Notes under the pieces: generated by a model
What the model saw: only the letters and a program-made list of their open reading frames with translations
Databases searched by the model: none
Told to the model about the DNA's origin: nothing
Program-made: the position numbers and the translations under genes
Shown: positions 1 through 64,000 of the stretch, piece by piece
Numbering within the stretch: the stretch's first letter is position 1
Layout: the number at the start of each line of letters is the position of its first letter
DNA from: Candidatus Iainarchaeum sp.
GTDB lineage: Archaea; B1Sed10-29; WALL01
Direction of reading: 5' to 3'
Assembly: GCA_021162685.1 (NCBI GenBank)
Contig: JAGGYF010000028.1
Span: forward strand, 9,088 to 73,087
Length of the DNA: 64,000 nt

Positions 1-141
1 GGGATGGACACTGATAAACTCATGATAGTACATGCAGCTGCTCATAGGGGCCCTGTATATGATAGAAGGGCACCAAAGGGGAGGATGAGAACATCTGCCA
101 TAGAAACCGTAAATGTTGAAATAATTGTAAAGGAGGCCTGA
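1..141 (+). CDS. rpl22: 50S ribosomal protein uL22, 3' part (5'-truncated by window)
   Basis: Frame 1 reads GMDTDKLMIVHAAAHRGPVYDRRAPKGRMRTSAIETVNVEIIVKEA*; directly upstream of rps3. Confidence 0.9.
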   Translation, partial: GMDTDKLMIVHAAAHRGPVYDRRAPKGRMRTSAIETVNVEIIVKEA

Positions 142-143
142 AC

Positions 144-839
144 TTGATAGAGAGAAAATTTGTCAAAGAGGGAATCAATAGGAGCCGATTGAACACATGG
201 CTCAAAAGAAAACTGAATAGAGCAGGCTATGTAGGCGTCTCTCTGCAAAAAACCCCTGTTGCAACAAGGGTTGTTATACAAGTTGAAAGGCCTGGTCTTG
301 TAATAGGAAGGAAGGGGAGTAACATCCAAGAGCTCACAAAAGAAATTGAGAAGAAGTTTGGTTTGGATAATGTTCAGATAAAGATTGAGGAAGTGCCTGT
401 GCCAGAACTTAATGCAGCCGTCATGGCAAGACGGATTGCAAGGTCACTGGAAAAGGGACTAAATTTCAGAAGAGTCATGCACTGGTCACTTGACAAGATC
501 ATGGCAGCAGGAGCAAAGGGTGCAGAGATAACGATATCTGGTAAACTTGTTGGAAAAGGAGGAAAAGCACGGTCAGAAAGGGTCAGTGCAGGCTACCTAA
601 AGAAAGCTGGGGAACCATCACGCCTTGTCCAGGTTAGTCACACACAAGCGATGAAGAAAGCAGGAATCATAGGCGTAACAGTAAAGATTGTCCCACCAGA
701 TGTGGTATTCCCAGACAAAGTTGACATAGAGAAGATTGTAAAAGAAGGAGGTGTAATGAGTGGCGATACTGAAACCAAAGCAGATAAGGGAAATGAGCCC
801 ACAGGAGAGGGAGGAGAAGCTACAGCAGTTGCGCAATGA
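144..839 (+). CDS. rps3: 30S ribosomal protein uS3
   Basis: KH motif RPGLVIGRKG; GAKGAEITISGKL; operon order. Confidence 0.97.
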   Translation: MIERKFVKEGINRSRLNTWLKRKLNRAGYVGVSLQKTPVATRVVIQVERPGLVIGRKGSNIQELTKEIEKKFGLDNVQIKIEEVPVPELNAAVMARRIARSLEKGLNFRRVMHWSLDKIMAAGAKGAEITISGKLVGKGGKARSERVSAGYLKKAGEPSRLVQVSHTQAMKKAGIIGVTVKIVPPDVVFPDKVDIEKIVKEGGVMSGDTETKADKGNEPTGEGGEATAVAQ

Positions 840-981
840 ACTGGCAAAAGAGAGGGCTGCAATCGCCAGTGGCACAAGGCCAGAGAATCCTGGACGAATA
901 AGGGAGATAAGAAAAACCATTGCGAGGATACTCACAATTCAAAATGAAAAGAAAAACACGGAGGTTGAAAAAACAGAATGA
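760..981 (+). CDS. rpl29: 50S ribosomal protein uL29
   Basis: IREMS...ENPGRIREIRKTIARILT; GGAGGTG SD upstream. Confidence 0.95.
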   Translation: MAILKPKQIREMSPQEREEKLQQLRNELAKERAAIASGTRPENPGRIREIRKTIARILTIQNEKKNTEVEKTE

Positions 982-1283
982 CAGATGTCTGTCCTGTGTG
1001 TGGACTCCCAAAGGAGCTATGCGTCTGTCAAGAGCTTGCAAAGGAAAGGCAGAAGATAAAGATAAGAACAGAGGTCAAGAAGTACAGAAAGAAGGTCACA
1101 ATCATAGAAAACCTTGACCAGAGCATTGATCTGCATGCTCTTGCAACCCAACTGAAAAAGAAGATGGCGTGCGGAGGAACCGTCAAGGAAAACCGCATAG
1201 AGCTCCAGGGGGCACACGCAGAGAAGGTAAAGAAAGCTCTTATCGCACTAAACTACCCAGAGGATCAAATTGAAATCGTATAG
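978..1283 (+). CDS. Translation factor SUI1/aIF1
   Basis: VCPVCGLPKELC; LKKKMACGGTVK..IELQG. Confidence 0.95.
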   Translation: MTDVCPVCGLPKELCVCQELAKERQKIKIRTEVKKYRKKVTIIENLDQSIDLHALATQLKKKMACGGTVKENRIELQGAHAEKVKKALIALNYPEDQIEIV

Positions 1284-1557
1284 AAAGTTGCGTGCACTTG
1301 CACGTAACTTATTGATCGGACTGGAGGCAAGGGTAGTCAGAAGCTCGGAGAAATCCCTTGAAGGAATGAAAGGGAAAATCGTTGATGAGACCCTGAATAC
1401 CCTAGTACTCCAAACAAAGAATGGTGAGAAAAGGATAGCAAAAGACAAAGTGGTTGTTGAGATATCCTTCCCAGAGGGAACATATACCTTTTCTGGGAAG
1501 GAGATAAAGCAACGGCCGGATGAACGCTTGAAAAAACTTTGGAGAAAGATAAGGTGA
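1270..1557 (+). CDS. rnp1: RNase P protein component 1 (Rpp29/Pop4)
   Basis: LIGLEARVV..GKIVDETLNTL..RPDERLK; conserved position. Confidence 0.9.
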   Translation: MKSYRKLRALARNLLIGLEARVVRSSEKSLEGMKGKIVDETLNTLVLQTKNGEKRIAKDKVVVEISFPEGTYTFSGKEIKQRPDERLKKLWRKIR

Positions 1558-1561
1558 GAAG

Positions 1562-1864
1562 ATGAAGGAGAAAAAATGCAACGACAAAAACTGCCCAATA
1601 CATGGGAACATCAAGGTTAGAGGTAACATTATGACTGGGGTTGTTGTTTCAGATAAGATGGATAAATCTGTCATTGTTGAAAGAGAGTACATAAGAAAAG
1701 TCCCAAAGTATGAGAGATATGAACGAAGAAAATCAAGAATAGCTGTTCATAAACCAGAATGTATGGATGTCAAAGTTGGAGATGTTGTTGAATTTGGAGA
1801 AACAAGAAAGATTAGCAAAACAAAAAGTTTTGTTATAACAAAGGTGTTGGGTGGTAAGAAATGA
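1562..1864 (+). CDS. rps17: 30S ribosomal protein uS17
   Basis: CNDKNCPIHG; GVVVSDKMDKSV; ISKTKSFV. Confidence 0.97.
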   Translation: MKEKKCNDKNCPIHGNIKVRGNIMTGVVVSDKMDKSVIVEREYIRKVPKYERYERRKSRIAVHKPECMDVKVGDVVEFGETRKISKTKSFVITKVLGGKK

Positions 1865-2259
1865 AAGGTGTTGCTGCTAGAATCACATCCGGGCTTCATA
1901 TTGGTTCAGTATTAAAATGTGATGACAACACAGGAGCAAAGGAGCTTGAGATCATTGGAGTAAAAGGATACAGAGGAAAAAGAAGAAAGCTTGCCAAAGC
2001 GGGCGTTGGTAGTGTTGTCATCTGTTCAGTAAAAAAAGGCAAACCAGAGATCAAGAAGAAAGTTGTGAAAGCTGTGATAGTCAGACAAAAGAAGGAATAC
2101 AGGAGAGCAGATGGCACAAGAGTAAAGTTTAGCGATAATGCTGCTGTCCTTATAGATGATAAGGGAATGCCAAGAGGTACTGAGATAAAGGGAGTTGTAG
2201 CAAAGGAGGTTGCTGAGAGGTTTGCTAAAATTGCCACATTAGCAAAGAACGTGGTGTGA
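1861..2259 (+). CDS. rpl14: 50S ribosomal protein uL14
   Basis: CDDNTGAKEL; RVKFSDNAAV. Confidence 0.97.
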   Translation: MKGVAARITSGLHIGSVLKCDDNTGAKELEIIGVKGYRGKRRKLAKAGVGSVVICSVKKGKPEIKKKVVKAVIVRQKKEYRRADGTRVKFSDNAAVLIDDKGMPRGTEIKGVVAKEVAERFAKIATLAKNVV

Positions 2260-2624
2260 TGGATATGGTATCAAAACAACCAAGAAAACAAAGAAAGGAG
2301 CATTTTGCTGCTCCATTGCATAAAAGGCAGAAAAAGGTAGCTGCGCCTCTTAGTAAAGAACTTAGAAAGACGTACAAGAGGAGAAGTGCAATTGTCCGTG
2401 TTGGTGATAAGGTAAAAATACTGCGTGGAGATTTCAAAGGAAGAACAGGCGAAGTGACAAAAGTATCTCTGAAGAACTATGCAGTACATGTTAAGGGTGT
2501 AACAGTAAAAAAGGCAAATGGTGAAGAGGTGCCAAAACCAATCCACCCATCAAATCTGATGATCATTGAGTTAAAACTTGACGATGAGAAGAGAAAAAAG
2601 AAATTCGCTAAGGAGGAGAAATAG
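2256..2624 (+). CDS. rpl24: 50S ribosomal protein uL24
   Basis: SKQPRKQRK; GDKVKILRG; IHPSNLMI. Confidence 0.97.
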   Translation: MMDMVSKQPRKQRKEHFAAPLHKRQKKVAAPLSKELRKTYKRRSAIVRVGDKVKILRGDFKGRTGEVTKVSLKNYAVHVKGVTVKKANGEEVPKPIHPSNLMIIELKLDDEKRKKKFAKEEK

Positions 2625-3341
2625 ATGGCAAGAAAAGGAGAGAAAAGAGTGAGGAAGCGACTTACTGCCCCAAAAACAATACCTGTACCGAGGAAGGGAT
2701 ATAAGTTCATAGTAAAGGCATCACCAGGCCCACATAATATAGAAGAGAGTGTTCCATTACTGGTTGTCATAAGAGATATGCTTCACCTTGCAGACACAGC
2801 AAAAGAAGCAAAGAAGATTATTCATGGAGGAAAGGTGCTTGTTGATGGAAAAGTCGTGAAAAACCCATCTCATCCCATAGGATTTATGGATGTTTTGTCC
2901 ATACCATCCATAAACAAGTTTTATAGGGTGCTCTATGATAGAAAGGGAAGGATAAAGTTGTATGAGATAGAGCCTTCAAACTCAACCTTCAAACTCAGTA
3001 AAATAAAAGATAAAACTGCGGTGAAGGGTGGGAAGATACAGCTTAATCTACATGATGGCAAGAACATACTTGCAGATAATAAGTACAAGGTAGGGGACGT
3101 TGTAAAACTGGAGATACCACAGATGAAGATTACTGACCATTTCCCACTACAAAAAGGAAGCATTGCCTATGTCACCGGGGGAAAGCACGCTGGTGAAATA
3201 GCAACCATTGAGGAGATTGTTCCAGGCACTGCAACAAGAAAGCCATTAGTCATATTGAAATCTCCTGAAAAGCAATTTGAAACAAGAAAGGATTACGTGT
3301 TTGTTATAGGCACAAAGGAGCCTGTGATTAAGTTTGATTAA
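2625..3341 (+). CDS. rps4e: 30S ribosomal protein eS4
   Basis: PGPH; IGFMDV; IQLNLHDGKN; TGGKHAG. Confidence 0.97.
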   Translation: MARKGEKRVRKRLTAPKTIPVPRKGYKFIVKASPGPHNIEESVPLLVVIRDMLHLADTAKEAKKIIHGGKVLVDGKVVKNPSHPIGFMDVLSIPSINKFYRVLYDRKGRIKLYEIEPSNSTFKLSKIKDKTAVKGGKIQLNLHDGKNILADNKYKVGDVVKLEIPQMKITDHFPLQKGSIAYVTGGKHAGEIATIEEIVPGTATRKPLVILKSPEKQFETRKDYVFVIGTKEPVIKFD

Positions 3342-3843
3342 GGGTGATAGTGTGATAAGCATAGATAAGGTAACAGTGAACATTGGTGTTGGAGCATCTG
3401 GTGAGCCACTGGAGAAGGCAGAAAAGTTACTGGAAAAACTATGCAATCAGAAGCCGATAAGGACACTCAGTAAGAGCAGAATTCCATCATGGGGCATAAG
3501 AAAGAAACAGCCCATTGGTGTAAAGGTTACACTGAGAGGAAAGAAGGCGCTTGAATTCTTAAATAAAGCAATTGAGGCAAAGGACAGAACCCTAAAGAGA
3601 AGCCAATTTGATGAGAATGGAAACTTCGCTTTTGGTATTTCAGAATATATTGACCTTCCTGGAGTAAAGTACGACCCAGAGATCGGTATATTTGGATTTG
3701 ATGTATGTGTAAGCCTGAAAAAGAGGGGGTATAGGATAAAACGTAGAAAGAGGGAGAAGAAAAAGATTCCTTCTAATCACAAGATAACAAAAGAAGAAGC
3801 AATTGAATGGGTTGAGAAAAACCTTAACATAAAGGTGAGATGA
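3334..3843 (+). CDS. rpl5: 50S ribosomal protein uL5
   Basis: KVTVNIGVG; IGVKVTLRG; [12 protein letters not shown]. Confidence 0.97.
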
Positions 3844-4001
3844 TGGCAAAAGGGAAAAGAAAAAAGGAGAGAAAAGGAGAAGGCAGAAGGAAATGTAGGA
3901 TATGTGGATCAAGTGAAGGCCTAATACGAAAGTATGGGCTGAGTATATGTAGAAGGTGTTTCAGAGAAGTCGCAGAAGAGATAGGATTTAGAAAATATTG
4001 A
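3843..4001 (+). CDS. rps14: 30S ribosomal protein uS14 (Zn-type; below ORF-track cutoff)
   Basis: Own translation: [52 protein letters not shown]. Confidence 0.95.
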
Positions 4002-4002
4002 G

Positions 4003-4401
4003 GTGATTAATGTGCTAATGGACCCAATTGCAGATGCTCTGTCCGCAATAAAAAATGCGGAAAACGTAGGAAAGAGCGAATGTATAGTAAAACCAGCATC
4101 TAAACTGCTAGGTAACATATTAAAGGTTATGCAAAAAGAGGGATACATCGGAGAATTTGAATTCATTGATGATGGAAAAAGTGGCAAGTACAGGGTAAAA
4201 CTTATAGGAAAGATAAACAACTGTGGTGCAATAAAACCAAGGTTTGCTGTGAAGAAGGATGAGTATGAAAAGTATGAGAAGAGATATCTTCCTGCTCAAA
4301 ATGTTGGTTTTCTTGTGATATCAACTCCCTTTGGAGTTATGACACAAAAAGAGGCAATAAAAAGAGGAACCGGAGGGAGAGCAATAGCATTTGTATATTG
4401 A
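4003..4401 (+). CDS. rps8: 30S ribosomal protein uS8 (true start probably a few codons downstream)
   Basis: [14 protein letters not shown]; [11 protein letters not shown]; STPFGVMT. Confidence 0.97.
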
Positions 4402-4404
4402 GGG

Positions 4405-4947
4405 ATGGATATGGTCTTGGCTGCTGAGATAACAAAAGAGATTGAAATTCCAGACGGAGTAAATATTACTATTGAGGATAGTAAGATCACAGTTAGTGGG
4501 CCGAAGGGAACACTAACAAAAACGTTCAAACTTGGGAAAGCTTCTATTACAGTTGATGGAAAGAAGGCTATCATCTCAGCAAAGTTTCCAAGAAGAAAAG
4601 ATAAAGCGATGGTTGGAACGATTGCTGCCCACATAAAAAACATGATAAAAGGAGTAACAGAAGGATTTGAGTATAAATTGAAGGTACATTATACACACTT
4701 CCCTGTTACTGTAAGTGTAGAAGGAGACAAGGTGCTAATCAAAAATTTCTTGGGAGAAAAGCATCCACGCATTGCAAAGATTGTTGGGAATGCAAAAGTA
4801 GATGTAAAAGGACAAGACATAACAATCACTGGCATAGACATAGAAGAGGTAAGTCAAACTGCAGCTAACCTTGTACTAAAAACAAATGTTGGTAGGAGAG
4901 ACATCAGAGTATTCAAGGATGGTATCTTTTTGGTATCCAAAGGGTGA
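4405..4947 (+). CDS. rpl6: 50S ribosomal protein uL6
   Basis: HIKNMIKGVTEGFEYKL; NFLGEK; DIRVFKDGI. Confidence 0.97.
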   Translation: MDMVLAAEITKEIEIPDGVNITIEDSKITVSGPKGTLTKTFKLGKASITVDGKKAIISAKFPRRKDKAMVGTIAAHIKNMIKGVTEGFEYKLKVHYTHFPVTVSVEGDKVLIKNFLGEKHPRIAKIVGNAKVDVKGQDITITGIDIEEVSQTAANLVLKTNVGRRDIRVFKDGIFLVSKG

Positions 4948-5291
4948 TATTGATGGAAAAGAAAAAACCCAGTTTCAAACGGCAATATTCATCGTATAAG
5001 AAGAGGGGGAAGGTACAGACTAGTTGGAGGAAACCACGTGGAATAGATAGCAAGCAGAGGAAACACAAAAAAGCCAAAGGGGCTCACCCGAGAGTGGGAT
5101 ATGGAAGCCCAAGAGTCACAAGAGGAATGCACCCAAAAGGAAAACACGAGGTACTTGTGAGAAATATGAAGGATGTTGAATCCCTAAATAAAGATGTTTT
5201 GGTTAGGATCTCTGCCACAGTAGGTGAGAAGAAGAGGAAAGAGATCATAGCAATATGTGAAAAGAAAGGTATAGAGGTAATCAACAGGTGA
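4944..5291 (+). CDS. rpl32e: 50S ribosomal protein eL32
   Basis: WRKPRGIDSKQR; GYGSP. Confidence 0.96.
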   Translation: MILMEKKKPSFKRQYSSYKKRGKVQTSWRKPRGIDSKQRKHKKAKGAHPRVGYGSPRVTRGMHPKGKHEVLVRNMKDVESLNKDVLVRISATVGEKKRKEIIAICEKKGIEVINR

Positions 5292-5295
5292 TGAT

Positions 5296-5706
5296 ATGGA
5301 ACTTAACCAAGTGAAACAGGTCGCTGCAAAGGTGTACAAAGTTGGAAAGGATAGGGTGAAAATCATAGATGAGACAAGGGCAAGAGAAGCAATCACACGT
5401 GATGACATACGACAACTTGTTAAGGAAAAGGCAATCATAATAAAAAGCAAGAGGGGAACCAGCAGAGGAAGGGCAAGAGTGCTGAAAGCACAGAAGAAGA
5501 GGGGAAGAAGAAAAGGCCCTGGTATGAGAAAGGGAAAGAAAACAGCAAGAGAGAGCAGGAAGAAGAAATGGATAAAAAAGGTAAGAGCACAGAGGAAGAA
5601 GTTGAAAGAGATAAGACCTGATGATTACAGAAGCAAATACAGGATGGTCAAAGCAGGGTTCTTCAAGAGCGTTAAACATCTTCTATCAGCAATAAAGAAG
5701 GAGTAG
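5296..5706 (+). CDS. rpl19e: 50S ribosomal protein eL19
   Basis: AITRDDIRQLV; GRRKGPGMRKG. Confidence 0.96.
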   Translation: MELNQVKQVAAKVYKVGKDRVKIIDETRAREAITRDDIRQLVKEKAIIIKSKRGTSRGRARVLKAQKKRGRRKGPGMRKGKKTARESRKKKWIKKVRAQRKKLKEIRPDDYRSKYRMVKAGFFKSVKHLLSAIKKE

Positions 5707-6231
5707 GTGACTTGGATGACTGAAAAAACTACCCATAGGATGCCACTCAAAAGGAGGAGGCTAGGAAAGACTGATTACAGGAAGAGGTTGGCTTTACTTA
5801 AATCTGGGAAGCATAGGTTAGTTGTTAGAGTTAAACCTAGGCAGATTATTGCTCAGATTATAGAATATAACCCAGAAGGAGATAGGGTAGTTATAAGTGC
5901 CACATCACTTGAATTGAAGAAGATGGGTTGGAAACACCATGGGGGGAATGTATGCGCTGCATACCTCACTGGATTGTTATGTGGCAAAAGAGCAAAAGAG
6001 AAGGGCATCACTGAGGCAGTACTTGACATTGGACTGCACACGCCAGTACACGGCTCAAATGTGTTTGCTACATTAAAGGGTGCAATTGATGCTGGAATGA
6101 ACATACCTCACTCAGAGGATTGCTTCCCATCAGATGAGAGGATAACAGGAAAAACAATTGAGGAATACAGAAAGAACAACATATCAAAAGATGTTGAGGA
6201 GATGAAGAAGAAGATAATGGGTGGTAGGTGA
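5707..6231 (+). CDS. rpl18: 50S ribosomal protein uL18
   Basis: [13 protein letters not shown]; AAYLTGLL; LDIGL. Confidence 0.96.
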
Positions 6232-6898
6232 TAGGATGGAAAAAAAGGAAGAAGAAAAGGGTATTGAATGGGTGCCAAAAACAAGGACAGGAAGGATGGT
6301 ACTTAATGGAGAGATTACAACACTTGAACAGATATACAGTAGAAATCTCCCCCTCCTTGAACCAGAAATTGTTGATATGCTCGTTCCAGACCTGAAGGAA
6401 GAAGTACTTGACATAAAAACTGTACAAAGAACAACAGACTCTGGAAGGAAGATGAGATTCTTGGCAACAGTCGTTGTTGGTAATAAGGATGGTTATGTTG
6501 GAGTAGGCATAGGCAAAGGAGCAAATGTTAGGCCTGCAATAGAAAGGGCAACGAGAAATGCCAAACTCAATATCATTCACATACAAAGAGGATGTGGCTC
6601 ATGGGAGTGTGGCTGTGGAACACCTCACTCTGTGCCATATAAAGTTGAAGGAAAATCTGGATCTGTAAGAGTTATACTCATCCCTGCACCAAAGGGAACA
6701 GGAATTGTTGCTGGAAAGAAAGCAAAAAAGGTTTTAGAACTTGCTGGGATAAAGGATGTTTGGAGTAAAACATTTGGAGATCCAAGAACCACATTCAATT
6801 TCGCAATGGCAACATTGGATGCGCTCAGAAATATAAGAAGGATGAAGATTGAAAAGCCGACAGAGGTGACAGAACATGAAGCGAGTAGCAGTAATTAA
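6221..6898 (+). CDS. rps5: 30S ribosomal protein uS5
   Basis: WVPKTRTG; [11 protein letters not shown]; PAPKGTG. Confidence 0.97.
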
Positions 6899-7343
6899 GG
6901 TCAGGAGCAACATTGGTGTGCCGAAAGCAGTAAGGGACACTATGAAAATGCTTAATCTGACAAGGGTTAATCATTGCGTTGTCATTGATGATAGAAAAAG
7001 TTATAAGAACATGCTACAGAAAGCAAAAGATTATATCACATGGGGAGAGATAACAGAGGACACCTTCTATAAAATGCTTGAGAAGAGGGGGAGAGCAAAA
7101 GGAAACAAGCGTATAGATGACAAATACATAAAAGAACACTCAAAATTCAAAACAATGAAAGAATTTGTCAAAGCATTCATGAACTTTGAAGCAGAGATTA
7201 ATGATGTTGATGGACTAAAAAAGGTGTTTAGATTATCCCCACCAAGAGGAGGATATAAATCAATAAAAAAGAGCTTTGCAAACAGAGGTGCATTGGGATA
7301 TCGGGGAAGCAAGATAAATGAGCTCATTGAGAAGATGATATGA
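6876..7343 (+). CDS. rpl30: 50S ribosomal protein uL30
   Basis: KDYITWGE; FRLSPPRGG; GALGYRG. Confidence 0.96.
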
Positions 7344-7352
7344 GGTGGTCTG

Positions 7353-7748
7353 ATGCCAAGAAAAAAGAGGAAGATAAACAAACACAGAGGAACTAGGACG
7401 TGTGGGAGAGGTAAAAAAGGGTCTAGGAGAAAAAGTAGTGGGAAAGGTATGGCTGGTGCACACAAGCACAAATGGACATGGATAATAAAAAATAAACCAG
7501 ACCACTTCGGAAGCGAGAGCATGAAACCAATAAAGAAGAAAATGAAGGCAATAAACATAGATTATATAAATGAGTTAGCACTAACTAGAAAAATGAAGGA
7601 GATTGATGTTGCCTCTATTGGATATGAAAAGGTACTTGGCAGGGGGAAATTATCAACTCCAATAAAGGTTGTGGCAAAGGCGTTTACAGCTGCCGCAAAA
7701 GAGAAGATTGAAAAAGCTGGTGGAGAAGCAATAATAAAGGGATCCTGA
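7353..7748 (+). CDS. rpl15: 50S ribosomal protein uL15
   Basis: RGTRTCGRG; KVLGRG; AKEKIEKAGG. Confidence 0.96.
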   Translation: MPRKKRKINKHRGTRTCGRGKKGSRRKSSGKGMAGAHKHKWTWIIKNKPDHFGSESMKPIKKKMKAINIDYINELALTRKMKEIDVASIGYEKVLGRGKLSTPIKVVAKAFTAAAKEKIEKAGGEAIIKGS

Positions 7749-9274
7749 TGGCACTTGAATTCCTGGACCCAATAATAAAGATGCTTCCAGAGGTGAAGAA
7801 GCCAATACAAATGCCTAGTTTTAAGACTAGGATGATGTGGGTTGCCGCAGCACTTATCATATTCTTTGTTCTTGGTCAAATCTCCCCAATTGGACTGCTC
7901 AGCCCATCAAGATTGGAAAAGATAAAAATGCAGAATCCTGTACTCTATGAACAATTGGCACAACAGAGGCAGGACGTGCTAAACAGAGTAAGCTATCTGG
8001 AAAGTGTACAGACAATACTTGCATCAAAGATTGGATCAATAGCAACACTAGGTATTGGACCAATTGTTATGGCATCCATTATACTACAACTGCTTGTTGG
8101 TGCAGAACTATTAAAGATAGATAAGCAAAGGTACCAAGGAGTACAGAAACTCTTTGCTATTCTGTTCTGTTTCTTTGAAGCAGCCATATATGTATATAGT
8201 GGTTTTCTACCTGTTGAACCGTCTGGTATAACCCTCCTCCCATTGCCTCTTCTAGCACAATTCTTTGAGTTGAACAAACTACTCGTTCTTATACAGATAG
8301 CATTTGGCTCCATCCTTCTTCTGTACCTGGATGAGGTTGTATCAAAATGGGGATTTGGTTCAGGTATAGGGTTGTTCATTGTTGCTGGTGTATCCCAGGG
8401 GATTATGTACAGAAGCCTCAATCCAAACACAGGATTGATCCCAACATTCATTAATCAGATAATGGAGGCTGGAACATTAAATTTTGACCTTTTGGCTCCT
8501 CTGCTCTTTACAATCATTGTATTCCTCGTTGTTGTGTTCTTTGAGGCGATGAGAATAGAGATCCCACTCACACTTGGCAGAATAAGGGGCGTTGGTGGCA
8601 GATATCCGCTAAAATTCCTATACGTCTCAAACCTTCCTGTCATCCTTGCTGCTGCACTATTTGCCAATGTTGTGTTATTTGCCAGTGTGTTTAATAACCT
8701 TGGTTACCCCATTCTGGGAACATTCGGAGAAAACGGAATGCCACTACCAAAGTTTTCCATAAGTACTGACCCACATAACATATCTATACCAATAGCATGG
8801 ATGGTTAGGGCGCCATATGGTATTCTTGGAAGTGGTAGTGCAATACAGCAATACATCTTGGACCCTGCTGTAAGAGTACTTGGGTTGATCCCACTTGAAC
8901 TAATACATCTTGTAGTGTATGCAATACTGCTCATGGGCACTTGTGTTATTTTTGGAAAGTTCTGGGTTGAAACAACAGGCATGGACGCCTCCGCAGTTGC
9001 TGAACAACTACAAAGCGTTGGATTTAGTGTTCCTGGATTCCGAAGAGATAAAAGGGTAATTGAACGTGTATTAGAGCGATATATACCTATGATAACTATT
9101 TTGGGTTCGCTTGCAGTTGGAGCGTTGGCTGCTGGTGCAGATGTTACTGGCGCACTTGGTACAGGTACTGGAATCCTTTTGAGCGTCGGTATATTGTATA
9201 GATTGTATGAACAATTAGCAAGCTCCCAACTTATGGAGATGTACCCAGGATTAAAAGGGTTCTTTGGTGGATAA
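7748..9274 (+). CDS. secY: Protein translocase subunit SecY
   Basis: LGIGPIVMASIILQLL; YPLKFLYVSNLPVIL; GTGILLSVGI. Confidence 0.97.
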   Translation: MALEFLDPIIKMLPEVKKPIQMPSFKTRMMWVAAALIIFFVLGQISPIGLLSPSRLEKIKMQNPVLYEQLAQQRQDVLNRVSYLESVQTILASKIGSIATLGIGPIVMASIILQLLVGAELLKIDKQRYQGVQKLFAILFCFFEAAIYVYSGFLPVEPSGITLLPLPLLAQFFELNKLLVLIQIAFGSILLLYLDEVVSKWGFGSGIGLFIVAGVSQGIMYRSLNPNTGLIPTFINQIMEAGTLNFDLLAPLLFTIIVFLVVVFFEAMRIEIPLTLGRIRGVGGRYPLKFLYVSNLPVILAAALFANVVLFASVFNNLGYPILGTFGENGMPLPKFSISTDPHNISIPIAWMVRAPYGILGSGSAIQQYILDPAVRVLGLIPLELIHLVVYAILLMGTCVIFGKFWVETTGMDASAVAEQLQSVGFSVPGFRRDKRVIERVLERYIPMITILGSLAVGALAAGADVTGALGTGTGILLSVGILYRLYEQLASSQLMEMYPGLKGFFGG

Positions 9275-9276
9275 TT

Positions 9277-9780
9277 ATGATGGAAATACTCGGTATAAAA
9301 CTTGTGTATCCAACTGCAACAGCCATAGTCATATGTACTGCTTGTGGTATCTCTATCTTCTCAGCACTCATGCACAGGAAGATGGTGGACAGAAAGAGGA
9401 TGGATGAGATAAGGAAGAGGATAGAAACCCACCAGAAAGAGTATCTTGAAGCACAAAAAGCAGGTGACAAAAAGAAGATGAGTAAATTAGAGCAGGAGCA
9501 AGCAGAGATACTTGGACTTGTCAAGCAGAATATGATGAACTCTATGAAACCAACATTGTTCACAATGCCACTCGTCCTTCTCGTTATATGGTATCTTGGT
9601 GCACAGTATGGCGCGATGGGTCCCCTCATTGACCTTCCTTTTGGAATACCTTTCCTAACAAAGAGTGTAGCTGAAACAGGCATTATAAATGGTGTGGATT
9701 GGTTTGGATTATATCTTGTTTCAGCAATAACAACTGGGTTGCTCATTGAGCTTGTATTAAGGCGTATCATGAAAAGGTGA
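9277..9780 (+). CDS. DUF106 (EMC3/TMCO1, Oxa1 superfamily) membrane protein
   Basis: TM-coiled coil-TM pattern; MKPTLFTMP; canonical position after secY. Confidence 0.85.
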   Translation: MMEILGIKLVYPTATAIVICTACGISIFSALMHRKMVDRKRMDEIRKRIETHQKEYLEAQKAGDKKKMSKLEQEQAEILGLVKQNMMNSMKPTLFTMPLVLLVIWYLGAQYGAMGPLIDLPFGIPFLTKSVAETGIINGVDWFGLYLVSAITTGLLIELVLRRIMKR

Positions 9781-9784
9781 TTCT

Positions 9785-9994
9785 ATGAAATGCGCGATAT
9801 GTGGTGCAAAACTGCATGGAGTATCAAATAAGGGCTCAAAAACACAGAAAAGACCAACAAGGATATTTGCAGGTGTTTTATGCCACAGATGCGTAAGGGA
9901 GTTAGTTACAATAAAAACAAGGATTAAAAATAACACGATAAAGGAAGAAGATGTTGACCCGCGTTTTATCCCTTATCTAAAACAGATGAAGTAA
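9785..9994 (+). CDS. rpl34e: 50S ribosomal protein eL34 (short)
   Basis: CAICGAKLHGV..KRPTRIFAGVLCHRC. Confidence 0.9.
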   Translation: MKCAICGAKLHGVSNKGSKTQKRPTRIFAGVLCHRCVRELVTIKTRIKNNTIKEEDVDPRFIPYLKQMK

Positions 9995-9995
9995 T

Positions 9996-10556
9996 ATGAT
10001 CATTGTTATTGCCTCCCAGCACGGTGCAGGAAAAACCACATTGATGAACTTGTTGTCAAAACGATTTCCACAACTGAGAGTATTGGAGATGGGAAAGAAA
10101 TTTAGAGAACTTGCGATGAAGAGAGGTATGAGCATAGAGGATTTCTCAAAGTATCTGAGTGAGCATCCAGAGGAAAGCGAAAAAATAGACAGAGAGATGG
10201 ATAGGTGGCAAAAAGAACAAATAGAAGAAGGGGACATAATGATAAATAGCAACCTGGGAGCAATGGTTGCAAACAATGCAGACATTAAAGTGTTGCTTGT
10301 CTGCCCATTGGACGTGAGAGCGAAAAGGGTCTTTGAGAAGCAGAGAGAAGGGGACAGAAAAGCAACATCAATTGAGCAAGTGAAACAAAACCTATTAGAA
10401 AGGGACAGAAGCGACAGGGAAAGATATCTAAGATTGTATAACTTTGATATGTTTGATAAAAAACATTACGATATCATACTAAATACTGCTGAAATGACTC
10501 CTGAAGAAGAGGTTGAAACTATCATAAAAGAGCTGAAGAGGAGGTCATTGATATGA
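9996..10556 (+). CDS. cmk: Cytidylate kinase, archaeal type
   Basis: P-loop GAGKTT; FRELA; DRERYLRLY; position. Confidence 0.88.
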
Positions 10557-10768
10557 TGTTTGATATAGGAAGGGTTTGCGTAAAGAAGACAGGTAGGGAA
10601 GCAGGAAAAAAATGTGTAGTTGTGGATGTAATTGACCAGAACTTTGTTTTGATTGATGGAGAAGTAAAGAGAAGAAGATGTAATATATTGCACCTTGAAC
10701 CAACCACGCAGAAACTAGATATAAAGAAGGGCGCATCAACAGAAGAAGTGAAGGCAGCCCTTAAATAA
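10553..10768 (+). CDS. rpl14e: 50S ribosomal protein eL14
   Basis: [20 protein letters not shown]; [11 protein letters not shown]. Confidence 0.96.
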
Positions 10769-10770
10769 TT

Positions 10771-11661
10771 ATGATTGAATTTAGAAAAGAAACACCGATC
10801 AAACACGATTTTGATAGGATTAAGTGTAGTTTTGTTGCTATTGATAAACCTGCTGGGCCATCATCGCATGAAGTAACTGCATGGGTTAAGAAGATTCTAG
10901 ATGTAAAGAAAGCAGGGCATGCTGGTACGTTAGACCCAAACGTTACAGGAGTTTTACCCATAGCAATTGGAAAGGCGACAAAACTTTTGCAGGCATTGGC
11001 AAAATGCGATAAGGAATATGTATGCATAGCTAAGTTTGATAGGCAACCAGATAACATTGAGCAGTATTTTAAAGAATTTACTGGAAAATTTTATCAAACA
11101 CCTCCAAAGGAGAGTGCTGTAAAAAAACGCATGAGAGTGAGAAGAATATACGAACTCAGGATATTGGAAAAGGAAGACACAAGGGTTCTTTTCTATGTAA
11201 AATGCCAGCATGGAACATACATAAGAACATTATGTTCGGATATAGGAGAGGTCATGGGAAATCCATGCAAAATGGAAGAACTCAGGAGAATAAGGGCTGG
11301 GCCATTTGATGAAAAGGATTGCTGTACGTTGCACGAATTAAAGGATTTTGGTCCAGAGAGATGTCTGTTACCTCCTGAGAAAGGTGTTTCCCACCTAAAG
11401 AGGATGATTGTATCAAATAATGCTGTGTCCGCAGTGTGCCATGGAGCAAACCTTGCAAAGGCGGGTGTTGTTGCTATTGATGAGAACATTGAAAAAGGAG
11501 AGATGATAGCACTAATGACTGTAAGTAATGAATTGATTGGATTAGGAAAAGCACTGAAGTCAACCAATGAGATCGTAGAATCAAAAAAGGGCTTTGTTTG
11601 CTCACCTATATCCATAATCATGCCAAAAGATATATACCCAAAGAAGTGGAAGCATGGCTGA
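10771..11661 (+). CDS. cbf5: RNA-guided pseudouridine synthase Cbf5 (TruB family)
   Basis: DKPAGPSSHEV; GHAGTLDP; GTYIRTLC; C-terminal PUA domain. Confidence 0.95.
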   Translation: MIEFRKETPIKHDFDRIKCSFVAIDKPAGPSSHEVTAWVKKILDVKKAGHAGTLDPNVTGVLPIAIGKATKLLQALAKCDKEYVCIAKFDRQPDNIEQYFKEFTGKFYQTPPKESAVKKRMRVRRIYELRILEKEDTRVLFYVKCQHGTYIRTLCSDIGEVMGNPCKMEELRRIRAGPFDEKDCCTLHELKDFGPERCLLPPEKGVSHLKRMIVSNNAVSAVCHGANLAKAGVVAIDENIEKGEMIALMTVSNELIGLGKALKSTNEIVESKKGFVCSPISIIMPKDIYPKKWKHG

Positions 11662-12244
11662 GCACTATTTTACTGAGGAACCTACAAGTAAATTAAGAAA
11701 GAAAACGATCATCATAGAAGTAAATGGAAAAATGTTGGAACTAGAAACTGCGTCTGGTGTTTTTTCATTCGGAAAGCCAGATACTGGTACACTGACATTA
11801 ATAAGGTACATGGAACTCCCAAAACATGGAAAGATTTTGGACATAGGATGTGGCTACGGAATCATAGGGATTGTTGCTGCACTTGAAACAGATTGTGATG
11901 TTACAATGAGCGATGTAAACAAAAGGGCATTGATGCTTGCAAAGAAAAACGCAAAAATGAATGGAGTTAATGTTAGAATTGTCCATAGTAATCTATTTGA
12001 AAACATTAACGAGATGTTTGAGTGTATACTATCAAACCCTCCAATATCTGCTGGAAAGGATATTGTTTTCAAACTGATAGAACAATCATTTGAACATCTG
12101 AACAAGGATGGAACATTACAGATTGTAGCAAGATCGAAAAAAGGAGGGAGAAGTATAAAACAGAAGATGGAAGAGGTATTTGGAAACGTAGAAACTATAG
12201 GGAGGCAATCTGGTTTCCATGTGTATAAATCTATAAAGTATTAA
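11654..12244 (+). CDS. Class I SAM-dependent methyltransferase (RsmC/MTS-like)
   Basis: SGVFS; LDIGCGYG; SNPP. Confidence 0.88.
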   Translation: MAEHYFTEEPTSKLRKKTIIIEVNGKMLELETASGVFSFGKPDTGTLTLIRYMELPKHGKILDIGCGYGIIGIVAALETDCDVTMSDVNKRALMLAKKNAKMNGVNVRIVHSNLFENINEMFECILSNPPISAGKDIVFKLIEQSFEHLNKDGTLQIVARSKKGGRSIKQKMEEVFGNVETIGRQSGFHVYKSIKY

Positions 12245-12307
12245 TAGAGCAAAACACAAAAGGTATGAGGTTTCGGGATACACCTGCTACTACCATAGAA
12301 ATCATTG

Positions 12308-12324
12308 AAGCTGGGGTCGCATAG
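12308..12324 (+). repeat. 17-bp direct duplicate of the tRNA-Ser 5' end (AAGCTGGGGTCGCATAG)
   Basis: Identical to 12384-12400. Confidence 0.95.
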
Positions 12325-12375
12325 GCCCAAATTACATATGGGCGTTCGTAGTGGGATACAAGATCCCACTATTAG
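12325..12375 (+). repeat. tRNA-linked structured repeat element, copy A
   Basis: GCCCA-AATTACATA-TGGGC hairpin + GTTCG + TAGTGGGAT-ACAAG-ATCCCACTA hairpin + TATTAG; homologous to 32047ff, 32162ff, 63855ff. Confidence 0.85.
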
Positions 12376-12385
12376 AAAACCATAA

Positions 12386-12469
12386 GCTGGGGTCGCATAG
12401 CCTGGTAGTGCGCAGGCCTGGAGAGCCTGTTTCCTTCGGGATGCGTGGGTTCAAATCCCACCCCCAGCG
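12386..12469 (+). tRNA. tRNA-Ser(GGA)
   Basis: Acceptor GCTGGGG/CCCCAGC; anticodon arm CAGGC-CTGGAGA-GCCTG; long variable arm; GTTCAAATC; G73. Confidence 0.95.
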
Positions 12470-12563
12470 CTCTACTACTGGAGCTAATAGCGCCAAGAGA
12501 ACCAAAAGCAATATAAACAATTATTGTATAAACTTATAACGTATAATTTTATAAGGTGATTGA

Positions 12564-12836
12564 ATGGCAACTGCTCAGCAAGTACTGCATTATCCAAGGC
12601 TTGACACCGTGCTCATGATAGAAGATGCAATAAAGAAGGCAGGGGAGTATCCAACGAAAACACAACTGTGGAGAAGCCTTCCGAGGCAGGTGATGTACCG
12701 CACCTTCAACCTAGTTCTTGATTACTTGGAAAGTTCTGGGAAGATTTTGATTGACACAGATGGGAGGATTGTCTGGGTGTTTGCCGACAACCCAAAGCTC
12801 AGGAAACTTATCAAGGAAAGTGTGAAGGTGCGCTGA
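12564..12836 (+). CDS. Small winged-helix-like protein, putative antitoxin
   Basis: YPRLDTVLMIE..LPRQVMYRTF..LDYLESSGKI; TGATG coupling to downstream toxin-like gene. Confidence 0.65.
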   Translation: MATAQQVLHYPRLDTVLMIEDAIKKAGEYPTKTQLWRSLPRQVMYRTFNLVLDYLESSGKILIDTDGRIVWVFADNPKLRKLIKESVKVR

Positions 12837-13180
12837 TGTACAGCGTGAAGCTGAGCCCAGAATTCAACAAAGAGTTTGCGAAGCTGCAGCAAAGAGCAGA
12901 GAAAGGTGGCGGAGAGGCCACTTATCTCATGAAAATAGTCAACAAAGGAATCTCAAGGATTGCCACGAAACTCACTGTAGGAAAGAAAGTTCCCAAAAAG
13001 CTCTGGCCAAAAGGATACATCAAAAAGTATGGCATAACTAACCTCTGGAAACTGGACTTGGACAAGCACTGGCGGATGCTTTACACGATAACCGGAGACC
13101 AGGCAGAACTCATTGGAATCGTTCTGGATGTTATGGACCACAAGAAGTACGATAGGAAATTTGGGTACAAGACCAGCTAA
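12836..13180 (+). CDS. RelE/ParE-superfamily toxin-like protein
   Basis: MYSVKLSPEF..; NLWKLDL..WRMLYTI..LDVMDHKKYDRKFGY; basic, 114 aa. Confidence 0.7.
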   Translation: MYSVKLSPEFNKEFAKLQQRAEKGGGEATYLMKIVNKGISRIATKLTVGKKVPKKLWPKGYIKKYGITNLWKLDLDKHWRMLYTITGDQAELIGIVLDVMDHKKYDRKFGYKTS

Positions 13181-13303
13181 CTCTTGGCACCGCTATACGG
13201 CATAGCGTAGCACCTGGCAATTTTCCCATAAAATTGCGTGCCCCAGCGCTCTTTAAAGAACGTAATTCAATATAAATTGTTACAAATTATGATTGGTGGT
13301 GGA

Positions 13304-13549
13304 ATGACCCAGGTTGTCGTAACACTAAACAAGGAACTAGATAAAGTAGTGGGCATAATTAAAAGCATGTACGGTTTCTCATCCAAGAACAAAGCAATAC
13401 AATTCATAATCAGGAGGGAAGCTGAGGAGCTTCTTGAGAAAGAACTAAGACCTGAGTTCGTGCAGAGGATATTGAGGTTGGAGAGAACTGGTAGGTTTAA
13501 GAAGTATGCTTCTTTAGATGAATTAAGGGATGAGGTAGAGTATGCATAA
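13304..13549 (+). CDS. Putative RHH antitoxin (DUF2683-like)
   Basis: VVGIIKSMYGFSSKNKAI..ELRPEFVQRI..SLDELR; GGTGG SD. Confidence 0.7.
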   Translation: MTQVVVTLNKELDKVVGIIKSMYGFSSKNKAIQFIIRREAEELLEKELRPEFVQRILRLERTGRFKKYASLDELRDEVEYA

Positions 13550-13602
13550 GCTTAGTTAAATTCTACGACTTTGACCACCATGATAAGGTGTATAAGAAGT
13601 AA
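13542..13602 (+). pseudogene. Internally deleted RelE-type toxin remnant
   Basis: ATG CAT AAG CTT overlapping the antitoxin stop, joined out of frame to VKFYDFDHHDKVYKK*. Confidence 0.65.
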
Positions 13603-13736
13603 ATGCTCAATTTGTATCACTACTAGGGACGGTCCACAGCGCTCTACTGTTGGATTTTTCAAATATAATTGCAATGCAACTGTTTCCCAAATATATTTAA
13701 ATACTATTACATAGGAAAAAACTGTTGGTGAGAAGA

Positions 13737-16499
13737 ATGAAAAAAGCCTTAGCAATCCTCTTGTTGGTTTGTGCTGCAGCAGCACTTCCAGACCTAGCAA
13801 TAGAACGTTTTTCTCATGAGCTAGGTGAAGATTTTACAGTAAGCTTTACTGCTGTAATTACAAACAAAGGGACTAACTCAACAGAATCCTGTATAATGGC
13901 TTTTTCCCAGGATGAAGAATGGGCAAATAATAAAATAATAACTATTGGCGCTCTTGAACCAGGCCAGTCCCAAAAAATCAACTGGCAATGGGAGTACTAT
14001 GAGCCAGGTGAAAAAAAGCCAGGCATTTTTGTTGACGCATTTAATCCTGAATGCCAATGCTATCAAGGACCTGGTCATGCTGGAAGCATTGAAGAAGAAA
14101 ACGAGGAAAACAATGTCGCTTATCTGAGTTTTGAACTTGAAGCAGAGAATAAGCCGCCAGTAGCGATACTTGCTGTTCCAGTAAGTGTTTGCTTAGAAGG
14201 AGGAGAATGCACTCCTCCTTGCTCAGTTGGCAAGCCATGCAGGTTTGATTGCTCGCAAAGCTACGACCCTGACGGCTTTATTAGCTGTTGGAGCATTGAA
14301 TTCGGTGATGGAACAGCCCAAGCGTCAGAATGCGCAGCAGAAAAAGAAAACAAGCCTGGCGTGATCGAGCACAGCTACACTAAACCAGGAATCTACGAAG
14401 TCAAACTTACTGTCACTGATAACAAGGGAGCTAGTGGTTCAGCTACCGCAGGAATACAGGTCGGTGAAGTCACCAACCAGCCACCAGTAGCAAAAATAAG
14501 GCAAGTGGGCGACTGCTATGCTTCCCAAAACTGTAATTTTGACGGGTCAAACTCTTATGATGCTGATGGGAAAATAGTGAAGTTTACTGTTGACTTTGGT
14601 GATGGTGAAACCATTTCCTCAGAAGGCAGTCCAGCAGGGTTCGGGCATTCTTATTCAAGGCCCGGCACTTACGGAGTAACCCTCACCGTATTTGATGACA
14701 AAGGAGAAAAAGGATACGATAAAATTCTTGTCGAAGTTGAAGAATCCCCACTAGAAGAAGGCGTAGTGGAACTAGCAAAATGCCTTGGAGAAAAAAGTGT
14801 CCTTTACACGAATGATGTCTGTCCATACTGCATAAAACAAAAAAGGCTTTTTGGAAACGCTTACCAGTACTTAACTGTCATGGACTGCGGCATTGACCTC
14901 TCCTTATGCAAAGAAGTGAAAGGTGTACCGACTTGGGAGATAAATGGAGTTAAATACACTGGTTACAAGTCCCTTGAAGAATTAAAGCAATTGAGTGGGT
15001 GTGGGGTTCCTGTTGAGGGATTGTATGCAAAAATCGGGGAGGAGTTTACCCTCTCAATAAACCAGCCAGTAAAAATAGTAGACTATATTGACTCCCATGC
15101 AAATCCATTGAAAATCACGCTACTAAGCATCAACCCGATCTGCCACCCTAAAGAACCGTGTCCCACTGTTATTCCTTATGCCCAAGTAAAAGCAGAGTTT
15201 AGTGGAGAAACCGAAGTGCGAAAGATTACTACTGGAAGTGAAATAAATTTATTTGGGGTTGTATTGCGCACCATTAGCGTTGACAACATAGCACCGGGGT
15301 CAGTAACGCTTGTTGTCAAAAAGCCAGGAGTTATGTACTGCGAGCCAAACGTGGAATACCATTTTACCAACAAGTGCAAGTGTCCAGAAGGAACAAACTT
15401 GGTGTGGTTAAGCCGCTCTGTTTTTGTCTGCAAGAAAGAAGAGATTGTCCATGCGCGGCTGGGTCAAGCCTTTGAACTAAAGCCCAAGCAAATAGCGAAA
15501 CTAATGGATTATAGAGTCTTGACAATGCGTTTGGACAGCATTGTTTCTTCAGAAAACAAGAAAGCGGCTATTATCACTGTATGGCCAACATATGAGAGAG
15601 TCACCTTGGTGAAAGAGGAACCAATAACAGAAAAAGCAACAATGAGGCCTGTGACAGCCACCGCAGGCAAGGTAGTGACAGGTGTAAAAGTAGTACCAAG
15701 TATTACCAAGCCTGTTGAATCCCCACCAATTGTTCCCAGGCAATACCAAGTTTTAGAAGGAGAGTCAGTTAACGTGTTTGGAGTTAGGATGATGGTTAAA
15801 GAATTAACTGAAAGGTCTGCAGTATTTGTGATAACAAAGCAGACACCTTGGACTTCATGCGACCAAGCATGCAAGCAGAAGGGTTATGCAGGAGGACACT
15901 GCTCGTCAGCATGTACAGGAGTTAGCATCGGAGAGGAGTTCTGTCCACAGCCAGTATTTGAAGCCAAAGAAGAGACACCCCCTCTTCCTCCAGTGCTGAG
16001 TTGCTGCTGCCAGCCAGAAGAAGAAACAATAAAAATTGTTATTCACAAGGGGTGGAACTTGTTCTCGATGCCTGGTGAAATAAGACCTGTATCAGAAAAG
16101 TGTGACAGCAGGAATTGGAGGGTTTTTGAGTATAACAGGGAAACAAGAAAATTTGAGGCAGTCAAATGGCCTGAGATTGGCAAGGCTTATTGGCTTTATG
16201 CTGACAAGCCCTGCACTGCAGAAGTGAGAATATCAAAACCTGTTTTGCTGGAAGAACTTGAGGGTATTTTGCCTGGTTGGAACCTCGTGCCAGTAGTTCC
16301 TGATATGATTGGAAAATCCCTTGAAGAATTAAGTGATTGTACTGGGCTGAAGGTTTACACATACGATACCAGCAGCAGGAAGTGGATAAAAGTGGATAAA
16401 ATAACAGAAGAATTCTATGGAAGGGGTCTGGCAGTAAAATCAGAGCTCAAATGCTCTTTTAACACACTGCCTTCCATTCCCCCTTTCCCAGAGGAGTGA
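13737..16499 (+). CDS. Large secreted multidomain surface protein (CARDB, 2x PKD, thioredoxin-like, Cys-rich, GWNL repeats)
   Basis: Signal peptide; IEEENEENN; SYDPDG..FGDG..HSY..PG.Y.V.LTV.D twice; CPYC..KQK..FG..GVPTW; GWNLFS/GWNLVP. Confidence 0.8.
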   Translation: MKKALAILLLVCAAAALPDLAIERFSHELGEDFTVSFTAVITNKGTNSTESCIMAFSQDEEWANNKIITIGALEPGQSQKINWQWEYYEPGEKKPGIFVDAFNPECQCYQGPGHAGSIEEENEENNVAYLSFELEAENKPPVAILAVPVSVCLEGGECTPPCSVGKPCRFDCSQSYDPDGFISCWSIEFGDGTAQASECAAEKENKPGVIEHSYTKPGIYEVKLTVTDNKGASGSATAGIQVGEVTNQPPVAKIRQVGDCYASQNCNFDGSNSYDADGKIVKFTVDFGDGETISSEGSPAGFGHSYSRPGTYGVTLTVFDDKGEKGYDKILVEVEESPLEEGVVELAKCLGEKSVLYTNDVCPYCIKQKRLFGNAYQYLTVMDCGIDLSLCKEVKGVPTWEINGVKYTGYKSLEELKQLSGCGVPVEGLYAKIGEEFTLSINQPVKIVDYIDSHANPLKITLLSINPICHPKEPCPTVIPYAQVKAEFSGETEVRKITTGSEINLFGVVLRTISVDNIAPGSVTLVVKKPGVMYCEPNVEYHFTNKCKCPEGTNLVWLSRSVFVCKKEEIVHARLGQAFELKPKQIAKLMDYRVLTMRLDSIVSSENKKAAIITVWPTYERVTLVKEEPITEKATMRPVTATAGKVVTGVKVVPSITKPVESPPIVPRQYQVLEGESVNVFGVRMMVKELTERSAVFVITKQTPWTSCDQACKQKGYAGGHCSSACTGVSIGEEFCPQPVFEAKEETPPLPPVLSCCCQPEEETIKIVIHKGWNLFSMPGEIRPVSEKCDSRNWRVFEYNRETRKFEAVKWPEIGKAYWLYADKPCTAEVRISKPVLLEELEGILPGWNLVPVVPDMIGKSLEELSDCTGLKVYTYDTSSRKWIKVDKITEEFYGRGLAVKSELKCSFNTLPSIPPFPEE

Positions 16500-16505
16500 T
16501 TGAAA

Positions 16506-16685
16506 ATGAAGTTAATTGTCTTGCTTTTGGTTTGCGCACTTTTGCTTACACTAGGGTGCGTGGAAGTGACAGAAGAAACACCATTAAATGAAACCAATGT
16601 AAGTGTTGAGGAAACAACTGGAATCCCTACGCCAACTCCAGAAATGTGGAATGAGACAGCAGAGCCACCAGAGTTGCCGTTTTAG
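16506..16685 (+). CDS. Small lipoprotein
   Basis: MKLIVLLLVCALLLTLGC lipobox; acidic/Pro tail with N-x-T/S sequons. Confidence 0.7.
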   Translation: MKLIVLLLVCALLLTLGCVEVTEETPLNETNVSVEETTGIPTPTPEMWNETAEPPELPF

Positions 16686-16732
16686 AGATTTCTTGACCCC
16701 ACTTGCGGTGTTTCTTCAACTCATAGTCAGGC

Positions 16733-17136
16733 TCATAAAACAAGCAAAATCAGACTTATTGCCCCTAGTATTACTGCAAACAACTTTGTCGTAGTCAAAC
16801 TCTCGTGAAAGAACAATATACCTCCCACAACAGCAATGATAAACGAGAGGCTTCTTATTGTGGAGACAAGTGATACTGGCCCGATATGTATCCCATATAG
16901 AAATGAAAAATATGCTATCCCCGCAACAACTCCTATCAGTATTATGAGAGGCAGTTCGTTTTTTACACCCATAATATCTGTCTTTCCGAGTATGAGTGAA
17001 AGAGCAAGAACTGTTAGAAACATAAATAATGTTATCCACGTTACGACGATGAATCTATCCCCTTTGGCAACTTGTATAATAATGTTAGGATACCATAGAG
17101 AATCATAGCAGAAACTGCGGGGATTAACCAGTTCAT
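16733..17136 (-). pseudogene. EamA/DMT-family transporter, frameshifted near 17070
   Basis: MNWLIPAVSAMILYGILTLLYK (ATG coupled to upstream TGA) continues in another frame as VAKGDRF..GPVSLVSTI..FFHESLT. Confidence 0.7.
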
Positions 17137-18269
17137 CACAACACCCCCATAAGCAATGCAATTCCTAAACCAAGTATAATTATCCCTGCTACAAGGTGCA
17201 AGTGCCTAAGCTTTCCTTTCCTCCACTTCTCAACACGCTCTGGTGACAATCCTTTGTAAACCATAAATGTTATGAAAAGCATTGGGAGAATGAATATGGC
17301 ATTATACAAAAGAAGCAACATAATTGCCAATGCCTGTGTTGCTCTTCTCGCTAATAATCCCAAAACAACAATATATGGACCACTTGTACAAGGCAACAAA
17401 AACAAACTGACAATGAACCCAATAAAGAATGCACCTGGAGCACTTGTAACTGATTTTATTATGCGTTTTAGTGTTGGCCTCCATGACTGTGGGACTTCCA
17501 TAACAAAGCCGCCACCACCATATCTCAGATAATCTTTAATGTTTAGTAAACCAACAACAACTGCAAGTGCACCTACTATATAGTAAATGGTTCGCGTTGC
17601 ACCTGCCCATTGTATTGCAGAAAATAATCCTAAACCCATCAGAAAGTAAGAGATAAATATTGCTAATGAAAAAGCAATTCCTGCTTTTAACACCCTGAAC
17701 CTATCACCAGCCACAAGGATTGTTGTAAGTAGGATAATAAGGACTGCAAATGCACACGGATTTATGGCATCAACAGCAGAACCAGCAATAACTGCTGAAA
17801 CCAGTGAAAGAAGATTAACGCCCTCAACAGGCGATACCTCTTTTGTTGTAACGAATGTTGCATTTTCTATCTTTTCTCCAGGAGATGGACAGCCATATGT
17901 GATACACTCTTTAATTGTATTTTCTATGGCTTTTGGTGTTGGTTCACCAAAGATACCACGTGGATCCCATCCAACAATGACTTTGTTACCTATAAATAAC
18001 GTAGGCACTCCTTGTATTGTTGTGTTGTATGCTTCTGCAGTCCTTTTAAACAATGCCCGGTTTGTTGTGTTTCTGTATATCTCAAATCGCTCAGCATGGA
18101 ACTCGGGGTATTTTGCCTCCATCTGCTCCAAAAAGGGCTCTTCTTTTGCACAATGCGGGCATCCTTGGCCCCAGAAGAAATATGCTGTTACATTATATGC
18201 AAAAACAGACGAAATGAGCAATAAAAGGAGGAATTTTCCCTTCATAGTATCACTCCTTTTATTAATCAA
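17136..18269 (-). CDS. Thioredoxin/glutaredoxin domain fused to CcdA/DsbD-type membrane domain
   Basis: GCPHC..GVPT; DAINPCAF; LPCTSGPY; multiple TMs. Confidence 0.85.
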   Translation of the reverse strand: MINKRSDTMKGKFLLLLLISSVFAYNVTAYFFWGQGCPHCAKEEPFLEQMEAKYPEFHAERFEIYRNTTNRALFKRTAEAYNTTIQGVPTLFIGNKVIVGWDPRGIFGEPTPKAIENTIKECITYGCPSPGEKIENATFVTTKEVSPVEGVNLLSLVSAVIAGSAVDAINPCAFAVLIILLTTILVAGDRFRVLKAGIAFSLAIFISYFLMGLGLFSAIQWAGATRTIYYIVGALAVVVGLLNIKDYLRYGGGGFVMEVPQSWRPTLKRIIKSVTSAPGAFFIGFIVSLFLLPCTSGPYIVVLGLLARRATQALAIMLLLLYNAIFILPMLFITFMVYKGLSPERVEKWRKGKLRHLHLVAGIIILGLGIALLMGVL

Positions 18270-18343
18270 CCGAAATATTTATATATAATTTTGAATATAA
18301 ATTCATTACTGTATTGAATATATATTCAAAAGGAGGTGAATAT

Positions 18344-18676
18344 ATGCCATATGGAGATGGAACAGGACCTTTAGGATTAGGACCAATGACTGGAAGAGGT
18401 CTTGGATACTGCGCTGGATATAATGCTCCAGGTTTTGTTTTTGGCCCAGGTTGGGGCAGAGGAAGAGGCTGGCGCAGAGGATGGGGCAGAGGATTTGGAT
18501 GGAGGTTTTGGGGTGCACCATATTGGAGAGCACCATATCCACAACAATACTGGAAACCAACAAAGGAGGAAGAAAAGACCATATTACAAGAAGAACTAAA
18601 AGCTTTAGAAGAAGAAATGAAGGCAATTGAAGAGGAAAGAAAAGCCATCCAGAAAAAACTTGCAGAGCTGAAGTAG
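18344..18676 (+). CDS. DUF5320-like Gly/Arg-rich protein
   Basis: MPYGDGTGPLGLGPMTGRGLGYC; C-terminal coiled coil. Confidence 0.8.
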   Translation: MPYGDGTGPLGLGPMTGRGLGYCAGYNAPGFVFGPGWGRGRGWRRGWGRGFGWRFWGAPYWRAPYPQQYWKPTKEEEKTILQEELKALEEEMKAIEEERKAIQKKLAELK

Positions 18677-19108
18677 ATGCCAAGACCAAGAAAACCCAGG
18701 TTGGTTGCAGGCGTCCCATCTATAACATATTTCAAACCTGCTGGCGTGCCTTTGCGTGGGGTTGATGAGGTAGTGTTAACAGTTGAGGAATATGAGGCTA
18801 TAAAACTAAAAGACCTCGAAGGAAAGACACAGGAAGAAGCAGCAAAAGAGATGGATGTATCGCAACCAACATTCTTTAGAATATTAGAAAGCGCAAGGAA
18901 AAAGATTAGCGATGCAATTGTTAATGGAAAGGTAATACGTATAGAAGGAGGTAGTTATATGGTAGGAAGAGGAAGAATGGGAGGGAGCGCACTTGGACCA
19001 GGAGGTTACTGTGTATGCCCAAAGTGTGGATATAAGGTTCCACATCAGAGGGGTGTTCCGTGCTATAGTATGACATGTCCAAAGTGTGGAACACAGATGA
19101 CAAGGTGA
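18677..19108 (+). CDS. DUF134 DNA-binding protein with C-terminal Zn ribbon
   Basis: [29 protein letters not shown]; CVCPKCG..CPKCG. Confidence 0.88.
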
Positions 19109-19112
19109 AAAG

Positions 19113-19475
19113 ATGAAAGTCATCAGGAACCCGAATTGGATAGAAGGAAAGGGCGAGATGAAATACAAGAAGAGGATTTTGATGGAGAATGTCCCACCTT
19201 CAGTTAATTTAATAGAGGATGTTGTGATACCACCAGGTGGGAAGATCCCCTCACATGCACACAAGGCAACAACCGAGTTGTTTTATATAACAAGTGGGAA
19301 GGCAAGGATGAAAGTCCAGAATAAAGAGTTTGAGGTTAACCCAAAAGATATGGTTTTAGTTGAGGTTGGGGAGAGTCATAGCTTTATCAATAATTCAGAT
19401 GAAGATTTTGAAATGATAGTGCTTAAAATAAATTTCAGAAAAGATGACGCAATTTTATATGAGGTGAAAAAATGA
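19113..19475 (+). CDS. Cupin domain protein
   Basis: HAH..E.FYI..G..GESHSF. Confidence 0.85.
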   Translation: MKVIRNPNWIEGKGEMKYKKRILMENVPPSVNLIEDVVIPPGGKIPSHAHKATTELFYITSGKARMKVQNKEFEVNPKDMVLVEVGESHSFINNSDEDFEMIVLKINFRKDDAILYEVKK

Positions 19476-19870
19476 GAATAGCAGTAGCTTCGTCAGGACC
19501 AGGGCTTAATGCAGAAGCAAGCCCAATGTTTGGGAGATGTCCCTTTTTTGTAATTGTCAACATTGAGGAAAACAATATAAAGGAAGTTAAAAGCATTCCA
19601 AATACTGCAACAGCATATCGTGGCGGAGCAGGTATATCGGCAGCAGAACTTGTGGGCAATGAGAACGTTGATGCAGTAATAGCTGGTGCAATAGGACCAA
19701 GGGCGTTTGATGTGCTTAAACAGCTTGGGATAAAGCAATACATTGGCGTGCCAGGAACCGTAGAAAAAAACATTGACCTACTACTTAAAGGAGAGCTTAA
19801 AATGGTCGGCAGTCCAACAGGACCAATGAGGATGCCTCCTGGAAGAAGGGGCAGGAGAGGAGGTCAATAA
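19472..19870 (+). CDS. NifB/NifX-family FeMo-cofactor-binding-like protein
   Basis: MRIAVA..FGRCPFF..GGAGI..IGPRA. Confidence 0.88.
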   Translation: MRIAVASSGPGLNAEASPMFGRCPFFVIVNIEENNIKEVKSIPNTATAYRGGAGISAAELVGNENVDAVIAGAIGPRAFDVLKQLGIKQYIGVPGTVEKNIDLLLKGELKMVGSPTGPMRMPPGRRGRRGGQ

Positions 19871-19871
19871 A

Positions 19872-20081
19872 ATGCCAGAAGGAGTACCACGAACTGATGA
19901 AGAAAGAAGGGAAAGGCACAAGGAGAAATATGGAACAGAGGAAATCCCAGAAGAACGAAAAGGAAAGGCATCAAAAGCACTTGAGCAGAAGAAGAATCTG
20001 ATTTTGGCTATAAAGGTAGTGCTGGTGCTTGCAATTCTTTACTTTCTCTGGATAATTGTCAAGAGGGGTTGGGTTACTTGA
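19872..20081 (+). CDS. Small membrane protein
   Basis: SD GGAGGT; charged N-terminus, C-terminal TM helix. Confidence 0.6.
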   Translation: MPEGVPRTDEERRERHKEKYGTEEIPEERKGKASKALEQKKNLILAIKVVLVLAILYFLWIIVKRGWVT

Positions 20082-21322
20082 ACAAGCTGAAACAAGGAGA
20101 GAGGGCAGCAGCAAAAGTGAGTGTGGGAACCCTAATCTTATCGCTAACAAAGGGAATTGTTGGATACATCACAGGAAGCACTGCTCTGGTAACAGATGCA
20201 TTTCATTCCTTAGCAGACCTTATTGCTGCTGCGTCCTCCTGGTTTGGCCTAAAGATCTCACAGAGAAAACCAGATGAAATATTCCCTTACGGATATTACA
20301 AAGCAGAAAATCTCGCTGGTCTGGTAGTTGCGTTGGTGATACTATACGCTGCTGCAACCCTACTTTTTGAAGGATTTTCCCGTATTGGTAAACCTGCAAC
20401 AATACATGAACCAATGCTCGCAATTGCAACGTCTATTGTATCCATTGGAATCGCATTTCTTTTCTATAAATATCTTAAGGCAGTAGGAGAGAAGATCAAT
20501 TCGCCATCGTTAAAAGCAAATGCTAATGATAAACTTGTAGATATGGCATCTTCTTCGTTGGTGTTTATTGCCCTTGTGGCATCTTACCTAAACATACCTT
20601 ACATTGAAGGAATCGTGACAGTATTGATCTCGTTTTTAGTGATGAAAATTGGCCTAGAAACCGCAAAAGATTCTGTTCTGGCACTTATGGATGTCAGTCC
20701 GAGCAAGGATATTGAAAAAAGGCTGGAATCTGTTTTATTATCTGTAAAAGGTGTAAGAAAAATAAAAAATCTCAAGCTTAGGAAAGCTGGGCCATTTGTA
20801 TTTGGTGATGTTGAAATAGAAGTAAAAGGAAGTATTGATGTAAAAAGGGCACACAGTATAACAGAGGAGATACAAAAGAGTGTGAAGAGGAACATAAAAG
20901 AGATAGAGTTCATTACAGTACATGTTGAGCCACATAAACCAAGAAGGCAAAAGGTTGTTGTTCCTGTGGAGAATGCAGATGGTATGCGTTCAAAAATAGT
21001 GAAGCATTTCGGGAGAGCCAGATACTTTGTTCTTGTTGAGCTGGATAATAACAAGGTAAAGAAACACAAGGTAGTAAAAAATCCATTTATTGGTGAAAAG
21101 ATAAGGGCGGGTCTAAAAACTGCTGGATTTCTTGCTGAAAAAGGGATTGATGCTGTGATAACAAAATCAATAGGTGAGATCTCATTCCATACGCTAAGAG
21201 ACCACTTTGTGGAAATCTACCACGCAAAAGGTGAGAATGTTGATGATACTATAAAGCTTTTTATTAGAGGGAAACTTAGACTACTTCGCAGACCGACAAA
21301 AGAAGCTGGCGGAATTGCATGA
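20069..21322 (+). CDS. Cation diffusion facilitator transporter fused to NifB/NifX domain
   Basis: DAFHSLAD; PYGYYKAE; VHVEP; C-terminal HFGRARYF. Confidence 0.9.
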   Translation: MGYLNKLKQGERAAAKVSVGTLILSLTKGIVGYITGSTALVTDAFHSLADLIAAASSWFGLKISQRKPDEIFPYGYYKAENLAGLVVALVILYAAATLLFEGFSRIGKPATIHEPMLAIATSIVSIGIAFLFYKYLKAVGEKINSPSLKANANDKLVDMASSSLVFIALVASYLNIPYIEGIVTVLISFLVMKIGLETAKDSVLALMDVSPSKDIEKRLESVLLSVKGVRKIKNLKLRKAGPFVFGDVEIEVKGSIDVKRAHSITEEIQKSVKRNIKEIEFITVHVEPHKPRRQKVVVPVENADGMRSKIVKHFGRARYFVLVELDNNKVKKHKVVKNPFIGEKIRAGLKTAGFLAEKGIDAVITKSIGEISFHTLRDHFVEIYHAKGENVDDTIKLFIRGKLRLLRRPTKEAGGIA

Positions 21323-22155
21323 GGATATGTATAACAGGAGGAAAAGGTGGGACAGGTAAGTCATTGATAGCAACATCGCTCGCCTATCATCTTGGAAAAA
21401 ATCACAAGGTGCTTCTTGTTGACCTAGATGTTGATTGCCCAAATGACCATCTTATACTGTCAACAAAAAGGGAGGTGTTAAAGGAGGTAAAACAGACCAT
21501 TCCTGTGCTTAACGAAAACAGATGTAAAAAATGTGGGATATGCAGTAATATATGCAGGGAGAATGCCATAGTATTCATAAGAAAACGATTTCCTATCTTC
21601 CTTCTTGACCAGTGTAATGGATGTAAAGCATGTATGGTTGCATGCCCTGCAAATGCAATAGAGGAAGGAGAGCGCGCATATGGTGTAATCTATAAGGGAA
21701 AAAATGAACGGATTGACATGCTAGTAGCAGAACTCGTGCCAGGACAAAAAGAGGGCTCTCCTTTGGTACATGAAGCAATAAAACTTGTGGGTGAGAACAA
21801 AAAATACGATTTTGTTATTATGGATACTGCAGCAGGAATGCATTGTACTGTCATATCTGCACTTAGAGAATGCGACTATATACTCGCTGTAACCGAACCC
21901 ACACCATTGGGCGCACATGATCTCAACCTAATCCTTGATTTAATTGATGAATTAAACATTCCTTCTGGTGTTATATTAAACAAGAGGGGCATTGGAAACG
22001 AGAAAGAGGTAAGAGAAATCACAAAAAGGCATGGAAAGAAGATTGTTGCAGATGTCCCATACAGTAAAGAGGTCATGGAAGCGTATTCCAAAGGCATCCC
22101 AGTACCGATTCGGTTTGTTGAGAAGTTGGTCTCATTTGTGGAGGAGATGAAATGA
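21319..22155 (+). CDS. MinD/CobQ-like P-loop ATPase with 2x[4Fe-4S] insert
   Basis: GGKGGTGKS; DVDCPN; CKKCGIC; CNGCKAC; VTEPTP. Confidence 0.9.
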
Positions 22156-22538
22156 AGGGTATATATGTACTCATTATAGATATTTCAAAGGATGTAACAA
22201 TCAGAGTTGGCTCGCTTGGTAATATGCTTTTCAAAAAAGGTACGTATGCATATGTTGGATCTGCCCAAAACAATGTTGAAAAGAGGATTAGAAGGCACAT
22301 GAATAAGAAGAAGAAATTATTCTGGCACATTGATTATCTTCTGAAAGAACCAGGGATTAGAATAAGAAGGGTGTTATACAAAAAAGCACCAAAAACAGAG
22401 GAATGCAGAACAGCATCTGTTATCAGCAAAAGAGGGGAGGCAATTCCACAATTCGGATGCTCTGATTGTAAATGCAATAGCCATCTTTTTAAGATCACAG
22501 AGATGCCACTAAGAGGGTTTAGAGAGGTGATTACCTGA
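22152..22538 (+). CDS. DUF123 / GIY-YIG-like nuclease
   Basis: [32 protein letters not shown]. Confidence 0.85.
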
Positions 22539-23296
22539 ATCCTATTTACGGTCCTGTACCCTCATGGAGACTTGGAGTTTCACTTGGAGTAGACCCTGTA
22601 TGCAAAATGCCAAAAATTTGCTCATTTGATTGTATCTATTGTCAGTTGGGAAGAACGGTCGTAAAAACGACAAAAAGGGAGAAATTTGTTGAAGCGGAGA
22701 TTGTTCGCAGAGAGTTGAAGAAGGCATTACGTATTGTAACACCAGACGTTATAACATTCTCTGGGGTATCAGAACCAACACTTGCATCAAATATTTCAGA
22801 CATCGTGAATGTAATAAAAGAGGAAACCGATATCCCTGTTGCTATTCTAACAAATGCTTCCCTTATATACAAAAAGGAGGTTATGGACGACCTCATGCAT
22901 TTTGATATTGTATGTGCGAAACTTGATGCTCCAAACCAAAAGATATTTGAGCAGGTAAACAGACCATCATACGGAATAAAAATTGATGATATTATCAACG
23001 GAATAAAAGAATTTAGAAAAGGATTCACGGGGAAACTCGCACTACAAATTATGTTAGTTAACGAAAATAAACCATACGTGAAAGAAATTGCTAACATAGC
23101 AAGGGATATAAAACCTGATGAGATTCAACTTGATACTCCTCTTAGACCCTGTCCTGTACCTGCCCTTCCAGAGGAGGAGATGTATGAGGCAAAGCAATGC
23201 TTTGATGGATTGAATGTGATAATGGTGTATGATAGGAAAAAACCAGAGGCAAAAGCAATAGATAAGTATGAGACACACCTGAGGAGACCCACATGA
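22535..23296 (+). CDS. Radical SAM protein (probable CTG start)
   Basis: [17 protein letters not shown]; CSFDCIYC; FSGVSEPTL. Confidence 0.85.
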
Positions 23297-24177
23297 TAAA
23301 AATCACAGTAGTTTCTGGAAAGGGAGGAGTTGGAAAGAGTAGCATAGCAGCATCCATGGCACTGGTCTTGTCAAAAAACAGAGATATTGTTGCTGTTGAT
23401 TGTGATGTTGATGCACCAAACCTTGGGCTGTTGCTTGGTGTAAAAAAGGAGGGCTTCTCATACAAAGAAGTAGGTACAAAAGAGAAAGCGTCTCTCATAG
23501 AAGATAGGTGTATAAGATGTAGAAAATGCGTGGATATCTGTGTGTTTTCAGCTATCTCATGGGATAACCTACCGATATTTGATAAATATCTGTGTGAGGG
23601 ATGCGGAGCGTGCCAACTTGTATGTCCTGTTGATGCAATTGAACTCATAAAAGTGCAGAATGCATTTATTGGATTTACTGACACACAGTATGGGTTCCCT
23701 GTTGTTGGTGGTCAGCTAAAACCAGGAGAATCTGGGTCTGGTGATGTAGTAACATTAGTAAAGGAAAAGGCAGAGGAGATAGCTAACAAAAGAGGGATTG
23801 AGACAATGATTATAGACTCTGCAGCAGGTATTGGTTGTCCTGTGATTGCCTCAGTAACGGGTTCAGATTACGTTGTCGCTGTCACAGAACCAACACCCGC
23901 AGCATTTAGTGACCTTAAGAGGGTTTTGGAAGTTGTTGAACATTTCAACATACCATATGGGATAATTATCAATACATGGAACACCAATCCAGCGTTTACA
24001 GAAAAGATTGAGAAATTCGCTTCTGAGAACGAAATAACGTTACTTGGAAAAATCCCATATGACAAAGCCTTTATTGATGCCTTGGTTCAGCTGATGCCTG
24101 TTGTTGCTTACGATAAGAGGTTTAAAAAATTGTTTAAAAGTATTCTAGAAAAAACTCTGGCAGAGGTAGAGAAATGA
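23293..24177 (+). CDS. Second MinD-like P-loop ATPase with 2x[4Fe-4S] insert
   Basis: SGKGGVGKS; DCDVDAPNL; CIRCRKC; CEGCGAC; GIGCPVIAS. Confidence 0.9.
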   Translation: MIKITVVSGKGGVGKSSIAASMALVLSKNRDIVAVDCDVDAPNLGLLLGVKKEGFSYKEVGTKEKASLIEDRCIRCRKCVDICVFSAISWDNLPIFDKYLCEGCGACQLVCPVDAIELIKVQNAFIGFTDTQYGFPVVGGQLKPGESGSGDVVTLVKEKAEEIANKRGIETMIIDSAAGIGCPVIASVTGSDYVVAVTEPTPAAFSDLKRVLEVVEHFNIPYGIIINTWNTNPAFTEKIEKFASENEITLLGKIPYDKAFIDALVQLMPVVAYDKRFKKLFKSILEKTLAEVEK

Positions 24178-24974
24178 AAAGGATTATTATGTTAATGGTG
24201 TTGACTATGCTTTTGGGTTGCATTCAGAAAACAGAAAAATTTGAGGGGGTTTCTGCTGCTTCTGGCAGCATAAGGATCATAACACTTTATGACAACAATC
24301 CTTACGATGAACGTTTTGAAACGGGTTTTGGCTATTCTTCATTAATTCAAGCTGGAAACAATACTATACTCTTTGACACAGGAGGAGATAGCATCACACT
24401 TTTAAGAAACATGGAAAAGGCTGGGGTAAAGCCTGAAACAATAAACATTATTGTGCTTTCCCACATACATGGTGATCATACTGGCGGTCTTCTTGGCTTA
24501 CTTGAGCATACGAAAGCCCCCATTGTATACCTTCCATCATCGTTCCCTCAAGATTTTAAAGAAAAGGTAAAGACCAATGCAAAACTTGTTGAAGTCAGTG
24601 CGCCATCTGAAATAAGCAAGGGGATTTATTCAACAGGAGAGCTTGGAACATGGATAAAAGAACAGTCACTAATCATAAAAAGCAGTAAGGGAATTATAAT
24701 AATTACAGGGTGCGCTCATCCAGGGATTGTTGAAATCGTTAAGAAAGCAAAGGAGATTACTGGCGAAAGGGTTTACTTGGTTCTGGGCGGGTTTCATCTC
24801 AATGGCGCAAGTGAGAATGAGATCAGGAACATTGTTAGGGAATTCAGGGAGCTTGGAGTGGAAAAAGTAGCACCATGCCATTGTACTGGAGAAACTGCCA
24901 CAAAAATTTTTAAAGAAGAATATAAAGAGTATTTCATAGAAAACGGGGTTGGAAAAACAGTAGTGGTAGAATGA
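24174..24974 (+). CDS. Metallo-beta-lactamase fold hydrolase with lipoprotein signal
   Basis: LLGC lipobox; SHIHGDHTGG; GCAHPG; GGFHL; PCHCTG. Confidence 0.88.
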   Translation: MKRIIMLMVLTMLLGCIQKTEKFEGVSAASGSIRIITLYDNNPYDERFETGFGYSSLIQAGNNTILFDTGGDSITLLRNMEKAGVKPETINIIVLSHIHGDHTGGLLGLLEHTKAPIVYLPSSFPQDFKEKVKTNAKLVEVSAPSEISKGIYSTGELGTWIKEQSLIIKSSKGIIIITGCAHPGIVEIVKKAKEITGERVYLVLGGFHLNGASENEIRNIVREFRELGVEKVAPCHCTGETATKIFKEEYKEYFIENGVGKTVVVE

Positions 24975-25804
24975 TTTTGGAAGCTTTAACAGAGACTTTG
25001 AAACTCCTTTTCATAGTTTTTATTCTTATGGTTGTAATTGAATATCTAGTCCTCAGATTTGAGAAAAAGATCAGAAGATATATTACAGGGAATCCTTTCA
25101 CCCAGTATCTTGTGGCATCTGCGCTTGGTGCTATTCCAGGATGTATTGACGCATTTTTTGTCGTCTCTTTGTATACTGCTGGAATAGTAGGCTTTGGGGC
25201 CCTGGCTGCTGTAATGATTTCAACAGCAGGAGACGAGGCATTCATCATGCTTGCTATGATACCTGACACAGCCCTAATAATATTTGGAATCTGCTTTGTA
25301 TTAGGCATTGTTGGTGGGTTCCTCGCTGACATTTTTGTTAAGAAGTTTAACCTCAAACTCAGTAAGAGTTGTTGCGTTCCAGTGCATAAAAAAGAAAAGG
25401 TAATAACATTGAAGCATTTTGTCAAAGAACATGTTCTCGGCCACATAGTGAAAAAGCACATGCCAAAGCTGTTCCTCTGGCTTTTTTTCACACTCCTTGT
25501 TATAAACTGGGCGCTTGCTAACCTTGAATTGCAATCCCTTCTTCCCAAAAACTACCTCTGGCTACTTGTTTTCGCAGCAATAGTTGGGATAATACCTGAA
25601 TCAGGCCCCCATATAATGTTTGTTGTGCTTTTTTCCAAGGGATTGATTCCCTTTTCAGTGCTCCTTGTGAACACTATAAGCCAGGATGGCCATGGTTTGC
25701 TCCCCTTGCTCTCACACTCAATAAAAGACACTATTTACCTACAAGTATTTACAACATTATTTGCCCTAGGGGTTGGAATAATTTTGTTTCTCTTAGGTGT
25801 TTAG
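24971..25804 (+). CDS. Putative heavy-metal/manganese transporter
   Basis: LGAIPGC; AGDEAF; IPESGPH; [10 protein letters not shown]; many TMs. Confidence 0.75.
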
Positions 25805-25806
25805 GT

Positions 25807-26382
25807 ATGTTGGATGAAATTGCTGAAGAAATAAGAAAATGTAGAAGATGTGACCTATGGAAAACGAGAAAGAACACCGTACCAGGAGAAGGAAATGAAA
25901 ATGCAGAGGTCATGTTTATTGGAGAAGCACCTGGGAGAAAAGAAGATGAAACAGGAAAACCATTTGTTGGTGCTGCTGGAGATGTCTTGAACGAAATGCT
26001 TGATGGTATTGAATTGAAAAGAGAAGATGTTTTTATAACAAGTGTGTTGAAGTGTAGGCCCCCAAACAATAGAAATCCTAGACCAGATGAAATTGCTGCC
26101 TGTTCCTTATTTCTTGAAGAACAGATGAGAACTATAAAGCCAAGAGTAATTTGCACATTGGGGAATGTGGCAACTGCCTATCTCTTAAGGAGGTTTGGAA
26201 TGAAACCGCAACCAATTAGCAGAATACACGGAAAACCAATAAATATTGATACACTTGATTTGCATTTCACACTCATTCCGATGTATCATCCAGCAGCTGT
26301 CATATACAATGCTGGGATGAGGAATGCCTTAGTCAACGATTTTAAAACACTGAAGAAAGTGATTTATAGAAGAACGAGGTAG
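25807..26382 (+). CDS. udg: Uracil-DNA glycosylase family 4
   Basis: CRRCDL; GEAPG; PFVGAAG; KCRPPNNR; YHPAA. Confidence 0.93.
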
Positions 26383-26383
26383 T

Positions 26384-28447
26384 ATGGTTATGCCTGAGAA
26401 GATACGAAAAAGGGATGGGAGTGTTGTAAAATTTGACCAGAGGAGGATAACAAAGGCCATAGAAAGAGCAATAAAAGCCATAGGAAAAAAGGATGGAAAA
26501 CTTGCTAAAAAACTCTCGGATAGGGTTGTCAAAAAACTTGGAAAGGTAAAAATCACAACAGTTGAGAGGGTACAAGACGTTGTTGAAGAAGTTTTGGTGG
26601 AGTACGGCAATGTAAAACTTGTGAGAGCGTATATTAGGTACAGATACCAACATGAAAAACTTAGAAAAACAAAGAGCCTATTTGAAGAAACCGATAAAAT
26701 CATTGATAGTTATCTGAAACAAAAGGATTGGAGAGTTAGGGAAAACAGTAACATCACGTATTCATTTGCTGGGCTCGTCATGTATGTATCAAATGCAGCA
26801 ATTGCAAACTACACTCTTGATAGAATCTATCCAGCGGAGATATCAAAAGCGCACAAATCAGGAGATATACACATACATGACTTACAGTTCGGATTAACAG
26901 GCTATTGCGCTGGTTGGTCACTAAAACAATTATTGCTTGATGGATTTGGTGGAGTTCCTGGAAGAACATCATCAAAGCCTGCAAAGCACTTTGATACCGC
27001 ATTGTTGCAGATGGTGAACTTTTTAGGTACGCTACAAAATGAATGGGCTGGAGCAATGGCATTTAGCTCTGTTGACACATACCTAGCACCATTTGTAGCC
27101 AAAGATAAACTCAGCTATAAGCAAGTACTCCAGGGCATGCAGAAGTTCATTTTCAATCTGAATATAACATCAAGGTGGGGCGGGCAGACACTATTCACAA
27201 ATGTTACATTTGATTGGAAAGCACCAGAAGACCTAAGAGAAGAGCACATTATTATCGGAGGCAAACAATTAAGGCAGACATATGGCGAGTTCCAAGATGA
27301 AATGGACATGATAAACAAGGCATTCATAGAGATCATGATGCAAGGAGATGCAAATGGAAGACCTTTCACTTTCCCAATACCAACATATAACATAACAAAA
27401 GAATTTGATTGGAATTCAGAAAATGCTGATCTACTGTTTGAGATGACAGCAAAATATGGGCTGCCCTACTTCTCAAACTTTGTTAATAGTGACTTGGATC
27501 CAAAAGATATACGAAGCATGTGCTGCCACCTCAGACTGGATTTGAGACAACTTGAGAGGAATATCACTGGTGGATTATTTGGCTCTGCTGAACTTACTGG
27601 TTCTGTTGGCGTTGTAACCATAAATATGCCAAGGATTGGGTATCTGAGCAAAGATGAGGTAGAATTTTTTGAGAGACTTGATAAACTTATGGAGATAGCA
27701 AAAAACTCATTAGAGATAAAAAGAAAGGTTGTAGCAAGAAACATGGAAAATGGGTTGTTGCCATACTCAAAACGGTATTTGGGCAGTCTAGCAAACCACT
27801 TCTCAACTATTGGTCTTGTGGGAATGAATGAGGCTTGCCTTAATCTCTTCGGAAAGGACATAAGTACCAAAAAGGGAAAAGCATTTGCTGAAAGAACATT
27901 GAAACACATGCTTGAAAGATTGAAGGATTTCCAGGAAGAAACAGGAAACCTCTACAATCTAGAAGCAACACCTGCAGAAGGGTCATCATATAGATTGGCT
28001 TATCTTGACAAAAAGAAGTATCCAAAGATCATCACAGCAAGTAAGGAAGTTCCTAGATATACAAACTCAACGTGGCTGCCTGTGGATAAAACAGACGACG
28101 TTATCTATGCGCTAAAACATCAAGAAGCATTACAAACATTGTATACTGGTGGTACTGTTTTCCATGCATTTTTTGGAGAACGATTGAATAGCGGGAAGGC
28201 ATGTAAGCGATTTGTTAAAAAGGTCATGTATAAAACAAGGATTCCATACCTAACAGTTACACCAACATTTAGTATTTGCCAGGAGCATGGATACATTGTT
28301 GGTGAAGAAAAAACCTGTCCTATATGCGGAAAAGAAACAGAGGTGTATAGTAGAGTTGTTGGATATTTCAGACCAGTAAAGGATTGGAACCCTGGGAAGC
28401 AGCAGGAATTCAAGGAGAGAAAAACATACAATCCAAAGAAGGCGTAG
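26384..28447 (+). CDS. nrdD: Anaerobic (class III) ribonucleoside-triphosphate reductase with ATP cone
   Basis: KRDG ATP cone; IHIHDL; SMCC; EATPAEG; YSRVVGYFRPV glycyl-radical motif. Confidence 0.95.
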   Translation: MVMPEKIRKRDGSVVKFDQRRITKAIERAIKAIGKKDGKLAKKLSDRVVKKLGKVKITTVERVQDVVEEVLVEYGNVKLVRAYIRYRYQHEKLRKTKSLFEETDKIIDSYLKQKDWRVRENSNITYSFAGLVMYVSNAAIANYTLDRIYPAEISKAHKSGDIHIHDLQFGLTGYCAGWSLKQLLLDGFGGVPGRTSSKPAKHFDTALLQMVNFLGTLQNEWAGAMAFSSVDTYLAPFVAKDKLSYKQVLQGMQKFIFNLNITSRWGGQTLFTNVTFDWKAPEDLREEHIIIGGKQLRQTYGEFQDEMDMINKAFIEIMMQGDANGRPFTFPIPTYNITKEFDWNSENADLLFEMTAKYGLPYFSNFVNSDLDPKDIRSMCCHLRLDLRQLERNITGGLFGSAELTGSVGVVTINMPRIGYLSKDEVEFFERLDKLMEIAKNSLEIKRKVVARNMENGLLPYSKRYLGSLANHFSTIGLVGMNEACLNLFGKDISTKKGKAFAERTLKHMLERLKDFQEETGNLYNLEATPAEGSSYRLAYLDKKKYPKIITASKEVPRYTNSTWLPVDKTDDVIYALKHQEALQTLYTGGTVFHAFFGERLNSGKACKRFVKKVMYKTRIPYLTVTPTFSICQEHGYIVGEEKTCPICGKETEVYSRVVGYFRPVKDWNPGKQQEFKERKTYNPKKA

Positions 28448-28454
28448 TGGTTGG

Positions 28455-29159
28455 ATGGAATTTAAAGGATTACAAAAGTTAACATTAATAGACTATCCTG
28501 GAAAATTGGCATGCATAGTATTTACAGGAGGCTGTAATCTCAGATGTCCATTCTGCCAAAACAAGGACCTTGTTCTGAATTATGAAAAACTGCCATCAAT
28601 ATCAGAAGAAGAAATCATTAAGTTCCTTGAATCAAGAAGGAAATGGTTGGATGGGATTGTTATTACTGGTGGAGAGCCAACAATACACAGTGACCTACCA
28701 GAATTTATAAAAAAAGTTAAAGAGAGGAGGTTTCTTGTCAAGTTGGACACAAATGGCTCAAACCCGGCTATGTTGAAGATGCTTATTGAAAATAGACTCA
28801 TTGATTATATCGCAATGGATGTCAAAGCACCATTGGAATGGGAAAAATACAGTAAAGCATCTGGCATAAAAAACAGAGAGATATTTGAGAACATCTTGAA
28901 GAGCATAGACATACTTATGCACTCAAACATTGATTATGAGTTCAGGACAACTGTTGTTCCAGGATTGCACACAGAGGAGGACATCTTAAAAATTGCTGAG
29001 CAGTTGAAAGGAGCAAGGGCATATTATCTACAACAGTTTAGGCCAAGAACTACGTTGGACCCAAACTATGAAAAGATAGAGCCATATCCAAGAAAAATGC
29101 TTGAGAAACTTGTTGAAAAGATAAAAGGTTACTTTAAACATTGTGGTGTCAGAGGCTAA
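28455..29159 (+). CDS. nrdG: Anaerobic RNR activating protein
   Basis: GCNLRCPFCQN; ITGGEPT; KLDTNG; adjacent to nrdD. Confidence 0.92.
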   Translation: MEFKGLQKLTLIDYPGKLACIVFTGGCNLRCPFCQNKDLVLNYEKLPSISEEEIIKFLESRRKWLDGIVITGGEPTIHSDLPEFIKKVKERRFLVKLDTNGSNPAMLKMLIENRLIDYIAMDVKAPLEWEKYSKASGIKNREIFENILKSIDILMHSNIDYEFRTTVVPGLHTEEDILKIAEQLKGARAYYLQQFRPRTTLDPNYEKIEPYPRKMLEKLVEKIKGYFKHCGVRG

Positions 29160-29271
29160 TGTAGAACATTATTGCTAGAAACTGTTTGGTTTCTGTTTAT
29201 TGGTTATCACCAATAACGTTAACCACCAAACTGCCATAACATTTATAAATCCCTTTTTCATTGTTCAGAAC

Positions 29272-29466
29272 ATGGCAAAGAAATGTGAATGTGTGATATG
29301 TAACATGCCGAACCCAATGTTTTGGGGCATTGTCCTGACCATAGTTGGTATAGTGTACATCCTACAAGAGATGGGCACACAGATCCTACCAAAAGGGGTC
29401 TCGCTCTGGTCAGTGCTTGTCTTGATACTGGGTCTGTTCACACTATACCACAAGATACAGCAATAA
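29272..29466 (+). CDS. Small two-TM membrane protein
   Basis: TATA TTTATAAA at 29242; two hydrophobic helices. Confidence 0.6.
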   Translation: MAKKCECVICNMPNPMFWGIVLTIVGIVYILQEMGTQILPKGVSLWSVLVLILGLFTLYHKIQQ

Positions 29467-29505
29467 TCGCAATAAATGCCCCAAAACGCTAGGTGAACCG
29501 TATCA

Positions 29506-29513
29506 TTTATAAA
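29506..29513 (+). promoter_or_regulatory. Archaeal TATA box of rps13 operon
   Basis: TTTATAAA; same octamer precedes rpl7ae (43861), infB (45712), rps15 (56553) and 29272 ORF (29242). Confidence 0.65.
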
Positions 29514-29620
29514 TATAAGTATGCAAAATAATAGGCATCTGGGCGAGTTTGCTATGCAAACGTGGACCCTAGAATAAGTGCTACTTATTCTAGTATGTCC
29601 AAAAACAAAGAGGGATTACT

Positions 29621-30145
29621 ATGGCAAAGAAAGAGAAGGTTGAACCAAAACCAAAGAAAGAGGTAGAGGACAAGAATATAAGAGGGATTGTGAGAATTGC
29701 AGGCAAAGACTTGGATGGCACATTACCTATCCCACGAGCGCTGCTTGGCATAAAGGGAATTGGCCATAATCTCGCACGCTCTATTGCGTACAAGGCAGAA
29801 GAAACCCTTGGTATTCCGTATAATCAAAAACTTGGTTATTTGACAGAAGAACAATCTGAAACACTTGAGAAGATTATATTAGATCCTGTTAAGTTTGGAT
29901 TACCTTCATGGAGTGTCAATAGAAGAAAGGATTACGCAACAGGAAAGGACATTCATCTGACTGGTCATGATCTTGAATTCGCTGTAAAAGATGATATAGG
30001 AAGAGAGAAGAAGATGAAGAGTTACAAAGGAGTAAGGCATGCTGCTGGATTAACAGTTAGGGGACAAAGGACAAAAACATCTGGAAGAAAAGGTGCCACT
30101 GTTGGTGTGCAGAGAAGAAAGAACGTCAAGGGTTCAGGTAAGTAA
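29621..30145 (+). CDS. rps13: 30S ribosomal protein uS13
   Basis: IVRIAGKDLDG; SYKGVRH..GLTVRGQRTK. Confidence 0.97.
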   Translation: MAKKEKVEPKPKKEVEDKNIRGIVRIAGKDLDGTLPIPRALLGIKGIGHNLARSIAYKAEETLGIPYNQKLGYLTEEQSETLEKIILDPVKFGLPSWSVNRRKDYATGKDIHLTGHDLEFAVKDDIGREKKMKSYKGVRHAAGLTVRGQRTKTSGRKGATVGVQRRKNVKGSGK

Positions 30146-30155
30146 GGTGATATAG

Positions 30156-30761
30156 ATGGGAGATCCAAAACGATTGAGAAAAAAATATACTACACCTGGA
30201 CATCCTTTTGAGAAGGAAAGGATTGAAGAGGAAAATAGGTTACTAAAAGAATATGGATTAAAGAACAAAAAGGAGATCTGGAAGGCAAAGAGTAGAATCA
30301 GAAACTTTAGGGCAATTGCGAGGAGATTAGAGGCAGAGAGAGGCCCGCAGAGAGAGACAAAAGAGAAGGAACTTATGAACAAATTGAAGAAAATAGGTTT
30401 GGTAGGAGAGGGTGCAACACTTGATGATGTTCTCTCATTAGAAGTAACAAACATATTGGATAGAAGGCTGCAGACCCTTGTTTTCAAAAAAGGGCTTGCC
30501 AGAACCATAAAACAGGCAAGGCAGTTTATTGTACATGGGCATATCGCAATTGATGGAAGAAAGGTAGATGTTCCTGGTTACATAGTGCCTGTTGATGAGG
30601 AGGGAAAGATTGGATACTATGGTGAACCTCCTGCAGTTATGAGAAAGACTGAAGAGACTATGCCAGCAACAGTTGAGAAAGAACCAGAAACAAAACCAAA
30701 GATAGTTGAGAAGGCGCCTGAAACAAAGCCAGCTATACCTCAAAAGGAGGGGTCTAAATGA
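30156..30761 (+). CDS. rps4: 30S ribosomal protein uS4
   Basis: MGDPK; [10 protein letters not shown]; RRLQT; [10 protein letters not shown]. Confidence 0.97.
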
Positions 30762-31150
30762 GCACAAAAGAGAAGTGGGGGATAGCCCATATCTATGCAT
30801 CAGCAAACAATACAATAATAACAATAACAGACCTTACTGGAGCTGAAACATTTGCTAAGTGTTCTGGCGGTATGGTTGTTGACCAGGACTCAAAGCAGGG
30901 TTCTCCATATGCTGCAATGGAAGCTGCACTAAAAGCAGCTGAACAAGCAATGGCAAAAGGAATAACAGGAGTACATGTCAAGATAAGGGCACCTGGTGGA
31001 CATAAATCAAAGCATCCTGGTAAAGGTGCGCAGGGAGCAATAAGGGCACTAACCAGGGCAGGATTGAGAATAGGAAAAATAGAAGATGTAACGCCAATCC
31101 CACATGATGGAACAAAGGCTCCTGGTGGAAAGAGAGGGAGGCGTATCTGA
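30758..31150 (+). CDS. rps11: 30S ribosomal protein uS11
   Basis: [11 protein letters not shown]; [11 protein letters not shown]. Confidence 0.97.
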
Positions 31151-31923
31151 TGAGGGTAAAGGTTCTTGAAAGCAAGCCAAATAAAGTAAAGCTTCATATA
31201 AGCGGCACAAAACCCGTTATTGTTAACTCTTTAAGAAGGGCAATCCTGGGTCTAGTACCCGCGATGGCAATAACAGAGGTGAACATATACGAAAATACAT
31301 CCGTGATGTTTGATGAATATATTGCGCACAGGCTTGCAATGATTCCACTAACAACAGATTTGAAAACATATAAGATGCCAGAGGAATGCGAGGGAGGTGG
31401 ATATAATACATGTTCTGTTGATTTGAGTTTAGATGTAAGCGGACCAAAGATGGTTTATTCCTCTGATCTCAAAACAACTGACCCAAAAGTAAAACCTGTT
31501 AGTGGAAAGATACCTATTATTGAACTTCAACCAGGGCAACGCCTGAGGCTTGAGGCAAAAGCAACATTGGGTTATCCAGAAGAGCATGTGAGATGGCAGG
31601 TTGGAAACGCAGCATATAGATATGTATTTAACGTGAAGATAGGAAAGGAATGTGAGAACTGTCTTGAATGTGTTAAAGCGTGTCCAAAAAAGGTATTAAA
31701 GAAAGGAAGTAAGAAAATAGAGGTCGCAAATCCGCTAGAATGCAATGGATGTGGCATATGCAAAGAGGTATGCAAAAAGGGCGCCATTGAAATAATACCA
31801 GACACAACATCATTCATATTCACCATAGAGACAAACGGGCAGATGAGTGCGAGGGACGCACTTAACACAGCAGTAAGTGCACTCCAGAAAAAGGTCTCAG
31901 AGATGAGAGAGATAATGAAATAA
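31150..31923 (+). CDS. rpoD: DNA-directed RNA polymerase subunit D (Rpo3) with ferredoxin-like insert
   Basis: NSLRRAI; ENTSVMFDEYIAHRLAMIPL; CENCLEC/CNGCGIC. Confidence 0.95.
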   Translation: MRVKVLESKPNKVKLHISGTKPVIVNSLRRAILGLVPAMAITEVNIYENTSVMFDEYIAHRLAMIPLTTDLKTYKMPEECEGGGYNTCSVDLSLDVSGPKMVYSSDLKTTDPKVKPVSGKIPIIELQPGQRLRLEAKATLGYPEEHVRWQVGNAAYRYVFNVKIGKECENCLECVKACPKKVLKKGSKKIEVANPLECNGCGICKEVCKKGAIEIIPDTTSFIFTIETNGQMSARDALNTAVSALQKKVSEMREIMK

Positions 31924-31925
31924 AT

Positions 31926-32044
31926 GCGGGGGTGCCGGAGCCTCCCTCGTGCCTTCATTGGCACGAAGGCTCAAGTGGTCAAACGGGCAGGATTGAGGGT
32001 CCTGTGGCTTAGTGCCTGCGCGAGTTCGAAGCTCGTCCCCCGCA
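31926..32044 (+). tRNA. tRNA-Leu(GAG) with D-loop intron (~31944-31974)
   Basis: GCGGGGG/CCCCCGC acceptor; CAGGA-TTGAGGG-TCCTG; variable arm; BHB-shaped hairpin insert in D arm. Confidence 0.9.
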
Positions 32045-32241
32045 CTGACCAAATTACATATGGTCGTTCGTGGTGGGATACAAGATCCCACTTACAGCAG
32101 GAGGGGGTGTGGAATCCGAGGGTTTCCAGGGGGAACCTGGGTTCCCCATAAAGGACGCTCTGACCAAATTACATATGGTCGTTCGTGGTGTGGCATAAAG
32201 CCACACTATTAGAGGGGGATGTGCCCCCATAAAGGACGCTC
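32045..32241 (+). repeat. tRNA-linked structured repeat element, tandem copies B1 (32045-32159) and B2 (32160-32241)
   Basis: Both start CTGACCAAATTACATATGGTCGTTCGTGGTG and end CCCCATAAAGGACGCT with differing internal hairpins. Confidence 0.9.
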
Positions 32242-32273
32242 TTCGAAGCTCGTCCCCCGCACTGACCAAATTA
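32242..32273 (+). repeat. 32-bp direct duplicate of tRNA-Leu 3' end plus flank (att-like)
   Basis: TTCGAAGCTCGTCCCCCGCACTGACCAAATTA identical to 32025-32056. Confidence 0.95.
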
Positions 32274-32320
32274 AACAACCTAGAAAATCCGAGTCCGAAA
32301 GGGCGTAAGGAGGTATTGGG

Positions 32321-32617
32321 ATGATATCAAAAAAGATTGCGAAGACAAAACTTGGAAAGGAAATAAAGAAACGCATGGAAAAGAGCAGAAAGAACAAGGC
32401 AGAAGTAAACATAGGTAAGATTGCGAAGTATACAAAAAAAGGCGATAAGGTTGTGGTCGTTGGAAAGGTCCTGGGCATGGGTAGTATAAGTCATGCTGTA
32501 ACTGTTGCTGCTCTAGCCTTTTCAAAATCTGCAAAAGAAAAGATAGAGAAGGCAGGGGGAAAAGCGATCCGTATACATGAACTTGAAGAAACAAAGGGAG
32601 TTAAATTGATGGCATGA
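32321..32617 (+). CDS. rpl18e: 50S ribosomal protein eL18 (short N-terminus)
   Basis: AEVNIGKI..VVVGKVLG..FSKSAKEKI. Confidence 0.93.
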   Translation: MISKKIAKTKLGKEIKKRMEKSRKNKAEVNIGKIAKYTKKGDKVVVVGKVLGMGSISHAVTVAALAFSKSAKEKIEKAGGKAIRIHELEETKGVKLMA

Positions 32618-32626
32618 GGTGTTGTT

Positions 32627-33064
32627 ATGAAGGTCATAGATGCAGACGGGCTTGTGCTTGGAAGGCTTGCAAGTAATGTTGCTAAGATGCTGCTCAATGG
32701 AGAAAAGGTTGTTATAGTGAACGCAGAAAAGGCAGTGATCACTGGAAGGAGAGATGATATATTTGAGAAATATAAGCAACGCATTGACAGAGCAGATAGA
32801 GCAAATCCCAGGAGAGGGCCAAAGTTTCCAAAGGTTCCAGATAGGCTTGTAAAGAGAACAATAAGGGGAATGGTTGGATATAGAACAAAACGTGGAAAAA
32901 GAGCATTAAGGGCATTGAAGGTGTATATAGGTGTACCAAAAGAGTTTGATGGTAAAGCAGAGGACATCAAAAATATAAAAAAGGCTGGTAAGGATGTTAG
33001 AGGCATTCGCGTTGGAGAATTATGTAAGATGCTTGGATGGAAAAACCCATTAGGAGGAAGATAG
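32627..33064 (+). CDS. rpl13: 50S ribosomal protein uL13
   Basis: IDADGLVLGRLAS; NAEKAVITG; RTIRGM. Confidence 0.97.
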   Translation: MKVIDADGLVLGRLASNVAKMLLNGEKVVIVNAEKAVITGRRDDIFEKYKQRIDRADRANPRRGPKFPKVPDRLVKRTIRGMVGYRTKRGKRALRALKVYIGVPKEFDGKAEDIKNIKKAGKDVRGIRVGELCKMLGWKNPLGGR

Positions 33065-33065
33065 G

Positions 33066-33491
33066 ATGGCGAGAAAGAAAGCAGATATACTGACAAAAGC
33101 AAAGAAAAAAACAGCAATAGCAAGAGCTGTGATAAAAAAGGGTACAGGAAATATACGAATTAATTCAAAATCCATTGACACAATAACTGATGAGATGGTC
33201 AGAGATGAGATAATGATTCCTTTTAAGATTGCATCAAATATATTGGGCGAAGGGTTTGAGGATAACATTGATATTTATGTTAACGTCAGAGGCGGAGGAG
33301 TAATGGGGAGAGCAGAAGCAGTAAAATCAGCAATAGCAAGAGCAATAGTAAAATACACAAATAATGATAAGTTGAAGGATGCATTCCTTTCGTATGACAG
33401 GCATCTTCTCGTAGATGATGTAAGGAGGAAGGAGCCAAAGAAGGCGTTAAGGAAAGGAGCAAGGGCAAAATATCAGAAGAGTTATAGGTGA
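33066..33491 (+). CDS. rps9: 30S ribosomal protein uS9
   Basis: KKKTAIARA; VRGGG; [10 protein letters not shown]. Confidence 0.97.
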
Positions 33492-33495
33492 TGTT

Positions 33496-33690
33496 ATGCA
33501 TATACCAGTAAGATGTTTTACATGTGGAAAATTGATAGGACATAAATGGGAAGAATTTAAGAAAAGAGTTGATAAAGGGGAGGATCCAGAGAAGGTGTTG
33601 GATAGTCTTGGATTTGATAGATACTGCTGCAGAAGAATGTTCATAAGCCATGTTGAGGTGATGGATGAGATAAAGAAATACCCAAGATAA
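33496..33690 (+). CDS. rpoN: RNA polymerase subunit N (Rpo10)
   Basis: [10 protein letters not shown]; RYCCRRM. Confidence 0.97.
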
Positions 33691-33718
33691 CATCCCTCCC
33701 CCTTCGGATCAATGAGAA

Positions 33719-33791
33719 GGGGCCGTAGGGTAGCTTGGTATCCTACCAGCTTGGGGTGCTGGCAACCCGAGTTCAAATCTCGGCGGCCCCA
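33719..33791 (+). tRNA. tRNA-Pro(GGG)
   Basis: GGGGCCG/CGGCCCC; CCAGC-TTGGGGT-GCTGG; GTTCAAATC; conserved location after rpoN. Confidence 0.95.
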
Positions 33792-33859
33792 CTGGTATTT
33801 CATGCTAATCTCCCTGGTTTGTTTTTTGAAAGCGATGGGGAGTTAAAAGAGGTGTAAAA

Positions 33860-34543
33860 ATGCCTGAAACCAAAAAGAAAAAAGTGATGAAAAAGAAAAT
33901 TACAAAAAAAATAGTGAAAAAAACTGAAGGTGAGGAAAAGCCACAGGAAGAATATCTTGTGCCAATAGATGAATATCTGAAAGCAGGTATACACATAGGT
34001 TCGCAATACAAAACAGGTGATATGCGGCCATACATATACAAGACAAGGCAAGATGGGCTTCATGTTCTTGATATAAAAACAATTGACAAAAGGATCAGAC
34101 TTGCTGCAAACTTCTTGGCAAACTATGAACCATCAAAGATACTTGTTGTTGCTGGAAGGGTATACGCAAGAACACCCGCAAGAAGATTTGCTGAGAATGT
34201 TGGGTGCTTACTATCAACAAAGCGCTTTGTCCCAGGTACATTGACAAATCCGAATAATCCAAACTTTGTTGAGCCAGATGTTGTTCTTGTCTCAGACCCT
34301 GGCGTGGATAGACAGGTTATAAGAGAGGCAAAGAAAGTCAGGATCCCTGTTGTTGCATTTTGCGACACAAACAACTTATTAAAAAACATTGACTTCTGCG
34401 TACCATTGAATAATAAGGGGAAGAAGGCGCTTGCGCTTGCGTACTGGCTTCTAGCAAGGGAACTCATGCTGAAGAAAGGGATAATATCCAACAGAACCGA
34501 TTTCAGGGAGACATTAGAGTCATTTGAGGCATCAGGTAAGTAA
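33860..34543 (+). CDS. rps2: 30S ribosomal protein uS2
   Basis: YLKAGIHIG; RFVPGTLTN; NNKGKKAL. Confidence 0.97.
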   Translation: MPETKKKKVMKKKITKKIVKKTEGEEKPQEEYLVPIDEYLKAGIHIGSQYKTGDMRPYIYKTRQDGLHVLDIKTIDKRIRLAANFLANYEPSKILVVAGRVYARTPARRFAENVGCLLSTKRFVPGTLTNPNNPNFVEPDVVLVSDPGVDRQVIREAKKVRIPVVAFCDTNNLLKNIDFCVPLNNKGKKALALAYWLLARELMLKKGIISNRTDFRETLESFEASGK

Positions 34544-34544
34544 C

Positions 34545-35312
34545 ATGCGAAGAGAACCTGTTGTTGCAGGCCAGTTCTATCCTTTTTCAGAGGACGCATT
34601 GAGAAAGATGATTGAAGAGTATGTAAGCCAAGGTGAACCAGAAAAGGATGTAATTGCTGCTGTTTCTCCACATGCTGGATACATGTATTCTGGTCCTGTT
34701 GCTGGTTTCACATATGCGGCAATCTCAGAAATGAAACCAAAGGTTATAGCCATTATTGGCCCGGACCACACTGGCGCAGCGATGAACAGAACATATTGCT
34801 ATCCAGATGGGGAATGGGAAACTCCACTGGGAGTGGTAGAAACTGTTGCGATGGATGGTATTGAAGTAAATGAGAACGCACATGCATTTGAACATTCTAT
34901 TGAGGTGCAAGTACCATTCCTGCAGTATATATACAAACACAACTTCAAGATCTCTCCGATTATTATGGGCAACCAAAGCTTGGATGAAGCATTACTTGTT
35001 GGAGAGAGAATAAGGGCAGACCTTGTTATAGCATCGTCTGATTTCTCACATTATGTTCCGTACGACACAGCAGTGAAAAACGACTTATACGCAATAGAAG
35101 CAGTTGAAAGAATGGATGAAAAATTGTTTTACGAGCGCATATATGAAAAGAATGTTACAGCATGTGGATATGGTCCTATAACTGCTGCAATGCATTACGC
35201 AAAATTAAACAGGGCAAAACAGGGCAAACTTCTGAAGTATGCAACATCTGGTGATGTAACAGGGGACAAAGGAGCAGTTGTGGGATATGCATCCATAATA
35301 TTCAAAAGATGA
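34545..35312 (+). CDS. MEMO1/AmmeMemoRadiSam protein B family
   Basis: REPVVAGQFYP; PHAGYMYSG; EHSIEVQVPFLQ; SSDFSHY; VVGYAS. Confidence 0.92.
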   Translation: MRREPVVAGQFYPFSEDALRKMIEEYVSQGEPEKDVIAAVSPHAGYMYSGPVAGFTYAAISEMKPKVIAIIGPDHTGAAMNRTYCYPDGEWETPLGVVETVAMDGIEVNENAHAFEHSIEVQVPFLQYIYKHNFKISPIIMGNQSLDEALLVGERIRADLVIASSDFSHYVPYDTAVKNDLYAIEAVERMDEKLFYERIYEKNVTACGYGPITAAMHYAKLNRAKQGKLLKYATSGDVTGDKGAVVGYASIIFKR

Positions 35313-35362
35313 AAATGTGTTGATTGTCGTAATCATGTTTTTATATCAGCGAGGTTATAAAG

Positions 35363-36316
35363 ATGAAAATGCGAGATTTTATGGCCTCTGCGCCTGGAAA
35401 AGTGATATTGCTTGGAGAGCATGCTGTTGTCTATAATAGACCTGCTATAGCTGTGCCTGTAAATGCGGTGGAAGCAACATCAGAGGTTTCATATAGAGAG
35501 GGTGGCGTTTTTGTAAAGGCTCTGGACTTTGCTAAGGAGTATGATATTACAAAGAGGCCATTGAAAGAGGGAGATGATGGATTCGCATTGCAGGAGACAG
35601 TATACCACACATATGAATACTTACAGAAAAGGCCAGAGGACGTAGAGATAAGGGTTACATCAACCATACCCGTTGCCGCAGGCATGGGTTCTGGTGCTGC
35701 TATTGCTGTTTCAATGATCAGAGCAATTGCTGGATATCTGAAGAAGGAACTATTACCAGAGGAGGTCAATTATCTTGCGTATAAAACAGAGATCATACAC
35801 CATGGTACTCCATCGGGTATTGACAATACAGTAATCACATACAATAAACCCGTATATTTCATAAGCGAACCTAGGAAGATGGAACGATTGGACATAGCAA
35901 AACCATTTATGCTTGTTATTGGTGATACGGGAATAAGATCAAATACAAAAGAAGTTGTTGCAATGGTGAGAGAGAACAGAAAAAAGAATTACAGCAAATA
36001 TAAACAGATATGGAATGAGATCGCAGATATAGTTAATGAAGCAAGGGATGCGATCATAAATGGAGACATAGAACATATCGGTCCACTAATGAACAGGAAT
36101 CATGAACTACTAAAACAAATACATGTTTCCTGTGATGAGCTGGATAAACTTGTAGATGCTGCATTAGATGCTGGAGCAATAGGTGCAAAACTTTCTGGCG
36201 CTGGAAGAGGAGGAGATATGATTGCACTGGTGAATGAAGGCACAAAAGAAGATGTGGCAAATGCCCTGCGTAGAGCAGGGGCAAAAAATGTAATTATCAC
36301 AGAGGTAAAACCATGA
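35363..36316 (+). CDS. mvk: Mevalonate kinase
   Basis: SAPGKVILLGEHAVVY; PVAAGMGSGAA; HGTPSGIDN; KLSGAGRGG. Confidence 0.93.
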   Translation: MKMRDFMASAPGKVILLGEHAVVYNRPAIAVPVNAVEATSEVSYREGGVFVKALDFAKEYDITKRPLKEGDDGFALQETVYHTYEYLQKRPEDVEIRVTSTIPVAAGMGSGAAIAVSMIRAIAGYLKKELLPEEVNYLAYKTEIIHHGTPSGIDNTVITYNKPVYFISEPRKMERLDIAKPFMLVIGDTGIRSNTKEVVAMVRENRKKNYSKYKQIWNEIADIVNEARDAIINGDIEHIGPLMNRNHELLKQIHVSCDELDKLVDAALDAGAIGAKLSGAGRGGDMIALVNEGTKEDVANALRRAGAKNVIITEVKP

Positions 36317-36867
36317 GGATTATTGTGGGAATTACAGGTGCATCTGGAAGCATTATAGGAAAGAGGATACTTGAAGTGCTAAAAGAAAAAGATATTGAAA
36401 CACATTTGGTTATAACAGATGCTGGAAAAACCACCATGAGTTATGAAATCGGTGATGTCAGAACAGTGGAGGAACTAGCAACAAAGACCTATGATATAAA
36501 TGATATAGGCGCTGCTATTGCAAGTGGTTCATTTGAAACTCAGGGTATGATTGTTGCTCCATGCTCAATGAAAACAATGTCTGCAATAGCAAATGGCTTT
36601 GAAATAAACCTTCTGGTAAGGGCAGCAGATGCCTGCCTAAAACAGAGGAGGAGACTGATTCTCGTACCAAGGGAAACACCAATAATAAAAAGTTATGCAG
36701 AGAACATGGTAAAATGCCTTGAACTAGGAGCCATAGTTGTTCCGCCTATGGTACCATATTACGAAAAGCCTAAGACTGTTGACGAGATAACAGATTTCTT
36801 TGTGGGGAGAGTATTGGACTTCTTTGGGATTGAACATAGCTTATACAAAAAATGGGGTGGACTATGA
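36313..36867 (+). CDS. ubiX: Flavin prenyltransferase
   Basis: GITGASG; IASGS; APCSMKT; RAAD..LK..RETP. Confidence 0.93.
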   Translation: MRIIVGITGASGSIIGKRILEVLKEKDIETHLVITDAGKTTMSYEIGDVRTVEELATKTYDINDIGAAIASGSFETQGMIVAPCSMKTMSAIANGFEINLLVRAADACLKQRRRLILVPRETPIIKSYAENMVKCLELGAIVVPPMVPYYEKPKTVDEITDFFVGRVLDFFGIEHSLYKKWGGL

Positions 36868-37499
36868 AAGCCATTGTATTTGACATAGATGGTGTGCTTG
36901 TGGATACTGTAGGCAGCTTCTATACTGCATACAATGAAGCTATGAAAAGTGTTGGGAGTTACATTACAGAAAAGGAGTACCTTGATAGGGTTCACCTGCA
37001 AGGCTATAAAATATTTGAAGAGATTCTGAAGATTAGAGGGATTGAAGCAGATGCAAAAGAGTTGAATCATTTGAAAAATAAGATTGTCAATAATATGCTT
37101 AAGAATGCAAAACTGAAAAAAGGTGTTAATGAAATATTGAAAATGTTGAGTGAAAACAATATTAAGTATTGTATTGCAACAGCATCAGAACGTGAACAAA
37201 CTGAAATCATATTAAATGCTGTTGGCATTTCACATCTATTTCCCATAGTTGTGACTGCAAGTGATACTGAAGATGATGATGTAAAACCAAATATATATTA
37301 CATTGCAGCAGATAGACTTAAAGAACCAATAGAAAATTGCGTATTGGTTGAGGATTCACTGCATAATATCAAAGTGGGAAAATCTATAGGCATGGGCTGC
37401 ATTGGTGTCATTGGCAAATATTCAAAAGAAGGACTAAAAGAGGCTGCAGACTATGTTGTAGGACATGTTGGAGAGATAAAAACGGAGTGGTTAAGATGA
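36864..37499 (+). CDS. HAD-superfamily phosphatase (IA type)
   Basis: FDIDGVLVDT; KP; VEDS. Confidence 0.88.
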   Translation: MKAIVFDIDGVLVDTVGSFYTAYNEAMKSVGSYITEKEYLDRVHLQGYKIFEEILKIRGIEADAKELNHLKNKIVNNMLKNAKLKKGVNEILKMLSENNIKYCIATASEREQTEIILNAVGISHLFPIVVTASDTEDDDVKPNIYYIAADRLKEPIENCVLVEDSLHNIKVGKSIGMGCIGVIGKYSKEGLKEAADYVVGHVGEIKTEWLR

Positions 37500-38704
37500 A
37501 CCTAACAAAAGAAGAACAGAAAATGCTTGATGGAGAATATGGAGAGGGTGTACAAAAAGCAATGGAAATCATTGTTGCCCTTGGGAAGATTTATGGCGCT
37601 GAAAATTTGGTAGAAGTTGCATCAGTCCAAGTGGCAGGAGTCTCCTACAAGAATCTGGGAGATGCAGGCATTGAATTTTTAGAGGAGTGGGCATCAAAGG
37701 GGGCCAAGGTCAAAGTGCCAACAACATTGAACCCAGCAGGCATGGACCTTGATGACTGGAAAAGCATTGGATTTGCAGAGGAATTTGCTGATAAGCAATT
37801 AGAGGTTATTAAAGCATTTAGTAAAATGGGTATCCCACCGACATGCACATGCACGCCATATCTTGCTGGTAATATCCCAAAATTTGGCGACCATATCGCA
37901 TGGGCTGAGAGTTCTGCTGTCTCATTTGCAAACTCTGTCATAGGTGCTAGAACAAATAGAGAAGGAGGACCATCTGCTATTGCAGCAGCAGTAACAGGAA
38001 GAACAGCAAATTTTGGGTATCATCTTGATGAAAACAGGGTGGCAACATTTAAGATCATTGTTGAAGCAGACATGAAAGATACAAGTGATTTTGGTGCATT
38101 GGGGTACTGGACAGGAAAACAATTGCGTAATAAAGTGCCTTTCTTTGTTGGTATAAAACACGCTACTACTGATTGCCTAAAATCGCTTGGCGCTGCCTCT
38201 GCTGCTAGTGGAGGTATTGCTCTGTACCATATTGAAAATATAACAGCTGAAGCAAGAGCAAAAGCAATGCTCAGCGATGACCATGAAACAGTCACATTTA
38301 CAGATAAAGAGAAAAGAGATGTATTTGAAGCCATTGGCTTTTCTGAATCAGAAATAGACCTTGTTGTCTTTGGGTGCCCACATGCAAGTCTTGAAGAAGT
38401 GAGAACAATCGCAGAACGTGTAAAAGGAAAAAAACTCAAAGCAATGTTATGGATAACAACTTCAAAGCAAGTAAAATCTATGGCTGAGAGGATGGGTCTT
38501 GTAAAGGATATAGAGGACGCTGGGGGTTATATCATAGCTGACATGTGCGCTGTTGTTGCTCCGGTAAAGTCGTTTGGGTTCAAGAACATAGCTGTAAATT
38601 CCGGAAAATATGCGTGGTATCTTCCAAACCAAGGCTTTAATGTAAGGTTTGGCTCAACAGAAAAGTGCATAGAAGCAGCAATAACAGGAAGGTGGGAACC
38701 ATGA
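37487..38704 (+). CDS. Aconitase X catalytic subunit (phosphomevalonate dehydratase large subunit)
   Basis: GVSYKNLG; TTLNPAG; TCTCTPY; AESSAV..NSV.GARTNREGG; GCPH. Confidence 0.9.
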   Translation: MVKMNLTKEEQKMLDGEYGEGVQKAMEIIVALGKIYGAENLVEVASVQVAGVSYKNLGDAGIEFLEEWASKGAKVKVPTTLNPAGMDLDDWKSIGFAEEFADKQLEVIKAFSKMGIPPTCTCTPYLAGNIPKFGDHIAWAESSAVSFANSVIGARTNREGGPSAIAAAVTGRTANFGYHLDENRVATFKIIVEADMKDTSDFGALGYWTGKQLRNKVPFFVGIKHATTDCLKSLGAASAASGGIALYHIENITAEARAKAMLSDDHETVTFTDKEKRDVFEAIGFSESEIDLVVFGCPHASLEEVRTIAERVKGKKLKAMLWITTSKQVKSMAERMGLVKDIEDAGGYIIADMCAVVAPVKSFGFKNIAVNSGKYAWYLPNQGFNVRFGSTEKCIEAAITGRWEP

Positions 38705-39087
38705 TTGAATTGCATGGAAGAATTGTAAAGAGGGGTGCTGCAGAAGGAATCGCGCTCGTATCAAATGAACCTATTGGATTCTATGGTAATATTGACCCAG
38801 ACACAGGAATCGTCATAGAAAAAGGACATCCTCTTGAAGGGCAATGTATTGCTGGAAAGGTTCTTGTTTTCCCGACAGGAAAAGGGAGTACTGTTGGTTC
38901 TTATACCATGTACAGACTAAAGAAGAATGGAAAAGCTCCTATAGCAATAATAAATGAGGAGAGTGAACCCATAATCGCCGTTGGTGCTATAATATCAGAT
39001 ATACCACTAGTTGACAAGGTAGATATCTCAAAAATAAGGACAGGAGACAAGGTCAAAATTGACGGGGAGGTCGTTCGCATTGAGTGA
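38701..39087 (+). CDS. Aconitase X swivel subunit (DUF126; phosphomevalonate dehydratase small subunit)
   Basis: GKVLVFPTGKGSTVGSY; GAIISDIPLVD. Confidence 0.9.
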   Translation: MIELHGRIVKRGAAEGIALVSNEPIGFYGNIDPDTGIVIEKGHPLEGQCIAGKVLVFPTGKGSTVGSYTMYRLKKNGKAPIAIINEESEPIIAVGAIISDIPLVDKVDISKIRTGDKVKIDGEVVRIE

Positions 39088-40666
39088 ATTGGTGCTTTTG
39101 AAACTTGGTGGTTCCCTCATAACGGATAAAACAAAACCAGAGACAGCAAGGGTTGATGTAATAAGAAGGATTGCACAAGAGATAAAGAGAGCATTAACCA
39201 AGAGGGGAGATATAAAGTTAATTATAGGACATGGTGGTGGTTCATTTCCTCACTATCCTGCAAAGAGGTATAGAGTGAATGAGGGGATAATAAACAAGGA
39301 TTCATGGAGAGGGTTTGCTGAGACAAGAGCAGCAGCATCAAAGCTGAATCAGATTGTTACAGAGATATTTCTTGAGGAAGGGCTGGATGTAGTATCACTA
39401 CAACCGAGTTCATCTGTTCTCTGTGAAAATGGGGTTATAGTGCATATGGACCTGAGGCAGATAAAATTCCTCATAGATAGACATCAGATCCCGGTAACCT
39501 ATGGTGATGCTGTTTTGGACAGAGAAAAAGGATGTACAATTGTGTCAACAGAGGCACTGTTTGACTATATTGCACGAAAGCTTTTTCCAGATAGGATAAT
39601 ACTAGCAGGAGAGGTTGAGGGCGTCTATGATTCAGACCCGCATAAAAATCCAAATGCAAAACTTATTCCGGAGATAACAAACAAGAACTTTGAAAAAATC
39701 AAAAAGATGCTCACTGGTTCACATGGTTATGATGTAACAGGCGGCATGGCAACAAAAATAGAGAGCATGTATAACCTGTTACATATTCTCCCATCAATGA
39801 AGGTGCAGATTATATCCGGAAAAATTCCAGGTGTTATTGAGAAAGCAATTGTTGGAAGAGAACACATCGGAACAATTATGAGATACTTGGGAAAGAGCAA
39901 GATACCTAAGATAATTGTTGTTGAGGTTAATGGCATTATTGTAAAAAATGGCTTTAAGCCGTGGAAAGAAGCATTAACTATGATGGTAGAAAGAGGAGAT
40001 ATACCGCGAGATGCATGGGAGAGAGAAATAAAGCCAATTGTTGATGGATATCTATCAAAGAAGATAGATAGAGATGAAGCAGTGAAACTTGTTATGATGG
40101 GCGTTGCAAAGGCACTGAAAGGAAAACCATACAAAGAGATAGAAGGAGTGATAAACAAAACAATGGAGAAGGTTAGGCAGAACTATGATCCATTTGTGAT
40201 AGATATGCTGAAATATGCAAAGAATGAAAGAGGTTATAAGCTGGCAACAATCTCAGCAAATTTTTATGACATTGCAAAACATATTGCCAAGGATATTGGC
40301 GCAGAATATGTTTATGATACTACACTTGGCGTCAAAAACGGAAAACTTACAGGAACATTAAAGGGAGAATTCATGACATCCGTTGGAAAGTTGTGGGCAG
40401 TGAGAGACCTCATGGAGAGAGCAAAATGTGTGAAGGAACGTATGATATACATAGGTAATAGGATATCAGATTGGAAAGCAATGAACGAATGCGGCATTAG
40501 CATACTATACAAACCAGATTTGAGTGTAAAGGCAGAAAAAACACTTGAAGAAAAGGAGTGGATTAAGGAGATACTAAAAGTCATGAGGACAAATGAGTTG
40601 AGCAACCTGATTGTGATATCAAACAAATCAGACACAAAAAAACTGAAGGAGATCATAGATAGGTGA
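39080..40666 (+). CDS. ipk: Isopentenyl phosphate kinase fused to degenerate HAD (SerB-like) domain
   Basis: KLGGSLITDK; HGGGSFPH; DVTGGM; C-terminal VVEVNG..ISA..GKLTG..GK..YIGN..SD. Confidence 0.85.
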   Translation: MSELVLLKLGGSLITDKTKPETARVDVIRRIAQEIKRALTKRGDIKLIIGHGGGSFPHYPAKRYRVNEGIINKDSWRGFAETRAAASKLNQIVTEIFLEEGLDVVSLQPSSSVLCENGVIVHMDLRQIKFLIDRHQIPVTYGDAVLDREKGCTIVSTEALFDYIARKLFPDRIILAGEVEGVYDSDPHKNPNAKLIPEITNKNFEKIKKMLTGSHGYDVTGGMATKIESMYNLLHILPSMKVQIISGKIPGVIEKAIVGREHIGTIMRYLGKSKIPKIIVVEVNGIIVKNGFKPWKEALTMMVERGDIPRDAWEREIKPIVDGYLSKKIDRDEAVKLVMMGVAKALKGKPYKEIEGVINKTMEKVRQNYDPFVIDMLKYAKNERGYKLATISANFYDIAKHIAKDIGAEYVYDTTLGVKNGKLTGTLKGEFMTSVGKLWAVRDLMERAKCVKERMIYIGNRISDWKAMNECGISILYKPDLSVKAEKTLEEKEWIKEILKVMRTNELSNLIVISNKSDTKKLKEIIDR

Positions 40667-40670
40667 AAGG

Positions 40671-41189
40671 ATGAAAGAAACAGAAGTTGAGATTGAAATA
40701 AAACATCTCGCACCAGTACGGAAAAGGTTGGAATCAATAGGTGTACTTGTGGAGAAAGCATTATTTAGGGATGTGTATTTTGATAAAAAAATGTTTTTGA
40801 AAGGAGCAAGAGTAAGATTGAGAGAGAGAAAGGTCAGATATCCACATAAGAAATATGAAGCAAAATTAACACTCAAAAAACCAAGAATAAAAGGTGGTAT
40901 CCAGAGGAGTGAAGAACTTGAGGTTAGATTAGATGACTTTAAGACAATGTATAAGATACTAGAAAGGTTATACGGTCCACCCTACTTTGATGAAGTACTA
41001 TCTGTTGAGAGATACAAGGTGGGCAGTTCAGTCGTGGACTTGAGAGCAGTAAAAGGTCTGTTTAAATATGTTGAGATTGAGGGGAATACTAAACAGATAA
41101 AGCGATTAGAGAAGAGACTTGGAATTGTAGGAAAGAGAATAACGGAGGGAGCATTCAAAAGAATATGTAAAATGCGGGGATTACTATGA
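40671..41189 (+). CDS. CYTH-domain (class IV adenylate cyclase-like/triphosphatase) protein
   Basis: EVEIEIK; DVYF; RVRLRE; LTLK; YVEIEG. Confidence 0.8.
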   Translation: MKETEVEIEIKHLAPVRKRLESIGVLVEKALFRDVYFDKKMFLKGARVRLRERKVRYPHKKYEAKLTLKKPRIKGGIQRSEELEVRLDDFKTMYKILERLYGPPYFDEVLSVERYKVGSSVVDLRAVKGLFKYVEIEGNTKQIKRLEKRLGIVGKRITEGAFKRICKMRGLL

Positions 41190-42238
41190 TAAAAAAACGA
41201 AAACTTGACCATATTGAGATATGCACAGAGAAGGATGTGGAGGTTGGGAGCAATTGGTTTGAATATGTTCAGTTAATACATAATGCTGTTCCTGAGATAA
41301 ATCTTGACGATGTAGAGACAAAAACCACATTTCTCGGAAAAGAATTGAAAGCACCACTCATGGTCGCTGCTATAACTGGAGGAGTAGAAGAAGCCAAAGA
41401 GATAAACAAATCACTGGCAAAGGTATGTGAGGAGTTCGGTATTGCATTCGGCCTTGGCTCACAAAGGGCAATGATAGAACATCCAGAACTATGGGATACA
41501 TACTATGTAAGGGATGTTGCACCTAATATTCCTATTTTTGGAAATATTGGACTAGCAAATCTTGGTGATATAGGTATCAATGAGATTATAAAATCTATCA
41601 AAAGGGTTGATGCAGATTTTCTGTGCGTGCATCTCAATGCTGCCCAGGAAGCAGCACAACCAGAAGGGAACACGCAATTTGCAGAGAAGATAAAGGAGTT
41701 GGCAAAACTATCAAAGAAAATCCCCATAATTGCGAAAGAGGTTGGCAATGGCATATCAAGAGAAACAGCGATATTGCTGAAGGAGGCTGGAGTAAAGGCC
41801 ATAGATGTCGGAGGATTTGGGGGAACAAGTTGGATCAAGGTTGAGGAGTACAGGAGTAAGAATAGTAGTGGATTTGTCAATTGGGGAATACCCACTGCTG
41901 CAGCCGTTATGGAATGTAGTGCTGTTGGTCTACCAATTATTGCAACAGGAGGCATAAGAAGAGGATTAGAATGTGCAAAAGCCATTGCGCTTGGTGCAAG
42001 CATATGTGGTATGGCGTTGCCCTGTCTAAGATGGCATTACAAAGGAAAACTTAGGGAAAACATGAGCAATGTAATAAAAGAATTGAAAACCGCGATGTTC
42101 TTAACAGGAAGTAGAAGTATAGGTGAGCTAAAACAAACGAATGCTGTTATATCAGGCAAACTAAAGGAATGGTGTGAGGCGAGGTCTATTCCTATAAAAC
42201 ATTATGCAATGCGGAGAAGTCATTTAAAGATGTTCTAA
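41186..42238 (+). CDS. fni: Type 2 isopentenyl-diphosphate isomerase
   Basis: RKLDHIEIC; GSQRA; HLNAAQE..QPEG; KEVGNG; GGTSW; WGIPT. Confidence 0.95.
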   Translation: MIKKRKLDHIEICTEKDVEVGSNWFEYVQLIHNAVPEINLDDVETKTTFLGKELKAPLMVAAITGGVEEAKEINKSLAKVCEEFGIAFGLGSQRAMIEHPELWDTYYVRDVAPNIPIFGNIGLANLGDIGINEIIKSIKRVDADFLCVHLNAAQEAAQPEGNTQFAEKIKELAKLSKKIPIIAKEVGNGISRETAILLKEAGVKAIDVGGFGGTSWIKVEEYRSKNSSGFVNWGIPTAAAVMECSAVGLPIIATGGIRRGLECAKAIALGASICGMALPCLRWHYKGKLRENMSNVIKELKTAMFLTGSRSIGELKQTNAVISGKLKEWCEARSIPIKHYAMRRSHLKMF

Positions 42239-42251
42239 CATAGTTGATAGT

Positions 42252-43853
42252 ATGGACAAAACAATATTGAAATACGCATTGAAGAATGCACTTGATTATG
42301 GAAAAGCAAATGAGAGGGCAGTTATTGCTAAGGTTATGGGGGAGCACCCAGAATGGAGAAAAAACGCCAAAGAGATCGTAAAAAGAACAAAGGAAATTAT
42401 TGAGGAGATAGACGCGTGGGATGATGATAAAAAAAGGAAGAAGCTCTTAGAGCTATGGCCAGATGTATTTGAAGAAAAAGAGAAAAAAGAAGAATTACCC
42501 GAACTTCCAGGAGCAGTTAAAGGAAACGTTGTTATGATGTTCCCACCAGAACCATCTAAATATCCACACATTGGGCATGCGAAAGCAGCATTATTGAACT
42601 ATGTATATGCAAGGAAATACAATGGAACATTTATATTAAGATTTGAAGATTCAAATCCAGCAAAGGTTGAAGAACAGTATTACAAAATACAAGAAGAGGA
42701 TTATAAATGGCTTGGGATGGAATGGGATAAAGTTGATTATATCTCTGACCACATGGACACATTTTATAGCATAGTGGAACGATTGTTGGCAGAGAAAAAA
42801 GCGTATGTTTGCACATGCGAGAAGGAGAAGATAAGGAGAGATAGGACAGAGAAAAAAGCGTGCGAATGTAGAGATGGAAGAAACAACAGGCTTTGGGAGG
42901 AGATAAAGAAAGGCGCAGGATATGTTGTCAGAATGAAGATAGATATGACACATAAGAATGCTGCTATGCGCGACCCCACAATCATGAGGGTTGTGGACAA
43001 GGAGCATCCACGGACTGGAAACAAATACAAAGCATGGCCAACATACGAATTTGCTACATCTGTCATGGATGGTATTGAGGGCATAACCCACAGAATAAGA
43101 TCAAAAGAGTTTGAAACAAAGAATGAAGTACAAGCATTTATGAGAACTGCTTGCGGTTTCCATAACCCTGTTATAATCTCAATAGGTAGATTGAATCTAG
43201 AAGGGATTGAAGCTGCTGGTAGGAAAAATAGAGAACTTGTTGAATCTGGAAAGTATATGGGATGGGATGACCCACGATTGCCAACCCTAAGGAGTTTCAA
43301 AAGAAGGGGATTTAAACCAGAGGCCATAAAGGAGTTTGTCCTTAGGTCAGGCATATCAAAGGCGGATTCAACCTTGCCCATGAGCGTCCTTGAGTCAATA
43401 AACAGGAAGTACATAGAACCAGAGGCAAACAGGTTGTTCTTTGTTCCAGATCCAAAGAAGATTGTTGTTGAGGGTATACCAAAAACAGTAGTAAGGCTAA
43501 AAAATCATCCCTCATTCCCAGAGAGAGGATTTAGAGAATACGTGCTTGAAGGAACTGTTACATTCTATGTTCCAGAGGTCCTCAATGAGTTCAGGTTGAA
43601 GGATGCATTTAATGTAAAGGATGGCCAATACAATGGAGAAGAGTTAATGGACATACCAAAAATCCAATGGGTGCACGAGGGAAATCACGTAGAATGTAGT
43701 GTGGTTATGCCAGATGCCTCAATTGTAAGTGGGGTCATTGAAAAGGCCATTTTGGACGCAAAGGTGGGGCAGAGGTTCCAGCTCGAGAGGTTTGGATATG
43801 TAATCCTGGATAGCCTTAAGGATGGTATCTCGTTCTGGTATACTCATAAGTAA
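42252..43853 (+). CDS. gltX: Glutamate--tRNA ligase, archaeal type
   Basis: PPEPSKYPHIGH; LRFEDSNP; GWDDPRLPTL; QLERFGY. Confidence 0.95.
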   Translation: MDKTILKYALKNALDYGKANERAVIAKVMGEHPEWRKNAKEIVKRTKEIIEEIDAWDDDKKRKKLLELWPDVFEEKEKKEELPELPGAVKGNVVMMFPPEPSKYPHIGHAKAALLNYVYARKYNGTFILRFEDSNPAKVEEQYYKIQEEDYKWLGMEWDKVDYISDHMDTFYSIVERLLAEKKAYVCTCEKEKIRRDRTEKKACECRDGRNNRLWEEIKKGAGYVVRMKIDMTHKNAAMRDPTIMRVVDKEHPRTGNKYKAWPTYEFATSVMDGIEGITHRIRSKEFETKNEVQAFMRTACGFHNPVIISIGRLNLEGIEAAGRKNRELVESGKYMGWDDPRLPTLRSFKRRGFKPEAIKEFVLRSGISKADSTLPMSVLESINRKYIEPEANRLFFVPDPKKIVVEGIPKTVVRLKNHPSFPERGFREYVLEGTVTFYVPEVLNEFRLKDAFNVKDGQYNGEELMDIPKIQWVHEGNHVECSVVMPDASIVSGVIEKAILDAKVGQRFQLERFGYVILDSLKDGISFWYTHK

Positions 43854-43904
43854 GCATACATTTATAAATTCTAATGCTCAGAATATACTGCTAATTTTTA
43901 TTAG

Positions 43905-43940
43905 CATCTGTGAAAGAGGCAAAAGCCGATGATTGAGGTG
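43905..43940 (+). promoter_or_regulatory. Double kink-turn in rpl7ae 5' UTR (L7Ae autoregulation)
   Basis: CATC-TGT-GA-AA-GA-GGC-AAAA-GCC-GAT-GA-TT-GA-GGTG: two 3-nt bulges each followed by tandem G.A pairs; overlaps SD. Confidence 0.85.
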
Positions 43941-43945
43941 AGTAT

Positions 43946-44299
43946 ATGGCGTTTGAAGTACCGAAGGAAGTAGTTGAAAAGGTCTACGAAGCTGTAGAAA
44001 TGGCAACAAACACTGGAAAGGTGAGAAAAGGAGTAAACGAAACAACAAAAGCTGTTGAGAGAGAACAGGCAAAGCTTGTCGTTATTGCATCAGATGTCTC
44101 CCCAGCAGAGATTACAATGCATCTACCTATCCTATGCGATGAGAAGAACATTGTATATGTGTATGTTCCAACAAGGAAGGAGCTTGGGGAAGCAGTAGGT
44201 ATATCTGTTGGAACAAGTGCTGTTGCAATAACTGAGCCAGGAAACGCAAAAGATATCATTGAGGACCTGAAAAAGAAGATTGCTGAACTGAAGAAGTAG
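43946..44299 (+). CDS. rpl7ae: 50S ribosomal protein eL8/L7Ae
   Basis: [13 protein letters not shown]; HLPILCDEK. Confidence 0.97.
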
Positions 44300-44307
44300 G
44301 TGATCAG

Positions 44308-44523
44308 ATGGCAGAAGAAGAGCAGGGTGTTCCTGCAGAAGTGATGGAGATTGTTGGGAAGACTGGTGTCTATGGAGAGATACATCAAGTGATGGCAAAA
44401 GTACTGGAAGGAAGGGACAAGGGCAGAATACTGAGGAGAAACGTTAAGGGCCCTGTCAAAGTCGGTGACATTCTCATACTTATGGATACAAGAACAGAGG
44501 CAAAACAGATAAAAGCAAGGTGA
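44308..44523 (+). CDS. rps28e: 30S ribosomal protein eS28
   Basis: GKTGVYGE; [13 protein letters not shown]. Confidence 0.96.
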
Positions 44524-44527
44524 GGAG

Positions 44528-44869
44528 ATGAAGTGTAGTTTTTGTGGTAGAGAGATTCCAAGAGGCACTGGGAAGATTATAGCCACAAGGGAAGGAGACA
44601 TCTATTACATATGCTCTTCAAAGTGCGAGAAGAACATGTTCAAATTGAAGAGAAAGCCACAGAAGGTAAAATGGACCATGAGATACCAATACGAGAAGAA
44701 CATCAGGTCATCTGAGCCAAAGAAAGAGGAAAAGGTTGAGAAGAAAAAGGTGAAGAAAAAGAAGACAACAAGACAGGAGAGAAGAAAAGCAAGATTAGAG
44801 AAGAAACTAGCAAAAAAGAGGAAGAAGCAGGAGCTCAAGAAGAAGTCAAAAGAAGAGGGAAAGCAATGA
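44528..44869 (+). CDS. rpl24e: 50S ribosomal protein eL24 with Lys-rich tail
   Basis: CSFCG..GTG..CSSKC..KWT. Confidence 0.96.
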   Translation: MKCSFCGREIPRGTGKIIATREGDIYYICSSKCEKNMFKLKRKPQKVKWTMRYQYEKNIRSSEPKKEEKVEKKKVKKKKTTRQERRKARLEKKLAKKRKKQELKKKSKEEGKQ

Positions 44870-45507
44870 AAACCAGGGTGATTTTCCTTGGGCCTCCTGG
44901 CGCAGGCAAGGGAACATATGCCTCACGTATTATGGAACGGTTAAATATTCCGCAGATATCTACGGGTGACCTACTGAGGGAAGCAATAAGGAATAGGACA
45001 GAGATAGGAATAAAAGCAGAAGAGTATGTAAGTCAAGGAAAGCTTGTGCCAGACGATATTGTCATAGAAATATTAAAACAACGTCTTGCGAAAGATGACT
45101 GTAAAAATGGGTTCATCCTGGATGGTTTTCCACGAACAATTGAACAAGCAAAAGCACTTGATAACATAACACATATTGATCTTGTGATAAATCTTGTTGT
45201 ACCAGATGAGATAATTGTCAAGAGGTTATCATCCAGGATTATATGCAAAAGGTGTGGGGCAGTGTACAACCTCATCACACTACCACCAAAAAAAGAAGGT
45301 ATTTGTGATAAATGCGGTGGTCCACTCTACCAAAGAGAGGATGATAAACCAGAGGTTATAATGCAACGGTTAGACGTCTACAAAAAACAAACTGCACCAC
45401 TAGTAGAGTATTATAGAAATAGAGGCATTTTAGTTGATATTGTCTGTGATAAAGTAGATACTCCTCCAGAAGAGGTTGTTGATAGGATAATTAAGATTAT
45501 GAGGTGA
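44866..45507 (+). CDS. adk: Adenylate kinase, bacterial type with Zn-LID
   Basis: GPPGAGKGT; ISTGDLLR; LDGFPRT; CKRC..CDKC; QREDD. Confidence 0.95.
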   Translation: MKTRVIFLGPPGAGKGTYASRIMERLNIPQISTGDLLREAIRNRTEIGIKAEEYVSQGKLVPDDIVIEILKQRLAKDDCKNGFILDGFPRTIEQAKALDNITHIDLVINLVVPDEIIVKRLSSRIICKRCGAVYNLITLPPKKEGICDKCGGPLYQREDDKPEVIMQRLDVYKKQTAPLVEYYRNRGILVDIVCDKVDTPPEEVVDRIIKIMR

Positions 45508-45511
45508 TTAA

Positions 45512-45703
45512 ATGGTAAAAAAGAAGAAGCTTGTGAGGTCCAACAAAGGAACGCTTGCTGGTATATGCACGGGTATTGCTGAATATCTTGAACTAGACCC
45601 TGCATTAATCAAGTTCGTATTTTGGTGCTTCTTGCTGGCAACAGGCATGCTACCAGGAATAATAGCATACCTTATTGGCTTAGCAATAATACCAAAGGAA
45701 TGA
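45512..45703 (+). CDS. PspC domain protein
   Basis: LVRS..LAGICTGIAEY..D..AYL..IIP. Confidence 0.88.
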   Translation: MVKKKKLVRSNKGTLAGICTGIAEYLELDPALIKFVFWCFLLATGMLPGIIAYLIGLAIIPKE

Positions 45704-45814
45704 CTTATACATTTATAAATGCAGATACTCATAACAATACTGCCTCGGGACTGGGCTGATTAAGTTCCCAAAAAAGTCGCTGAGGTGCACTAATTCAGAG
45801 AAGGATTTGGTCGG

Positions 45815-47575
45815 ATGAAGGTCAGACAACCAATAATCGCAGTTCTGGCGCATGTAGACCATGGAAAGACTACCCTACTTGATAAGATCAGGGATACTGC
45901 TATTGCTGCAAAGGAAGCTGGGGGGATAACGCAAGAGATTGGTGCAACTGTTGTTCCAAGAGAGGTAATTGAAAGTATTTGTGGAGAAGAATTGAAAAAA
46001 TTAGGTGTAAAGCTTACAATACCTGGCTTGCTTTTCATTGATACACCTGGGCATGAAGCATTTACAAACCTGAGGAAAAGAGGAGGAAGTATCTCAGACC
46101 TAGCAATCCTTCTCATAGATGTAACAGCGGGCATACAACCACAAACAATTGAGTCCATAGAAATACTAAAGATGAATAAGGTTCCATTTGTTATTGGCCT
46201 TAACAAGATAGACCTATTGCCTGGATGGGAGCCAAATGAAAACATGTGCTTTAAAGGAACTATAGAAAAACAGGCAAAGGATGTTCAATTAGAGCTTGAC
46301 AAGAGATTGTATGATATTGTTGGGAAGATGTATGAACTTGGATTTAACTGTGAGAGGTTTGATAGAGTAGATGATTTTACAAAGCAGATTGTCATAATAC
46401 CTATATCTGCAAAAACAGGGGAAGGGATACCAGAACTTCTGCTGTTCATCTCTGGACTTACGCAAAAGTATATGGCAAACAAATTGGAGATAGATGAATC
46501 AAAGCCAGGTAGAGGCACAATTCTTGAAGTAAAAGAAGTAAAAGGAATGGGCACAACGATTGATGTGATCATCTATGATGGTGTAATAAGAAAAGGAGAC
46601 ACAATAGTTGTTGGAGGAAGAGACAAACCAATCATTACAAAGGTTAGGGCATTGCTTCAACCAAAACCACTACAAGAGATTAGGGATATAAAAAGGCAAT
46701 TTGAACATGTAGATGAGGTTGTTGCAAGTGCAGGTGTGAAAATTATAGCACCAGGGCTTGAAGATGCTGTTGCAGGTTCAACTGTATGCGTAGCAAGTGA
46801 ACGTGTTGATGAAATTGTTGATGAAGTTGCTTCTGAAATGAGAGCAATGGAAGTTGAGACAGATAAGAATGGTATCATAGTAAAAACAAACTCATTAGGA
46901 AGTTTAGAGGCACTGATCCATCTCCTTGGAAAGTACAATATCCCAATAAGAAGAGCATCTGTAGGGAATGTGACAAAGAGAGATGTGGTAGAAGCAGAAT
47001 CAGTTGAGGAGTTTAATCACTATCTCGGAGTTATATTCGCATTTAACACAAAGGTGCTTGATGAAGCAAGAGATGAGGCAGAGGAAGCAGGTATTAAAAT
47101 ATTTGAAACAGATGTTATATACAAACTTGTTGAAGAATATGAGAAATGGAAGGAAGAGGAGAAAAAGAGGGAGATTGAGGAATTATTGAAAAGCAACCTC
47201 TATCCTGTGAAAATAGAGATATTACGTGGGTATGTATTCAGAAAAAGCAAACCTGCTATTGTTGGCGTAGAGGTTTTGGATGGTATACTAAAATCTCCGT
47301 TACCTATTATGAACGAAAATGGTAGGAGAGTAGGGAAGATAAAAAGCATACAGAAAGAAGGGGAAAATGTTGAAAAAGCGGAGAAAGGAGAGAGAGTGGC
47401 TGTGTCTATTGAAGGCGTTACAATTGGTAGACAGATAAAAGAGGGAGATATATTATATGCTAACATTCCTCTGAAACAGATTCCTGAACTTGAAGAGGAA
47501 GTAGAGCATAAGGAACTGTTAGAGGAAATAAAGATAGTAAAAAAGAAACATAAACTAATGGAGGAAAGAACATGA
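45815..47575 (+). CDS. infB: Translation initiation factor aIF5B (IF-2)
   Basis: [12 protein letters not shown]; GGITQ; DTPGHEAF; NKID. Confidence 0.97.
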   Translation: MKVRQPIIAVLAHVDHGKTTLLDKIRDTAIAAKEAGGITQEIGATVVPREVIESICGEELKKLGVKLTIPGLLFIDTPGHEAFTNLRKRGGSISDLAILLIDVTAGIQPQTIESIEILKMNKVPFVIGLNKIDLLPGWEPNENMCFKGTIEKQAKDVQLELDKRLYDIVGKMYELGFNCERFDRVDDFTKQIVIIPISAKTGEGIPELLLFISGLTQKYMANKLEIDESKPGRGTILEVKEVKGMGTTIDVIIYDGVIRKGDTIVVGGRDKPIITKVRALLQPKPLQEIRDIKRQFEHVDEVVASAGVKIIAPGLEDAVAGSTVCVASERVDEIVDEVASEMRAMEVETDKNGIIVKTNSLGSLEALIHLLGKYNIPIRRASVGNVTKRDVVEAESVEEFNHYLGVIFAFNTKVLDEARDEAEEAGIKIFETDVIYKLVEEYEKWKEEEKKREIEELLKSNLYPVKIEILRGYVFRKSKPAIVGVEVLDGILKSPLPIMNENGRRVGKIKSIQKEGENVEKAEKGERVAVSIEGVTIGRQIKEGDILYANIPLKQIPELEEEVEHKELLEEIKIVKKKHKLMEERT

Positions 47576-47979
47576 AGATAGTTGTGTCTAACCCAGAGGA
47601 TGGGAAAAGCTACCAAAAAGAGCTAGAAAAAGCACAGGAGAAGACATTATACGGAAAAAGGATAGGTGATAAGATCAGTGGCGACACAATAGGACTTACA
47701 GGATACGAACTAGTGATTACAGGTGGTTCTGACAAGCAGGGATTTCCAATGAGGGCAGACCTCCACGGTACAGCAAGAAAGAAGGTCTTACTCTCAAAAG
47801 GTCCTGGCTTTCATCCAAAGAGAAAGGGTGAGCGAAGGAGAAAAAGTGTGCGTGGAAATACAATATCAGAAGAGATTGCACAAGTGAACATGAAGGTCTC
47901 TAAGAAAGGAAAGGAGCCGCTTGAGAAATTGTTTGGAAAAGGTGAAGAGGAGAAAAAGGAAGAAAAGGAGAAGAAGTGA
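47572..47979 (+). CDS. rps6e: 30S ribosomal protein eS6
   Basis: ITGGSDKQGFPM; GERRRKSVRG. Confidence 0.97.
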   Translation: MKIVVSNPEDGKSYQKELEKAQEKTLYGKRIGDKISGDTIGLTGYELVITGGSDKQGFPMRADLHGTARKKVLLSKGPGFHPKRKGERRRKSVRGNTISEEIAQVNMKVSKKGKEPLEKLFGKGEEEKKEEKEKK

Positions 47980-47983
47980 GTAG

Positions 47984-49174
47984 ATGTCAGAACAAGCAGA
48001 GGTAAATATTGGGTTGGTAGGTCATGTAGACCATGGAAAGACAACGATAGTCAAAGCACTAACAGGAGTATGGACAGATACCCACAGCGAGGAACTGAAG
48101 AGAGGGATAACAATAAGACTAGGGTATGCAGATGTTGAATTTAGAAGGTGTGAATCGTGTGGAAAGTACACAGTATCAGAGATGTGCGGGAAGTGCAACC
48201 ATAAGACAAAATCAGTAAGGAGGGTTGCGTTCGTTGATGCACCTGGACATGAAACACTGATGACAGTAATGATATCGGGAGCAGCGATAATGGATGGCGC
48301 GTTATTGGTAATTGCAGCAAATGAACATTGCCCACAACCACAGACATACGAACACCTGATGGCATTGGACATTGTAGGAGTGAAGAATATTGTAATAGTA
48401 CAAAACAAAGTGGACCTAGTGACAAAAGAAGAAGCTATGAAGAACTACAAGGAGATCAAAGCATTTGTAAAAGGGACAATCGCAGAGAATGCTCCGATTA
48501 TACCAGTGGCTGCACACCATGGATTAAACATAGATGCCCTTATTGAAGCAATTGAAGAGTATATACCAACACCAAAAAGAGATGAGAAAAAACCAGCAAG
48601 GATGTTTGTGGCGAGAAGTTTTGACGTAAACAAGCCAGGAACACCTATTGAGAAATTGAATGGAGGAGTAGTAGGAGGAAGCTTAATACAGGGGAAACTA
48701 AAAATCGGAGATGAGATAGAGATAAGGCCAGGGATAAGCAGAGACAACAAATGGATGACAATAAAAACAAAGGTCACAGGGCTTAGTACATGTGGGAAAA
48801 ATGTCAAAGAGGCAAGACCTGGTGGGCTTATAGGTGTTGCAACATCTCTTGACCCTGCACTAACAAAAACAGATATGCTTGTTGGGAGTATTGTCGGCGC
48901 AACAGGAACATTGCCACCTGTGCTGGCAGAACTAACCCTTGATGTAACACTCATGGAAAGAGCAGTAGGTGTTGAGAAAGTAGACCCACTCCGCATTGGA
49001 GAACCCATCGTGATAAGCGCGGGCACTGCAACGACATTGGGCACAGTGACTTCTGCAAAACCTGTGAAGGTTTCTTTAAAGCGGCCGGTATGCGCAGAAA
49101 AGGGATGGAATGTAGCAATAAGTAGAAGAGTAGGAAACAGATGGAGGCTAATAGGTTATGGCAAGATCATATAA
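47984..49174 (+). CDS. eif2g: Translation initiation factor aIF2 gamma
   Basis: GHVDHGKTT; [10 protein letters not shown]; DAPGHE; RWRLIGYG. Confidence 0.97.
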
Positions 49175-49532
49175 GGTGATCATAGATGCAAACTTTGCAA
49201 TGGTTCCAGTGCAATTCAGGGTGGACATATACAACGAATTAAAAAGAATTATAGATAGGAGATTTGAATTAATCACGTTCACACCAATCATAGAGGAGAT
49301 AAAAGGAATAAAAGGGGGGAAACTCGCGATTGAGATCATGAAAAAGAATGGCGTAAAGATAATAGAAACAAAAGAGAAAACAGGGGACAAAGCAATAATG
49401 GACCACATAAAAGCCAGAGAAACGATTGTGTGTACAAATGATAAAGAACTGGAGAAGAAACTGAGGGAAAAAGGTGTGACTGTAATATATTTGAGAGGTA
49501 AAAAAAAGATTGAGGCAAAAGGAGAGGTATAG
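49158..49532 (+). CDS. PIN-domain protein (Fcf1/Utp24-like)
   Basis: IIDANF; TNDKEL; canonical position before rpoE. Confidence 0.85.
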
Positions 49533-49544
49533 GAGGATGAGAGT

Positions 49545-50129
49545 ATGTATAAATTGCTGTCCATAAAAGATACAGTTAGAGTACCACCAAAAGAGTTTGG
49601 TACTGACATAAAAAAATCCATCATAAAGGTGTTGAGAGAAAAATATGAGAGCAGGATAGACCCAGAGCTTGGTGTAATCCTATCCATATCCAATATAAGA
49701 GATATCAGCAAGGGGAGGATTATCCCAGGTGACGGAGCAAGCTATCATGACCTTGTATTTGATGTGCTCATCTTCTCTCCAAAATTACATGAAACAGTTA
49801 TGGGAAGAGTGTCAGAAATCGCACAATTCGGAGCATTTGTACGAATTGGTCCAATAGATGGGCTTGTGCATATATCCCAGGTAACAGATGATTTTATATC
49901 ATATAATGAAAAGACTGGGGTTTTATCAGGAAAGGAATCTGGAAAGGTGTTGAAGGTGGGAGACATCGTAAGGGCAAAGGTTGTTACATTGAGCTTAAAA
50001 TCTTCCATCACAGATAGCAAGATAGGATTAACCATGAGGCAACCTGGACTTGGAAAACTTGAATGGATAGAGCAGAAGAAAAAGGAAGAGAAGAAGAAGG
50101 CGAAGAAAGGGAAAAAAGGTGGTGAGTAA
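49545..50129 (+). CDS. rpoE1: RNA polymerase subunit E' (Rpo7)
   Basis: VRVPP; FGAFVRIGPIDGLVHISQ; LTMRQPGLGK. Confidence 0.97.
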   Translation: MYKLLSIKDTVRVPPKEFGTDIKKSIIKVLREKYESRIDPELGVILSISNIRDISKGRIIPGDGASYHDLVFDVLIFSPKLHETVMGRVSEIAQFGAFVRIGPIDGLVHISQVTDDFISYNEKTGVLSGKESGKVLKVGDIVRAKVVTLSLKSSITDSKIGLTMRQPGLGKLEWIEQKKKEEKKKAKKGKKGGE

Positions 50130-50324
50130 ATGCCATCAGAAAAAGCATGTAAACACTGTAAACTTATAGTACAGAAGGGGGACAAATGCCCACTTTGTGG
50201 AAGCACAGAATTAACAACGAGTTGGAAAGGGTATGTCATCATATTCAACCCAGAGGTCTCAGAGATTGCAAAGAAGATGGGGATAAACGCCCCAGGAAAA
50301 TATGCACTGAGGATTGGTAAATAA
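50130..50324 (+). CDS. spt4: Transcription elongation factor Spt4 (RpoE'')
   Basis: ACKHC..CPLCG..WKG..SEIA..GKYAL. Confidence 0.95.
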   Translation: MPSEKACKHCKLIVQKGDKCPLCGSTELTTSWKGYVIIFNPEVSEIAKKMGINAPGKYALRIGK

Positions 50325-50812
50325 TGTATACTATAACTGAAGATTTGAAAAAAGAGTTGAAAAAGCCACTTGGTGATCTTACTAATGATTTCCCTACTGG
50401 TAAGGAGATAATAACAGTTGGAGATGTGTGCTCAAGGGATGCATTACTAAAGGGCATAGAACCAAAGCTTCTTGTGTACGATAATATGATTGAGAGGAAG
50501 CCATCTGACGACGAGACAAAAAGGATAATTGAAAATTGGAATGTTATAACACTTAAAGTAAAAAACGATGCTGGCACAATTAGCGAACAATCAATTAAAT
50601 CAATAGAGCTAGCATTGACTAGTGATGGGAAGTATAAGGTAGAGGTTGAGGGAGAAGAAGACCTATTGACATTGATATGTGTACTCTATGCAGAGGTGGG
50701 AACTGCTGTATGTTATGGCCAACCAGGGGAAGGTATTGTTGTAGTTGATGTTAATAAATCATCAAAGGATATGGTTAAAGATATTCTTTCAAGAATGGAG
50801 GTTAGAAAATGA
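50324..50812 (+). CDS. GTP-dependent dephospho-CoA kinase (DUF359)
   Basis: LKKPLG; VGD; N.AGTI; GEEDLL; YGQP. Confidence 0.9.
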   Translation: MYTITEDLKKELKKPLGDLTNDFPTGKEIITVGDVCSRDALLKGIEPKLLVYDNMIERKPSDDETKRIIENWNVITLKVKNDAGTISEQSIKSIELALTSDGKYKVEVEGEEDLLTLICVLYAEVGTAVCYGQPGEGIVVVDVNKSSKDMVKDILSRMEVRK

Positions 50813-51153
50813 ACATAGAAATAAAAAACGAGCGAGTAAATAGGCTCTTGAACAGAACAGAGATTGAGTGTATTGCTGAGGGATATAATGTAACACCTTC
50901 AAGAGAGGAGATAGTAAAACAGATTGCAGCTAAGAAGGGAGTAAGCGAAAATCAGGTCCTAGTGGACAAGATAGAACAGGAATATGGAACAAATAGGGCA
51001 AGGGTATACGTAAAAGTGTACGAATCAGAAAAAGCGCTTCAAACAACAGAACCAAAATACAAGATTGAAAGGCACAAAAAGAAAAAGGAGGAGAAGGAGG
51101 AAGCACCAAAGGAAAGTAGTGAAGAGACAAAAGAGGAGAAGAAGGAGGAGTAA
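50809..51153 (+). CDS. rps24e: 30S ribosomal protein eS24
   Basis: NRLLNRTE; TPSREE; operon order. Confidence 0.93.
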
Positions 51154-51155
51154 CT

Positions 51156-51350
51156 ATGGCAGAGAAGAAGGGTAAAAGAAAAAAGAGGCAGAGAAGAAGG
51201 GTAAAGAAGAGCAGCTTTTATGAGGTAAAGGAAGGCAAGATAGTAAAAAAGAGGCAGGAATGCCCTAAATGTGGTGCTGGCGTTTTTATGGCCGAGCATA
51301 AAGATAGGTATACGTGTGGAAGGTGTGGTTATACAAAGTGGAAAAAATGA
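51156..51350 (+). CDS. rps27ae: 30S ribosomal protein eS31 (S27ae)
   Basis: [25 protein letters not shown]. Confidence 0.96.
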
Positions 51351-52309
51351 TCTGTTTAGGTATAGAAAGCACTGCGCACACATTTGGAGTAGGAATAACA
51401 GATGGGAGAAAATGTCTAGCAAATAGAAAGCTTATGTACAGGGCAAAAGGGGGCATACATCCGAGAGAAGCAGCGCAGTATATGACTGACAACGCACACC
51501 TTGTTCTAAAAGAGGCAATAGAAGAAGCAGACATATCTATGGATGACATAGGATTATTTGCATTTGCACAGGGACCTGGACTTGGACCATGTTTAAGGGT
51601 TGGTGCTGCAATTGCGCGGGTTCTATCACTCAGATACAAAAAACCCATTGTTGGAGTAAATCATTGTATTGCACATGTTGAAGTTGGTAAGTGGGATGGT
51701 AAACTAAAGGACCCTTTGGTTGTGTATGTATCAGGCGCAAATACCCAGATCCTTGGATTAGCAAAGAAGAGGTACAGAATATATGGGGAGACACTGGACA
51801 TTGGTCTTGGGAATGCCATAGACGTGTTCGCTAGGGAGTTCGGGGTGCCAATGCCAGGAGGCCCATGGTTAGAGAAAACAGCAAAAAAAGGAAAGAGATA
51901 CATAGAACTGCCATATACTGTTAAGGGGATGGACCTCGCCTTTTCTGGGTTACTTACTGCAGCAAAAAAGCTCGCTAGGAAGAAGAATAGGTATGACCTA
52001 TGCTATTCATTCCAGGAAACACTTTTTGGTATGCTTGTTGAAGTGTCTGAAAGGGCATTAGCACACACAAAAAAAAGAGAGGTGCTTTTGGTTGGGGGAG
52101 TTGCACAGAACAAACGCCTGAACAATATGTTTAATGAGATGTGCAGATTCCACAATGCAAAGTTTTTTGTTTCAAAACCGGAATATAACGCAGACAATGG
52201 GTTTATGATTGCACTTACAGGATTAAAAATGTTCAAAGCAGGCGTCAGACAAAAAGACTTACATATAAACCAGAAGTGGAGAACTGATGAAGTAGAAGTT
52301 ATTTGGTAA
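51347..52309 (+). CDS. kae1: tRNA N6-threonylcarbamoyltransferase Kae1 (KEOPS)
   Basis: LGIESTAHT; GPGLGPCL; VNHCIAHVE; GETLDI; DNG.MIA. Confidence 0.96.
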
Positions 52310-53405
52310 GAACTATCATACTCTCTCTTGTAATACCTATCTTTTTTGTTCGTTGTTTAGTGCACCACCTTTTGTTCAAAACAATTATTCTATCAACTGC
52401 AAACCCTACGCTCTCAGCAATCTCTGATAGGATTATATCACTCTCAACAACACCATCTGGGAAGCAACCATTTCCAACAACAATTGCTACCTTCGCCCCT
52501 TGCTTACAGACCCTATAAAGCTCATGTATAACCATATCCATGTCCTTGAAATATGCTCTTGCTATTGGAGGAAGGTCCTTATTCACAAGAAAATCCGCAG
52601 TAGTATCCAATCCTATTGCGCTTCTTATGGCTGTTGTTTTCATATGTTTGAAGAAAAGCTCGGTTTCTATTGAGTAAACCCTTGTATACTCAATCTTATT
52701 TAGATAAGGAGGAGATGTTATGACAGCATCTACACTCTCATCTTCCATATCTAACATACGTGCATCTCCAATCCTCGCCTCTGCTTTTGCTTCTGTTGTT
52801 TCAAATGTCTTCACATCATGTAGCATCTTCATGAGCGTCCTCCGCAGCATCTTCCTAAGTGGAGGAACGGGTTTTTTCTTTATCCTCAGGACAGAACCGT
52901 CCTTTATCACATATGAGCACTTCATCGCAGCATTCATCAATCCTAACAACAAGAAATCCCTTATCTTCTCGTCTTCAAATCTCATTATTGCATCCCTGAA
53001 CACAAAGATATCATCAAGCACATATTTTGAAAATGCTTTTTTTACAAACGATGAAACATCACACTCCTTCTTAACAAATTTTATTTTCATCAACCTCTTT
53101 ATTGCCTGAAATAGTTCATCTGGATCATATTCCCTTAATTTGACATTTGAAACAAAAACTGCTATTGGTGACACATCAAAACCTAAGGAATCTATGCCTC
53201 TTTGTTTACATGCAACTAGTGTTGTACCAACGCCACAAAAAGGATCCAAAACCAAACCATTAGCACCAAACATATCAAGAACATTGAAAACTAATTGCTT
53301 TGAGAAACCCTCTTTATAGTAAAACCAGTCATATACAGGTTCATGTTTATTAGGAATGAATGTAGCAAATGGGCCCCATTCCAATTTCTCAACAATCTTA
53401 TACAT
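52299..53405 (-). CDS. Amino (likely N4-cytosine) DNA methyltransferase, orphan
   Basis: WFYYKEGFS; LDPFCGVGTT (motif I) before TSPPY (motif IV). Confidence 0.88.
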   Translation of the reverse strand: MYKIVEKLEWGPFATFIPNKHEPVYDWFYYKEGFSKQLVFNVLDMFGANGLVLDPFCGVGTTLVACKQRGIDSLGFDVSPIAVFVSNVKLREYDPDELFQAIKRLMKIKFVKKECDVSSFVKKAFSKYVLDDIFVFRDAIMRFEDEKIRDFLLLGLMNAAMKCSYVIKDGSVLRIKKKPVPPLRKMLRRTLMKMLHDVKTFETTEAKAEARIGDARMLDMEDESVDAVITSPPYLNKIEYTRVYSIETELFFKHMKTTAIRSAIGLDTTADFLVNKDLPPIARAYFKDMDMVIHELYRVCKQGAKVAIVVGNGCFPDGVVESDIILSEIAESVGFAVDRIIVLNKRWCTKQRTKKIGITRESMIVLTK

Positions 53406-53585
53406 ATGTATGAATTAGAATGTGTACTTTTATATGGTTTTGCATGATAATTCAAATCTTTGTGGAGTTGCCAGCTCAGAGGTAAAAACAAAAGACTAAA
53501 AACTAGTTTTCCTAGTTCTTGAGATATTCTTACTAGTTTATTTTTATTTTTTGTATAAAATGCTGTTTATCACCACATTCCCTTT

Positions 53586-53771
53586 CTAATCGCTTTCATG
53601 TTCATAACAATAGGGACATACTTCATATCCACCAAAAATCCCAAGAAATGCGCCTTTCTTCCTCACACAGAATGGGCATAATATTCTTCCACACACCGCG
53701 CATCTGTGTGTGACCAACCTGCCTATAATCTCTCTTCCACAATATCCACAGAAGATATGCTTAGGGCTCAT
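53586..53771 (-). CDS. Small Cys-rich zinc-finger protein
   Basis: CGYC, CAVC, CPFC, CPYC. Confidence 0.7.
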   Translation of the reverse strand: MSPKHIFCGYCGREIIGRLVTHRCAVCGRILCPFCVRKKGAFLGIFGGYEVCPYCYEHESD

Positions 53772-53804
53772 ATTTTTTAATTATGTTATGTTAAATATAA
53801 AAAG

Positions 53805-54509
53805 GTGGTATATTTGACCGAACTTCTTTATATGAAAGATTGCTACATCAAAGAATTTGATGCAAATGTTATAGAGAATGGTAGAGATTACGTTGTATTG
53901 GACAGGACTGCATTCTATCCAGAAGGGGGAGGACAAGAATCTGATACAGGCACACTAGATGATATTAGGGTAATTAAAGTAAAAAAGGATGGTGGAAAGA
54001 TAAAACATTTTGTTGAGGCACCCATTGAGAATAGTGTGGTACATGGTGTCATTGATTGGGATAGAAGATATAAGCATATGAGGATGCATACTGCACAACA
54101 TTTAGTATCTGCAATTGTTCTTGATAGATATGGTGCTGAAACAAAAGGCAATCAGATACATGCTGATTATTCACGTATTGATTTTTCGCTTGATAAGATA
54201 ACGCAGGAGATGGTGGATGAGATAACAAGATTGTTCAACGACTATGTTGATAAATCAATTCCAGTGAAGATATATTTTACAAATAGGGAGGAAGTTATCA
54301 AAACCATTGATGAAAGGAGAAGGAACCTATTCAATCGCGTTCCCTCATTTGTGAAGGAGATAAGGGTTGTTGAGATTGTTGGAGTGGATAAATGTCCATG
54401 TGCTGGTACACATGTGTCCAACACAAACGAGATAGGGCACATAAAGATAAAGGACGTGGTAAGTAAGGGCAAGGGTATTACAAGAATTGTGTACGAGTTG
54501 GTAAAATGA
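53805..54509 (+). CDS. alaXM: Alanyl-tRNA editing protein AlaX-M
   Basis: TAFYPEGGGQ.SDTG; MRMHTAQH; CAGTHV. Confidence 0.92.
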   Translation: MVYLTELLYMKDCYIKEFDANVIENGRDYVVLDRTAFYPEGGGQESDTGTLDDIRVIKVKKDGGKIKHFVEAPIENSVVHGVIDWDRRYKHMRMHTAQHLVSAIVLDRYGAETKGNQIHADYSRIDFSLDKITQEMVDEITRLFNDYVDKSIPVKIYFTNREEVIKTIDERRRNLFNRVPSFVKEIRVVEIVGVDKCPCAGTHVSNTNEIGHIKIKDVVSKGKGITRIVYELVK

Positions 54510-54739
54510 GTGGGGCTGGTGAAGGAAAATATGAACTTAAAAACGCAAAAGTGTACATACACGAAAGAGGTAAATCAAATGCGAAGATTACGCATATAGA
54601 TGTAGAACACCCTTTACTCAATGAGATAATAAAACCAGGAGAAAGCACATATGTTGGGGCGAAGGAGGGCGGTGTTTTCATAGGGCTGAAAAAAGAGATG
54701 ATAAAAAGAGCAGAAAGGTTATTGGAGAGGTTGAGATGA
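54506..54739 (+). CDS. Hypothetical protein
   Basis: ATGA-coupled at both ends; typical codon usage. Confidence 0.7.
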   Translation: MSGAGEGKYELKNAKVYIHERGKSNAKITHIDVEHPLLNEIIKPGESTYVGAKEGGVFIGLKKEMIKRAERLLERLR

Positions 54740-55326
54740 AACTCATACAAAGGGGGGCAGAAGCATTATTATATAAAGACAAATACCTAGGCATAGATGT
54801 GATAAGAAAGATACGAACAGAGAAGCCGTACAAGGATAAAACACTTGATGAACGATTGAGAGCATTTAGGACAAGAAACGAGGCAAGATTATTAAACAGA
54901 GCAAGATGTGCAGTAAACACCCCACATGTAATTGAAGTTATCAAAAACAGAAATGAGATAGTAATGGAATTTATTGATGGAGAGCGCATTAAAGAGCGGT
55001 TTTTTAGAGGAGAACTGAGAGGAGCAAAAAAGATCGGAGAGCATATAAAAAAAATGCATGACCATAACATAATACACAATGACCTAACAACCTCAAATAT
55101 GATAATGAGCCAACATACAATATATTTTATTGATTTTGGCTTGGGATTTATCTCTCCATCTATTGAGGATAAAGCAACAGACCTTGTTGTTCTTAAAAAG
55201 ATGCTACAGAGCACCCATTTTGACCATTTCAGTAGGGTATGGGGAAAGATAATAAGAGGGTATAAACCAAGCAAGGCAATAGAACAGAAGATTGCGGATA
55301 TAGAGTCAAGGGTCAGATATAAGTGA
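54736..55326 (+). CDS. bud32: KEOPS kinase Bud32
   Basis: RGAEA; RTRNEARLL; HNDLTTSN; IDFGL; RVRY. Confidence 0.93.
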   Translation: MKLIQRGAEALLYKDKYLGIDVIRKIRTEKPYKDKTLDERLRAFRTRNEARLLNRARCAVNTPHVIEVIKNRNEIVMEFIDGERIKERFFRGELRGAKKIGEHIKKMHDHNIIHNDLTTSNMIMSQHTIYFIDFGLGFISPSIEDKATDLVVLKKMLQSTHFDHFSRVWGKIIRGYKPSKAIEQKIADIESRVRYK

Positions 55327-55360
55327 AACATTTTTATACTGCTGTATATTAAAGAATAGT

Positions 55361-56014
55361 ATGGCAACAATCTTTCATCTTGATAGGTTCAGGGGCACAG
55401 AGAGGGATAGGCTTGCTTCTATAAGTGAAGATACACATGACGCAAATATACGGATGTACCAAGAAGAAACAGATGGCCCTGTAACACTTGAGCTCAAGGT
55501 TAGGTTGTACAGCAATCATAGGGAGGGTTACAACCTGCTTGAGAGATTCAGAAAAGCAGTTACACTTGAACATGAGAATGAGAAGAAGGATATTCCATTC
55601 CACGAGGACATAAAGAAGGTAATAAAAGGTCTGAGTACAGACATCAACAATGTTTACACAGAGGTTGAGACAAGTGAGATACAACCATATAGAACAGGTA
55701 GCACGCAGATGGGCCATGAGATGTATGTTACTGTAAGATTTAGGAGTTGGGACCCAAGAGTACTTAGAGAAACAGAGGAGTATATCAGAAACCTCAGGAA
55801 TAAACCAGCAGAAAACGTGGAACTCATTCTTGAAATTGTTGGGCACAATCCTGCTGCTGTCCAGAAACTACATCAAACATTAAAAACAGTTGTTGAAAGG
55901 GCAAAGGAGGAGATGAGAAGAAAACAAACAAGAGCACCAATGGGACCATCACTAGAGAGGATTGGTGCTGGACCAGAAATTCCAAAAAAGGGAAGATATG
56001 AAAGGATCAAATGA
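55361..56014 (+). CDS. Hypothetical protein
   Basis: 217-aa ORF with own TATA-like box (TTTTTATA ~55331); no recognised family. Confidence 0.65.
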   Translation: MATIFHLDRFRGTERDRLASISEDTHDANIRMYQEETDGPVTLELKVRLYSNHREGYNLLERFRKAVTLEHENEKKDIPFHEDIKKVIKGLSTDINNVYTEVETSEIQPYRTGSTQMGHEMYVTVRFRSWDPRVLRETEEYIRNLRNKPAENVELILEIVGHNPAAVQKLHQTLKTVVERAKEEMRRKQTRAPMGPSLERIGAGPEIPKKGRYERIK

Positions 56015-56020
56015 TGCACT

Positions 56021-56563
56021 ATGTATTTTATTACATCAAATAAAAACAAAGTAGAGGAAGCTAGGAAGATTTTGGGAGACATAAGATGGAAGCGCATGGA
56101 CGTGCCCGAGATACAGAGCAATACAATAGAGGAGATTGCAAAAGAGAGCGCCAGATATGCCTTCTCAAGGATAAAAAAGCCCCTCTTTGTTGAAGATGCT
56201 GGTCTATTCATGAAGGCCCTAGCAGGCTTTCCTGGCCCATACTCCAAATATGTATACAACACAATTGGCTGTAAGGGTATAATAAAACTCATGAGGGGAG
56301 TACAGACAAGAGATGCTGAATTTAGGGCTGCTGTGGCATATGCTGACAAGCGTGGCAGGATACATGTGTTCGTTGGCAGAGTTAATGGAACCATAGCAAC
56401 GTCAGAAAGAGGAAACCACGGATTTGGCTTTGATCCTATATTCATCCCGAGAAACAAGAAGAAGACATTTGCACAGGACCCTGAGTACAAGGCCAAAATC
56501 AGCCATAGAACAAAGGCTCTGCTCAAATTGAAGGCCTTTCTTGAGCAAAAGGTTTATAAATAA
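56021..56563 (+). CDS. rdgB: Non-canonical purine NTP pyrophosphatase (RdgB/HAM1)
   Basis: TSNKNK; EDAGL; GFPGPYS; GFGFDPIF; SHR. Confidence 0.93.
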   Translation: MYFITSNKNKVEEARKILGDIRWKRMDVPEIQSNTIEEIAKESARYAFSRIKKPLFVEDAGLFMKALAGFPGPYSKYVYNTIGCKGIIKLMRGVQTRDAEFRAAVAYADKRGRIHVFVGRVNGTIATSERGNHGFGFDPIFIPRNKKKTFAQDPEYKAKISHRTKALLKLKAFLEQKVYK

Positions 56564-56641
56564 AGATAGGCAAAATATAGCCACGCCAACGCCACCAGAC
56601 CCTGTTTCTCGTTCCAGTTAGGAGCATAAGGAGTTGAAAAT

Positions 56642-57100
56642 ATGGCAAGAATGCATGCTAGAAAGAAAGGTAAGAGCGGGAGTAAGAGGCCTCCGACAAA
56701 AATTGCACCTGAATGGGTGGATATGAGTGCAAAGCAGGTGGAGGAGCTAGTTGTTAAACTTGCAAAAGAAGGCAAATCCATGAGTATCATTGGGGTTATA
56801 CTAAGAGACCAATACGGAATCCCATCTATAAAAGCTGTTTGTGGGAAAAGCGTGAAGGACATACTCAAAGAAAACAACCTTCTGCCAGAATTACCAGAGG
56901 ACCTGCGAAATCTCATGGAGAAGGCAGTTAAACTAAGAAAACATCTTGAGAAGAACAAAAAGGACCTACACAATAGAAGAGGGCTTATGCTTATTGAATC
57001 AAAGATAAAGCGATTGCAGAAGTACTACAAGAGAAAGAAGGTATTGCCACAGAACTGGTATTACAACCCAGAAGAAGCAGCACTTTTGGTGAAACGATGA
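56642..57100 (+). CDS. rps15: 30S ribosomal protein uS15
   Basis: [14 protein letters not shown]; LRDQYGIP; LIESKIKRL. Confidence 0.97.
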
Positions 57101-57216
57101 AGTATGCATTCAAAATAAAAATTGGTAAGAGAGTATTTTCAAAAACAATGGAGATGGACGATCTAATAAAGATGGTTGATAAGATGATTGTAAAGGAGAG
57201 GATTAAATGGCAGTAA
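57097..57216 (+). CDS. 39-aa small ORF (below track cutoff)
   Basis: [39 protein letters not shown]; ATGA overlap with rps15 and overlap with rps3ae start. Confidence 0.5.
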
Positions 57217-57803
57217 GAAAGAAAAAAACAGCGGATAGGTGGAAAACAAAAAAGTGGTATACACTTCTTGCACCAAAATGTTTTGAGGAAAAGGAGATAG
57301 GACAAACTGTTGCATCAGAACCTAAACAGATTGTAGGCAGGATAATACGAACTCCACTCAATGTTATAACAGGAAACATATCACAGCAGAGTATGATACT
57401 AAAATTTAGGGTTGTTGATGTAAAAGGAGAATACGGAAAAACTGCTATTGCTGGGCATGAGATTCAAAGAGGGTATATGGAAAGGCTTGTTAGAAGAATG
57501 CACTCAATAGTTACAGCTATTGGACCAGTAACAACAAAGGATGGGTATACATTGCAGATAACTAGTGTTGCAATTGCTAGAAACAAGATGGCGTCAACTC
57601 AGAGAAAAGCAATAAGGAAAGTCATGTATGATTACATAAAAACAAAGGCATCAAAGATGAAACTTGACAAATTCTTCCAGGAGATGATTTTTGGGAAGGT
57701 ATCATCAGAGATTGCAAAAGAGATAAAAAAGATATACCCTGTATCAAGGGTAGAGATAAAAAAGAGTAGGATTATATCCGAACCTGGAAAGAAGAGTGAG
57801 TAG
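57207..57803 (+). CDS. rps3ae: 30S ribosomal protein eS1 (S3ae)
   Basis: DRWKTKKWY; VTTKDGY; KKIYP..VEIKK. Confidence 0.96.
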   Translation: MAVRKKKTADRWKTKKWYTLLAPKCFEEKEIGQTVASEPKQIVGRIIRTPLNVITGNISQQSMILKFRVVDVKGEYGKTAIAGHEIQRGYMERLVRRMHSIVTAIGPVTTKDGYTLQITSVAIARNKMASTQRKAIRKVMYDYIKTKASKMKLDKFFQEMIFGKVSSEIAKEIKKIYPVSRVEIKKSRIISEPGKKSE

Positions 57804-58478
57804 ATGTATGGGGCAGAGCTACTACTTCCCCTCATAGTAGGGATTGTAGCATATGGAACTGGTAGTTTAGACCTCCTAAGCTCTATAACTGGCATTGTTA
57901 TGGGTTATACAATCATCTTTGCAAGGGGGTTTGACTGGTTTCTTGTTCTTCTCTTCTTCTTTGTATTGAGTATTGCTGCAACCAGATATAAGTACAAAAG
58001 AAAGGAGAGATATCACGTATCCCAGAAAAAAAGAACAGTTGAAAACGTCTTAGGTAATGGTTTGGTTGCAGTTGCTTGTGCAGTCTATGGCAACATATAT
58101 GGATTCTTTGGTGCAATATCAACAGCCACATCAGATACTGTTTCATCAGAACTTGGAGTATTATCAAAAGATGACCCTATTGATATTCTCACAGGAAGAA
58201 CAGTAAGAAGAGGGGCAAATGGTGGCATATCAGTACTTGGGAACGTTGCTATGTTTGCCAGCTCATTTATACTCTCTTTGTCTGCTATTGTATTGTTCAA
58301 TGATTTCCTTTTATTCTGGATAGCATTATGGTCTGGCATCTTTGGATGCATCATTGACTCAATATTTGGCTCTTGGCTTGAGAATAAGGGCGTCATAGGG
58401 AACAGTCTTGTCAATTTCATTGCAACAGTTTTTGGCGCAGGAATGGCTATTTGGCTGAGTACAATTATATCCATGTAA
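57804..58478 (+). CDS. DUF92 (TMEM19) membrane protein
   Basis: NVLGNG; SDT.SSELG; NGGIS..G; DS.FG..LE; N..VN. Confidence 0.88.
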   Translation: MYGAELLLPLIVGIVAYGTGSLDLLSSITGIVMGYTIIFARGFDWFLVLLFFFVLSIAATRYKYKRKERYHVSQKKRTVENVLGNGLVAVACAVYGNIYGFFGAISTATSDTVSSELGVLSKDDPIDILTGRTVRRGANGGISVLGNVAMFASSFILSLSAIVLFNDFLLFWIALWSGIFGCIIDSIFGSWLENKGVIGNSLVNFIATVFGAGMAIWLSTIISM

Positions 58479-58506
58479 ACAAACATTTAAATAAACAAGA
58501 TGAATA

Positions 58507-59205
58507 ATGAGAATTATGCGAAGGATACTCAGTGGGATATCTGGGCTTGACAGGTTGCTGGAAGGGGGGTTTCCAGAAGGAAGCGCAATACTGGTCACAG
58601 GAGAGCCTGGAACTGGAAAAACATTGTTCGGATTACAATATCTATACAATGGATGTAGCAGGTATGATGAGCCAGGTGTTCTCATACAAGCAGGAGAATT
58701 TAATAGTACAATATACTGGTATGAGGAGATGATGCGCTGGAACCTTGCAGACATGCAAGACAAGAATAAACTCATGATATATGCATTTAAGCCAACTGAC
58801 TATGATAAATTCCTACCAGAATCGCTTGAAAGTGAGGTTCTCTCAAAATTAAGGAATATCCTTGTCCCAATGCATGTAAAAAGGGCGGTTATTGATGCAA
58901 TCACTCCTCTCAGTTTAGGAATGGATTTGAGTAGATACAGAAAGAGTTTGTATCTGTTAATATCGTTTATGAAAGAACTTGGTGTAACATCTGTTCTCAT
59001 CTCTGAGAGTAGTTTAAAAGAACAAATGGCAGTTGAAGAACATATCTGTGACGGGGTTATAAGAATAAAACATGAGATAGATGAAACAGGACAGTACAAC
59101 AAGCGCTTGTTGGTTGCAAAGATGGTAGCAACAAATGCACCAATGGCGTGGTATCCTGTAACTATATCCAGTAGGCTTGGTTTCTCTGTAAGGCCATTTC
59201 TGTAA
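58507..59205 (+). CDS. KaiC/RAD55-like RecA-superfamily ATPase
   Basis: SGISGLDRLLEGG; GEPGTGKT; VIDA; DGVI. Confidence 0.88.
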   Translation: MRIMRRILSGISGLDRLLEGGFPEGSAILVTGEPGTGKTLFGLQYLYNGCSRYDEPGVLIQAGEFNSTIYWYEEMMRWNLADMQDKNKLMIYAFKPTDYDKFLPESLESEVLSKLRNILVPMHVKRAVIDAITPLSLGMDLSRYRKSLYLLISFMKELGVTSVLISESSLKEQMAVEEHICDGVIRIKHEIDETGQYNKRLLVAKMVATNAPMAWYPVTISSRLGFSVRPFL

Positions 59206-59246
59206 ATAACATATTTTTATATGATAATCAACACAATAGAGTAGGC

Positions 59247-59377
59247 AGCCCCGTAGTCTAGTGGCCAAGGATGCAGGCCTTTGGAGCCTGCGACGGCGGT
59301 TCGAAAATGAGGAACCTCCAGCGGGTTCCTCATCCACCTCCAGCAACCACTGGAGTTCGAAAATCCGCCCGGGGCTA
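59247..59377 (+). tRNA. tRNA-Gln(TTG) with 58-nt T-loop intron (59306-59363)
   Basis: AGCCCCG/CGGGGCT; CAGGC-CTTTGGA-GCCTG; BHB removal restores GGCGG-TTCGAAT-CCGCC. Confidence 0.92.
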
Positions 59378-59833
59378 CTTAAACAAAATGTGTTTATTCT
59401 CAATCCTCAGCACTATAGCATACAATAAGAGCACAATCACTACTGAAGCAATCCACAGGGTATCATGAATAACAAAAGAATCTGTTATCATTGTTAGATA
59501 TACTCGTAGTATATTCCACAACAAAAATATGGGGAAGGAGAGGAGGGCATATATCACCTTTTTCTCGCTGTCTATGTTATTGGTCGCATATAATAGCGCT
59601 GCGAATATTGAAAACGAAACAATGCCTGTACATGATGAAACAATAACAAAGGCATATGTTGGTGCAACTATCATATTCCCAATAAGTTCCACATGCTTTC
59701 CAGATAATAAAAGTAAGGCATATGTTGCATGCCCAACAATTGTTTTCAGTATAGGGGTGTCAAACACAAGCAATGCAAAATACATCCCAGAAAAGAAGAT
59801 GATGAACCTTAAAGCAAATGATTTGAAGTTCAT
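59375..59833 (-). CDS. Archaeosortase/exosortase family protein
   Basis: Multi-TM with Cys (SSCTG), Arg (NILR), His (IHD) triad order. Confidence 0.8.
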   Translation of the reverse strand: MNFKSFALRFIIFFSGMYFALLVFDTPILKTIVGHATYALLLLSGKHVELIGNMIVAPTYAFVIVSSCTGIVSFSIFAALLYATNNIDSEKKVIYALLSFPIFLLWNILRVYLTMITDSFVIHDTLWIASVVIVLLLYAIVLRIENKHILFK

Positions 59834-59834
59834 A

Positions 59835-60344
59835 TCACCATGGCTCCTTCTTCAGTTTAAGTTTAAATGCAGCATAATTGAAGAGTACGTGAAGAAATGC
59901 TGTCATAACAAGTACTGTTAACACAATGCTTATTTCTGGGAATGGGATACCAACATATGTGCCAATCCAGTTAAAGAACAATGCTCCAAAAATAAAATCC
60001 CACTGGTCAAGAAGCGGTGCTGCTTCCCCTCTTTTCAGATTAAACCTCCTCTTCATAAAAGAGCCAAATGTGTCCCCAACCATAGCACCAAGTGCTAACA
60101 GAAAACCCAACAAGTAGATAGAAGCATCATTAGACACGAGCGCTTGAAACGCGCCAATCGCTGTTCCTAGTATTACTGAAAGAATAAATCCTTTTACTGT
60201 TTTTCCCCTTCCAAAAAGCGGCCGACCATCAACAAATTTTATGCCCTGGTCTATTGGCGTATTCCCCTTTAGGATAACTGCGGAACCATTAGCCACATAC
60301 GCGGGGAGGATATACCACAATGCATTTGCTATAAGTTGTATCAT
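59835..60344 (-). CDS. carS: CDP-archaeol synthase
   Basis: PAYVANG; PID.G; FGRGKT; GD..GSF.KRR; PLLDQ.DF; LKKEPW. Confidence 0.93.
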   Translation of the reverse strand: MIQLIANALWYILPAYVANGSAVILKGNTPIDQGIKFVDGRPLFGRGKTVKGFILSVILGTAIGAFQALVSNDASIYLLGFLLALGAMVGDTFGSFMKRRFNLKRGEAAPLLDQWDFIFGALFFNWIGTYVGIPFPEISIVLTVLVMTAFLHVLFNYAAFKLKLKKEPW

Positions 60345-60412
60345 ACTAGGATATTATGCACATGTTTTTTTTAACCATTATGTATATATACGCCAACTCA
60401 TTAAACAAAGGT

Positions 60413-60562
60413 ATGGCAGAATTCAAACCCACATGTCCTAAATGCTTTATAGAAAAGGGGTATACTGTCCTTCTAAGAAAGGATGGGGAAGTATTCCAGT
60501 GTCCGAACAATCCAAAACATAGATTCGTCTTGGATAACGATGGATATCTAAAACCTATCTAG
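60413..60562 (+). CDS. Small zinc-ribbon protein
   Basis: MAEFKPTCPKC..FQCPNNPKH; TATATA box upstream. Confidence 0.6.
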   Translation: MAEFKPTCPKCFIEKGYTVLLRKDGEVFQCPNNPKHRFVLDNDGYLKPI

Positions 60563-61127
60563 CCTCCTTCTCCTTTTGCTTCTCTTTTCTAATCGCTATC
60601 TCATGTGCTACCCATTCGTCCCTTGGTGTTGTTGGTGGTCTTTCAACATAGTCTGCATTTGTCATCTTGAATAGAAGGCCCTCTGGTGTTTCTATCATCC
60701 TTCCTATCATACTGTACAATGATAATGTGTCATAATTGTTCTGAATCAGCCTAACAAAGACCTTTTTATATGGCTCCTGTTCCTCACCAAATTCATTTTC
60801 ATATCCTGTTTCCAACTCAAAAGTTGTTTCAACAACAAAATCTGCACCCTCAACATTATATCTAGCAAGTATCCTTGTCTTCATGGATGTTGAAAAATAC
60901 TGATCCACCGCAGATACTGGTTTGGATATCTCAGAGATGATGTCTCCCATCCTGTAATCCGAGAGATGAAGAACAATAGGTTTATCACTTACAACCTCTA
61001 CAAGACGACCAATAAGTTGTTTCTGTTTTAGCAAGGGCAATTTGCATTCACCTATATCAATACGAATAGGGCGCTCTCTCTTCTCCTCTTTTCTCCTCCA
61101 CAAACTAAGAAATTTACCCATAGGCAT
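60555..61127 (-). CDS. Hypothetical protein
   Basis: 190-aa ORF with normal codon usage; TTTAAATA upstream. Confidence 0.6.
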   Translation of the reverse strand: MPMGKFLSLWRRKEEKRERPIRIDIGECKLPLLKQKQLIGRLVEVVSDKPIVLHLSDYRMGDIISEISKPVSAVDQYFSTSMKTRILARYNVEGADFVVETTFELETGYENEFGEEQEPYKKVFVRLIQNNYDTLSLYSMIGRMIETPEGLLFKMTNADYVERPPTTPRDEWVAHEIAIRKEKQKEKEAR

Positions 61128-61198
61128 TATAATAAAGAGGAATCATTATTTAAACATTCCCCAAAACCCTTTTATGTCTGTTTGTACTAAAAGGTATT

Positions 61199-61350
61199 GG
61201 TGTTGAAAGCGGGTCTGACGCGCGAGAGGCAAAACGTTTACGTAGCGTCCGTCCCATTGGGGGGAACGCAGCGCCCGACGGAACCGAAAGGGAGTTGCTT
61301 GCGTTGGACGCACCTTAAGCTCCGACGCGATGAGGCCCGCCAACATAACT
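61199..61350 (+). ncRNA. Unidentified GC-rich structured RNA enclosed by a BHB motif
   Basis: GC-rich island in AT-rich intergenic DNA; terminal helix GCGGGTCT/AGGCCCGC; GGT-GTTG-AAA ... CAAC-ATA-ACT BHB; TATA-like TTTTATGT ~61170. Confidence 0.7.
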
Positions 61351-61360
61351 TCTTATCTGT

Positions 61361-62137
61361 GTGAGTATAATGATAGGTATTGTCTTTTCTGAGAAGGATA
61401 TGGCAGCAAATACCATGTTTCCGTTCTTTATTGAACATGGTTTCCAGGAATACAGAAGTAACATCTGGAAGATGGATGATATATTCCTAATAAGAATAGG
61501 GCAGGACATCATCTTTCCAAAGGAACTTGATGTATTCGCAGAACAACTCAACCTAGAGTATATTGTCATGGCATCAAGACATAAATCTAAGTCAGAAAAA
61601 CCAACGTTAACTGTGCATGCCACAGGAAACTTTGGAGATGCTGACTTTGGTGGAAGACCAAAAGAACTTCAGTTAACAATCGCAAATCCCATGCGTAATG
61701 TATATCTTGAGATGAGAAACTGCACTCTTGATTACACGGTTTCAAGAGAGGCAACACATCATGGTCCAACAGAATTCAATGTGCCACTATTCTTTGCTGA
61801 ACTTGGAAGTTCTGAAAAGCAATGGAAAGACGAAGAAGCAGCATCCTTCCTTGTTGATTGCATCATAAAAGGGATAAGGAAAAATAAAAAGGCAGAAGTA
61901 GCCATAGCATTTGGAGGAGGACATTACTGCCCAAAGTTCTCCGAGATGAATGAAATCGCATTTGGCCATATTGCTGCAAAATATGCTGTTGACCTACTTG
62001 ATGAAGCCCTTGTAAAGCAGATGGTTGACAAAACATATGAACATGTTGATTTTGCCATTTTGGATGAAAAAGGGTTGAAAGGAAGGCAAAAGACGCATAT
62101 AAAGTCTCTATTGTCTGAGATTGGTATAGAATATTAG
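61361..62137 (+). CDS. dtdA: D-aminoacyl-tRNA deacylase (archaeal DTD2)
   Basis: ASRH.S; LTVHATGN; EATHHGPT; ELGS; GGGHY; GHI. Confidence 0.92.
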   Translation: MSIMIGIVFSEKDMAANTMFPFFIEHGFQEYRSNIWKMDDIFLIRIGQDIIFPKELDVFAEQLNLEYIVMASRHKSKSEKPTLTVHATGNFGDADFGGRPKELQLTIANPMRNVYLEMRNCTLDYTVSREATHHGPTEFNVPLFFAELGSSEKQWKDEEAASFLVDCIIKGIRKNKKAEVAIAFGGGHYCPKFSEMNEIAFGHIAAKYAVDLLDEALVKQMVDKTYEHVDFAILDEKGLKGRQKTHIKSLLSEIGIEY

Positions 62138-62145
62138 GTGTTTAT

Positions 62146-62649
62146 ATGGACATTGAAAAGATAATAAGGGTTACAGACCTGAAAGATGTGGAGAGGAGAG
62201 GATGGAAGCGATTTGATATAAAGCATGTGGAATCTGTTGCAGACCACACGTTTGGTGTTGCTATGCTCGCACTGATTTTATGCCCAGATAATCTTAACAG
62301 GGACAAACTAGTAAGAATGGCATTAATACACGACCTAGCAGAAATTGAAACAGATGATATAACACCATTTGATAAGGAATCAGAACACAAACATGTACTT
62401 GAGCAAGCAGCAATGAAAAAGCTATTTGAAAATGATATTATTTTTGATTTATGGGAAGAATATAGTCAAGGAACATCTGAAGAAGCAATGTTCCTGAAAG
62501 AACTTGATAAACTTGATATGGCCATACAAGCATTAAAATACGAAAAGAGATATAATGTGGACCTAACAGAATTCTTTGAGGACGCAAAACAGAATATAAA
62601 AACTCCACATCTTGTTGAAGCATTAGACCTCATCACCAAGAGGAGATGA
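62146..62649 (+). CDS. HD-domain hydrolase (YfbR/HDDC2-like)
   Basis: LK...R.GW; ESVADH; HDLAE; DKLDM. Confidence 0.9.
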   Translation: MDIEKIIRVTDLKDVERRGWKRFDIKHVESVADHTFGVAMLALILCPDNLNRDKLVRMALIHDLAEIETDDITPFDKESEHKHVLEQAAMKKLFENDIIFDLWEEYSQGTSEEAMFLKELDKLDMAIQALKYEKRYNVDLTEFFEDAKQNIKTPHLVEALDLITKRR

Positions 62650-62653
62650 ACAT

Positions 62654-63643
62654 ATGGTAAAAAAGCAAGATATAGAAAGTGAGCTGAAAAAAATAAGGGA
62701 GGAGATGGAAGAGCTTGAAGGAGTTATAGAGAGAACGGGAAAGACTGTTGATAAGGTTATTGAGAACACAAAAGAAATGCACCCGGGTTTAAGTGAGGAA
62801 GAGATAAGAAAAAGGTTACTCAGAGGGTTTCCAATAGGAAATAAAAAGGTATACGTTGGAGTTTATGTAGATGCTGATCATGAAAAAGTGCCACAATACG
62901 AAATAGAGACCATGAGTAGGGAGATAGCGGAGTTTATCCTCCATGAAACTGAAAAGCATGTGAGCGCATTGGAAAGGATGAGAGAACTGGAAAAAAGGGA
63001 AGCAGAATTAACAAAAAAACTTGAAGAGTTTGAGGAAAGAAAGGAAGGAGTTAGCAGAAGGATGGGAGAAATTGACAAAGAAATCAGGAACATTGAATTA
63101 GAGAGGGAAAAACTATCAAAAGAATTTGAGAAATTGTTAAAACACAACATGCAGAGCTACAAAGCACTAAACGAGATACAAGAAGGTTTGTTGAAGAAGA
63201 TAAAGAAGATGGGGCTAGATGAGAAAACAATGAAAGCATTAGAGTATGAATTCAATGCGGTAACGAAGCATCCGTTATGGAAACACATACGTGATGTAAG
63301 ACTGGACATTGATAGAGGCATTATACCAGACGAGAGAATCATAGATGAAATAATTGAGATAGGAAAGGATGTACCAGAAGAGGGAGTAACATATAAACAT
63401 GAAGGTATTATAAAGAAATTCGGAGAAGGAGGTTTCCCTACACTAAGGGAACATGGAGAAACATTTAAAGAAGTGCTGAAAACCATACGTAGGGTAAACG
63501 AGCTGAAGCAAAGGGCAGAAGAATACTCTAAAAAGACATTGGCATTGCACACTAGATTAATAAATGAGAATAAAAGGAGGATGGATACAATTAAAGAATT
63601 GAAAAAGAAAAGGGAGAAACTTGCCAGGAGACTGGCCAGATAA
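62654..63643 (+). CDS. Coiled-coil hypothetical protein
   Basis: 329-aa E/K-rich heptad pattern. Confidence 0.7.
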   Translation: MVKKQDIESELKKIREEMEELEGVIERTGKTVDKVIENTKEMHPGLSEEEIRKRLLRGFPIGNKKVYVGVYVDADHEKVPQYEIETMSREIAEFILHETEKHVSALERMRELEKREAELTKKLEEFEERKEGVSRRMGEIDKEIRNIELEREKLSKEFEKLLKHNMQSYKALNEIQEGLLKKIKKMGLDEKTMKALEYEFNAVTKHPLWKHIRDVRLDIDRGIIPDERIIDEIIEIGKDVPEEGVTYKHEGIIKKFGEGGFPTLREHGETFKEVLKTIRRVNELKQRAEEYSKKTLALHTRLINENKRRMDTIKELKKKREKLARRLAR

Positions 63644-63747
63644 GCGGGGGTGGCGGAGTGGAGAAAAGAGGTACCAAAATTATTCTGAAATTAAACTCCA
63701 CATATATATCTAAACGTAAAGAAAGACTGGAGATATTCAAAGAGCTT

Positions 63748-63852
63748 GCAGGGGTACCAAAGCGGTCTAATGGGCTGGATTCAGGTAGAGGGTAGCCTCT
63801 GGAAACGTCCAGTGGCTTAGTGCCTTCGGGGGTTCGAATCCCCTCCCCTGCA
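63748..63852 (+). tRNA. tRNA-Leu(CAG) with canonical 37/38 intron (63786-63806)
   Basis: GCAGGGG/CCCCTGC; CTGGA-TTCAGG[intron]G-TCCAG; variable arm identical to Leu(GAG); GTTCGAATC. Confidence 0.93.
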
Positions 63853-64000
63853 CTGACCAAATTACATATGGTCGCTCACAGCTCCTTTCTTTTTAGAAAA
63901 AAGAAAGTAGTTGGCAGTCAAAGAAAAACTAATTTTCTCTTCTCTCCGAGAAGCATATTACTGTGTGCTTTCAGTCCTGCTATTAGGGGGGTGTGGAATC
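63853..64000 (+). repeat. tRNA-linked structured repeat element, copy C (runs off window)
   Basis: CTGACCAAATTACATATGGTCG immediately after discriminator; ends TATTAGGGGGGTGTGGAATC matching 32102-32116. Confidence 0.85.

What the first reader, a model, noticed from the sequence alone, without database searches (positions are those of the whole stretch)
12308..64000. Family of modular, covarying hairpin elements found only at tRNA genes (candidate new tRNA-targeting mini-element or tRNA-trailer RNA system)
Seen: four copies (12325, 32047, 32162, 63855) at three tRNAs share hairpin 1 with an invariant loop AATTACATA. Its stem covaries (GACCA/TGGTC vs GCCCA/TGGGC). Hairpin 2 also covaries (GTGGGAT-ACAAG-ATCCCAC vs GTGTGGC-ATAAA-GCCACAC). 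Linker words recur (GTTCG, TATTAG, GGGGGTGTGGAATC, CCCCATAAAGGACGCT) while internal hairpin modules are swapped. Two loci have exact duplications of a tRNA end (17 bp 5' end; 32 bp 3' end). In both Leu genes the element starts exactly one base after the discriminator. I saw no copy away from tRNAs and no integrase or transposase in the window. Inference: structure is under selection, either as a non-autonomous ssDNA/RNA mobile element that inserts at tRNAs with a trans-encoded enzyme (HUH/Y1-type, recombinase or RT), or as a co-transcribed processing RNA or ribozyme.
Basis: partly seen in the sequence, partly recalled or inferred. Interest (0 to 1): 0.9.

Follow-up and report, generated by a model that had tools for sequence, protein, structure and literature searches.

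The report
Mobile hairpin modules at tRNA genes
A small archaeal genome carries a family of short, hairpin-forming DNA modules that have been inserted next to tRNA and other stable-RNA genes, each time duplicating the end of the gene so that it stays intact, and no known enzyme that could move them was found.

Summary
The four window copies, the near-invariant loop, the covarying stems and the 17- and 32-bp duplications are confirmed. Genome-wide there are 18 hairpin-1 copies and 21 clusters built from four modules (H1-H2, H3, A, M). 14 of 21 clusters lie within 200 nt of a tRNA or 5S gene (random mean 0.43), and 5 lie at protein-gene ends, so 'only at tRNAs' is wrong.

Inserts are bracketed by long, variable duplications of the target (11-56 bp). 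These usually run from the T- or D-loop outward past the gene end, so the gene survives. H3 is conserved with covariation in 8 of 31 genomes of the class, relatives titled Iainarchaeum (DPANN), at different tRNAs and once beside RNase P RNA. One congener has an empty tRNA-His site.

There is no Rfam match. I found no Y1 transposase, tyrosine integrase, reverse transcriptase, Cas1, IS110 transposase or resolvase. The single IS5-like gene is not co-distributed with H3.

Best reading: non-autonomous mobile modules that insert with long target duplication, by an unidentified catalyst. Mobility is supported; the HUH, RT or ribozyme mechanisms are not.

The parts
12308..12324 (+). Orphan copy of the target duplication: 2 nt upstream plus tRNA-Ser positions 1-15, ending in the D-loop
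   Evidence: Exact 17-nt direct repeat with 12384-12400
12325..12383 (+). H1-H2 module (GCCCA/TGGGC sub-family): H1 12325-12343, linker GTTCGT, H2 12350-12370, tail ATTAGAAAACCAT
   Evidence: Sequence; alignment and pair counts
12386..12470 (+). Intact tRNA-Ser(GGA); its first 15 nt are the second copy of the duplication
   Evidence: ARAGORN; Rfam 57.2 bits
31926..32044 (+). tRNA-Leu(GAG) with a ~35-nt D-loop insert (intron), in the conserved rpoD-tRNA-Leu-L18e position
   Evidence: Read. ARAGORN calls tRNA-Leu (gag in 6, tag in 1) in 7 of the 11 relatives' loci at this site, and by my reading the tRNA is present in 9; flanking genes. Missed by ARAGORN and Rfam in the window
32025..32056 (+). 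First copy of the 32-nt duplication: T-loop to tRNA 3' end plus CTGACCAAATTA
32045..32159 (+). Full element E1: CT + H1 (32047-32065) + GTTCGT + H2 + linker + H3 (32100-32159, ending GACGCT)
   Evidence: H3 covariance-model hit at G000:C15:41187-41246, 68.6 bits; fold
32160..32240 (+). Element E2, head-to-tail with E1: H1 (32162-32180), second H2 variant, short H3 (single hairpin + ATAAAGGACGCT)
   Evidence: 52-nt and 18-nt internal repeats
32242..32273 (+). Orphan second copy of the 32-nt duplication (tRNA-Leu T-loop to 3' end, then half of H1 broken in its loop), followed by the native L18e leader
   Evidence: the native spacer and leader motif are seen in relatives
63644..63852 (+). tRNA-Leu(CAG) with two inserts (D-loop and anticodon-loop introns)
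   Evidence: Read; the 3' part was found by Rfam tRNA at G000:C15:72835-72939
63853..64000 (+). CT + H1 (63855-63873), then module A (63879-63965, oligo-T hairpin), CTATTAG, and the first 14 nt of H3; cut by the contig end
   Evidence: module A copies; window end equals contig end

Best explanation
These are non-autonomous, TIR-less, hairpin-rich mobile DNA modules. I call them H1-H2, H3, A and M; they are often joined head-to-tail into 60-420-nt mosaics. They insert at the ends of stable-RNA genes (tRNA, 5S rRNA, RNase P RNA) and occasionally at protein-gene ends.

Insertion goes with a long and variable duplication of the target (11-56 bp). One boundary usually lies in DNA that encodes a hairpin loop: the T-loop at positions 53-58, the D-loop at 15-17, or the loops of H1 or H2 themselves. 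The other boundary lies beyond the gene end, so one full gene copy survives and an orphan gene end is left behind.

Shown: the insertions, the duplications, the target preference, the conservation of structure and the family-level distribution.

Inferred: a staggered double-strand break at structured, highly transcribed DNA, filled in on both sides, with a module joined or copied in between. Later amplification of [duplication + module] units into tandem arrays is also inferred. The catalyst is unidentified. It is either host replication/repair enzymes acting on extruded hairpins or an unrecognised or trans-encoded enzyme. Some modules (M, A) carry oligo-T hairpins directly behind tRNA genes and probably now serve as their terminators.
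For: - Target duplications. Exact direct repeats of target sequence bracket the modules in 12 of the 18 G000 clusters examined (11-32 nt exact; by my reading up to 41 nt with mismatches). The same holds for 10 of 18 H3 copies examined in relatives (13-47 nt). One further case is 56 nt.
- Different targets. The same H3 is flanked by different duplications at different genes: tRNA-Pro, Gln, Cys, His, Ser, Arg x2, Leu and others.
- Empty sites. The tRNA-His site is filled in G002 but empty in congener G005, whose tRNA is 99% identical. The rpoD-tRNA-Leu-L18e site lacks the modules in the 9 of 11 relatives' loci where the tRNA is present by my reading.
- Target preference. 14 of 21 G000 clusters lie within 200 nt of a tRNA or 5S gene, against a random mean of 0.43 and a maximum of 4 in 2000 placements. 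One H3 in G002 abuts RNase P RNA.
- Boundaries. By my reading, the duplications start at T54 or A58 on the 3' side and end at position 15-17 on the 5' side in the tRNA cases read. Module M sits in the H2 loop with a 14-nt duplication. H1 is broken in its loop at three places.
- Structure. H1-H2 shows 97.2% paired cells and 4 pairs changed on both sides. H3 shows 96.2% paired cells over 30 distinct sequences and 6 of 12 pairs changed on both sides.
- Distribution. H3 is in 8 of 31 class genomes: all 6 of family f1 and 2 of 4 of f3. Module M is in 4 and A in 2 of the 5 other f1 genomes.
- Real DNA. Independent assemblies (a SAG and MAGs with different record titles) show the same architecture.
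Against: - No enzyme. Y1_Tnp, Phage_integrase, RVT_1, Cas1, IS110 and resolvase were not found. The one IS5-like DDE gene is single-copy, its ends are unlike the modules, and it is not co-distributed with H3.
- No autonomous copy. Every H3 5' half pairs with a 3' end within about 120 nt, and no repeat exceeds 710 bp.
- No terminal inverted repeats, and no fixed duplication length, unlike classical transposons.
- No direct view of movement. Within the population, only low-depth contigs were available.
- The 32-nt duplication at tRNA-Leu(GAG) includes 12 nt of H1. It needs either a second event or another origin.
- H1-bearing copies at tRNAs are all in the tRNA's orientation (13 of 13 by my reading). 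This could instead point to an RNA role.
- Head-to-tail dimers without a duplication between them are not explained by simple repeated insertion.
Confidence: 0.55

Rival explanations
1. Scars of site-specific integration. Viruses or plasmids with tRNA-targeting integrases integrated, duplicating the attachment core (T-loop to 3' end). Later deletions left only the element ends (the modules) between attL and attR.
For: Duplications that start in the T-loop and run to the tRNA 3' end are the classical footprint of tRNA-targeted integration (general knowledge; also described in PMC2853133, passages read). Serial orphan 3' ends occur at tRNA-Leu on C20 and C17.
Against: - The same 56-60-nt H3 lies between duplications of at least 8 different tRNAs, RNase P RNA flanks and protein-gene ends, so the duplicated segment cannot be a fixed attP.
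- Duplication lengths vary from 11 to 56 bp.
- 5'-end duplications are as common as 3' ones.
- Identical [duplication + H3] units occur in tandem.
- PF00589 gave no candidate in the 98%-complete genome.
- The H3 and H1 patterns were not found in viral contigs.
Confidence: 0.1
2. Functional flank cassettes. The modules are selected RNA or DNA signals of stable-RNA genes: terminators, processing or stabilising hairpins, or tRNA-linked small RNAs released by RNase P or RNase Z. They would spread by gene conversion and tandem duplication rather than transposition.
For: - M and A begin with oligo-T hairpins right after tRNA and 5S 3' ends.
- H1 copies at tRNAs are co-oriented with the tRNA, and CTGACC starts directly after the discriminator in 4 Leu genes.
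- Stems covary.
- The system has persisted across a family.
Against: - H3 occurs in both orientations and on either side of genes.
- Positions are not orthologous between genomes.
- Most tRNA genes lack the modules, for example tRNA-Pro at window 33719.
- One array interrupts the start of a pilin-like gene.
- There is no Rfam match.
- The fold z-score is -1.6.
- Gene conversion does not create duplications of unrelated targets.
Confidence: 0.15
3. Retroposition. A structured ~115-170-nt RNA (H1-H2-H3) is copied into nicked target DNA by target-primed reverse transcription, SINE-like. This would give variable duplications, 5' truncations and mosaics by template switching.
For: - The 3' end is conserved (GACGCT, plus 0-4 extra nt), while 5' ends are variable or truncated. 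By my reading, 4-5 nt of microhomology sits at two 5' junctions (C36, C12 4650).
- Duplication length is variable.
- Three H1 copies start in mid-loop.
Against: - No reverse transcriptase. The best RVT_1 hit is E = 0.145, inside a 3631-aa frame.
- Either end of the element can face the loop-side break.
- No non-LTR retroelement is known to me in archaea (recalled).
Confidence: 0.08
4. Assembly artefact of a metagenome-assembled genome: repeats mis-joined so that tRNA ends appear duplicated.
For: Many copies lie at contig ends. Depth in the public runs is only about 5x, and contigs there are fragmented.
Against: The same architecture lies inside long contigs, and in independent assemblies of other genera including a single-cell genome. 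The duplications are exact and in register with tRNA structure.
Confidence: 0.03

Closest known systems
REP/BIME mosaic elements of enterobacteria (mobilised by RAYT, a Y1 HUH transposase)
   Same: Short, hairpin-forming, non-coding modules that combine into mosaics in intergenic DNA at gene ends. No coding capacity, many copies, stems conserved by compensatory change.
   Different: No Y1_Tnp/RAYT gene was found. REPs are not flanked by long target duplications and do not prefer tRNA loops. This comparison rests on recalled knowledge of REP/BIME.
[quoted passage not shown]
   Same: Inserted DNA is bracketed by long, variable direct repeats of the target, with no transposase or integrase in the insert. 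The mechanism is unknown.
   Different: There the cargo is kilobase-sized restriction-modification genes and the duplications are 30 to over 400 bp, in bacteria. Here the cargo is 56-420-nt non-coding hairpin modules, repeatedly the same family, aimed at stable-RNA genes, in archaea.
tRNA-targeting integrative elements and their cis-mobilisable remnants
   Same: An orphan copy of the tRNA 3' part starting in the T-loop. Serial orphans at one tRNA.
   Different: No integrase. The duplicated segment differs from site to site for the same element. 5' ends, RNase P RNA and protein genes are also hit.
MITEs / IS families with long duplications (IS1630, 19-26 bp, as cited in PMC2853133; IS1634 group, recalled)
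   Same: Non-autonomous, short, multi-copy; long variable duplications are known for a few IS families.
   Different: No terminal inverted repeats. No related autonomous IS: the only DDE gene is IS5-like, scores only 21.5 bits against the IS1634 model, and is not co-distributed with H3.
Mobile non-canonical tRNA introns of archaea (Thermoproteales; recalled, not read here)
   Same: Related short structured sequences appear at D- and T-loop positions of many tRNA genes within one lineage. This genome also has D-loop and anticodon-loop introns at comparable positions.
   Different: The modules lie outside the mature tRNA because the gene end is duplicated. I saw no bulge-helix-bulge pairing at the junctions (inspection only).

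Membership tests
MITE | Terminal inverted repeats | tested here: not met
   The ends of E (CTGACCAAATTA... / ...AAAGGACGCT) and of H3 (GGAGGGGG... / ...GACGCT) are not inverted copies of each other (sequences)
MITE | Short target duplication of fixed length | tested here: not met
   Duplications of 11-56 bp, variable
MITE | Related autonomous IS with matching ends | tested here: not met
   No repeat longer than 710 bp. The single IS5-like gene has different ends and is not co-distributed with H3
REP/BIME-RAYT | Y1 (HUH) transposase gene in the genome | tested here: not met
   PF01797: 0 matches in G000 (98.4% complete)
IS200/IS605-derived PATE | TnpA/TnpB partner and insertion without target duplication | tested here: not met
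   No Y1_Tnp. The best PF07282 hit (the one cut out and translated) is a zinc ribbon at the end of an unrelated 479-aa frame; the other six were not inspected. Duplications are present
tRNA-targeting integrase element (att scars) | Direct repeat = att core from T- or anticodon loop to the tRNA 3' end | tested here: met
   T-loop to 3'-end repeats at tRNA-Leu, His, Gln, Cys and others
tRNA-targeting integrase element (att scars) | Integrase gene, and an attP of fixed sequence carried by the element | tested here: not met
   PF00589: no candidate. The same H3 has different flanking repeats at each site. SSV-type integrases were not searched separately
Any Rfam RNA family (ribozymes, sRNAs) | Covariance-model match | tested here: not met
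   Only tRNA, 5S and RNase P RNA matched. Nothing fell on the modules at gathering score, and at E <= 5 only weak hits far below each family's gathering score overlap module DNA
SINE-like retroposon | Reverse transcriptase partner | tested here: not met
   PF00078: best E = 0.145, below cut-off
Casposon-derived element | Cas1 integrase and a fixed ~14-15-bp duplication | tested here: not met
   PF01867: no match; duplications are variable
Insertion with long target duplication (descriptive class) | Long, variable duplication of the target and no mobility gene in the insert | tested here: met
   The class is defined in PMC2853133 with a threshold above 30 bp, which about half of the cases here reach
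Archaeal tRNA intron (bulge-helix-bulge) | BHB motif at both junctions, with excision restoring the tRNA | tested here: inconclusive
   By inspection, intron-side sequences at the junctions are not complementary. No dedicated BHB search tool was run

The most novel reading that the evidence does not exclude
A previously undescribed way of moving DNA in DPANN archaea. Small hairpin modules propagate without any canonical transposase, integrase or reverse transcriptase. They exploit breaks at single-stranded loops of cloverleaf or hairpin DNA extruded in highly transcribed stable-RNA genes. Fill-in of a long staggered break regenerates the gene. Structure, rather than terminal sequence, would be the transposition signal. 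Alternatively an entirely unrecognised enzyme family does this.
Probability: 0.25. Interest if true: 0.85.

Novelty: new variant of a known kind. Interest (0 to 1): 0.68.

Why it matters
Three reasons if the reading holds.

1. It would add an archaeal, non-coding example to the poorly understood class of insertions with long target duplication. With dozens of small, recent, comparable events, the mechanism becomes tractable.

2. It shows how the most reduced archaeal genomes (about 1.1 Mb, with essentially no IS elements) can still host a persistent mobile family. That family reshapes the flanks of tRNA, 5S and RNase P RNA genes, supplies what look like their terminators, and leaves orphan tRNA ends.

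3. The shared positions of module insertions and non-canonical tRNA introns (D-loop, T-loop) offer a testable link to the open question of how archaeal tRNA introns and split tRNAs arise.

Practically, these repeats break assemblies of this lineage at tRNA loci and can confuse tRNA annotation.

Tried and rejected
- Search for the H1 motif elsewhere. There was no true copy in 40 relatives: three 1-mismatch hits lacked the rest of the element. There were none in the genome, viral or metagenome collections.
- TnpB lead. The best PF07282 hit turned out to be a zinc ribbon at the end of an unrelated 479-aa frame; the weaker ones were not inspected.
- IS5-like transposase on C37 as partner. Rejected: it is single-copy, its ends differ from the modules, and it is present in only 2 of 30 other class genomes, neither pattern matching H3.
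- Guide-like matching between the H3 loop (CCCAGGGTAGCC) and tRNA D-arms. It is striking at the G007 tRNA-Pro site, but the same H3 variant sits at unrelated targets, so I rejected it.
- Polarity rule (the GACGCT end always facing the loop-side break). It holds in most simple cases but fails at C32, G002:C5 and both G005 sites.
- Sequencing runs. No RNA holder was listed. Only Logan contigs at about 5x depth could be laid. My stretch ended at 32289, so an empty tRNA-Leu site could not have been displayed. One contig of run X5 matches 31797-32044 exactly and then runs on unlike the reference, which I could not read further. A joint at 32213/32099 matches the junction seen in other genomic copies, such as C24.
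- Fold energy of element E1: z = -1.6, not informative.
- Literature. Four searches found no description of these elements. PMC5905446 (passages) concerns an ordinary 1.5-kb transposase in another Diapherotrite. Supplements were not consulted.
- Not done: structure prediction, complex prediction, and a phyletic-profile search for a co-occurring gene.

Full report
**What is in the window.** The motif CCAAATTACATATGG occurs four times (12327, 32049, 32164, 63857), against 0.27 expected.
- The first copy lies just upstream of tRNA-Ser(GGA) 12386-12470.
- The next two follow a tRNA-Leu(GAG) at 31926-32044. ARAGORN and Rfam missed this gene because of a ~35-nt D-loop insert. It sits in the conserved rpoD-tRNA-Leu-L18e-L13-S9 arrangement.
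- The fourth follows a tRNA-Leu(CAG) at 63644-63852 that has two inserts.
- The exact duplications are 17 nt (12308-12324 / 12384-12400) and 32 nt (32025-32056 / 32242-32273).
- The window is G000:C15:9088-73087, so the last copy is cut by the contig end.

**Structure.** On the 13 genome copies that keep both hairpins (11 distinct), 97.2% of cells form pairs. Four pairs change on both sides, no shuffle of 500 reaches the covariation score, and slid registers give 27-56%. A first attempt used a wrong register. The variants form two H1 sub-families: GACCA/TGGTC in 9 copies and GCCCA/TGGGC in 8. H2 has two or three types, so the number of independent compensatory events is small. The loop is identical in 16 of 18 copies.

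**Genome-wide picture.** The genome is 1.11 Mb in 45 contigs, 98.4% complete. It holds 18 H1 copies, and the hairpins are part of a four-module system.
- H1-H2.
- H3: two covarying hairpins that end in (A)UA(A/G)GGACGCU. It has a long form with an extra ~60-nt hairpin and a short single-hairpin form.
- A and M, which both begin with oligo-T hairpins.

Modules are joined head-to-tail in changing combinations. Motif hits fall into 21 clusters.
- 14 clusters are within 200 nt of a tRNA or the 5S gene. Random placement gives a mean of 0.43 and at most 4 in 2000 trials. The gene list was 35 Rfam tRNA hits plus four entries I added by hand; 5S is confirmed.
- Two more clusters (C34, C41) begin at contig starts with orphan tRNA 3' ends.
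- Five lie at protein-gene ends: the 3' end of an adhesin-like gene (C24, C31), a TatD-like start (C13), a pilin-like start (C3) and another gene start (C36).

So the elements are strongly aimed at stable-RNA genes, but not exclusively.

**Target duplications.** Exact direct repeats of target sequence bracket the inserts in 12 of the 18 clusters examined (11-32 nt exact). Read with mismatches, several extend to 31-41 nt.
- On the 3' side of tRNAs, by my reading of those outputs, the repeat starts in the T-loop (T54 or A58) and runs past the 3' end, often through the T-rich trailer.
- On the 5' side it runs from upstream DNA to position 15-17 in the D-loop.
- Module M lies in the loop of H2 with a 14-nt duplication.
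- H1 is broken in its loop at three places: 32273 in the window, and the truncated copies on C14 and C24.
- tRNA-Leu genes on C20 and C17 carry three to four serial copies of their 3' end with a different module between each.
- Because one copy of the duplication always completes the gene, the gene survives. The start of the duplication in a loop is not required for survival, so it looks mechanistic rather than selected.

**Relatives.** H1 was not found in 40 relatives or in three public collections. H3 was found.
- A BLAST hit led to two relatives.
- A covariance model built from 9 copies found H3 in 8 of 31 genomes of the class: all 6 of family f1, 2 of 4 of f3, and 0 of 21 elsewhere.
- On 34 matches (30 distinct), 96.2% of cells pair and 6 of 12 pairs change on both sides. 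That alignment is fitted to the model.
- Of 18 copies inspected in relatives, 10 have an exact flanking repeat of 13-47 nt. Nine have an ARAGORN tRNA within 260 nt, excluding one spurious call, and one more abuts RNase P RNA.
- Several form tandem arrays of [duplication + H3].
- Modules M and A also occur in f1 relatives: M in 4 and A in 2 of 12 other genomes of the order.
- Upstream of H3 the relatives carry a different pair of hairpins in the same layout as H1-H2. This is my reading and was not modelled.
- GTDB records holding the H3 core are titled Candidatus Iainarchaeum, Micrarchaeota, Nanobdellati or 'archaeon'. No viral contig holds it, and five metagenome contigs do.

**Mobility.**
- At tRNA-His, G002 has modules A + H3 between copies of the tRNA's T-loop-to-trailer segment, plus a further module and orphan.
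- Congener G005, with a 99% identical tRNA, has the bare trailer.
- G004 instead has module M in the D-loop with a 56-nt duplication.
- G001 and G003 have nothing downstream.
- At the rpoD-tRNA-Leu-L18e site, by my reading none of the 9 relatives' loci that contain the tRNA has the modules. Two further loci were cut short.

**Enzymes.**
- No match was found for Y1_Tnp, Phage_integrase, Cas1, IS110 or resolvase. RVT_1 gave only a sub-threshold hit, and rve only E = 0.0117, below cut-off.
- The best PF07282 hit is a zinc ribbon at the end of an unrelated frame.
- One IS5-like DDE transposase (C37:27709-28809) exists. It is single-copy, unrelated at its ends, and found in only 2 of 30 other class genomes, which does not match the H3 distribution.
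- Self-comparison shows no repeat above 710 bp, and every H3 5' half has its 3' end within about 120 nt. So no autonomous partner is visible. A partner on an unbinned virus or plasmid cannot be excluded.

**Interpretation.** The data fit non-autonomous mobile modules that insert with long, variable target duplication at structured, highly transcribed genes. They fit poorly with integrase scars, because the same element has different duplications and there is no integrase. They also fit poorly with a purely functional RNA, because H3 occurs in both orientations, positions are not orthologous and there is no Rfam match. Retroposition is unlikely without a reverse transcriptase. How the break is made and the module joined is inferred, not shown. 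Exaptation of M and A as terminators is plausible from their position and oligo-T hairpins but is untested.

**Comparison and novelty.** The closest patterns are REP/BIME mosaics (recalled) and 'insertion with long target duplication' (PMC2853133, passages read). Four literature searches found no description of this family. I rate it a new variant of a known kind (non-autonomous repeats), with about a one-in-four chance that the mechanism is new.

**Limits.** Read data were only low-depth contigs and gave no polymorphism evidence.

Noticed in passing
window 31926-32044 and 63644-63852; G000:C26:66180-66310; G000:C16:969-1107: tRNA genes with inserts at non-canonical positions (D-loop after position ~16, anticodon loop). 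ARAGORN found only 2 tRNAs in the window. The tRNA-His-like gene on C26 has a ~62-nt insert with two hairpins, one sharing the 11-mer GGCATAAAGCC with H2. That 11-mer occurs 7 times in the genome: 6 in H2 and 1 here. One extra match is not significant by itself.
   Followed up: partly
Relatives' loci L025 and L029 (G006, G009), tRNA-Leu T-loop; G000:C16 and C26 tRNAs: A similar hairpin (AAGAAGGGGTTTCACCCCTTTCT-like) recurs inside inserts of different tRNAs in different genera. This suggests a related family of tRNA introns.
   Followed up: no
window 32274-32320 and relatives' loci: A conserved motif (CCGAGT ... short hairpin ... GCGTAAGGAGG) precedes the L18e gene in several genomes of the order. 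It may be a ribosomal-protein operon leader.
   Followed up: no
G000:C37:27709-28809 (-): Single-copy, distant IS5-like DDE transposase (74 bits against NCBIfam IS5_2, below its cut-off of 140), next to ftsZ and an Spt5/NusG-like gene. Possible 15-nt inverted repeats lie at locus L102 2079-2093 / 3408-3422.
   Followed up: yes
G000:C3:4768-5193 (+): An open frame of 142 codons runs from the start of a pilin-like gene (MQKAISPIVS...) through a ~420-nt module array into the duplicated continuation of the gene. The insertion separates the start codon from the body, so the gene may be inactivated or N-terminally extended.
   Followed up: partly
G000:C24:1-1878, C41:22538-22865, C31:1-285: Paralogous large adhesin/pilin-like genes share 95-98% identical ends that break the assembly. 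H1-H2 sits directly behind their stop codons, with a duplicated copy of the last ~45 coding bases.
   Followed up: partly
G002:C1:65530-65680 and G003:C32:2500-2720 (loci L074, L055): H3 is inserted with 21- and 33-nt duplications in a conserved non-coding stretch (GGCTCAGAAGCTACTCCGA... TGGGGCG(A/G)TATCATCA...) that matches no Rfam family at gathering score. It may be an unannotated stable RNA.
   Followed up: no
H3 consensus, e.g. G000:C12:4650-4712 (-): The invariant positions of H3 are mostly G-runs (GGGG-T-GGG-N7-GGG-N6-GGGGG). On paper the commonest variant also fits a G-quadruplex motif on the same strand as the hairpins. This was not tested.
   Followed up: no
window 26384-28447: Anaerobic ribonucleotide reductase NrdD with an ATP-cone domain. 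Contigs from several runs show many joints and high depth here, probably conserved segments shared with other organisms.
   Followed up: no

Follow-up and report, generated by a model that had tools for sequence, protein, structure and literature searches.

The interval between rpoD and rpl18e in the analysed stretch of DNA (the window, 64,000 nt) raises the question of why the end of a tRNA gene should be present twice within a ribosomal protein operon, and where the DNA between the two copies came from. An earlier note on this DNA had described a tandem array of two units at this position, located between 32-bp repeats of the 3' end of a tRNA-Leu gene. The Pfam domains of the neighbouring genes bear out the position and give the order S13-S4-S11-RpoD-[tRNA]-L18e-L13-S9-RpoN. 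The window is located on contig C15 of a genome of 1.11 Mb, which comprises 45 contigs and is rated 98% complete. The 217 nt by which the two tRNA ends are spaced probably represent two non-autonomous, gene-less mini-elements of a copy-and-paste type that duplicated the end of their target gene. The features of the locus are given below; A and B denote the two modules of which each unit consists.

31150..31923, + strand: rpoD (RNA polymerase subunit D with 4Fe-4S domain), upstream neighbour (Pfam RNA_pol_A_bac, RNA_pol_L, Fer4_9)
31926..32044, + strand: tRNA-Leu(GAG) gene, complete, its 3' end being repeat copy 1 (ARAGORN after intron removal)
31944..31974, + strand: D-loop intron of tRNA-Leu(GAG) (bulge-helix-bulge scan)
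32025..32056, + strand: repeat copy 1, consisting of T54-A73 (20 nt), CT and the first 10 nt of module A
32045..32098, + strand: module A of unit 1, two hairpins, hairpin-2 allele GGATACAAGATCC (covariance model R2, alignment, pair counts)
32099..32161, + strand: module B of unit 1, full form with two hairpins and the 3' end GACGCT (covariance model R1, alignment, RNAalifold)
32160..32213, + strand: module A of unit 2, hairpin-2 allele TGGCATAAAGCCA (R2 match C15:41247-41307, alignment)
32214..32241, + strand: module B of unit 2, short form with the second hairpin and the 3' end only (list of B 3'-end patterns)
32242..32273, + strand: repeat copy 2, consisting of an orphan tRNA-Leu 3' fragment (32242-32261), CT and a 10-nt stub of the A head
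32321..32617, + strand: rpl18e, downstream neighbour (Pfam Ribosomal_L18, Ribosomal_L27A)

The tRNA-Leu(GAG) gene was detected by neither ARAGORN nor Rfam in the raw window, because it is interrupted by the D-loop intron. A bulge-helix-bulge scan placed the splice pair at 31943/31974 (H 4/4, h 4/4, h' 3/4), and upon deletion of nucleotides 31944-31974 by script, ARAGORN reported tRNA-Leu(gag). The gene's 3' end opens the direct repeat, which a repeat search identified as 32 nt with 100% identity (32025-32056 and 32242-32273) at a spacing of 217 nt. The first 20 nt of the repeat correspond to T54-A73 of the tRNA, i.e., the T-loop, the 3' strand of the T-stem, the 3' acceptor strand and the discriminator. 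The repeat also overlaps the units, as the last 12 nt of each copy are the first 12 nt of a unit head. Since the upstream copy completes the tRNA gene, the gene stays intact, and the downstream copy is left as an orphan stub.

Unit 1 spans 32045-32159 (115 nt) and unit 2 spans 32160-32241 (82 nt). Their heads are identical over 31 nt from CTGACC onward (32045-32075 and 32160-32190; start-to-start spacing 115 nt), and their tails over 18 nt (32144-32161 and 32225-32242). These exact matches confirm the 32-bp repeats around two units of 115 and 82 bp as well as the common head of about 31 bp that had been described in the earlier note; the common tail is also present, but is 18 nt long instead of about 16. 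The claim that the units differ internally likewise holds, as they possess different hairpin-2 alleles and different forms of module B. Terminal inverted repeats were not found in the units by the repeat search, which yielded only the 5-nt subterminal pair CGTTC/GGACG. The array holds no plausible gene, and only short overlapping open reading frames of 64-89 aa cross the 217-nt insert.

Each unit is a fusion of two repeat modules that occur genome-wide, A on the left and B on the right. In unit 1, the match of covariance model R2 (C15:41132-41192, window 32045-32105) extends from module A into module B, and that of model R1 (C15:41186-41248, window 32099-32161) covers module B. Unit 1 is 94-97% identical to a unit located behind tRNA-Leu(CAA) on contig C17, and the short B form of unit 2 recurs at tRNA-His on C26. 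As the same modules recur 20 and 19 times within the 1.11-Mb genome, the array is not a product of chance. Two further copies of module A, or of its head, are present in the window.

12323..12383, + strand: module A, D-loop-type insertion upstream of tRNA-Ser(GGA) (12386-12470)
63853..63904, + strand: A head directly after tRNA-Leu(CAG) (63748-63853) (covariance match C15:72940-72991)

The insertion at tRNA-Ser(GGA) is accompanied by a 17-nt duplication of the 5' end of the tRNA. The A head after tRNA-Leu(CAG) is interrupted by another module, and a contig end is close by.

Module A comprises about 51-65 nt and consists of a 5-bp hairpin, the invariant word GTTCG and a second hairpin of 7-9 bp. 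Within its own genome, 17 copies were identified by pattern and 20 by covariance model, and no copy came from the 30 other genomes searched for the phylum. The exact pattern of the A head also gave no match in 2.9 million viral contigs, in a set with one genome per species and in metagenome contigs, searches from which records of the own genome were possibly excluded. In the alignment of A, 94.8% of the cells are paired and none of 500 shuffles reached the score of the fold; 4 of 14 pairs are changed on both sides, and these changes stem from two or three sub-families, i.e., from few independent events.

Module B, of about 50-60 nt, starts with a run of G, followed by a hairpin with the conserved loop TCCSAGGGT, a second hairpin that is clamped by G/C pairs and free in its interior, and the invariant 3' word GACGC(T). 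Nineteen copies, including one on C17, occur in the genome in both orientations relative to genes, and in eight of them the first loop carries an additional hairpin insert of about 60 nt. Of the 19 copies, 2-3 are shortened at the 5' side and none is truncated at the 3' side. RNAalifold predicted 14 pairs for the fold, 8 of which display compensatory changes. Of the 31 genomes searched for the phylum, 8 contain module B, namely all six of the window's family and two of four from a second family of the same order. With one genome per species, the B pattern returned only seven loci in five DPANN records, whose positions lead back to the same few genomes. Between the two families B is nearly identical, whereas the DNA of the ribosomal protein operon matches at only 67-93% over the aligned stretches. 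Module B also contains a D-loop-like word, TAGCCAGG.

The orthologous sites of relatives were compared. The arrangement rpoD-tRNA-Leu(GAG)-rpl18e is present without duplication at four loci of relatives at the family or order level (L025, L026, L029 and L031), with a gap of about 20-115 nt before rpl18e. The gap here is 276 nt and shrinks to 59 nt when the 217-nt repeat period is removed. As the relatives lack the duplication and the gap without the period falls to 59 nt, the array is a derived insertion. A further relative, G006 (locus L033), has both a D-loop intron and a true T-loop intron in the orthologous tRNA-Leu. Comparable situations were encountered at other tRNA genes: at seven tRNA-Pro loci, distributed over five other relatives, no insert is present, and tRNA-His is filled twice in this genome and in one relative, with three loci empty in other relatives. 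Since all these relatives are separated at the family level or further, the empty sites establish the derived state of the insert and not its age.

The assembly of the locus was evaluated on public sequencing runs. Three runs of one study, possibly the source of the assembly itself, yielded contigs that were built independently and together cover the array: they lead from the tRNA to unit 1, from there into unit 2 without mismatch (32046-32189), and from unit 2 to the second tRNA end (32161-32271). Each internal junction is covered by contigs of the three runs. The earlier note had suggested looking for polymorphism in unit number in metagenomic reads. In a run of another study, positions 32044 and 32160 are joined directly by a 422-nt contig, in which unit 1 is missing, and 32074-32141 have no depth in that run. 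The variant consists of one single contig of low depth (2.85) across the 31-nt repeat, and 31 nt is the usual word size of the assembler. The contig thinly indicates a one-unit allele in a related population, which may be ancestral or may have arisen by deletion between the 31-nt heads.

The modules are concentrated at tRNA genes. While DNA within 300 nt of a tRNA gene makes up 2.6% of the genome, it harbours 13 of the 20 A copies and 11 of the 19 B copies. By a local direct-repeat scan and a check of each tRNA gene, 12 of 42 tRNA genes were found to have part of their own end repeated as a stub no more than 500 nt away (exact matches of 13 nt or longer). Five of the seven 5' stubs end at G15 and the other two, at proline genes, at position 17-18, both in the D-loop; the four clean 3' stubs start at T54 or A58 in the T-loop. 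The twelfth stub, at tRNA-Gly on C1, is doubtful. All five tRNA-Leu genes carry an A head in their 3' neighbourhood. At tRNA-Leu(CAA) on C17 three copies of the 3' end are present, and at tRNA-Leu(TAG) on C20 three to four, with differing inserts between them. Four sites, namely the window, C17, C34 and locus L041 (the tRNA-Gln of a relative), have an identical junction between the 3' end of B and T54, in which GACGCTC leads into TTCGAA. Three module families make use of T54: A-B, B, and the insert that separates the first from the second 3'-end copy on C17 and C20. This points to a property of the target or a shared enzyme rather than to one element.

Module B is present in reversed orientation in the D-loops of two tRNA-Pro genes of this genome and of one in another family. 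Protein genes are affected as well: on C36 the start of a gene is duplicated, comprising the ribosome-binding site, ATG and five codons, and on C32 the end of a gene with its last 12 codons and the stop. Other modules are inserted in the loops of A and B hairpins. The precise ends of A and B are kept at unrelated sites, including the D-loops of tRNA-Ser, -His and -Pro and the starts and ends of protein genes. The duplicated sequence around module B stems from tRNA genes for Leu, His, Pro, Gln, Cys, Arg and Thr as well as from protein-gene ends, and as one and the same module is flanked by copies of so many targets, the duplications derive from the target. Their lengths range from 17 to 63 nt and vary even at the same kind of site. 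Relatives possess tandem arrays of target plus B with a period of 94-104 nt. At their loci L073 and L075, B has its 3' end on the outer side of the duplication and not at the loop, and the orientation rule of B is thus not absolute. Further peculiarities were observed at individual sites. The inner junction at tRNA-Pro(TGG) exhibits the microhomology GGAAG, and at tRNA-His module A is followed by words resembling the leader of tRNA-Ser, which seem to be carried flank of a former site. In those cases that can be aligned cleanly, differences between the duplicate copies tend, as a weak trend, toward the flank and not the tRNA part, which would be compatible with an incoming element that carries a target copy of its own. 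The insert on C17 that bears TGATGA was considered as a C/D-box sRNA and rejected, as D' and C' boxes are lacking and the segment that would serve as guide has the strand of the tRNA itself. Taken together, the distribution shows elements that are mobile in evolutionary terms, prefer the hairpin loops of tRNA genes, have one sharp end and are accompanied by a target duplication that extends from the loop past the end of the gene.

The earlier note had proposed that the array arose by iterative insertion. In agreement with this, a duplicated tRNA end flanks the insert and repeats at the same site occur on C17 and C20; at this locus, the indications are divided between two successive arrivals and local duplication with exchange. 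The different hairpin-2 alleles and B forms of the two units favour two arrivals. Both units share a head variant, the G in CGTGGTG, which occurs in no other GACC-type copy and suggests local homogenisation.

Folding of the units was also analysed. Unit 2 folds with a z-score of -3.8 on the + strand, using a helix between CGTTC and GGACG, and with -3.4 on the minus strand, whereas in unit 1 (z -1.6) this helix is not robust. Both words are invariant, so covariation for the helix is impossible, and each also occurs in solo copies of A or B without its partner. Thus, the closure of a multibranch fold by these words, as had been suggested, is predicted for unit 2 but is neither robust in unit 1 nor backed by covariation. 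An Rfam scan of 31000-34500 with E-values up to 1 returned tRNA-Pro as the sole match. A bulge-helix-bulge motif is absent in every register of the 32-nt repeat, in a scan that does detect the D-loop intron of the gene. The array as a bulge-helix-bulge tRNA intron is therefore ruled out, as no register yields H4 with flanking helices, and splicing is also unnecessary, since the upstream repeat copy completes the tRNA. The array contains no run of T longer than three and no terminator-like site on the + strand, and no promoter of their own is visible for the downstream ribosomal protein genes. Because of these two features, read-through transcription of the array within the S13-to-RpoN operon can fairly be inferred from the sequence. 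The proposal that the array is transcribed and processed may accordingly stand in its first part; for processing, neither an Rfam match nor a bulge-helix-bulge was found, and the seven public runs listed for the stretch include no RNA run. Judged by its sequence, the array is probably a passenger without a function of its own.

How such units may have entered the gene was considered from their junctions, which make a nick-anchored copy-and-paste mechanism plausible, if short of probable. The units would have entered tRNA-Leu(GAG) at the T-loop, between G53 and T54, and this entry would have duplicated the sequence from T54 to just past the gene end, i.e., at least 22 nt, or 32 nt with the stub of the A head. 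One end of the element (3' in the case of B, 5' in the case of A) would be joined precisely at a break in the hairpin loop of the target, the duplication might result from strand-displacement or gap-filling synthesis of variable extent, and the other end of the element might be set by template switching of the polymerase. Such template switching would explain the variable duplication length, the fuzzy inner ends, the short forms and the microhomology at the inner junction. A simple, single insertion does not account for the 10-nt A-head stub that follows repeat copy 2; this stub would need an extra step, either an older truncated A or a deletion.

The nicking and joining enzyme may be supplied in trans. 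No tyrosine recombinase (PF00589) was found in the own genome, while the control search gave matches in 14 of 14 genomes. The own genome likewise gave no match for serine recombinases (PF00239) or IS110 transposases, both of which were found in controls, nor for Y1 transposases of the TnpA/RAYT type (PF01797; control matches in 6 genomes), Cas1 (PF01867; 7 genomes) or reverse transcriptase (PF00078; 3 genomes). The HUH Rep families PF02407, PF04986 and PF01446 matched neither in the own genome nor in any control genome. Two TnpB-like matches (PF07282) fell below the cut-off and were rejected: one is ribosomal protein L37ae, and the other is an unrelated frame, the end of an open reading frame without a Pfam family that adjoins a tRNA-ligase-like gene.

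Several other origins of the array were weighed against an insertion of mini-elements. The array might be the attL/attR scar of a virus or plasmid with a tyrosine integrase, which had brought along a copy of the tRNA-Leu 3' end and integrated at the T-loop, and of which the interior was lost and some 200 nt are left. Integrase sites in tRNA genes are said to have been described by Williams in 2002 as leaving a direct repeat from the T-loop past the 3' end, and the repeat observed here matches this classic footprint. Also the tendency of differences between duplicates toward the flanks would be in line with a scar. In Caldiarchaeum subterraneum, a 1.8-kb insert at tRNA-Thr that bears a recombinase and a tRNA fragment serves, in the available excerpt of that report, as a model for how tRNA genes are disrupted (PMC3293823). 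However, no gene of the Phage_integrase family is present in the genome, although the control matches 14 of 14 genomes, and the A pattern is absent from the 2.9 million viral contigs. Moreover, one B module is combined with many different duplicated targets, indicating that the repeats are target-derived and not borne by the element, and about 20 independent deletions would have to have produced gene-less inserts of 50-200 nt with precise ends. We therefore regard a scar as unlikely. Equally unlikely is an origin without any mobile element, by replication slippage or template switching at hairpins and unequal recombination at tRNA genes with heavy transcription, the modules having spread only through gene conversion among the flanks of tRNA-Leu genes. 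Such processes could be suspected from the A head near the 3' end of all five tRNA-Leu genes, the tandem arrays of target plus B with a period of 94-104 nt in relatives, the variable duplication lengths and the lack of a transposase among the families searched. They are at odds with the precise ends of A and B at unrelated sites, with a B that is nearly identical across two families whose operon DNA is at 67-93%, and with the same site being filled in scattered lineages and empty in those between.

A functional RNA, i.e., sRNAs, processing signals or a nascent tRNA intron with the tRNA end as a processing handle, appears still less likely. Compensatory changes keep the hairpins, unit 2 folds far better than its shuffles (z -3.8), the position in the operon implies transcription, and the orthologous tRNA-Leu of G006 has a true T-loop intron. 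On the other hand, no Rfam family matches and no register of the repeat yields a bulge-helix-bulge in a scan that the D-loop intron passes. In addition, the minus strand of unit 2 folds about equally (z -3.4), as is expected of DNA hairpins, the copies are found in either orientation with respect to genes, and A is limited to one genome. Finally, the repeats of a multi-copy element could have been mis-joined behind the tRNA gene during assembly, as contig ends hold many of the copies and the repeats have the length of common assembly words. Contigs from three runs, however, span the internal junctions without mismatch and equivalent architectures occur in assemblies of several other genomes, rendering an artefact extremely unlikely. 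The insertion of two copy-and-paste mini-elements hence remains our preferred reading.

These mini-elements share features with several known systems. Like the array, tRNA-targeting integrative elements have a complete tRNA gene on one side and a fragment of its end on the other, with a duplication that starts in a loop; the inserts here, however, are gene-less, only 50-200 nt long and combined with many targets, and no integrase is encoded in the genome. Furthermore, 5' stubs ending in the D-loop are here as common as 3' stubs, and also the ends of protein genes are targeted. Palindrome-associated elements derived from IS200/IS605, such as REP/BIME, are small, gene-less and multi-copy, have imperfect hairpins close to both ends, are moved by Y1 HUH enzymes and are not known to cause target duplication. 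A and B resemble them in having two conserved hairpins each, and the folds and strand-specific ends fit a recognition of single-stranded DNA, but they are set apart by the lack of a Y1 transposase gene, by their preference for tRNA loops and by duplications that are long at the majority of sites. Target-primed insertion of SINE and LINE elements results in a precise 3' junction, a variable 5' junction and target duplications of variable length. The sharp 3' end, the 5'-short copies and the variable duplications are similar here, while the prokaryotic host lacks a reverse transcriptase gene and the copies end in neither poly-A nor another simple 3' tail. For an insertion of the casposon type, mediated by Cas1, the Cas1 gene is missing from the genome. 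Classical MITEs are likewise small, non-coding and multi-copy (here 20 A and 19 B, 50-65 nt), and a MITE survey, as far as its excerpt shows, belongs to the nearest literature (PMC11602168); the units differ by the lack of terminal inverted repeats and by duplications of 17-63 nt without a fixed length.

The closest described behaviour is that of Replitron-1 of Chlamydomonas, a copy-and-paste element with an HUH Rep, which is described in excerpts of its report as orientation-specific, with one sharp and one fuzzy end and duplications of variable length (PMC10288648). As far as these excerpts go, the likeness would extend to variable duplications, hairpins close to the termini and a fuzzy end that carries parental flank. 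In the same source, Replitron-1 is eukaryotic, kilobases long, encodes its Rep and creates short duplications, all in contrast to the elements described here (PMC10288648). The comparison is meant as an analogy, and we do not claim membership in the Replitron or SINE families.

The entry route of extra sequence into archaeal tRNA genes is an unsolved problem. Transposition has been proposed for the non-canonical tRNA introns of Thermoproteales (reviewed in PMC4090602), and in the accessible portion of an intron census of Asgard archaea the route of intron arrival is still treated as open (10.64898/2026.10.13.758758). As described in such excerpts, archaeal non-canonical introns occur at D-loop positions 15-17 and T-loop positions 53-59, with related inserts in different tRNA genes, which is similar to the pattern observed here. 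In contrast to introns, the insert at tRNA-Leu(GAG) lies outside the path that encodes the mature tRNA, the end of the gene is duplicated, and a bulge-helix-bulge is absent. The genome displays recent events at the loop positions of non-canonical introns, and as the inserted DNA is identifiable, the duplications are intact, orthologous sites are empty and G006 possesses a T-loop intron, the question of intron arrival becomes testable. If the proposed route is true, decay of the redundant upstream copy would give rise to non-canonical D- and T-loop introns and eventually to split tRNA genes. It is conceivable, though rather doubtful, that A and B represent an undescribed class of very small DPANN copy-and-paste elements that are joined at hairpin-loop nicks, mainly in the D- and T-loops of tRNA genes, duplicate the target from the loop past the gene end, move with no known transposase, integrase or reverse transcriptase and decay into introns and split tRNAs.

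In the main texts of the literature searched, we found no account of mini-inserts in DPANN archaea that lack genes and duplicate the ends of tRNA genes or other genes. New here are the definition of the families with their covariance models and phyletic range, the loop statistics, the empty sites, the enzyme census, the bulge-helix-bulge test and the support of the array by sequencing runs, including a possible one-unit allele. The elements are also of practical relevance. Their repeats break assemblies, which is reflected by the many copies at contig ends. In addition, the inserts hide tRNA genes from standard finders, and the stubs mimic extra or split tRNA genes.

The contig carrying the window and a second contig of the same genome, C34, probably abut across another array of module A and module B, the small gene-less two-hairpin repeat modules that cluster at tRNA genes, located behind tRNA-Leu(CAG). 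This reading is drawn from the sequences of the two contig ends:

Window 63748-63904, contig end: tRNA-Leu(CAG), then the start of module A
C34:1-60, contig start: 3' end of module B, fused to a tRNA-Leu 3' stub that matches (an orphan duplicate of the end of the tRNA gene)

At tRNA-Ala GGC (C20:8936-9105), a 15-nt 5' stub is followed by an insert in which 30 nt of the tRNA's trailer recur, and because of this repeat the insert looks like a trailer joined to a leader in permuted order. Directly upstream of tRNA-Ser(CGA), a hairpin-rich segment of 61 nt is present as a tandem duplicate with a period of 81 (C24:35993-36134). In a relative's genome, G006, the orthologue of the tRNA-Leu(GAG) gene of the window is interrupted by two introns, one in the D-loop and one in the T-loop (locus L033, at approximately 100-270 when the stretch is reverse-complemented). 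At its 3' end, the T-loop intron looks like a degenerate T-arm, as if this were the decayed remnant of an old end duplication.

No gene of the Phage_integrase family, and thus no XerA-type recombinase, was found across the whole genome, which is rated 98% complete. A 37-nt repeat occurs seven times at a spacing of 73-75 nt at the start of another contig, outside the window (C26:13-490), and has the appearance of a CRISPR array; despite these CRISPR-like repeats, a Cas1 gene was not found in the genome.

A word within module B, with TAGCCAGG as its common allele (e.g., window 32120-32135), differs by a single base from the archaeal D-loop consensus of the genome's own tRNAs; in one relative, this D-loop-like word matches the D-arm of tRNA-Pro over 12 nt. 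Single copies of module A were also detected at the same place in three paralogous protein-coding regions (C13:40-100, C24:1876-1930 and C31:283-343); on C31, a stretch of about 45 nt is also imperfectly duplicated.

Follow-up and report, generated by a model that had tools for sequence, protein, structure and literature searches.

[quoted passage not shown] The question was raised by a preliminary description of the 64,000-nt stretch analysed here (the window), which had taken these positions for a standalone RNA of about 139 nt enclosed by a BHB and predicted to be circular. The genome to which the window belongs comprises 1.11 Mb in 45 contigs (98.4% complete, GC 0.40), and all of the listed sequencing runs with DNA of the region are labelled hydrothermal vent metagenome; a look for runs recorded as RNA gave none that contains the region.

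The element at 61199-61350 on the + strand is a sharp GC island. Its GC content is 0.61-0.63 in 100-nt windows, compared with 0.29-0.46 around it and 0.40 in the genome, which bears out the earlier statement that it is GC-rich, and this value is in the same range as that of the genome's tRNA, rRNA, SRP and RNase P islands. The + strand folds to -67.4 kcal/mol (z -3.76), and none of 200 dinucleotide shuffles equalled this value; the - strand reached a z of only -0.97 and was equalled by 33 of 200 shuffles. This strand asymmetry fits a structure formed at the RNA level, in which 9 of the 53 predicted pairs are G-U pairs. A terminal stem (6 bp, an AAA bulge and 8 bp) was present in all folds (37, 60 and 70-75 C). 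The interior folded at 37 C into a multi-branch junction with partners other than those described before, and at 70-75 C into a more rod-like form with GCGUCC/GGACGC and a CGCG-type helix. All of the words quoted earlier for the interior are present in the DNA (CGCG at 61219, 61221 and 61326; GCGTCC at 61245; GGACGC at 61306; AACGCA at 61265; TGCGTT at 61300; the GAAA-loop hairpin word CCGAAAGG at 61284). Among the pairings proposed for them, GCGUCC/GGACGC was recovered in the 70-75 C fold, but the AACGCA/UGCGUU helix was absent from both the 37 C and the 70-75 C folds. In addition, a strain variant (run X6) carries a 1-nt deletion at 61258 that frameshifts all three ORFs crossing the element. 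Because this deletion breaks every such ORF, the element is non-coding, and its interpretation as coding sequence is ruled out. In run X1, the best DNA run, no listed contig spans 61198-61387, and such a hole proves nothing. These results show that this is a real, structured RNA-like element on the + strand, and its best reading is a lineage-specific, structured non-coding RNA.

To place the element in its setting, the signals and genes around it were collected:

60555-61127, - strand: ORFan gene of 190 aa, divergent from the element, with a TTTAAA box at 61149-61154

61170-61175, + strand: TATA-like hexamer TTTTAT, predicted promoter of the element, 29 nt upstream of 61199

61370-62137, + strand: dtd, a D-aminoacyl-tRNA deacylase gene of the archaeal DTD2 type (PF04414, E 1.1e-64)

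The hexamer at 61170 corresponds to the upstream TATA-like box of the preliminary description. Hexamers of the same set start at -32 for the 5S gene, at -29 to -27 for the SRP gene and at -30/-29 for tRNA-Gln. The start of transcription is accordingly placed, from the position of the box, at a predicted site around 61199, give or take 3 nt. Across the genome, 243 of 1295 long ORFs have a TATA hexamer that starts at -33 to -26, compared with 60 of 1295 in a control window. This peak 26-33 nt before ATG starts points to many leaderless mRNAs in the genome and suggests that a large share of its mRNAs are leaderless. From 61176 to 61369, that is, through to the dtd ATG, we found no TATA hexamer, no T-run and no terminator. 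Judged by these missing signals only, dtd is probably transcribed from the promoter of the element, and the simplest reading of the signals present and absent would be one transcript that runs from about 61199 through the element into dtd. If so, the element would be a 171-nt structured leader and no stand-alone gene. The term 'standalone' is doubtful because the dtd AUG lies 19 nt 3' of the end of the element (61350), with neither a TATA hexamer nor a T-run between them. The start codon of dtd agrees with the starts of its relatives in an alignment, and the gene is followed by an HD-domain gene and then by a coiled-coil gene.

On the other side of the element, the palindromic TTTAAA at 61149-61154 lies 27 nt from the ATG of the ORFan gene on the other strand. 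Nine of the 13 strain differences in this gene fall on third codon positions; thus, it is a real gene under purifying selection. Its protein has 0 matches in Pfam or NCBIfam, no homologue in 30 other genomes of the phylum or in a set of 5.8 billion proteins, no usable match in a protein atlas and no relative in viral contigs, and its AlphaFold model is unusable (mean pLDDT 38.9). Relatives of the order have a small zinc-ribbon-like gene immediately next to dtd, while in four members of the family about 770 nt separate the two genes. The slot of one relative, G002, holds an unrelated 230-aa ORF, which shows no detectable relatedness to the ORFan (E 0.56), and a 72-nt spacer, without any such RNA. 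The slot is empty or differently filled in the relatives, so that the place taken by the element and the ORFan gene is variable and lineage-specific.

Homologues of the element were searched for at several levels. Blastn found none in 60 relatives, and a single-sequence covariance model found none in 60 and 150 relatives; with laxer filters on 12 genomes of the order, the best E values of this model were 2.2 and 8.2, and with the filters off on 27 dtd loci of relatives, which come from 26 of the 30 relative genomes searched, the best was 0.46. There is no second copy in the own genome by blastn or nhmmer, and there are no flanking direct repeats. The element was absent from phage and plasmid records and was not found by exact-word scans of genome contigs and viral contigs. 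The four metagenome loci found via the dtd protein are distant (33-46% identity) and were compared with the neighbouring proteins by tblastn. Rfam gave no match in the element when the whole window was searched at gathering scores; at E<=10, the region 61100-61450 yielded two chance-level matches in the flanks and none in the element, so no standard family matched the linear sequence. The linear sequence also had no match to the tRNA model RF00005 at E<=10, and ARAGORN reported no tRNA in it, in agreement with the earlier statement that the element lies within no tRNA or rRNA.

The BHB that was proposed to enclose this RNA consists of the following parts:

61199-61201, + strand: 5' strand of the outer helix, GGU, pairing with 61348-61350 (G-U, G-C, U-A) in the strict BHB scan

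61202-61205, + strand: 5' strand of the central 4-bp helix, GUUG, pairing with 61341-61344

61206-61208, + strand: 5' bulge AAA, unpaired in all folds, with a predicted EndA cut after 61207

61209-61216, + strand: 5' strand of the 8-bp inner helix, pairing with 61333-61340 in every fold

61333-61340, + strand: 3' strand of the inner helix, from reading and fold

61341-61344, + strand: 3' strand of the central helix, CAAC, from reading and fold

61345-61347, + strand: 3' bulge AUA of the BHB drawing, with a predicted cut after 61346

61348-61350, + strand: 3' strand of the outer helix, ACU, from reading and the strict BHB scan

61208-61346, + strand: putative excised or circularised segment of 139 nt with a GC-rich branched or rod-like core, placed by the BHB geometry

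The outer, central and inner helices and both 3-nt bulges can thus be read where they had been described. In the strict scan, the two bulges lie on opposite strands with the 4-bp helix between them, each 3' of its strand of the central helix, and this strand order is the same as that of the strict BHBs of the tRNA-Asp, Ser(GCU), Leu(CAA), Glu(CUC) and Ile(UAU) introns of the genome. The motif encloses the GC island within 5-7 nt of the island's edges, and two strain variants are identical across both of its strands. For the tRNA-Asp intron of the genome, the scan puts the cuts after the second bulge base, which makes 61208-61346, the interval given earlier for the excised segment, the right one for BHB cutting. 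Thus, the motif resembles the strict hBHBh' tRNA introns of this genome in its 3-nt bulges, its 4-bp central helix and its cuts after the second bulge base. Unlike them, it lies outside a tRNA, and its outer helix has 3 bp whereas their anticodon-stem helix has 5-8 bp; its inner helix has 8 bp, compared with 2-5 bp in the tRNA introns. The insert measures 139 nt, and the tRNA introns called by ARAGORN include one of 119 nt, a spurious call of 1302 nt aside. The genome encodes both an EndA (PF01974, 112.7 bits, in a 171-aa frame on contig 35) and an RtcB (PF01139, 590.2 bits), the latter on the same contig as the element.

Although the BHB can be drawn with the geometry of the genome's tRNA introns, it is not the minimum-energy fold. 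At 37, 60 and 75 C, that fold extends the central helix to 6 bp and keeps the 5' bulge only, with 61345-61346 paired. When forced, the BHB conformer comes out less stable by 3.5 kcal/mol (37 C), 2.5 kcal/mol (60 C) and 1.9 kcal/mol (75 C), so the enclosing BHB of the preliminary description stands as a drawing and fails as the preferred structure. By these computed energies, the cost would be small enough for capture by a protein, yet the BHB is not the predicted fold. The outer helix has only 3 bp, with a terminal G-U pair, and would stand at the very 5' end of the transcript. A longer processing stem formed by the flanks was looked for, and their pairing was at chance level (82 of 300 shuffles equal). 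The BHB is accordingly described here as possible and not as predicted.

The explanation that we favour, while holding it to be somewhat less than probable, is that the element is a BHB intron in the mRNA 5' UTR of dtd, excised by EndA and joined and circularised by RtcB. Under this proposal, transcription would begin from the element's own TATA box at about 61199, and the element would form the first ~150 nt of an RNA that reads on into dtd and the genes behind it. The 14-bp terminal stem would refold, for little energy, into a canonical helix-bulge-helix-bulge-helix; EndA would capture this BHB conformer and cut after 61207 and after 61346. RtcB would then ligate the exons, so that 32 nt of leader remain ahead of the dtd AUG, including a weak Shine-Dalgarno-like word (GUGA) 5 nt upstream of this codon, and would close the 139-nt insert into a circle. 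On this reading, the intron would be tolerated in the leader because it is spliced out. If true, this would be a third case of a BHB intron outside tRNA and rRNA, much larger than the others and in a DPANN lineage dense in unusual tRNA introns, and it would mean that the tRNA-splicing machinery hosts sizeable structured RNAs in mRNA leaders, a possible route to new circular RNAs. A further-reaching version, which we consider unlikely, is that this DPANN archaeon acquired the 139-nt RNA as a BHB intron in the leader of a housekeeping mRNA and that the tRNA-splicing machinery frees it as a stable circle with its own function, perhaps in partnership with the ORFan protein; it would then represent a new class of EndA-dependent circular RNA gene riding on an mRNA.

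The closest known system is HVO_1309 of Haloferax volcanii. According to the parts of the report by Schwarz et al. 2020 (PMC7714728) that are drawn on here, this gene has a 46-nt BHB intron in a 192-nt 5' UTR; the circular form of the intron was detected by circRNA-seq, and the intron was cleaved in vitro. It is conserved among haloarchaea, and HVO_1309 is down-regulated under EndA repression. Within those same parts, BHB introns outside tRNA and rRNA are known only from the cbf5 mRNA of Crenarchaeota and from the HVO_1309 leader (PMC7714728). As far as that account goes, the insert of either locus is BHB-flanked and placed upstream of the start codon of a protein gene but downstream of the transcription start (a predicted one here), with EndA as the enzyme, and the products predicted here are likewise an RNA circle and an mRNA whose leader is shortened. 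Unlike the 46-nt intron described there, the insert at the present locus is 139 nt long, GC-rich, highly structured, restricted to one lineage and predicted from sequence, and its outer helix, at the predicted 5' end of the RNA, is limited to 3 bp. Two other systems, again as they appear in the sections of the sources used, are the SRP RNA of Thermoproteus, which is permuted, BHB-processed and circularised (PMC4731332), and the circles of pre-16S and pre-23S rRNA (PMC7714728, PMC12558985); in both, EndA and a ligase produce the circle from a BHB formed by the flanks. To judge by these sections, the present element resembles both in that its BHB is formed by the flanks of a structured RNA. They concern recognisable families, whereas this RNA matches no family, and SRP, 5S and RNase P RNAs are intact elsewhere in the genome.

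A serious competitor, to which we give a real chance while still thinking it short of probable, is a linear RNA, either a stable orphan non-coding RNA or a structured leader that is not processed. The BHB drawing would then be fortuitous, and the ends of the RNA would come from the transcription start and ordinary nucleases. The minimum-energy fold at all three temperatures, with its 6-bp extension and no second bulge, is what this explanation expects, and the promoter geometry, GC content and fold resemble those of stable RNA genes. BHB-like motifs are also abundant by chance: the genome contains 7226 strict ones, 514 of them with an inner helix of at least 8 bp, and motifs of this kind enclose 5 of 135 GC islands, compared with 360 of 20000 random placements. 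Among 564 trials that already had a 6-bp extension behind a 3-nt bulge, 37 could be drawn as a BHB. On the other side, random flanks round the fixed inner stem produced a full strict BHB in only 202 of 200000 trials, the motif is located at the edges of the island, the organism uses BHB splicing heavily (D-loop and T-loop introns included), and no terminator follows the element. The strict scan itself recovered a BHB near the ARAGORN intron, within a position filter, in 5 of the 16 intron-bearing tRNAs examined and missed the other 11; thus, it is no proven detector. A filter for the context of promoter, BHB and ORF was passed by 71 of the 7226 motifs and by 130 of 20000 random pairs, and a genome-wide search for further cases of this context with a GC-rich insert gave none that is convincing. 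The other GC-rich match of this kind, on contig 26, looks like chance, and it adjoins a protein-coding region or probably lies within one.

GC-rich orphan RNAs of AT-rich hyperthermophiles were reportedly described by Klein, Misulovin and Eddy in 2002. The HgcC, HgcE, HgcF and HgcG class consists of GC-rich, structured orphan non-coding RNAs of AT-rich hyperthermophiles with no assigned function. The element is like this class in being a structured GC island in the AT-rich genome of a vent organism, and unlike it in that it has no match to those Rfam families and stands directly before a gene without its own promoter. If the BHB were coincidental, the element would be one more orphan structured RNA of a thermophile, which has annotation value but is ordinary.

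Less credible, and unlikely in our judgement, is the view that the element is a functionless remnant of foreign or mobile DNA, which arrived with the ORFan gene and is GC-rich because of its source and not because of selection. In its favour, none of the searches turned up a relative of either the element or the 190-aa gene, relatives differ in what they have between the zinc-ribbon-like gene and dtd, and other footprints of mobile DNA are found near tRNA genes in the genome. Against it stand the strand-specific fold with its G-U pairs, the well-placed promoter, and the absence of flanking direct repeats and of a second copy in the genome. The strain differences also speak against it. Over 115 nt of the element, the variant from run X6 differs at three sites, each of them within the small CCC/GGG hairpin (61253-61258); one change is the 1-nt deletion, and another turns a C-G pair into U-G and so keeps the pair. 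When the strain differences were combined, the element had 3 in 205 nt, compared with 15 in 356 nt of the flanking coding DNA (Fisher p 0.085); such a deficit in the element would be suggestive and no more.

We regard as still less likely a cis-regulatory 5' leader of the dtd operon that senses a ligand, a protein or temperature and acts without excision. The position of the element, downstream of the one promoter that could be detected and 19 nt ahead of the dtd AUG, would suit such a role, as would a very stable multi-branch fold for which 37 C and 70-75 C give competing conformations. Conservation is usual for regulatory leaders of conserved genes, whereas none of the 27 dtd loci of relatives has anything similar upstream and no homologue was found in 150 genomes. 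No riboswitch or leader family of Rfam matched the element at E<=10, which, together with the result at the 27 dtd loci, led to the rejection of a known family of this type. In addition, there is no terminator and no clear helix that would sequester a ribosome-binding site, and the pairing of the flanks is at chance level.

Finally, a divergent, permuted or fragmentary form of a known RNA (5S, SRP, RNase P, tRNA, or an H/ACA or C/D guide) is highly improbable: although the size and GC content are in range, the stem is followed by an ACA triplet and has a CUGA word on one side opposite a GAUGA word on the other, and the genome has a fibrillarin and a weak Gar1 match, full-length 5S (101.2 bits, model 1-120), SRP (148.7 bits, model 1-317) and RNase P (105.5 bits, model 1-288) RNAs are encoded on other contigs of the same genome, and the linear sequence has no partial Rfam match, tRNA included, at E<=10 and no ARAGORN call. 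Because these three RNAs are full length elsewhere, the element is no divergent or permuted piece of them, and this part of the preliminary description was rejected. An archaeal H/ACA guide was rejected as well: in the pocket search, the rRNA operon yielded 5 hits (best 13 bp), no better than the 3-21 hits (best 14-17 bp) of five shuffled rRNAs, the ACA lies inside the terminal helix and the interior is multi-branched. The facing CUGA and GAUGA words, read by hand, form neither a kink-turn nor a C/D guide, with a bulge of only 2 nt and a mis-registered stem.

Several tRNA-linked features were observed elsewhere in the window and the genome. In the window, the tRNA-Gln(UUG) gene at 59245-59375 has an intron of about 58 nt in its T-loop and is missed by default ARAGORN and by the Rfam gathering score; the tRNA-Leu(CAG) gene at 63750-63855 has a 21-nt anticodon-loop intron and is found only by ARAGORN with introns allowed; and the tRNA-Leu(GAG) gene at 31926-32046 has a D-loop insert. 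A conserved element of about 45 nt follows both tRNA-Leu(CAG) and tRNA-Leu(GAG) and also precedes several tRNA-Ser and tRNA-His genes. With introns allowed, ARAGORN reported 42 tRNAs in the genome, and the 1302-nt 'intron' on contig 5 is a false call inside the rRNA operon. This search found no tRNA for Lys, Cys, Arg(UCU) or Ser(UGA) in the own genome, and for this reason more disrupted tRNA genes probably remain unannotated. At positions 1-190 of contig 7, an apparent tRNA-Arg(CCU) has a long anticodon-loop insert in which AUGAUGA-type box C words were seen by eye. In other archaea the tRNA-Trp intron contains a C/D guide RNA, and by analogy the insert on contig 7 may represent such an intron-borne guide.

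Also noted, in each case next to tRNA genes, was a family of GC-rich elements, 60-100 nt in length. They have in common the word AGCGUC, a hairpin of a G-run with a C-run and their 3' part, and the family has no Rfam match. Copies are located as follows:

Contig 12, 4616-4720 and 22461-22560: GC-rich AGCGUC family copies

Contig 32, 23566-23635: GC-rich AGCGUC family copy

Contig 3, 4781-5070: GC-rich AGCGUC family copy

Contig 20, 2516-2685: GC-rich AGCGUC family copy

Contig 31, 16001-16088: GC-rich AGCGUC family copy

Contig 34, 1-85: GC-rich AGCGUC family copy

Contig 14, 13971-14225: GC-rich AGCGUC family copy

Two copies of this family stand behind a duplicated promoter and the first 13-16 nt of the adjacent tRNA-Pro gene. 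In addition, tRNA-Ala(GGC) (contig 20, 8921-9080) has on either side a partly palindromic repeat of about 27 nt, which also precedes tRNA-Ala(CGC) (contig 13, about 3636-3675).
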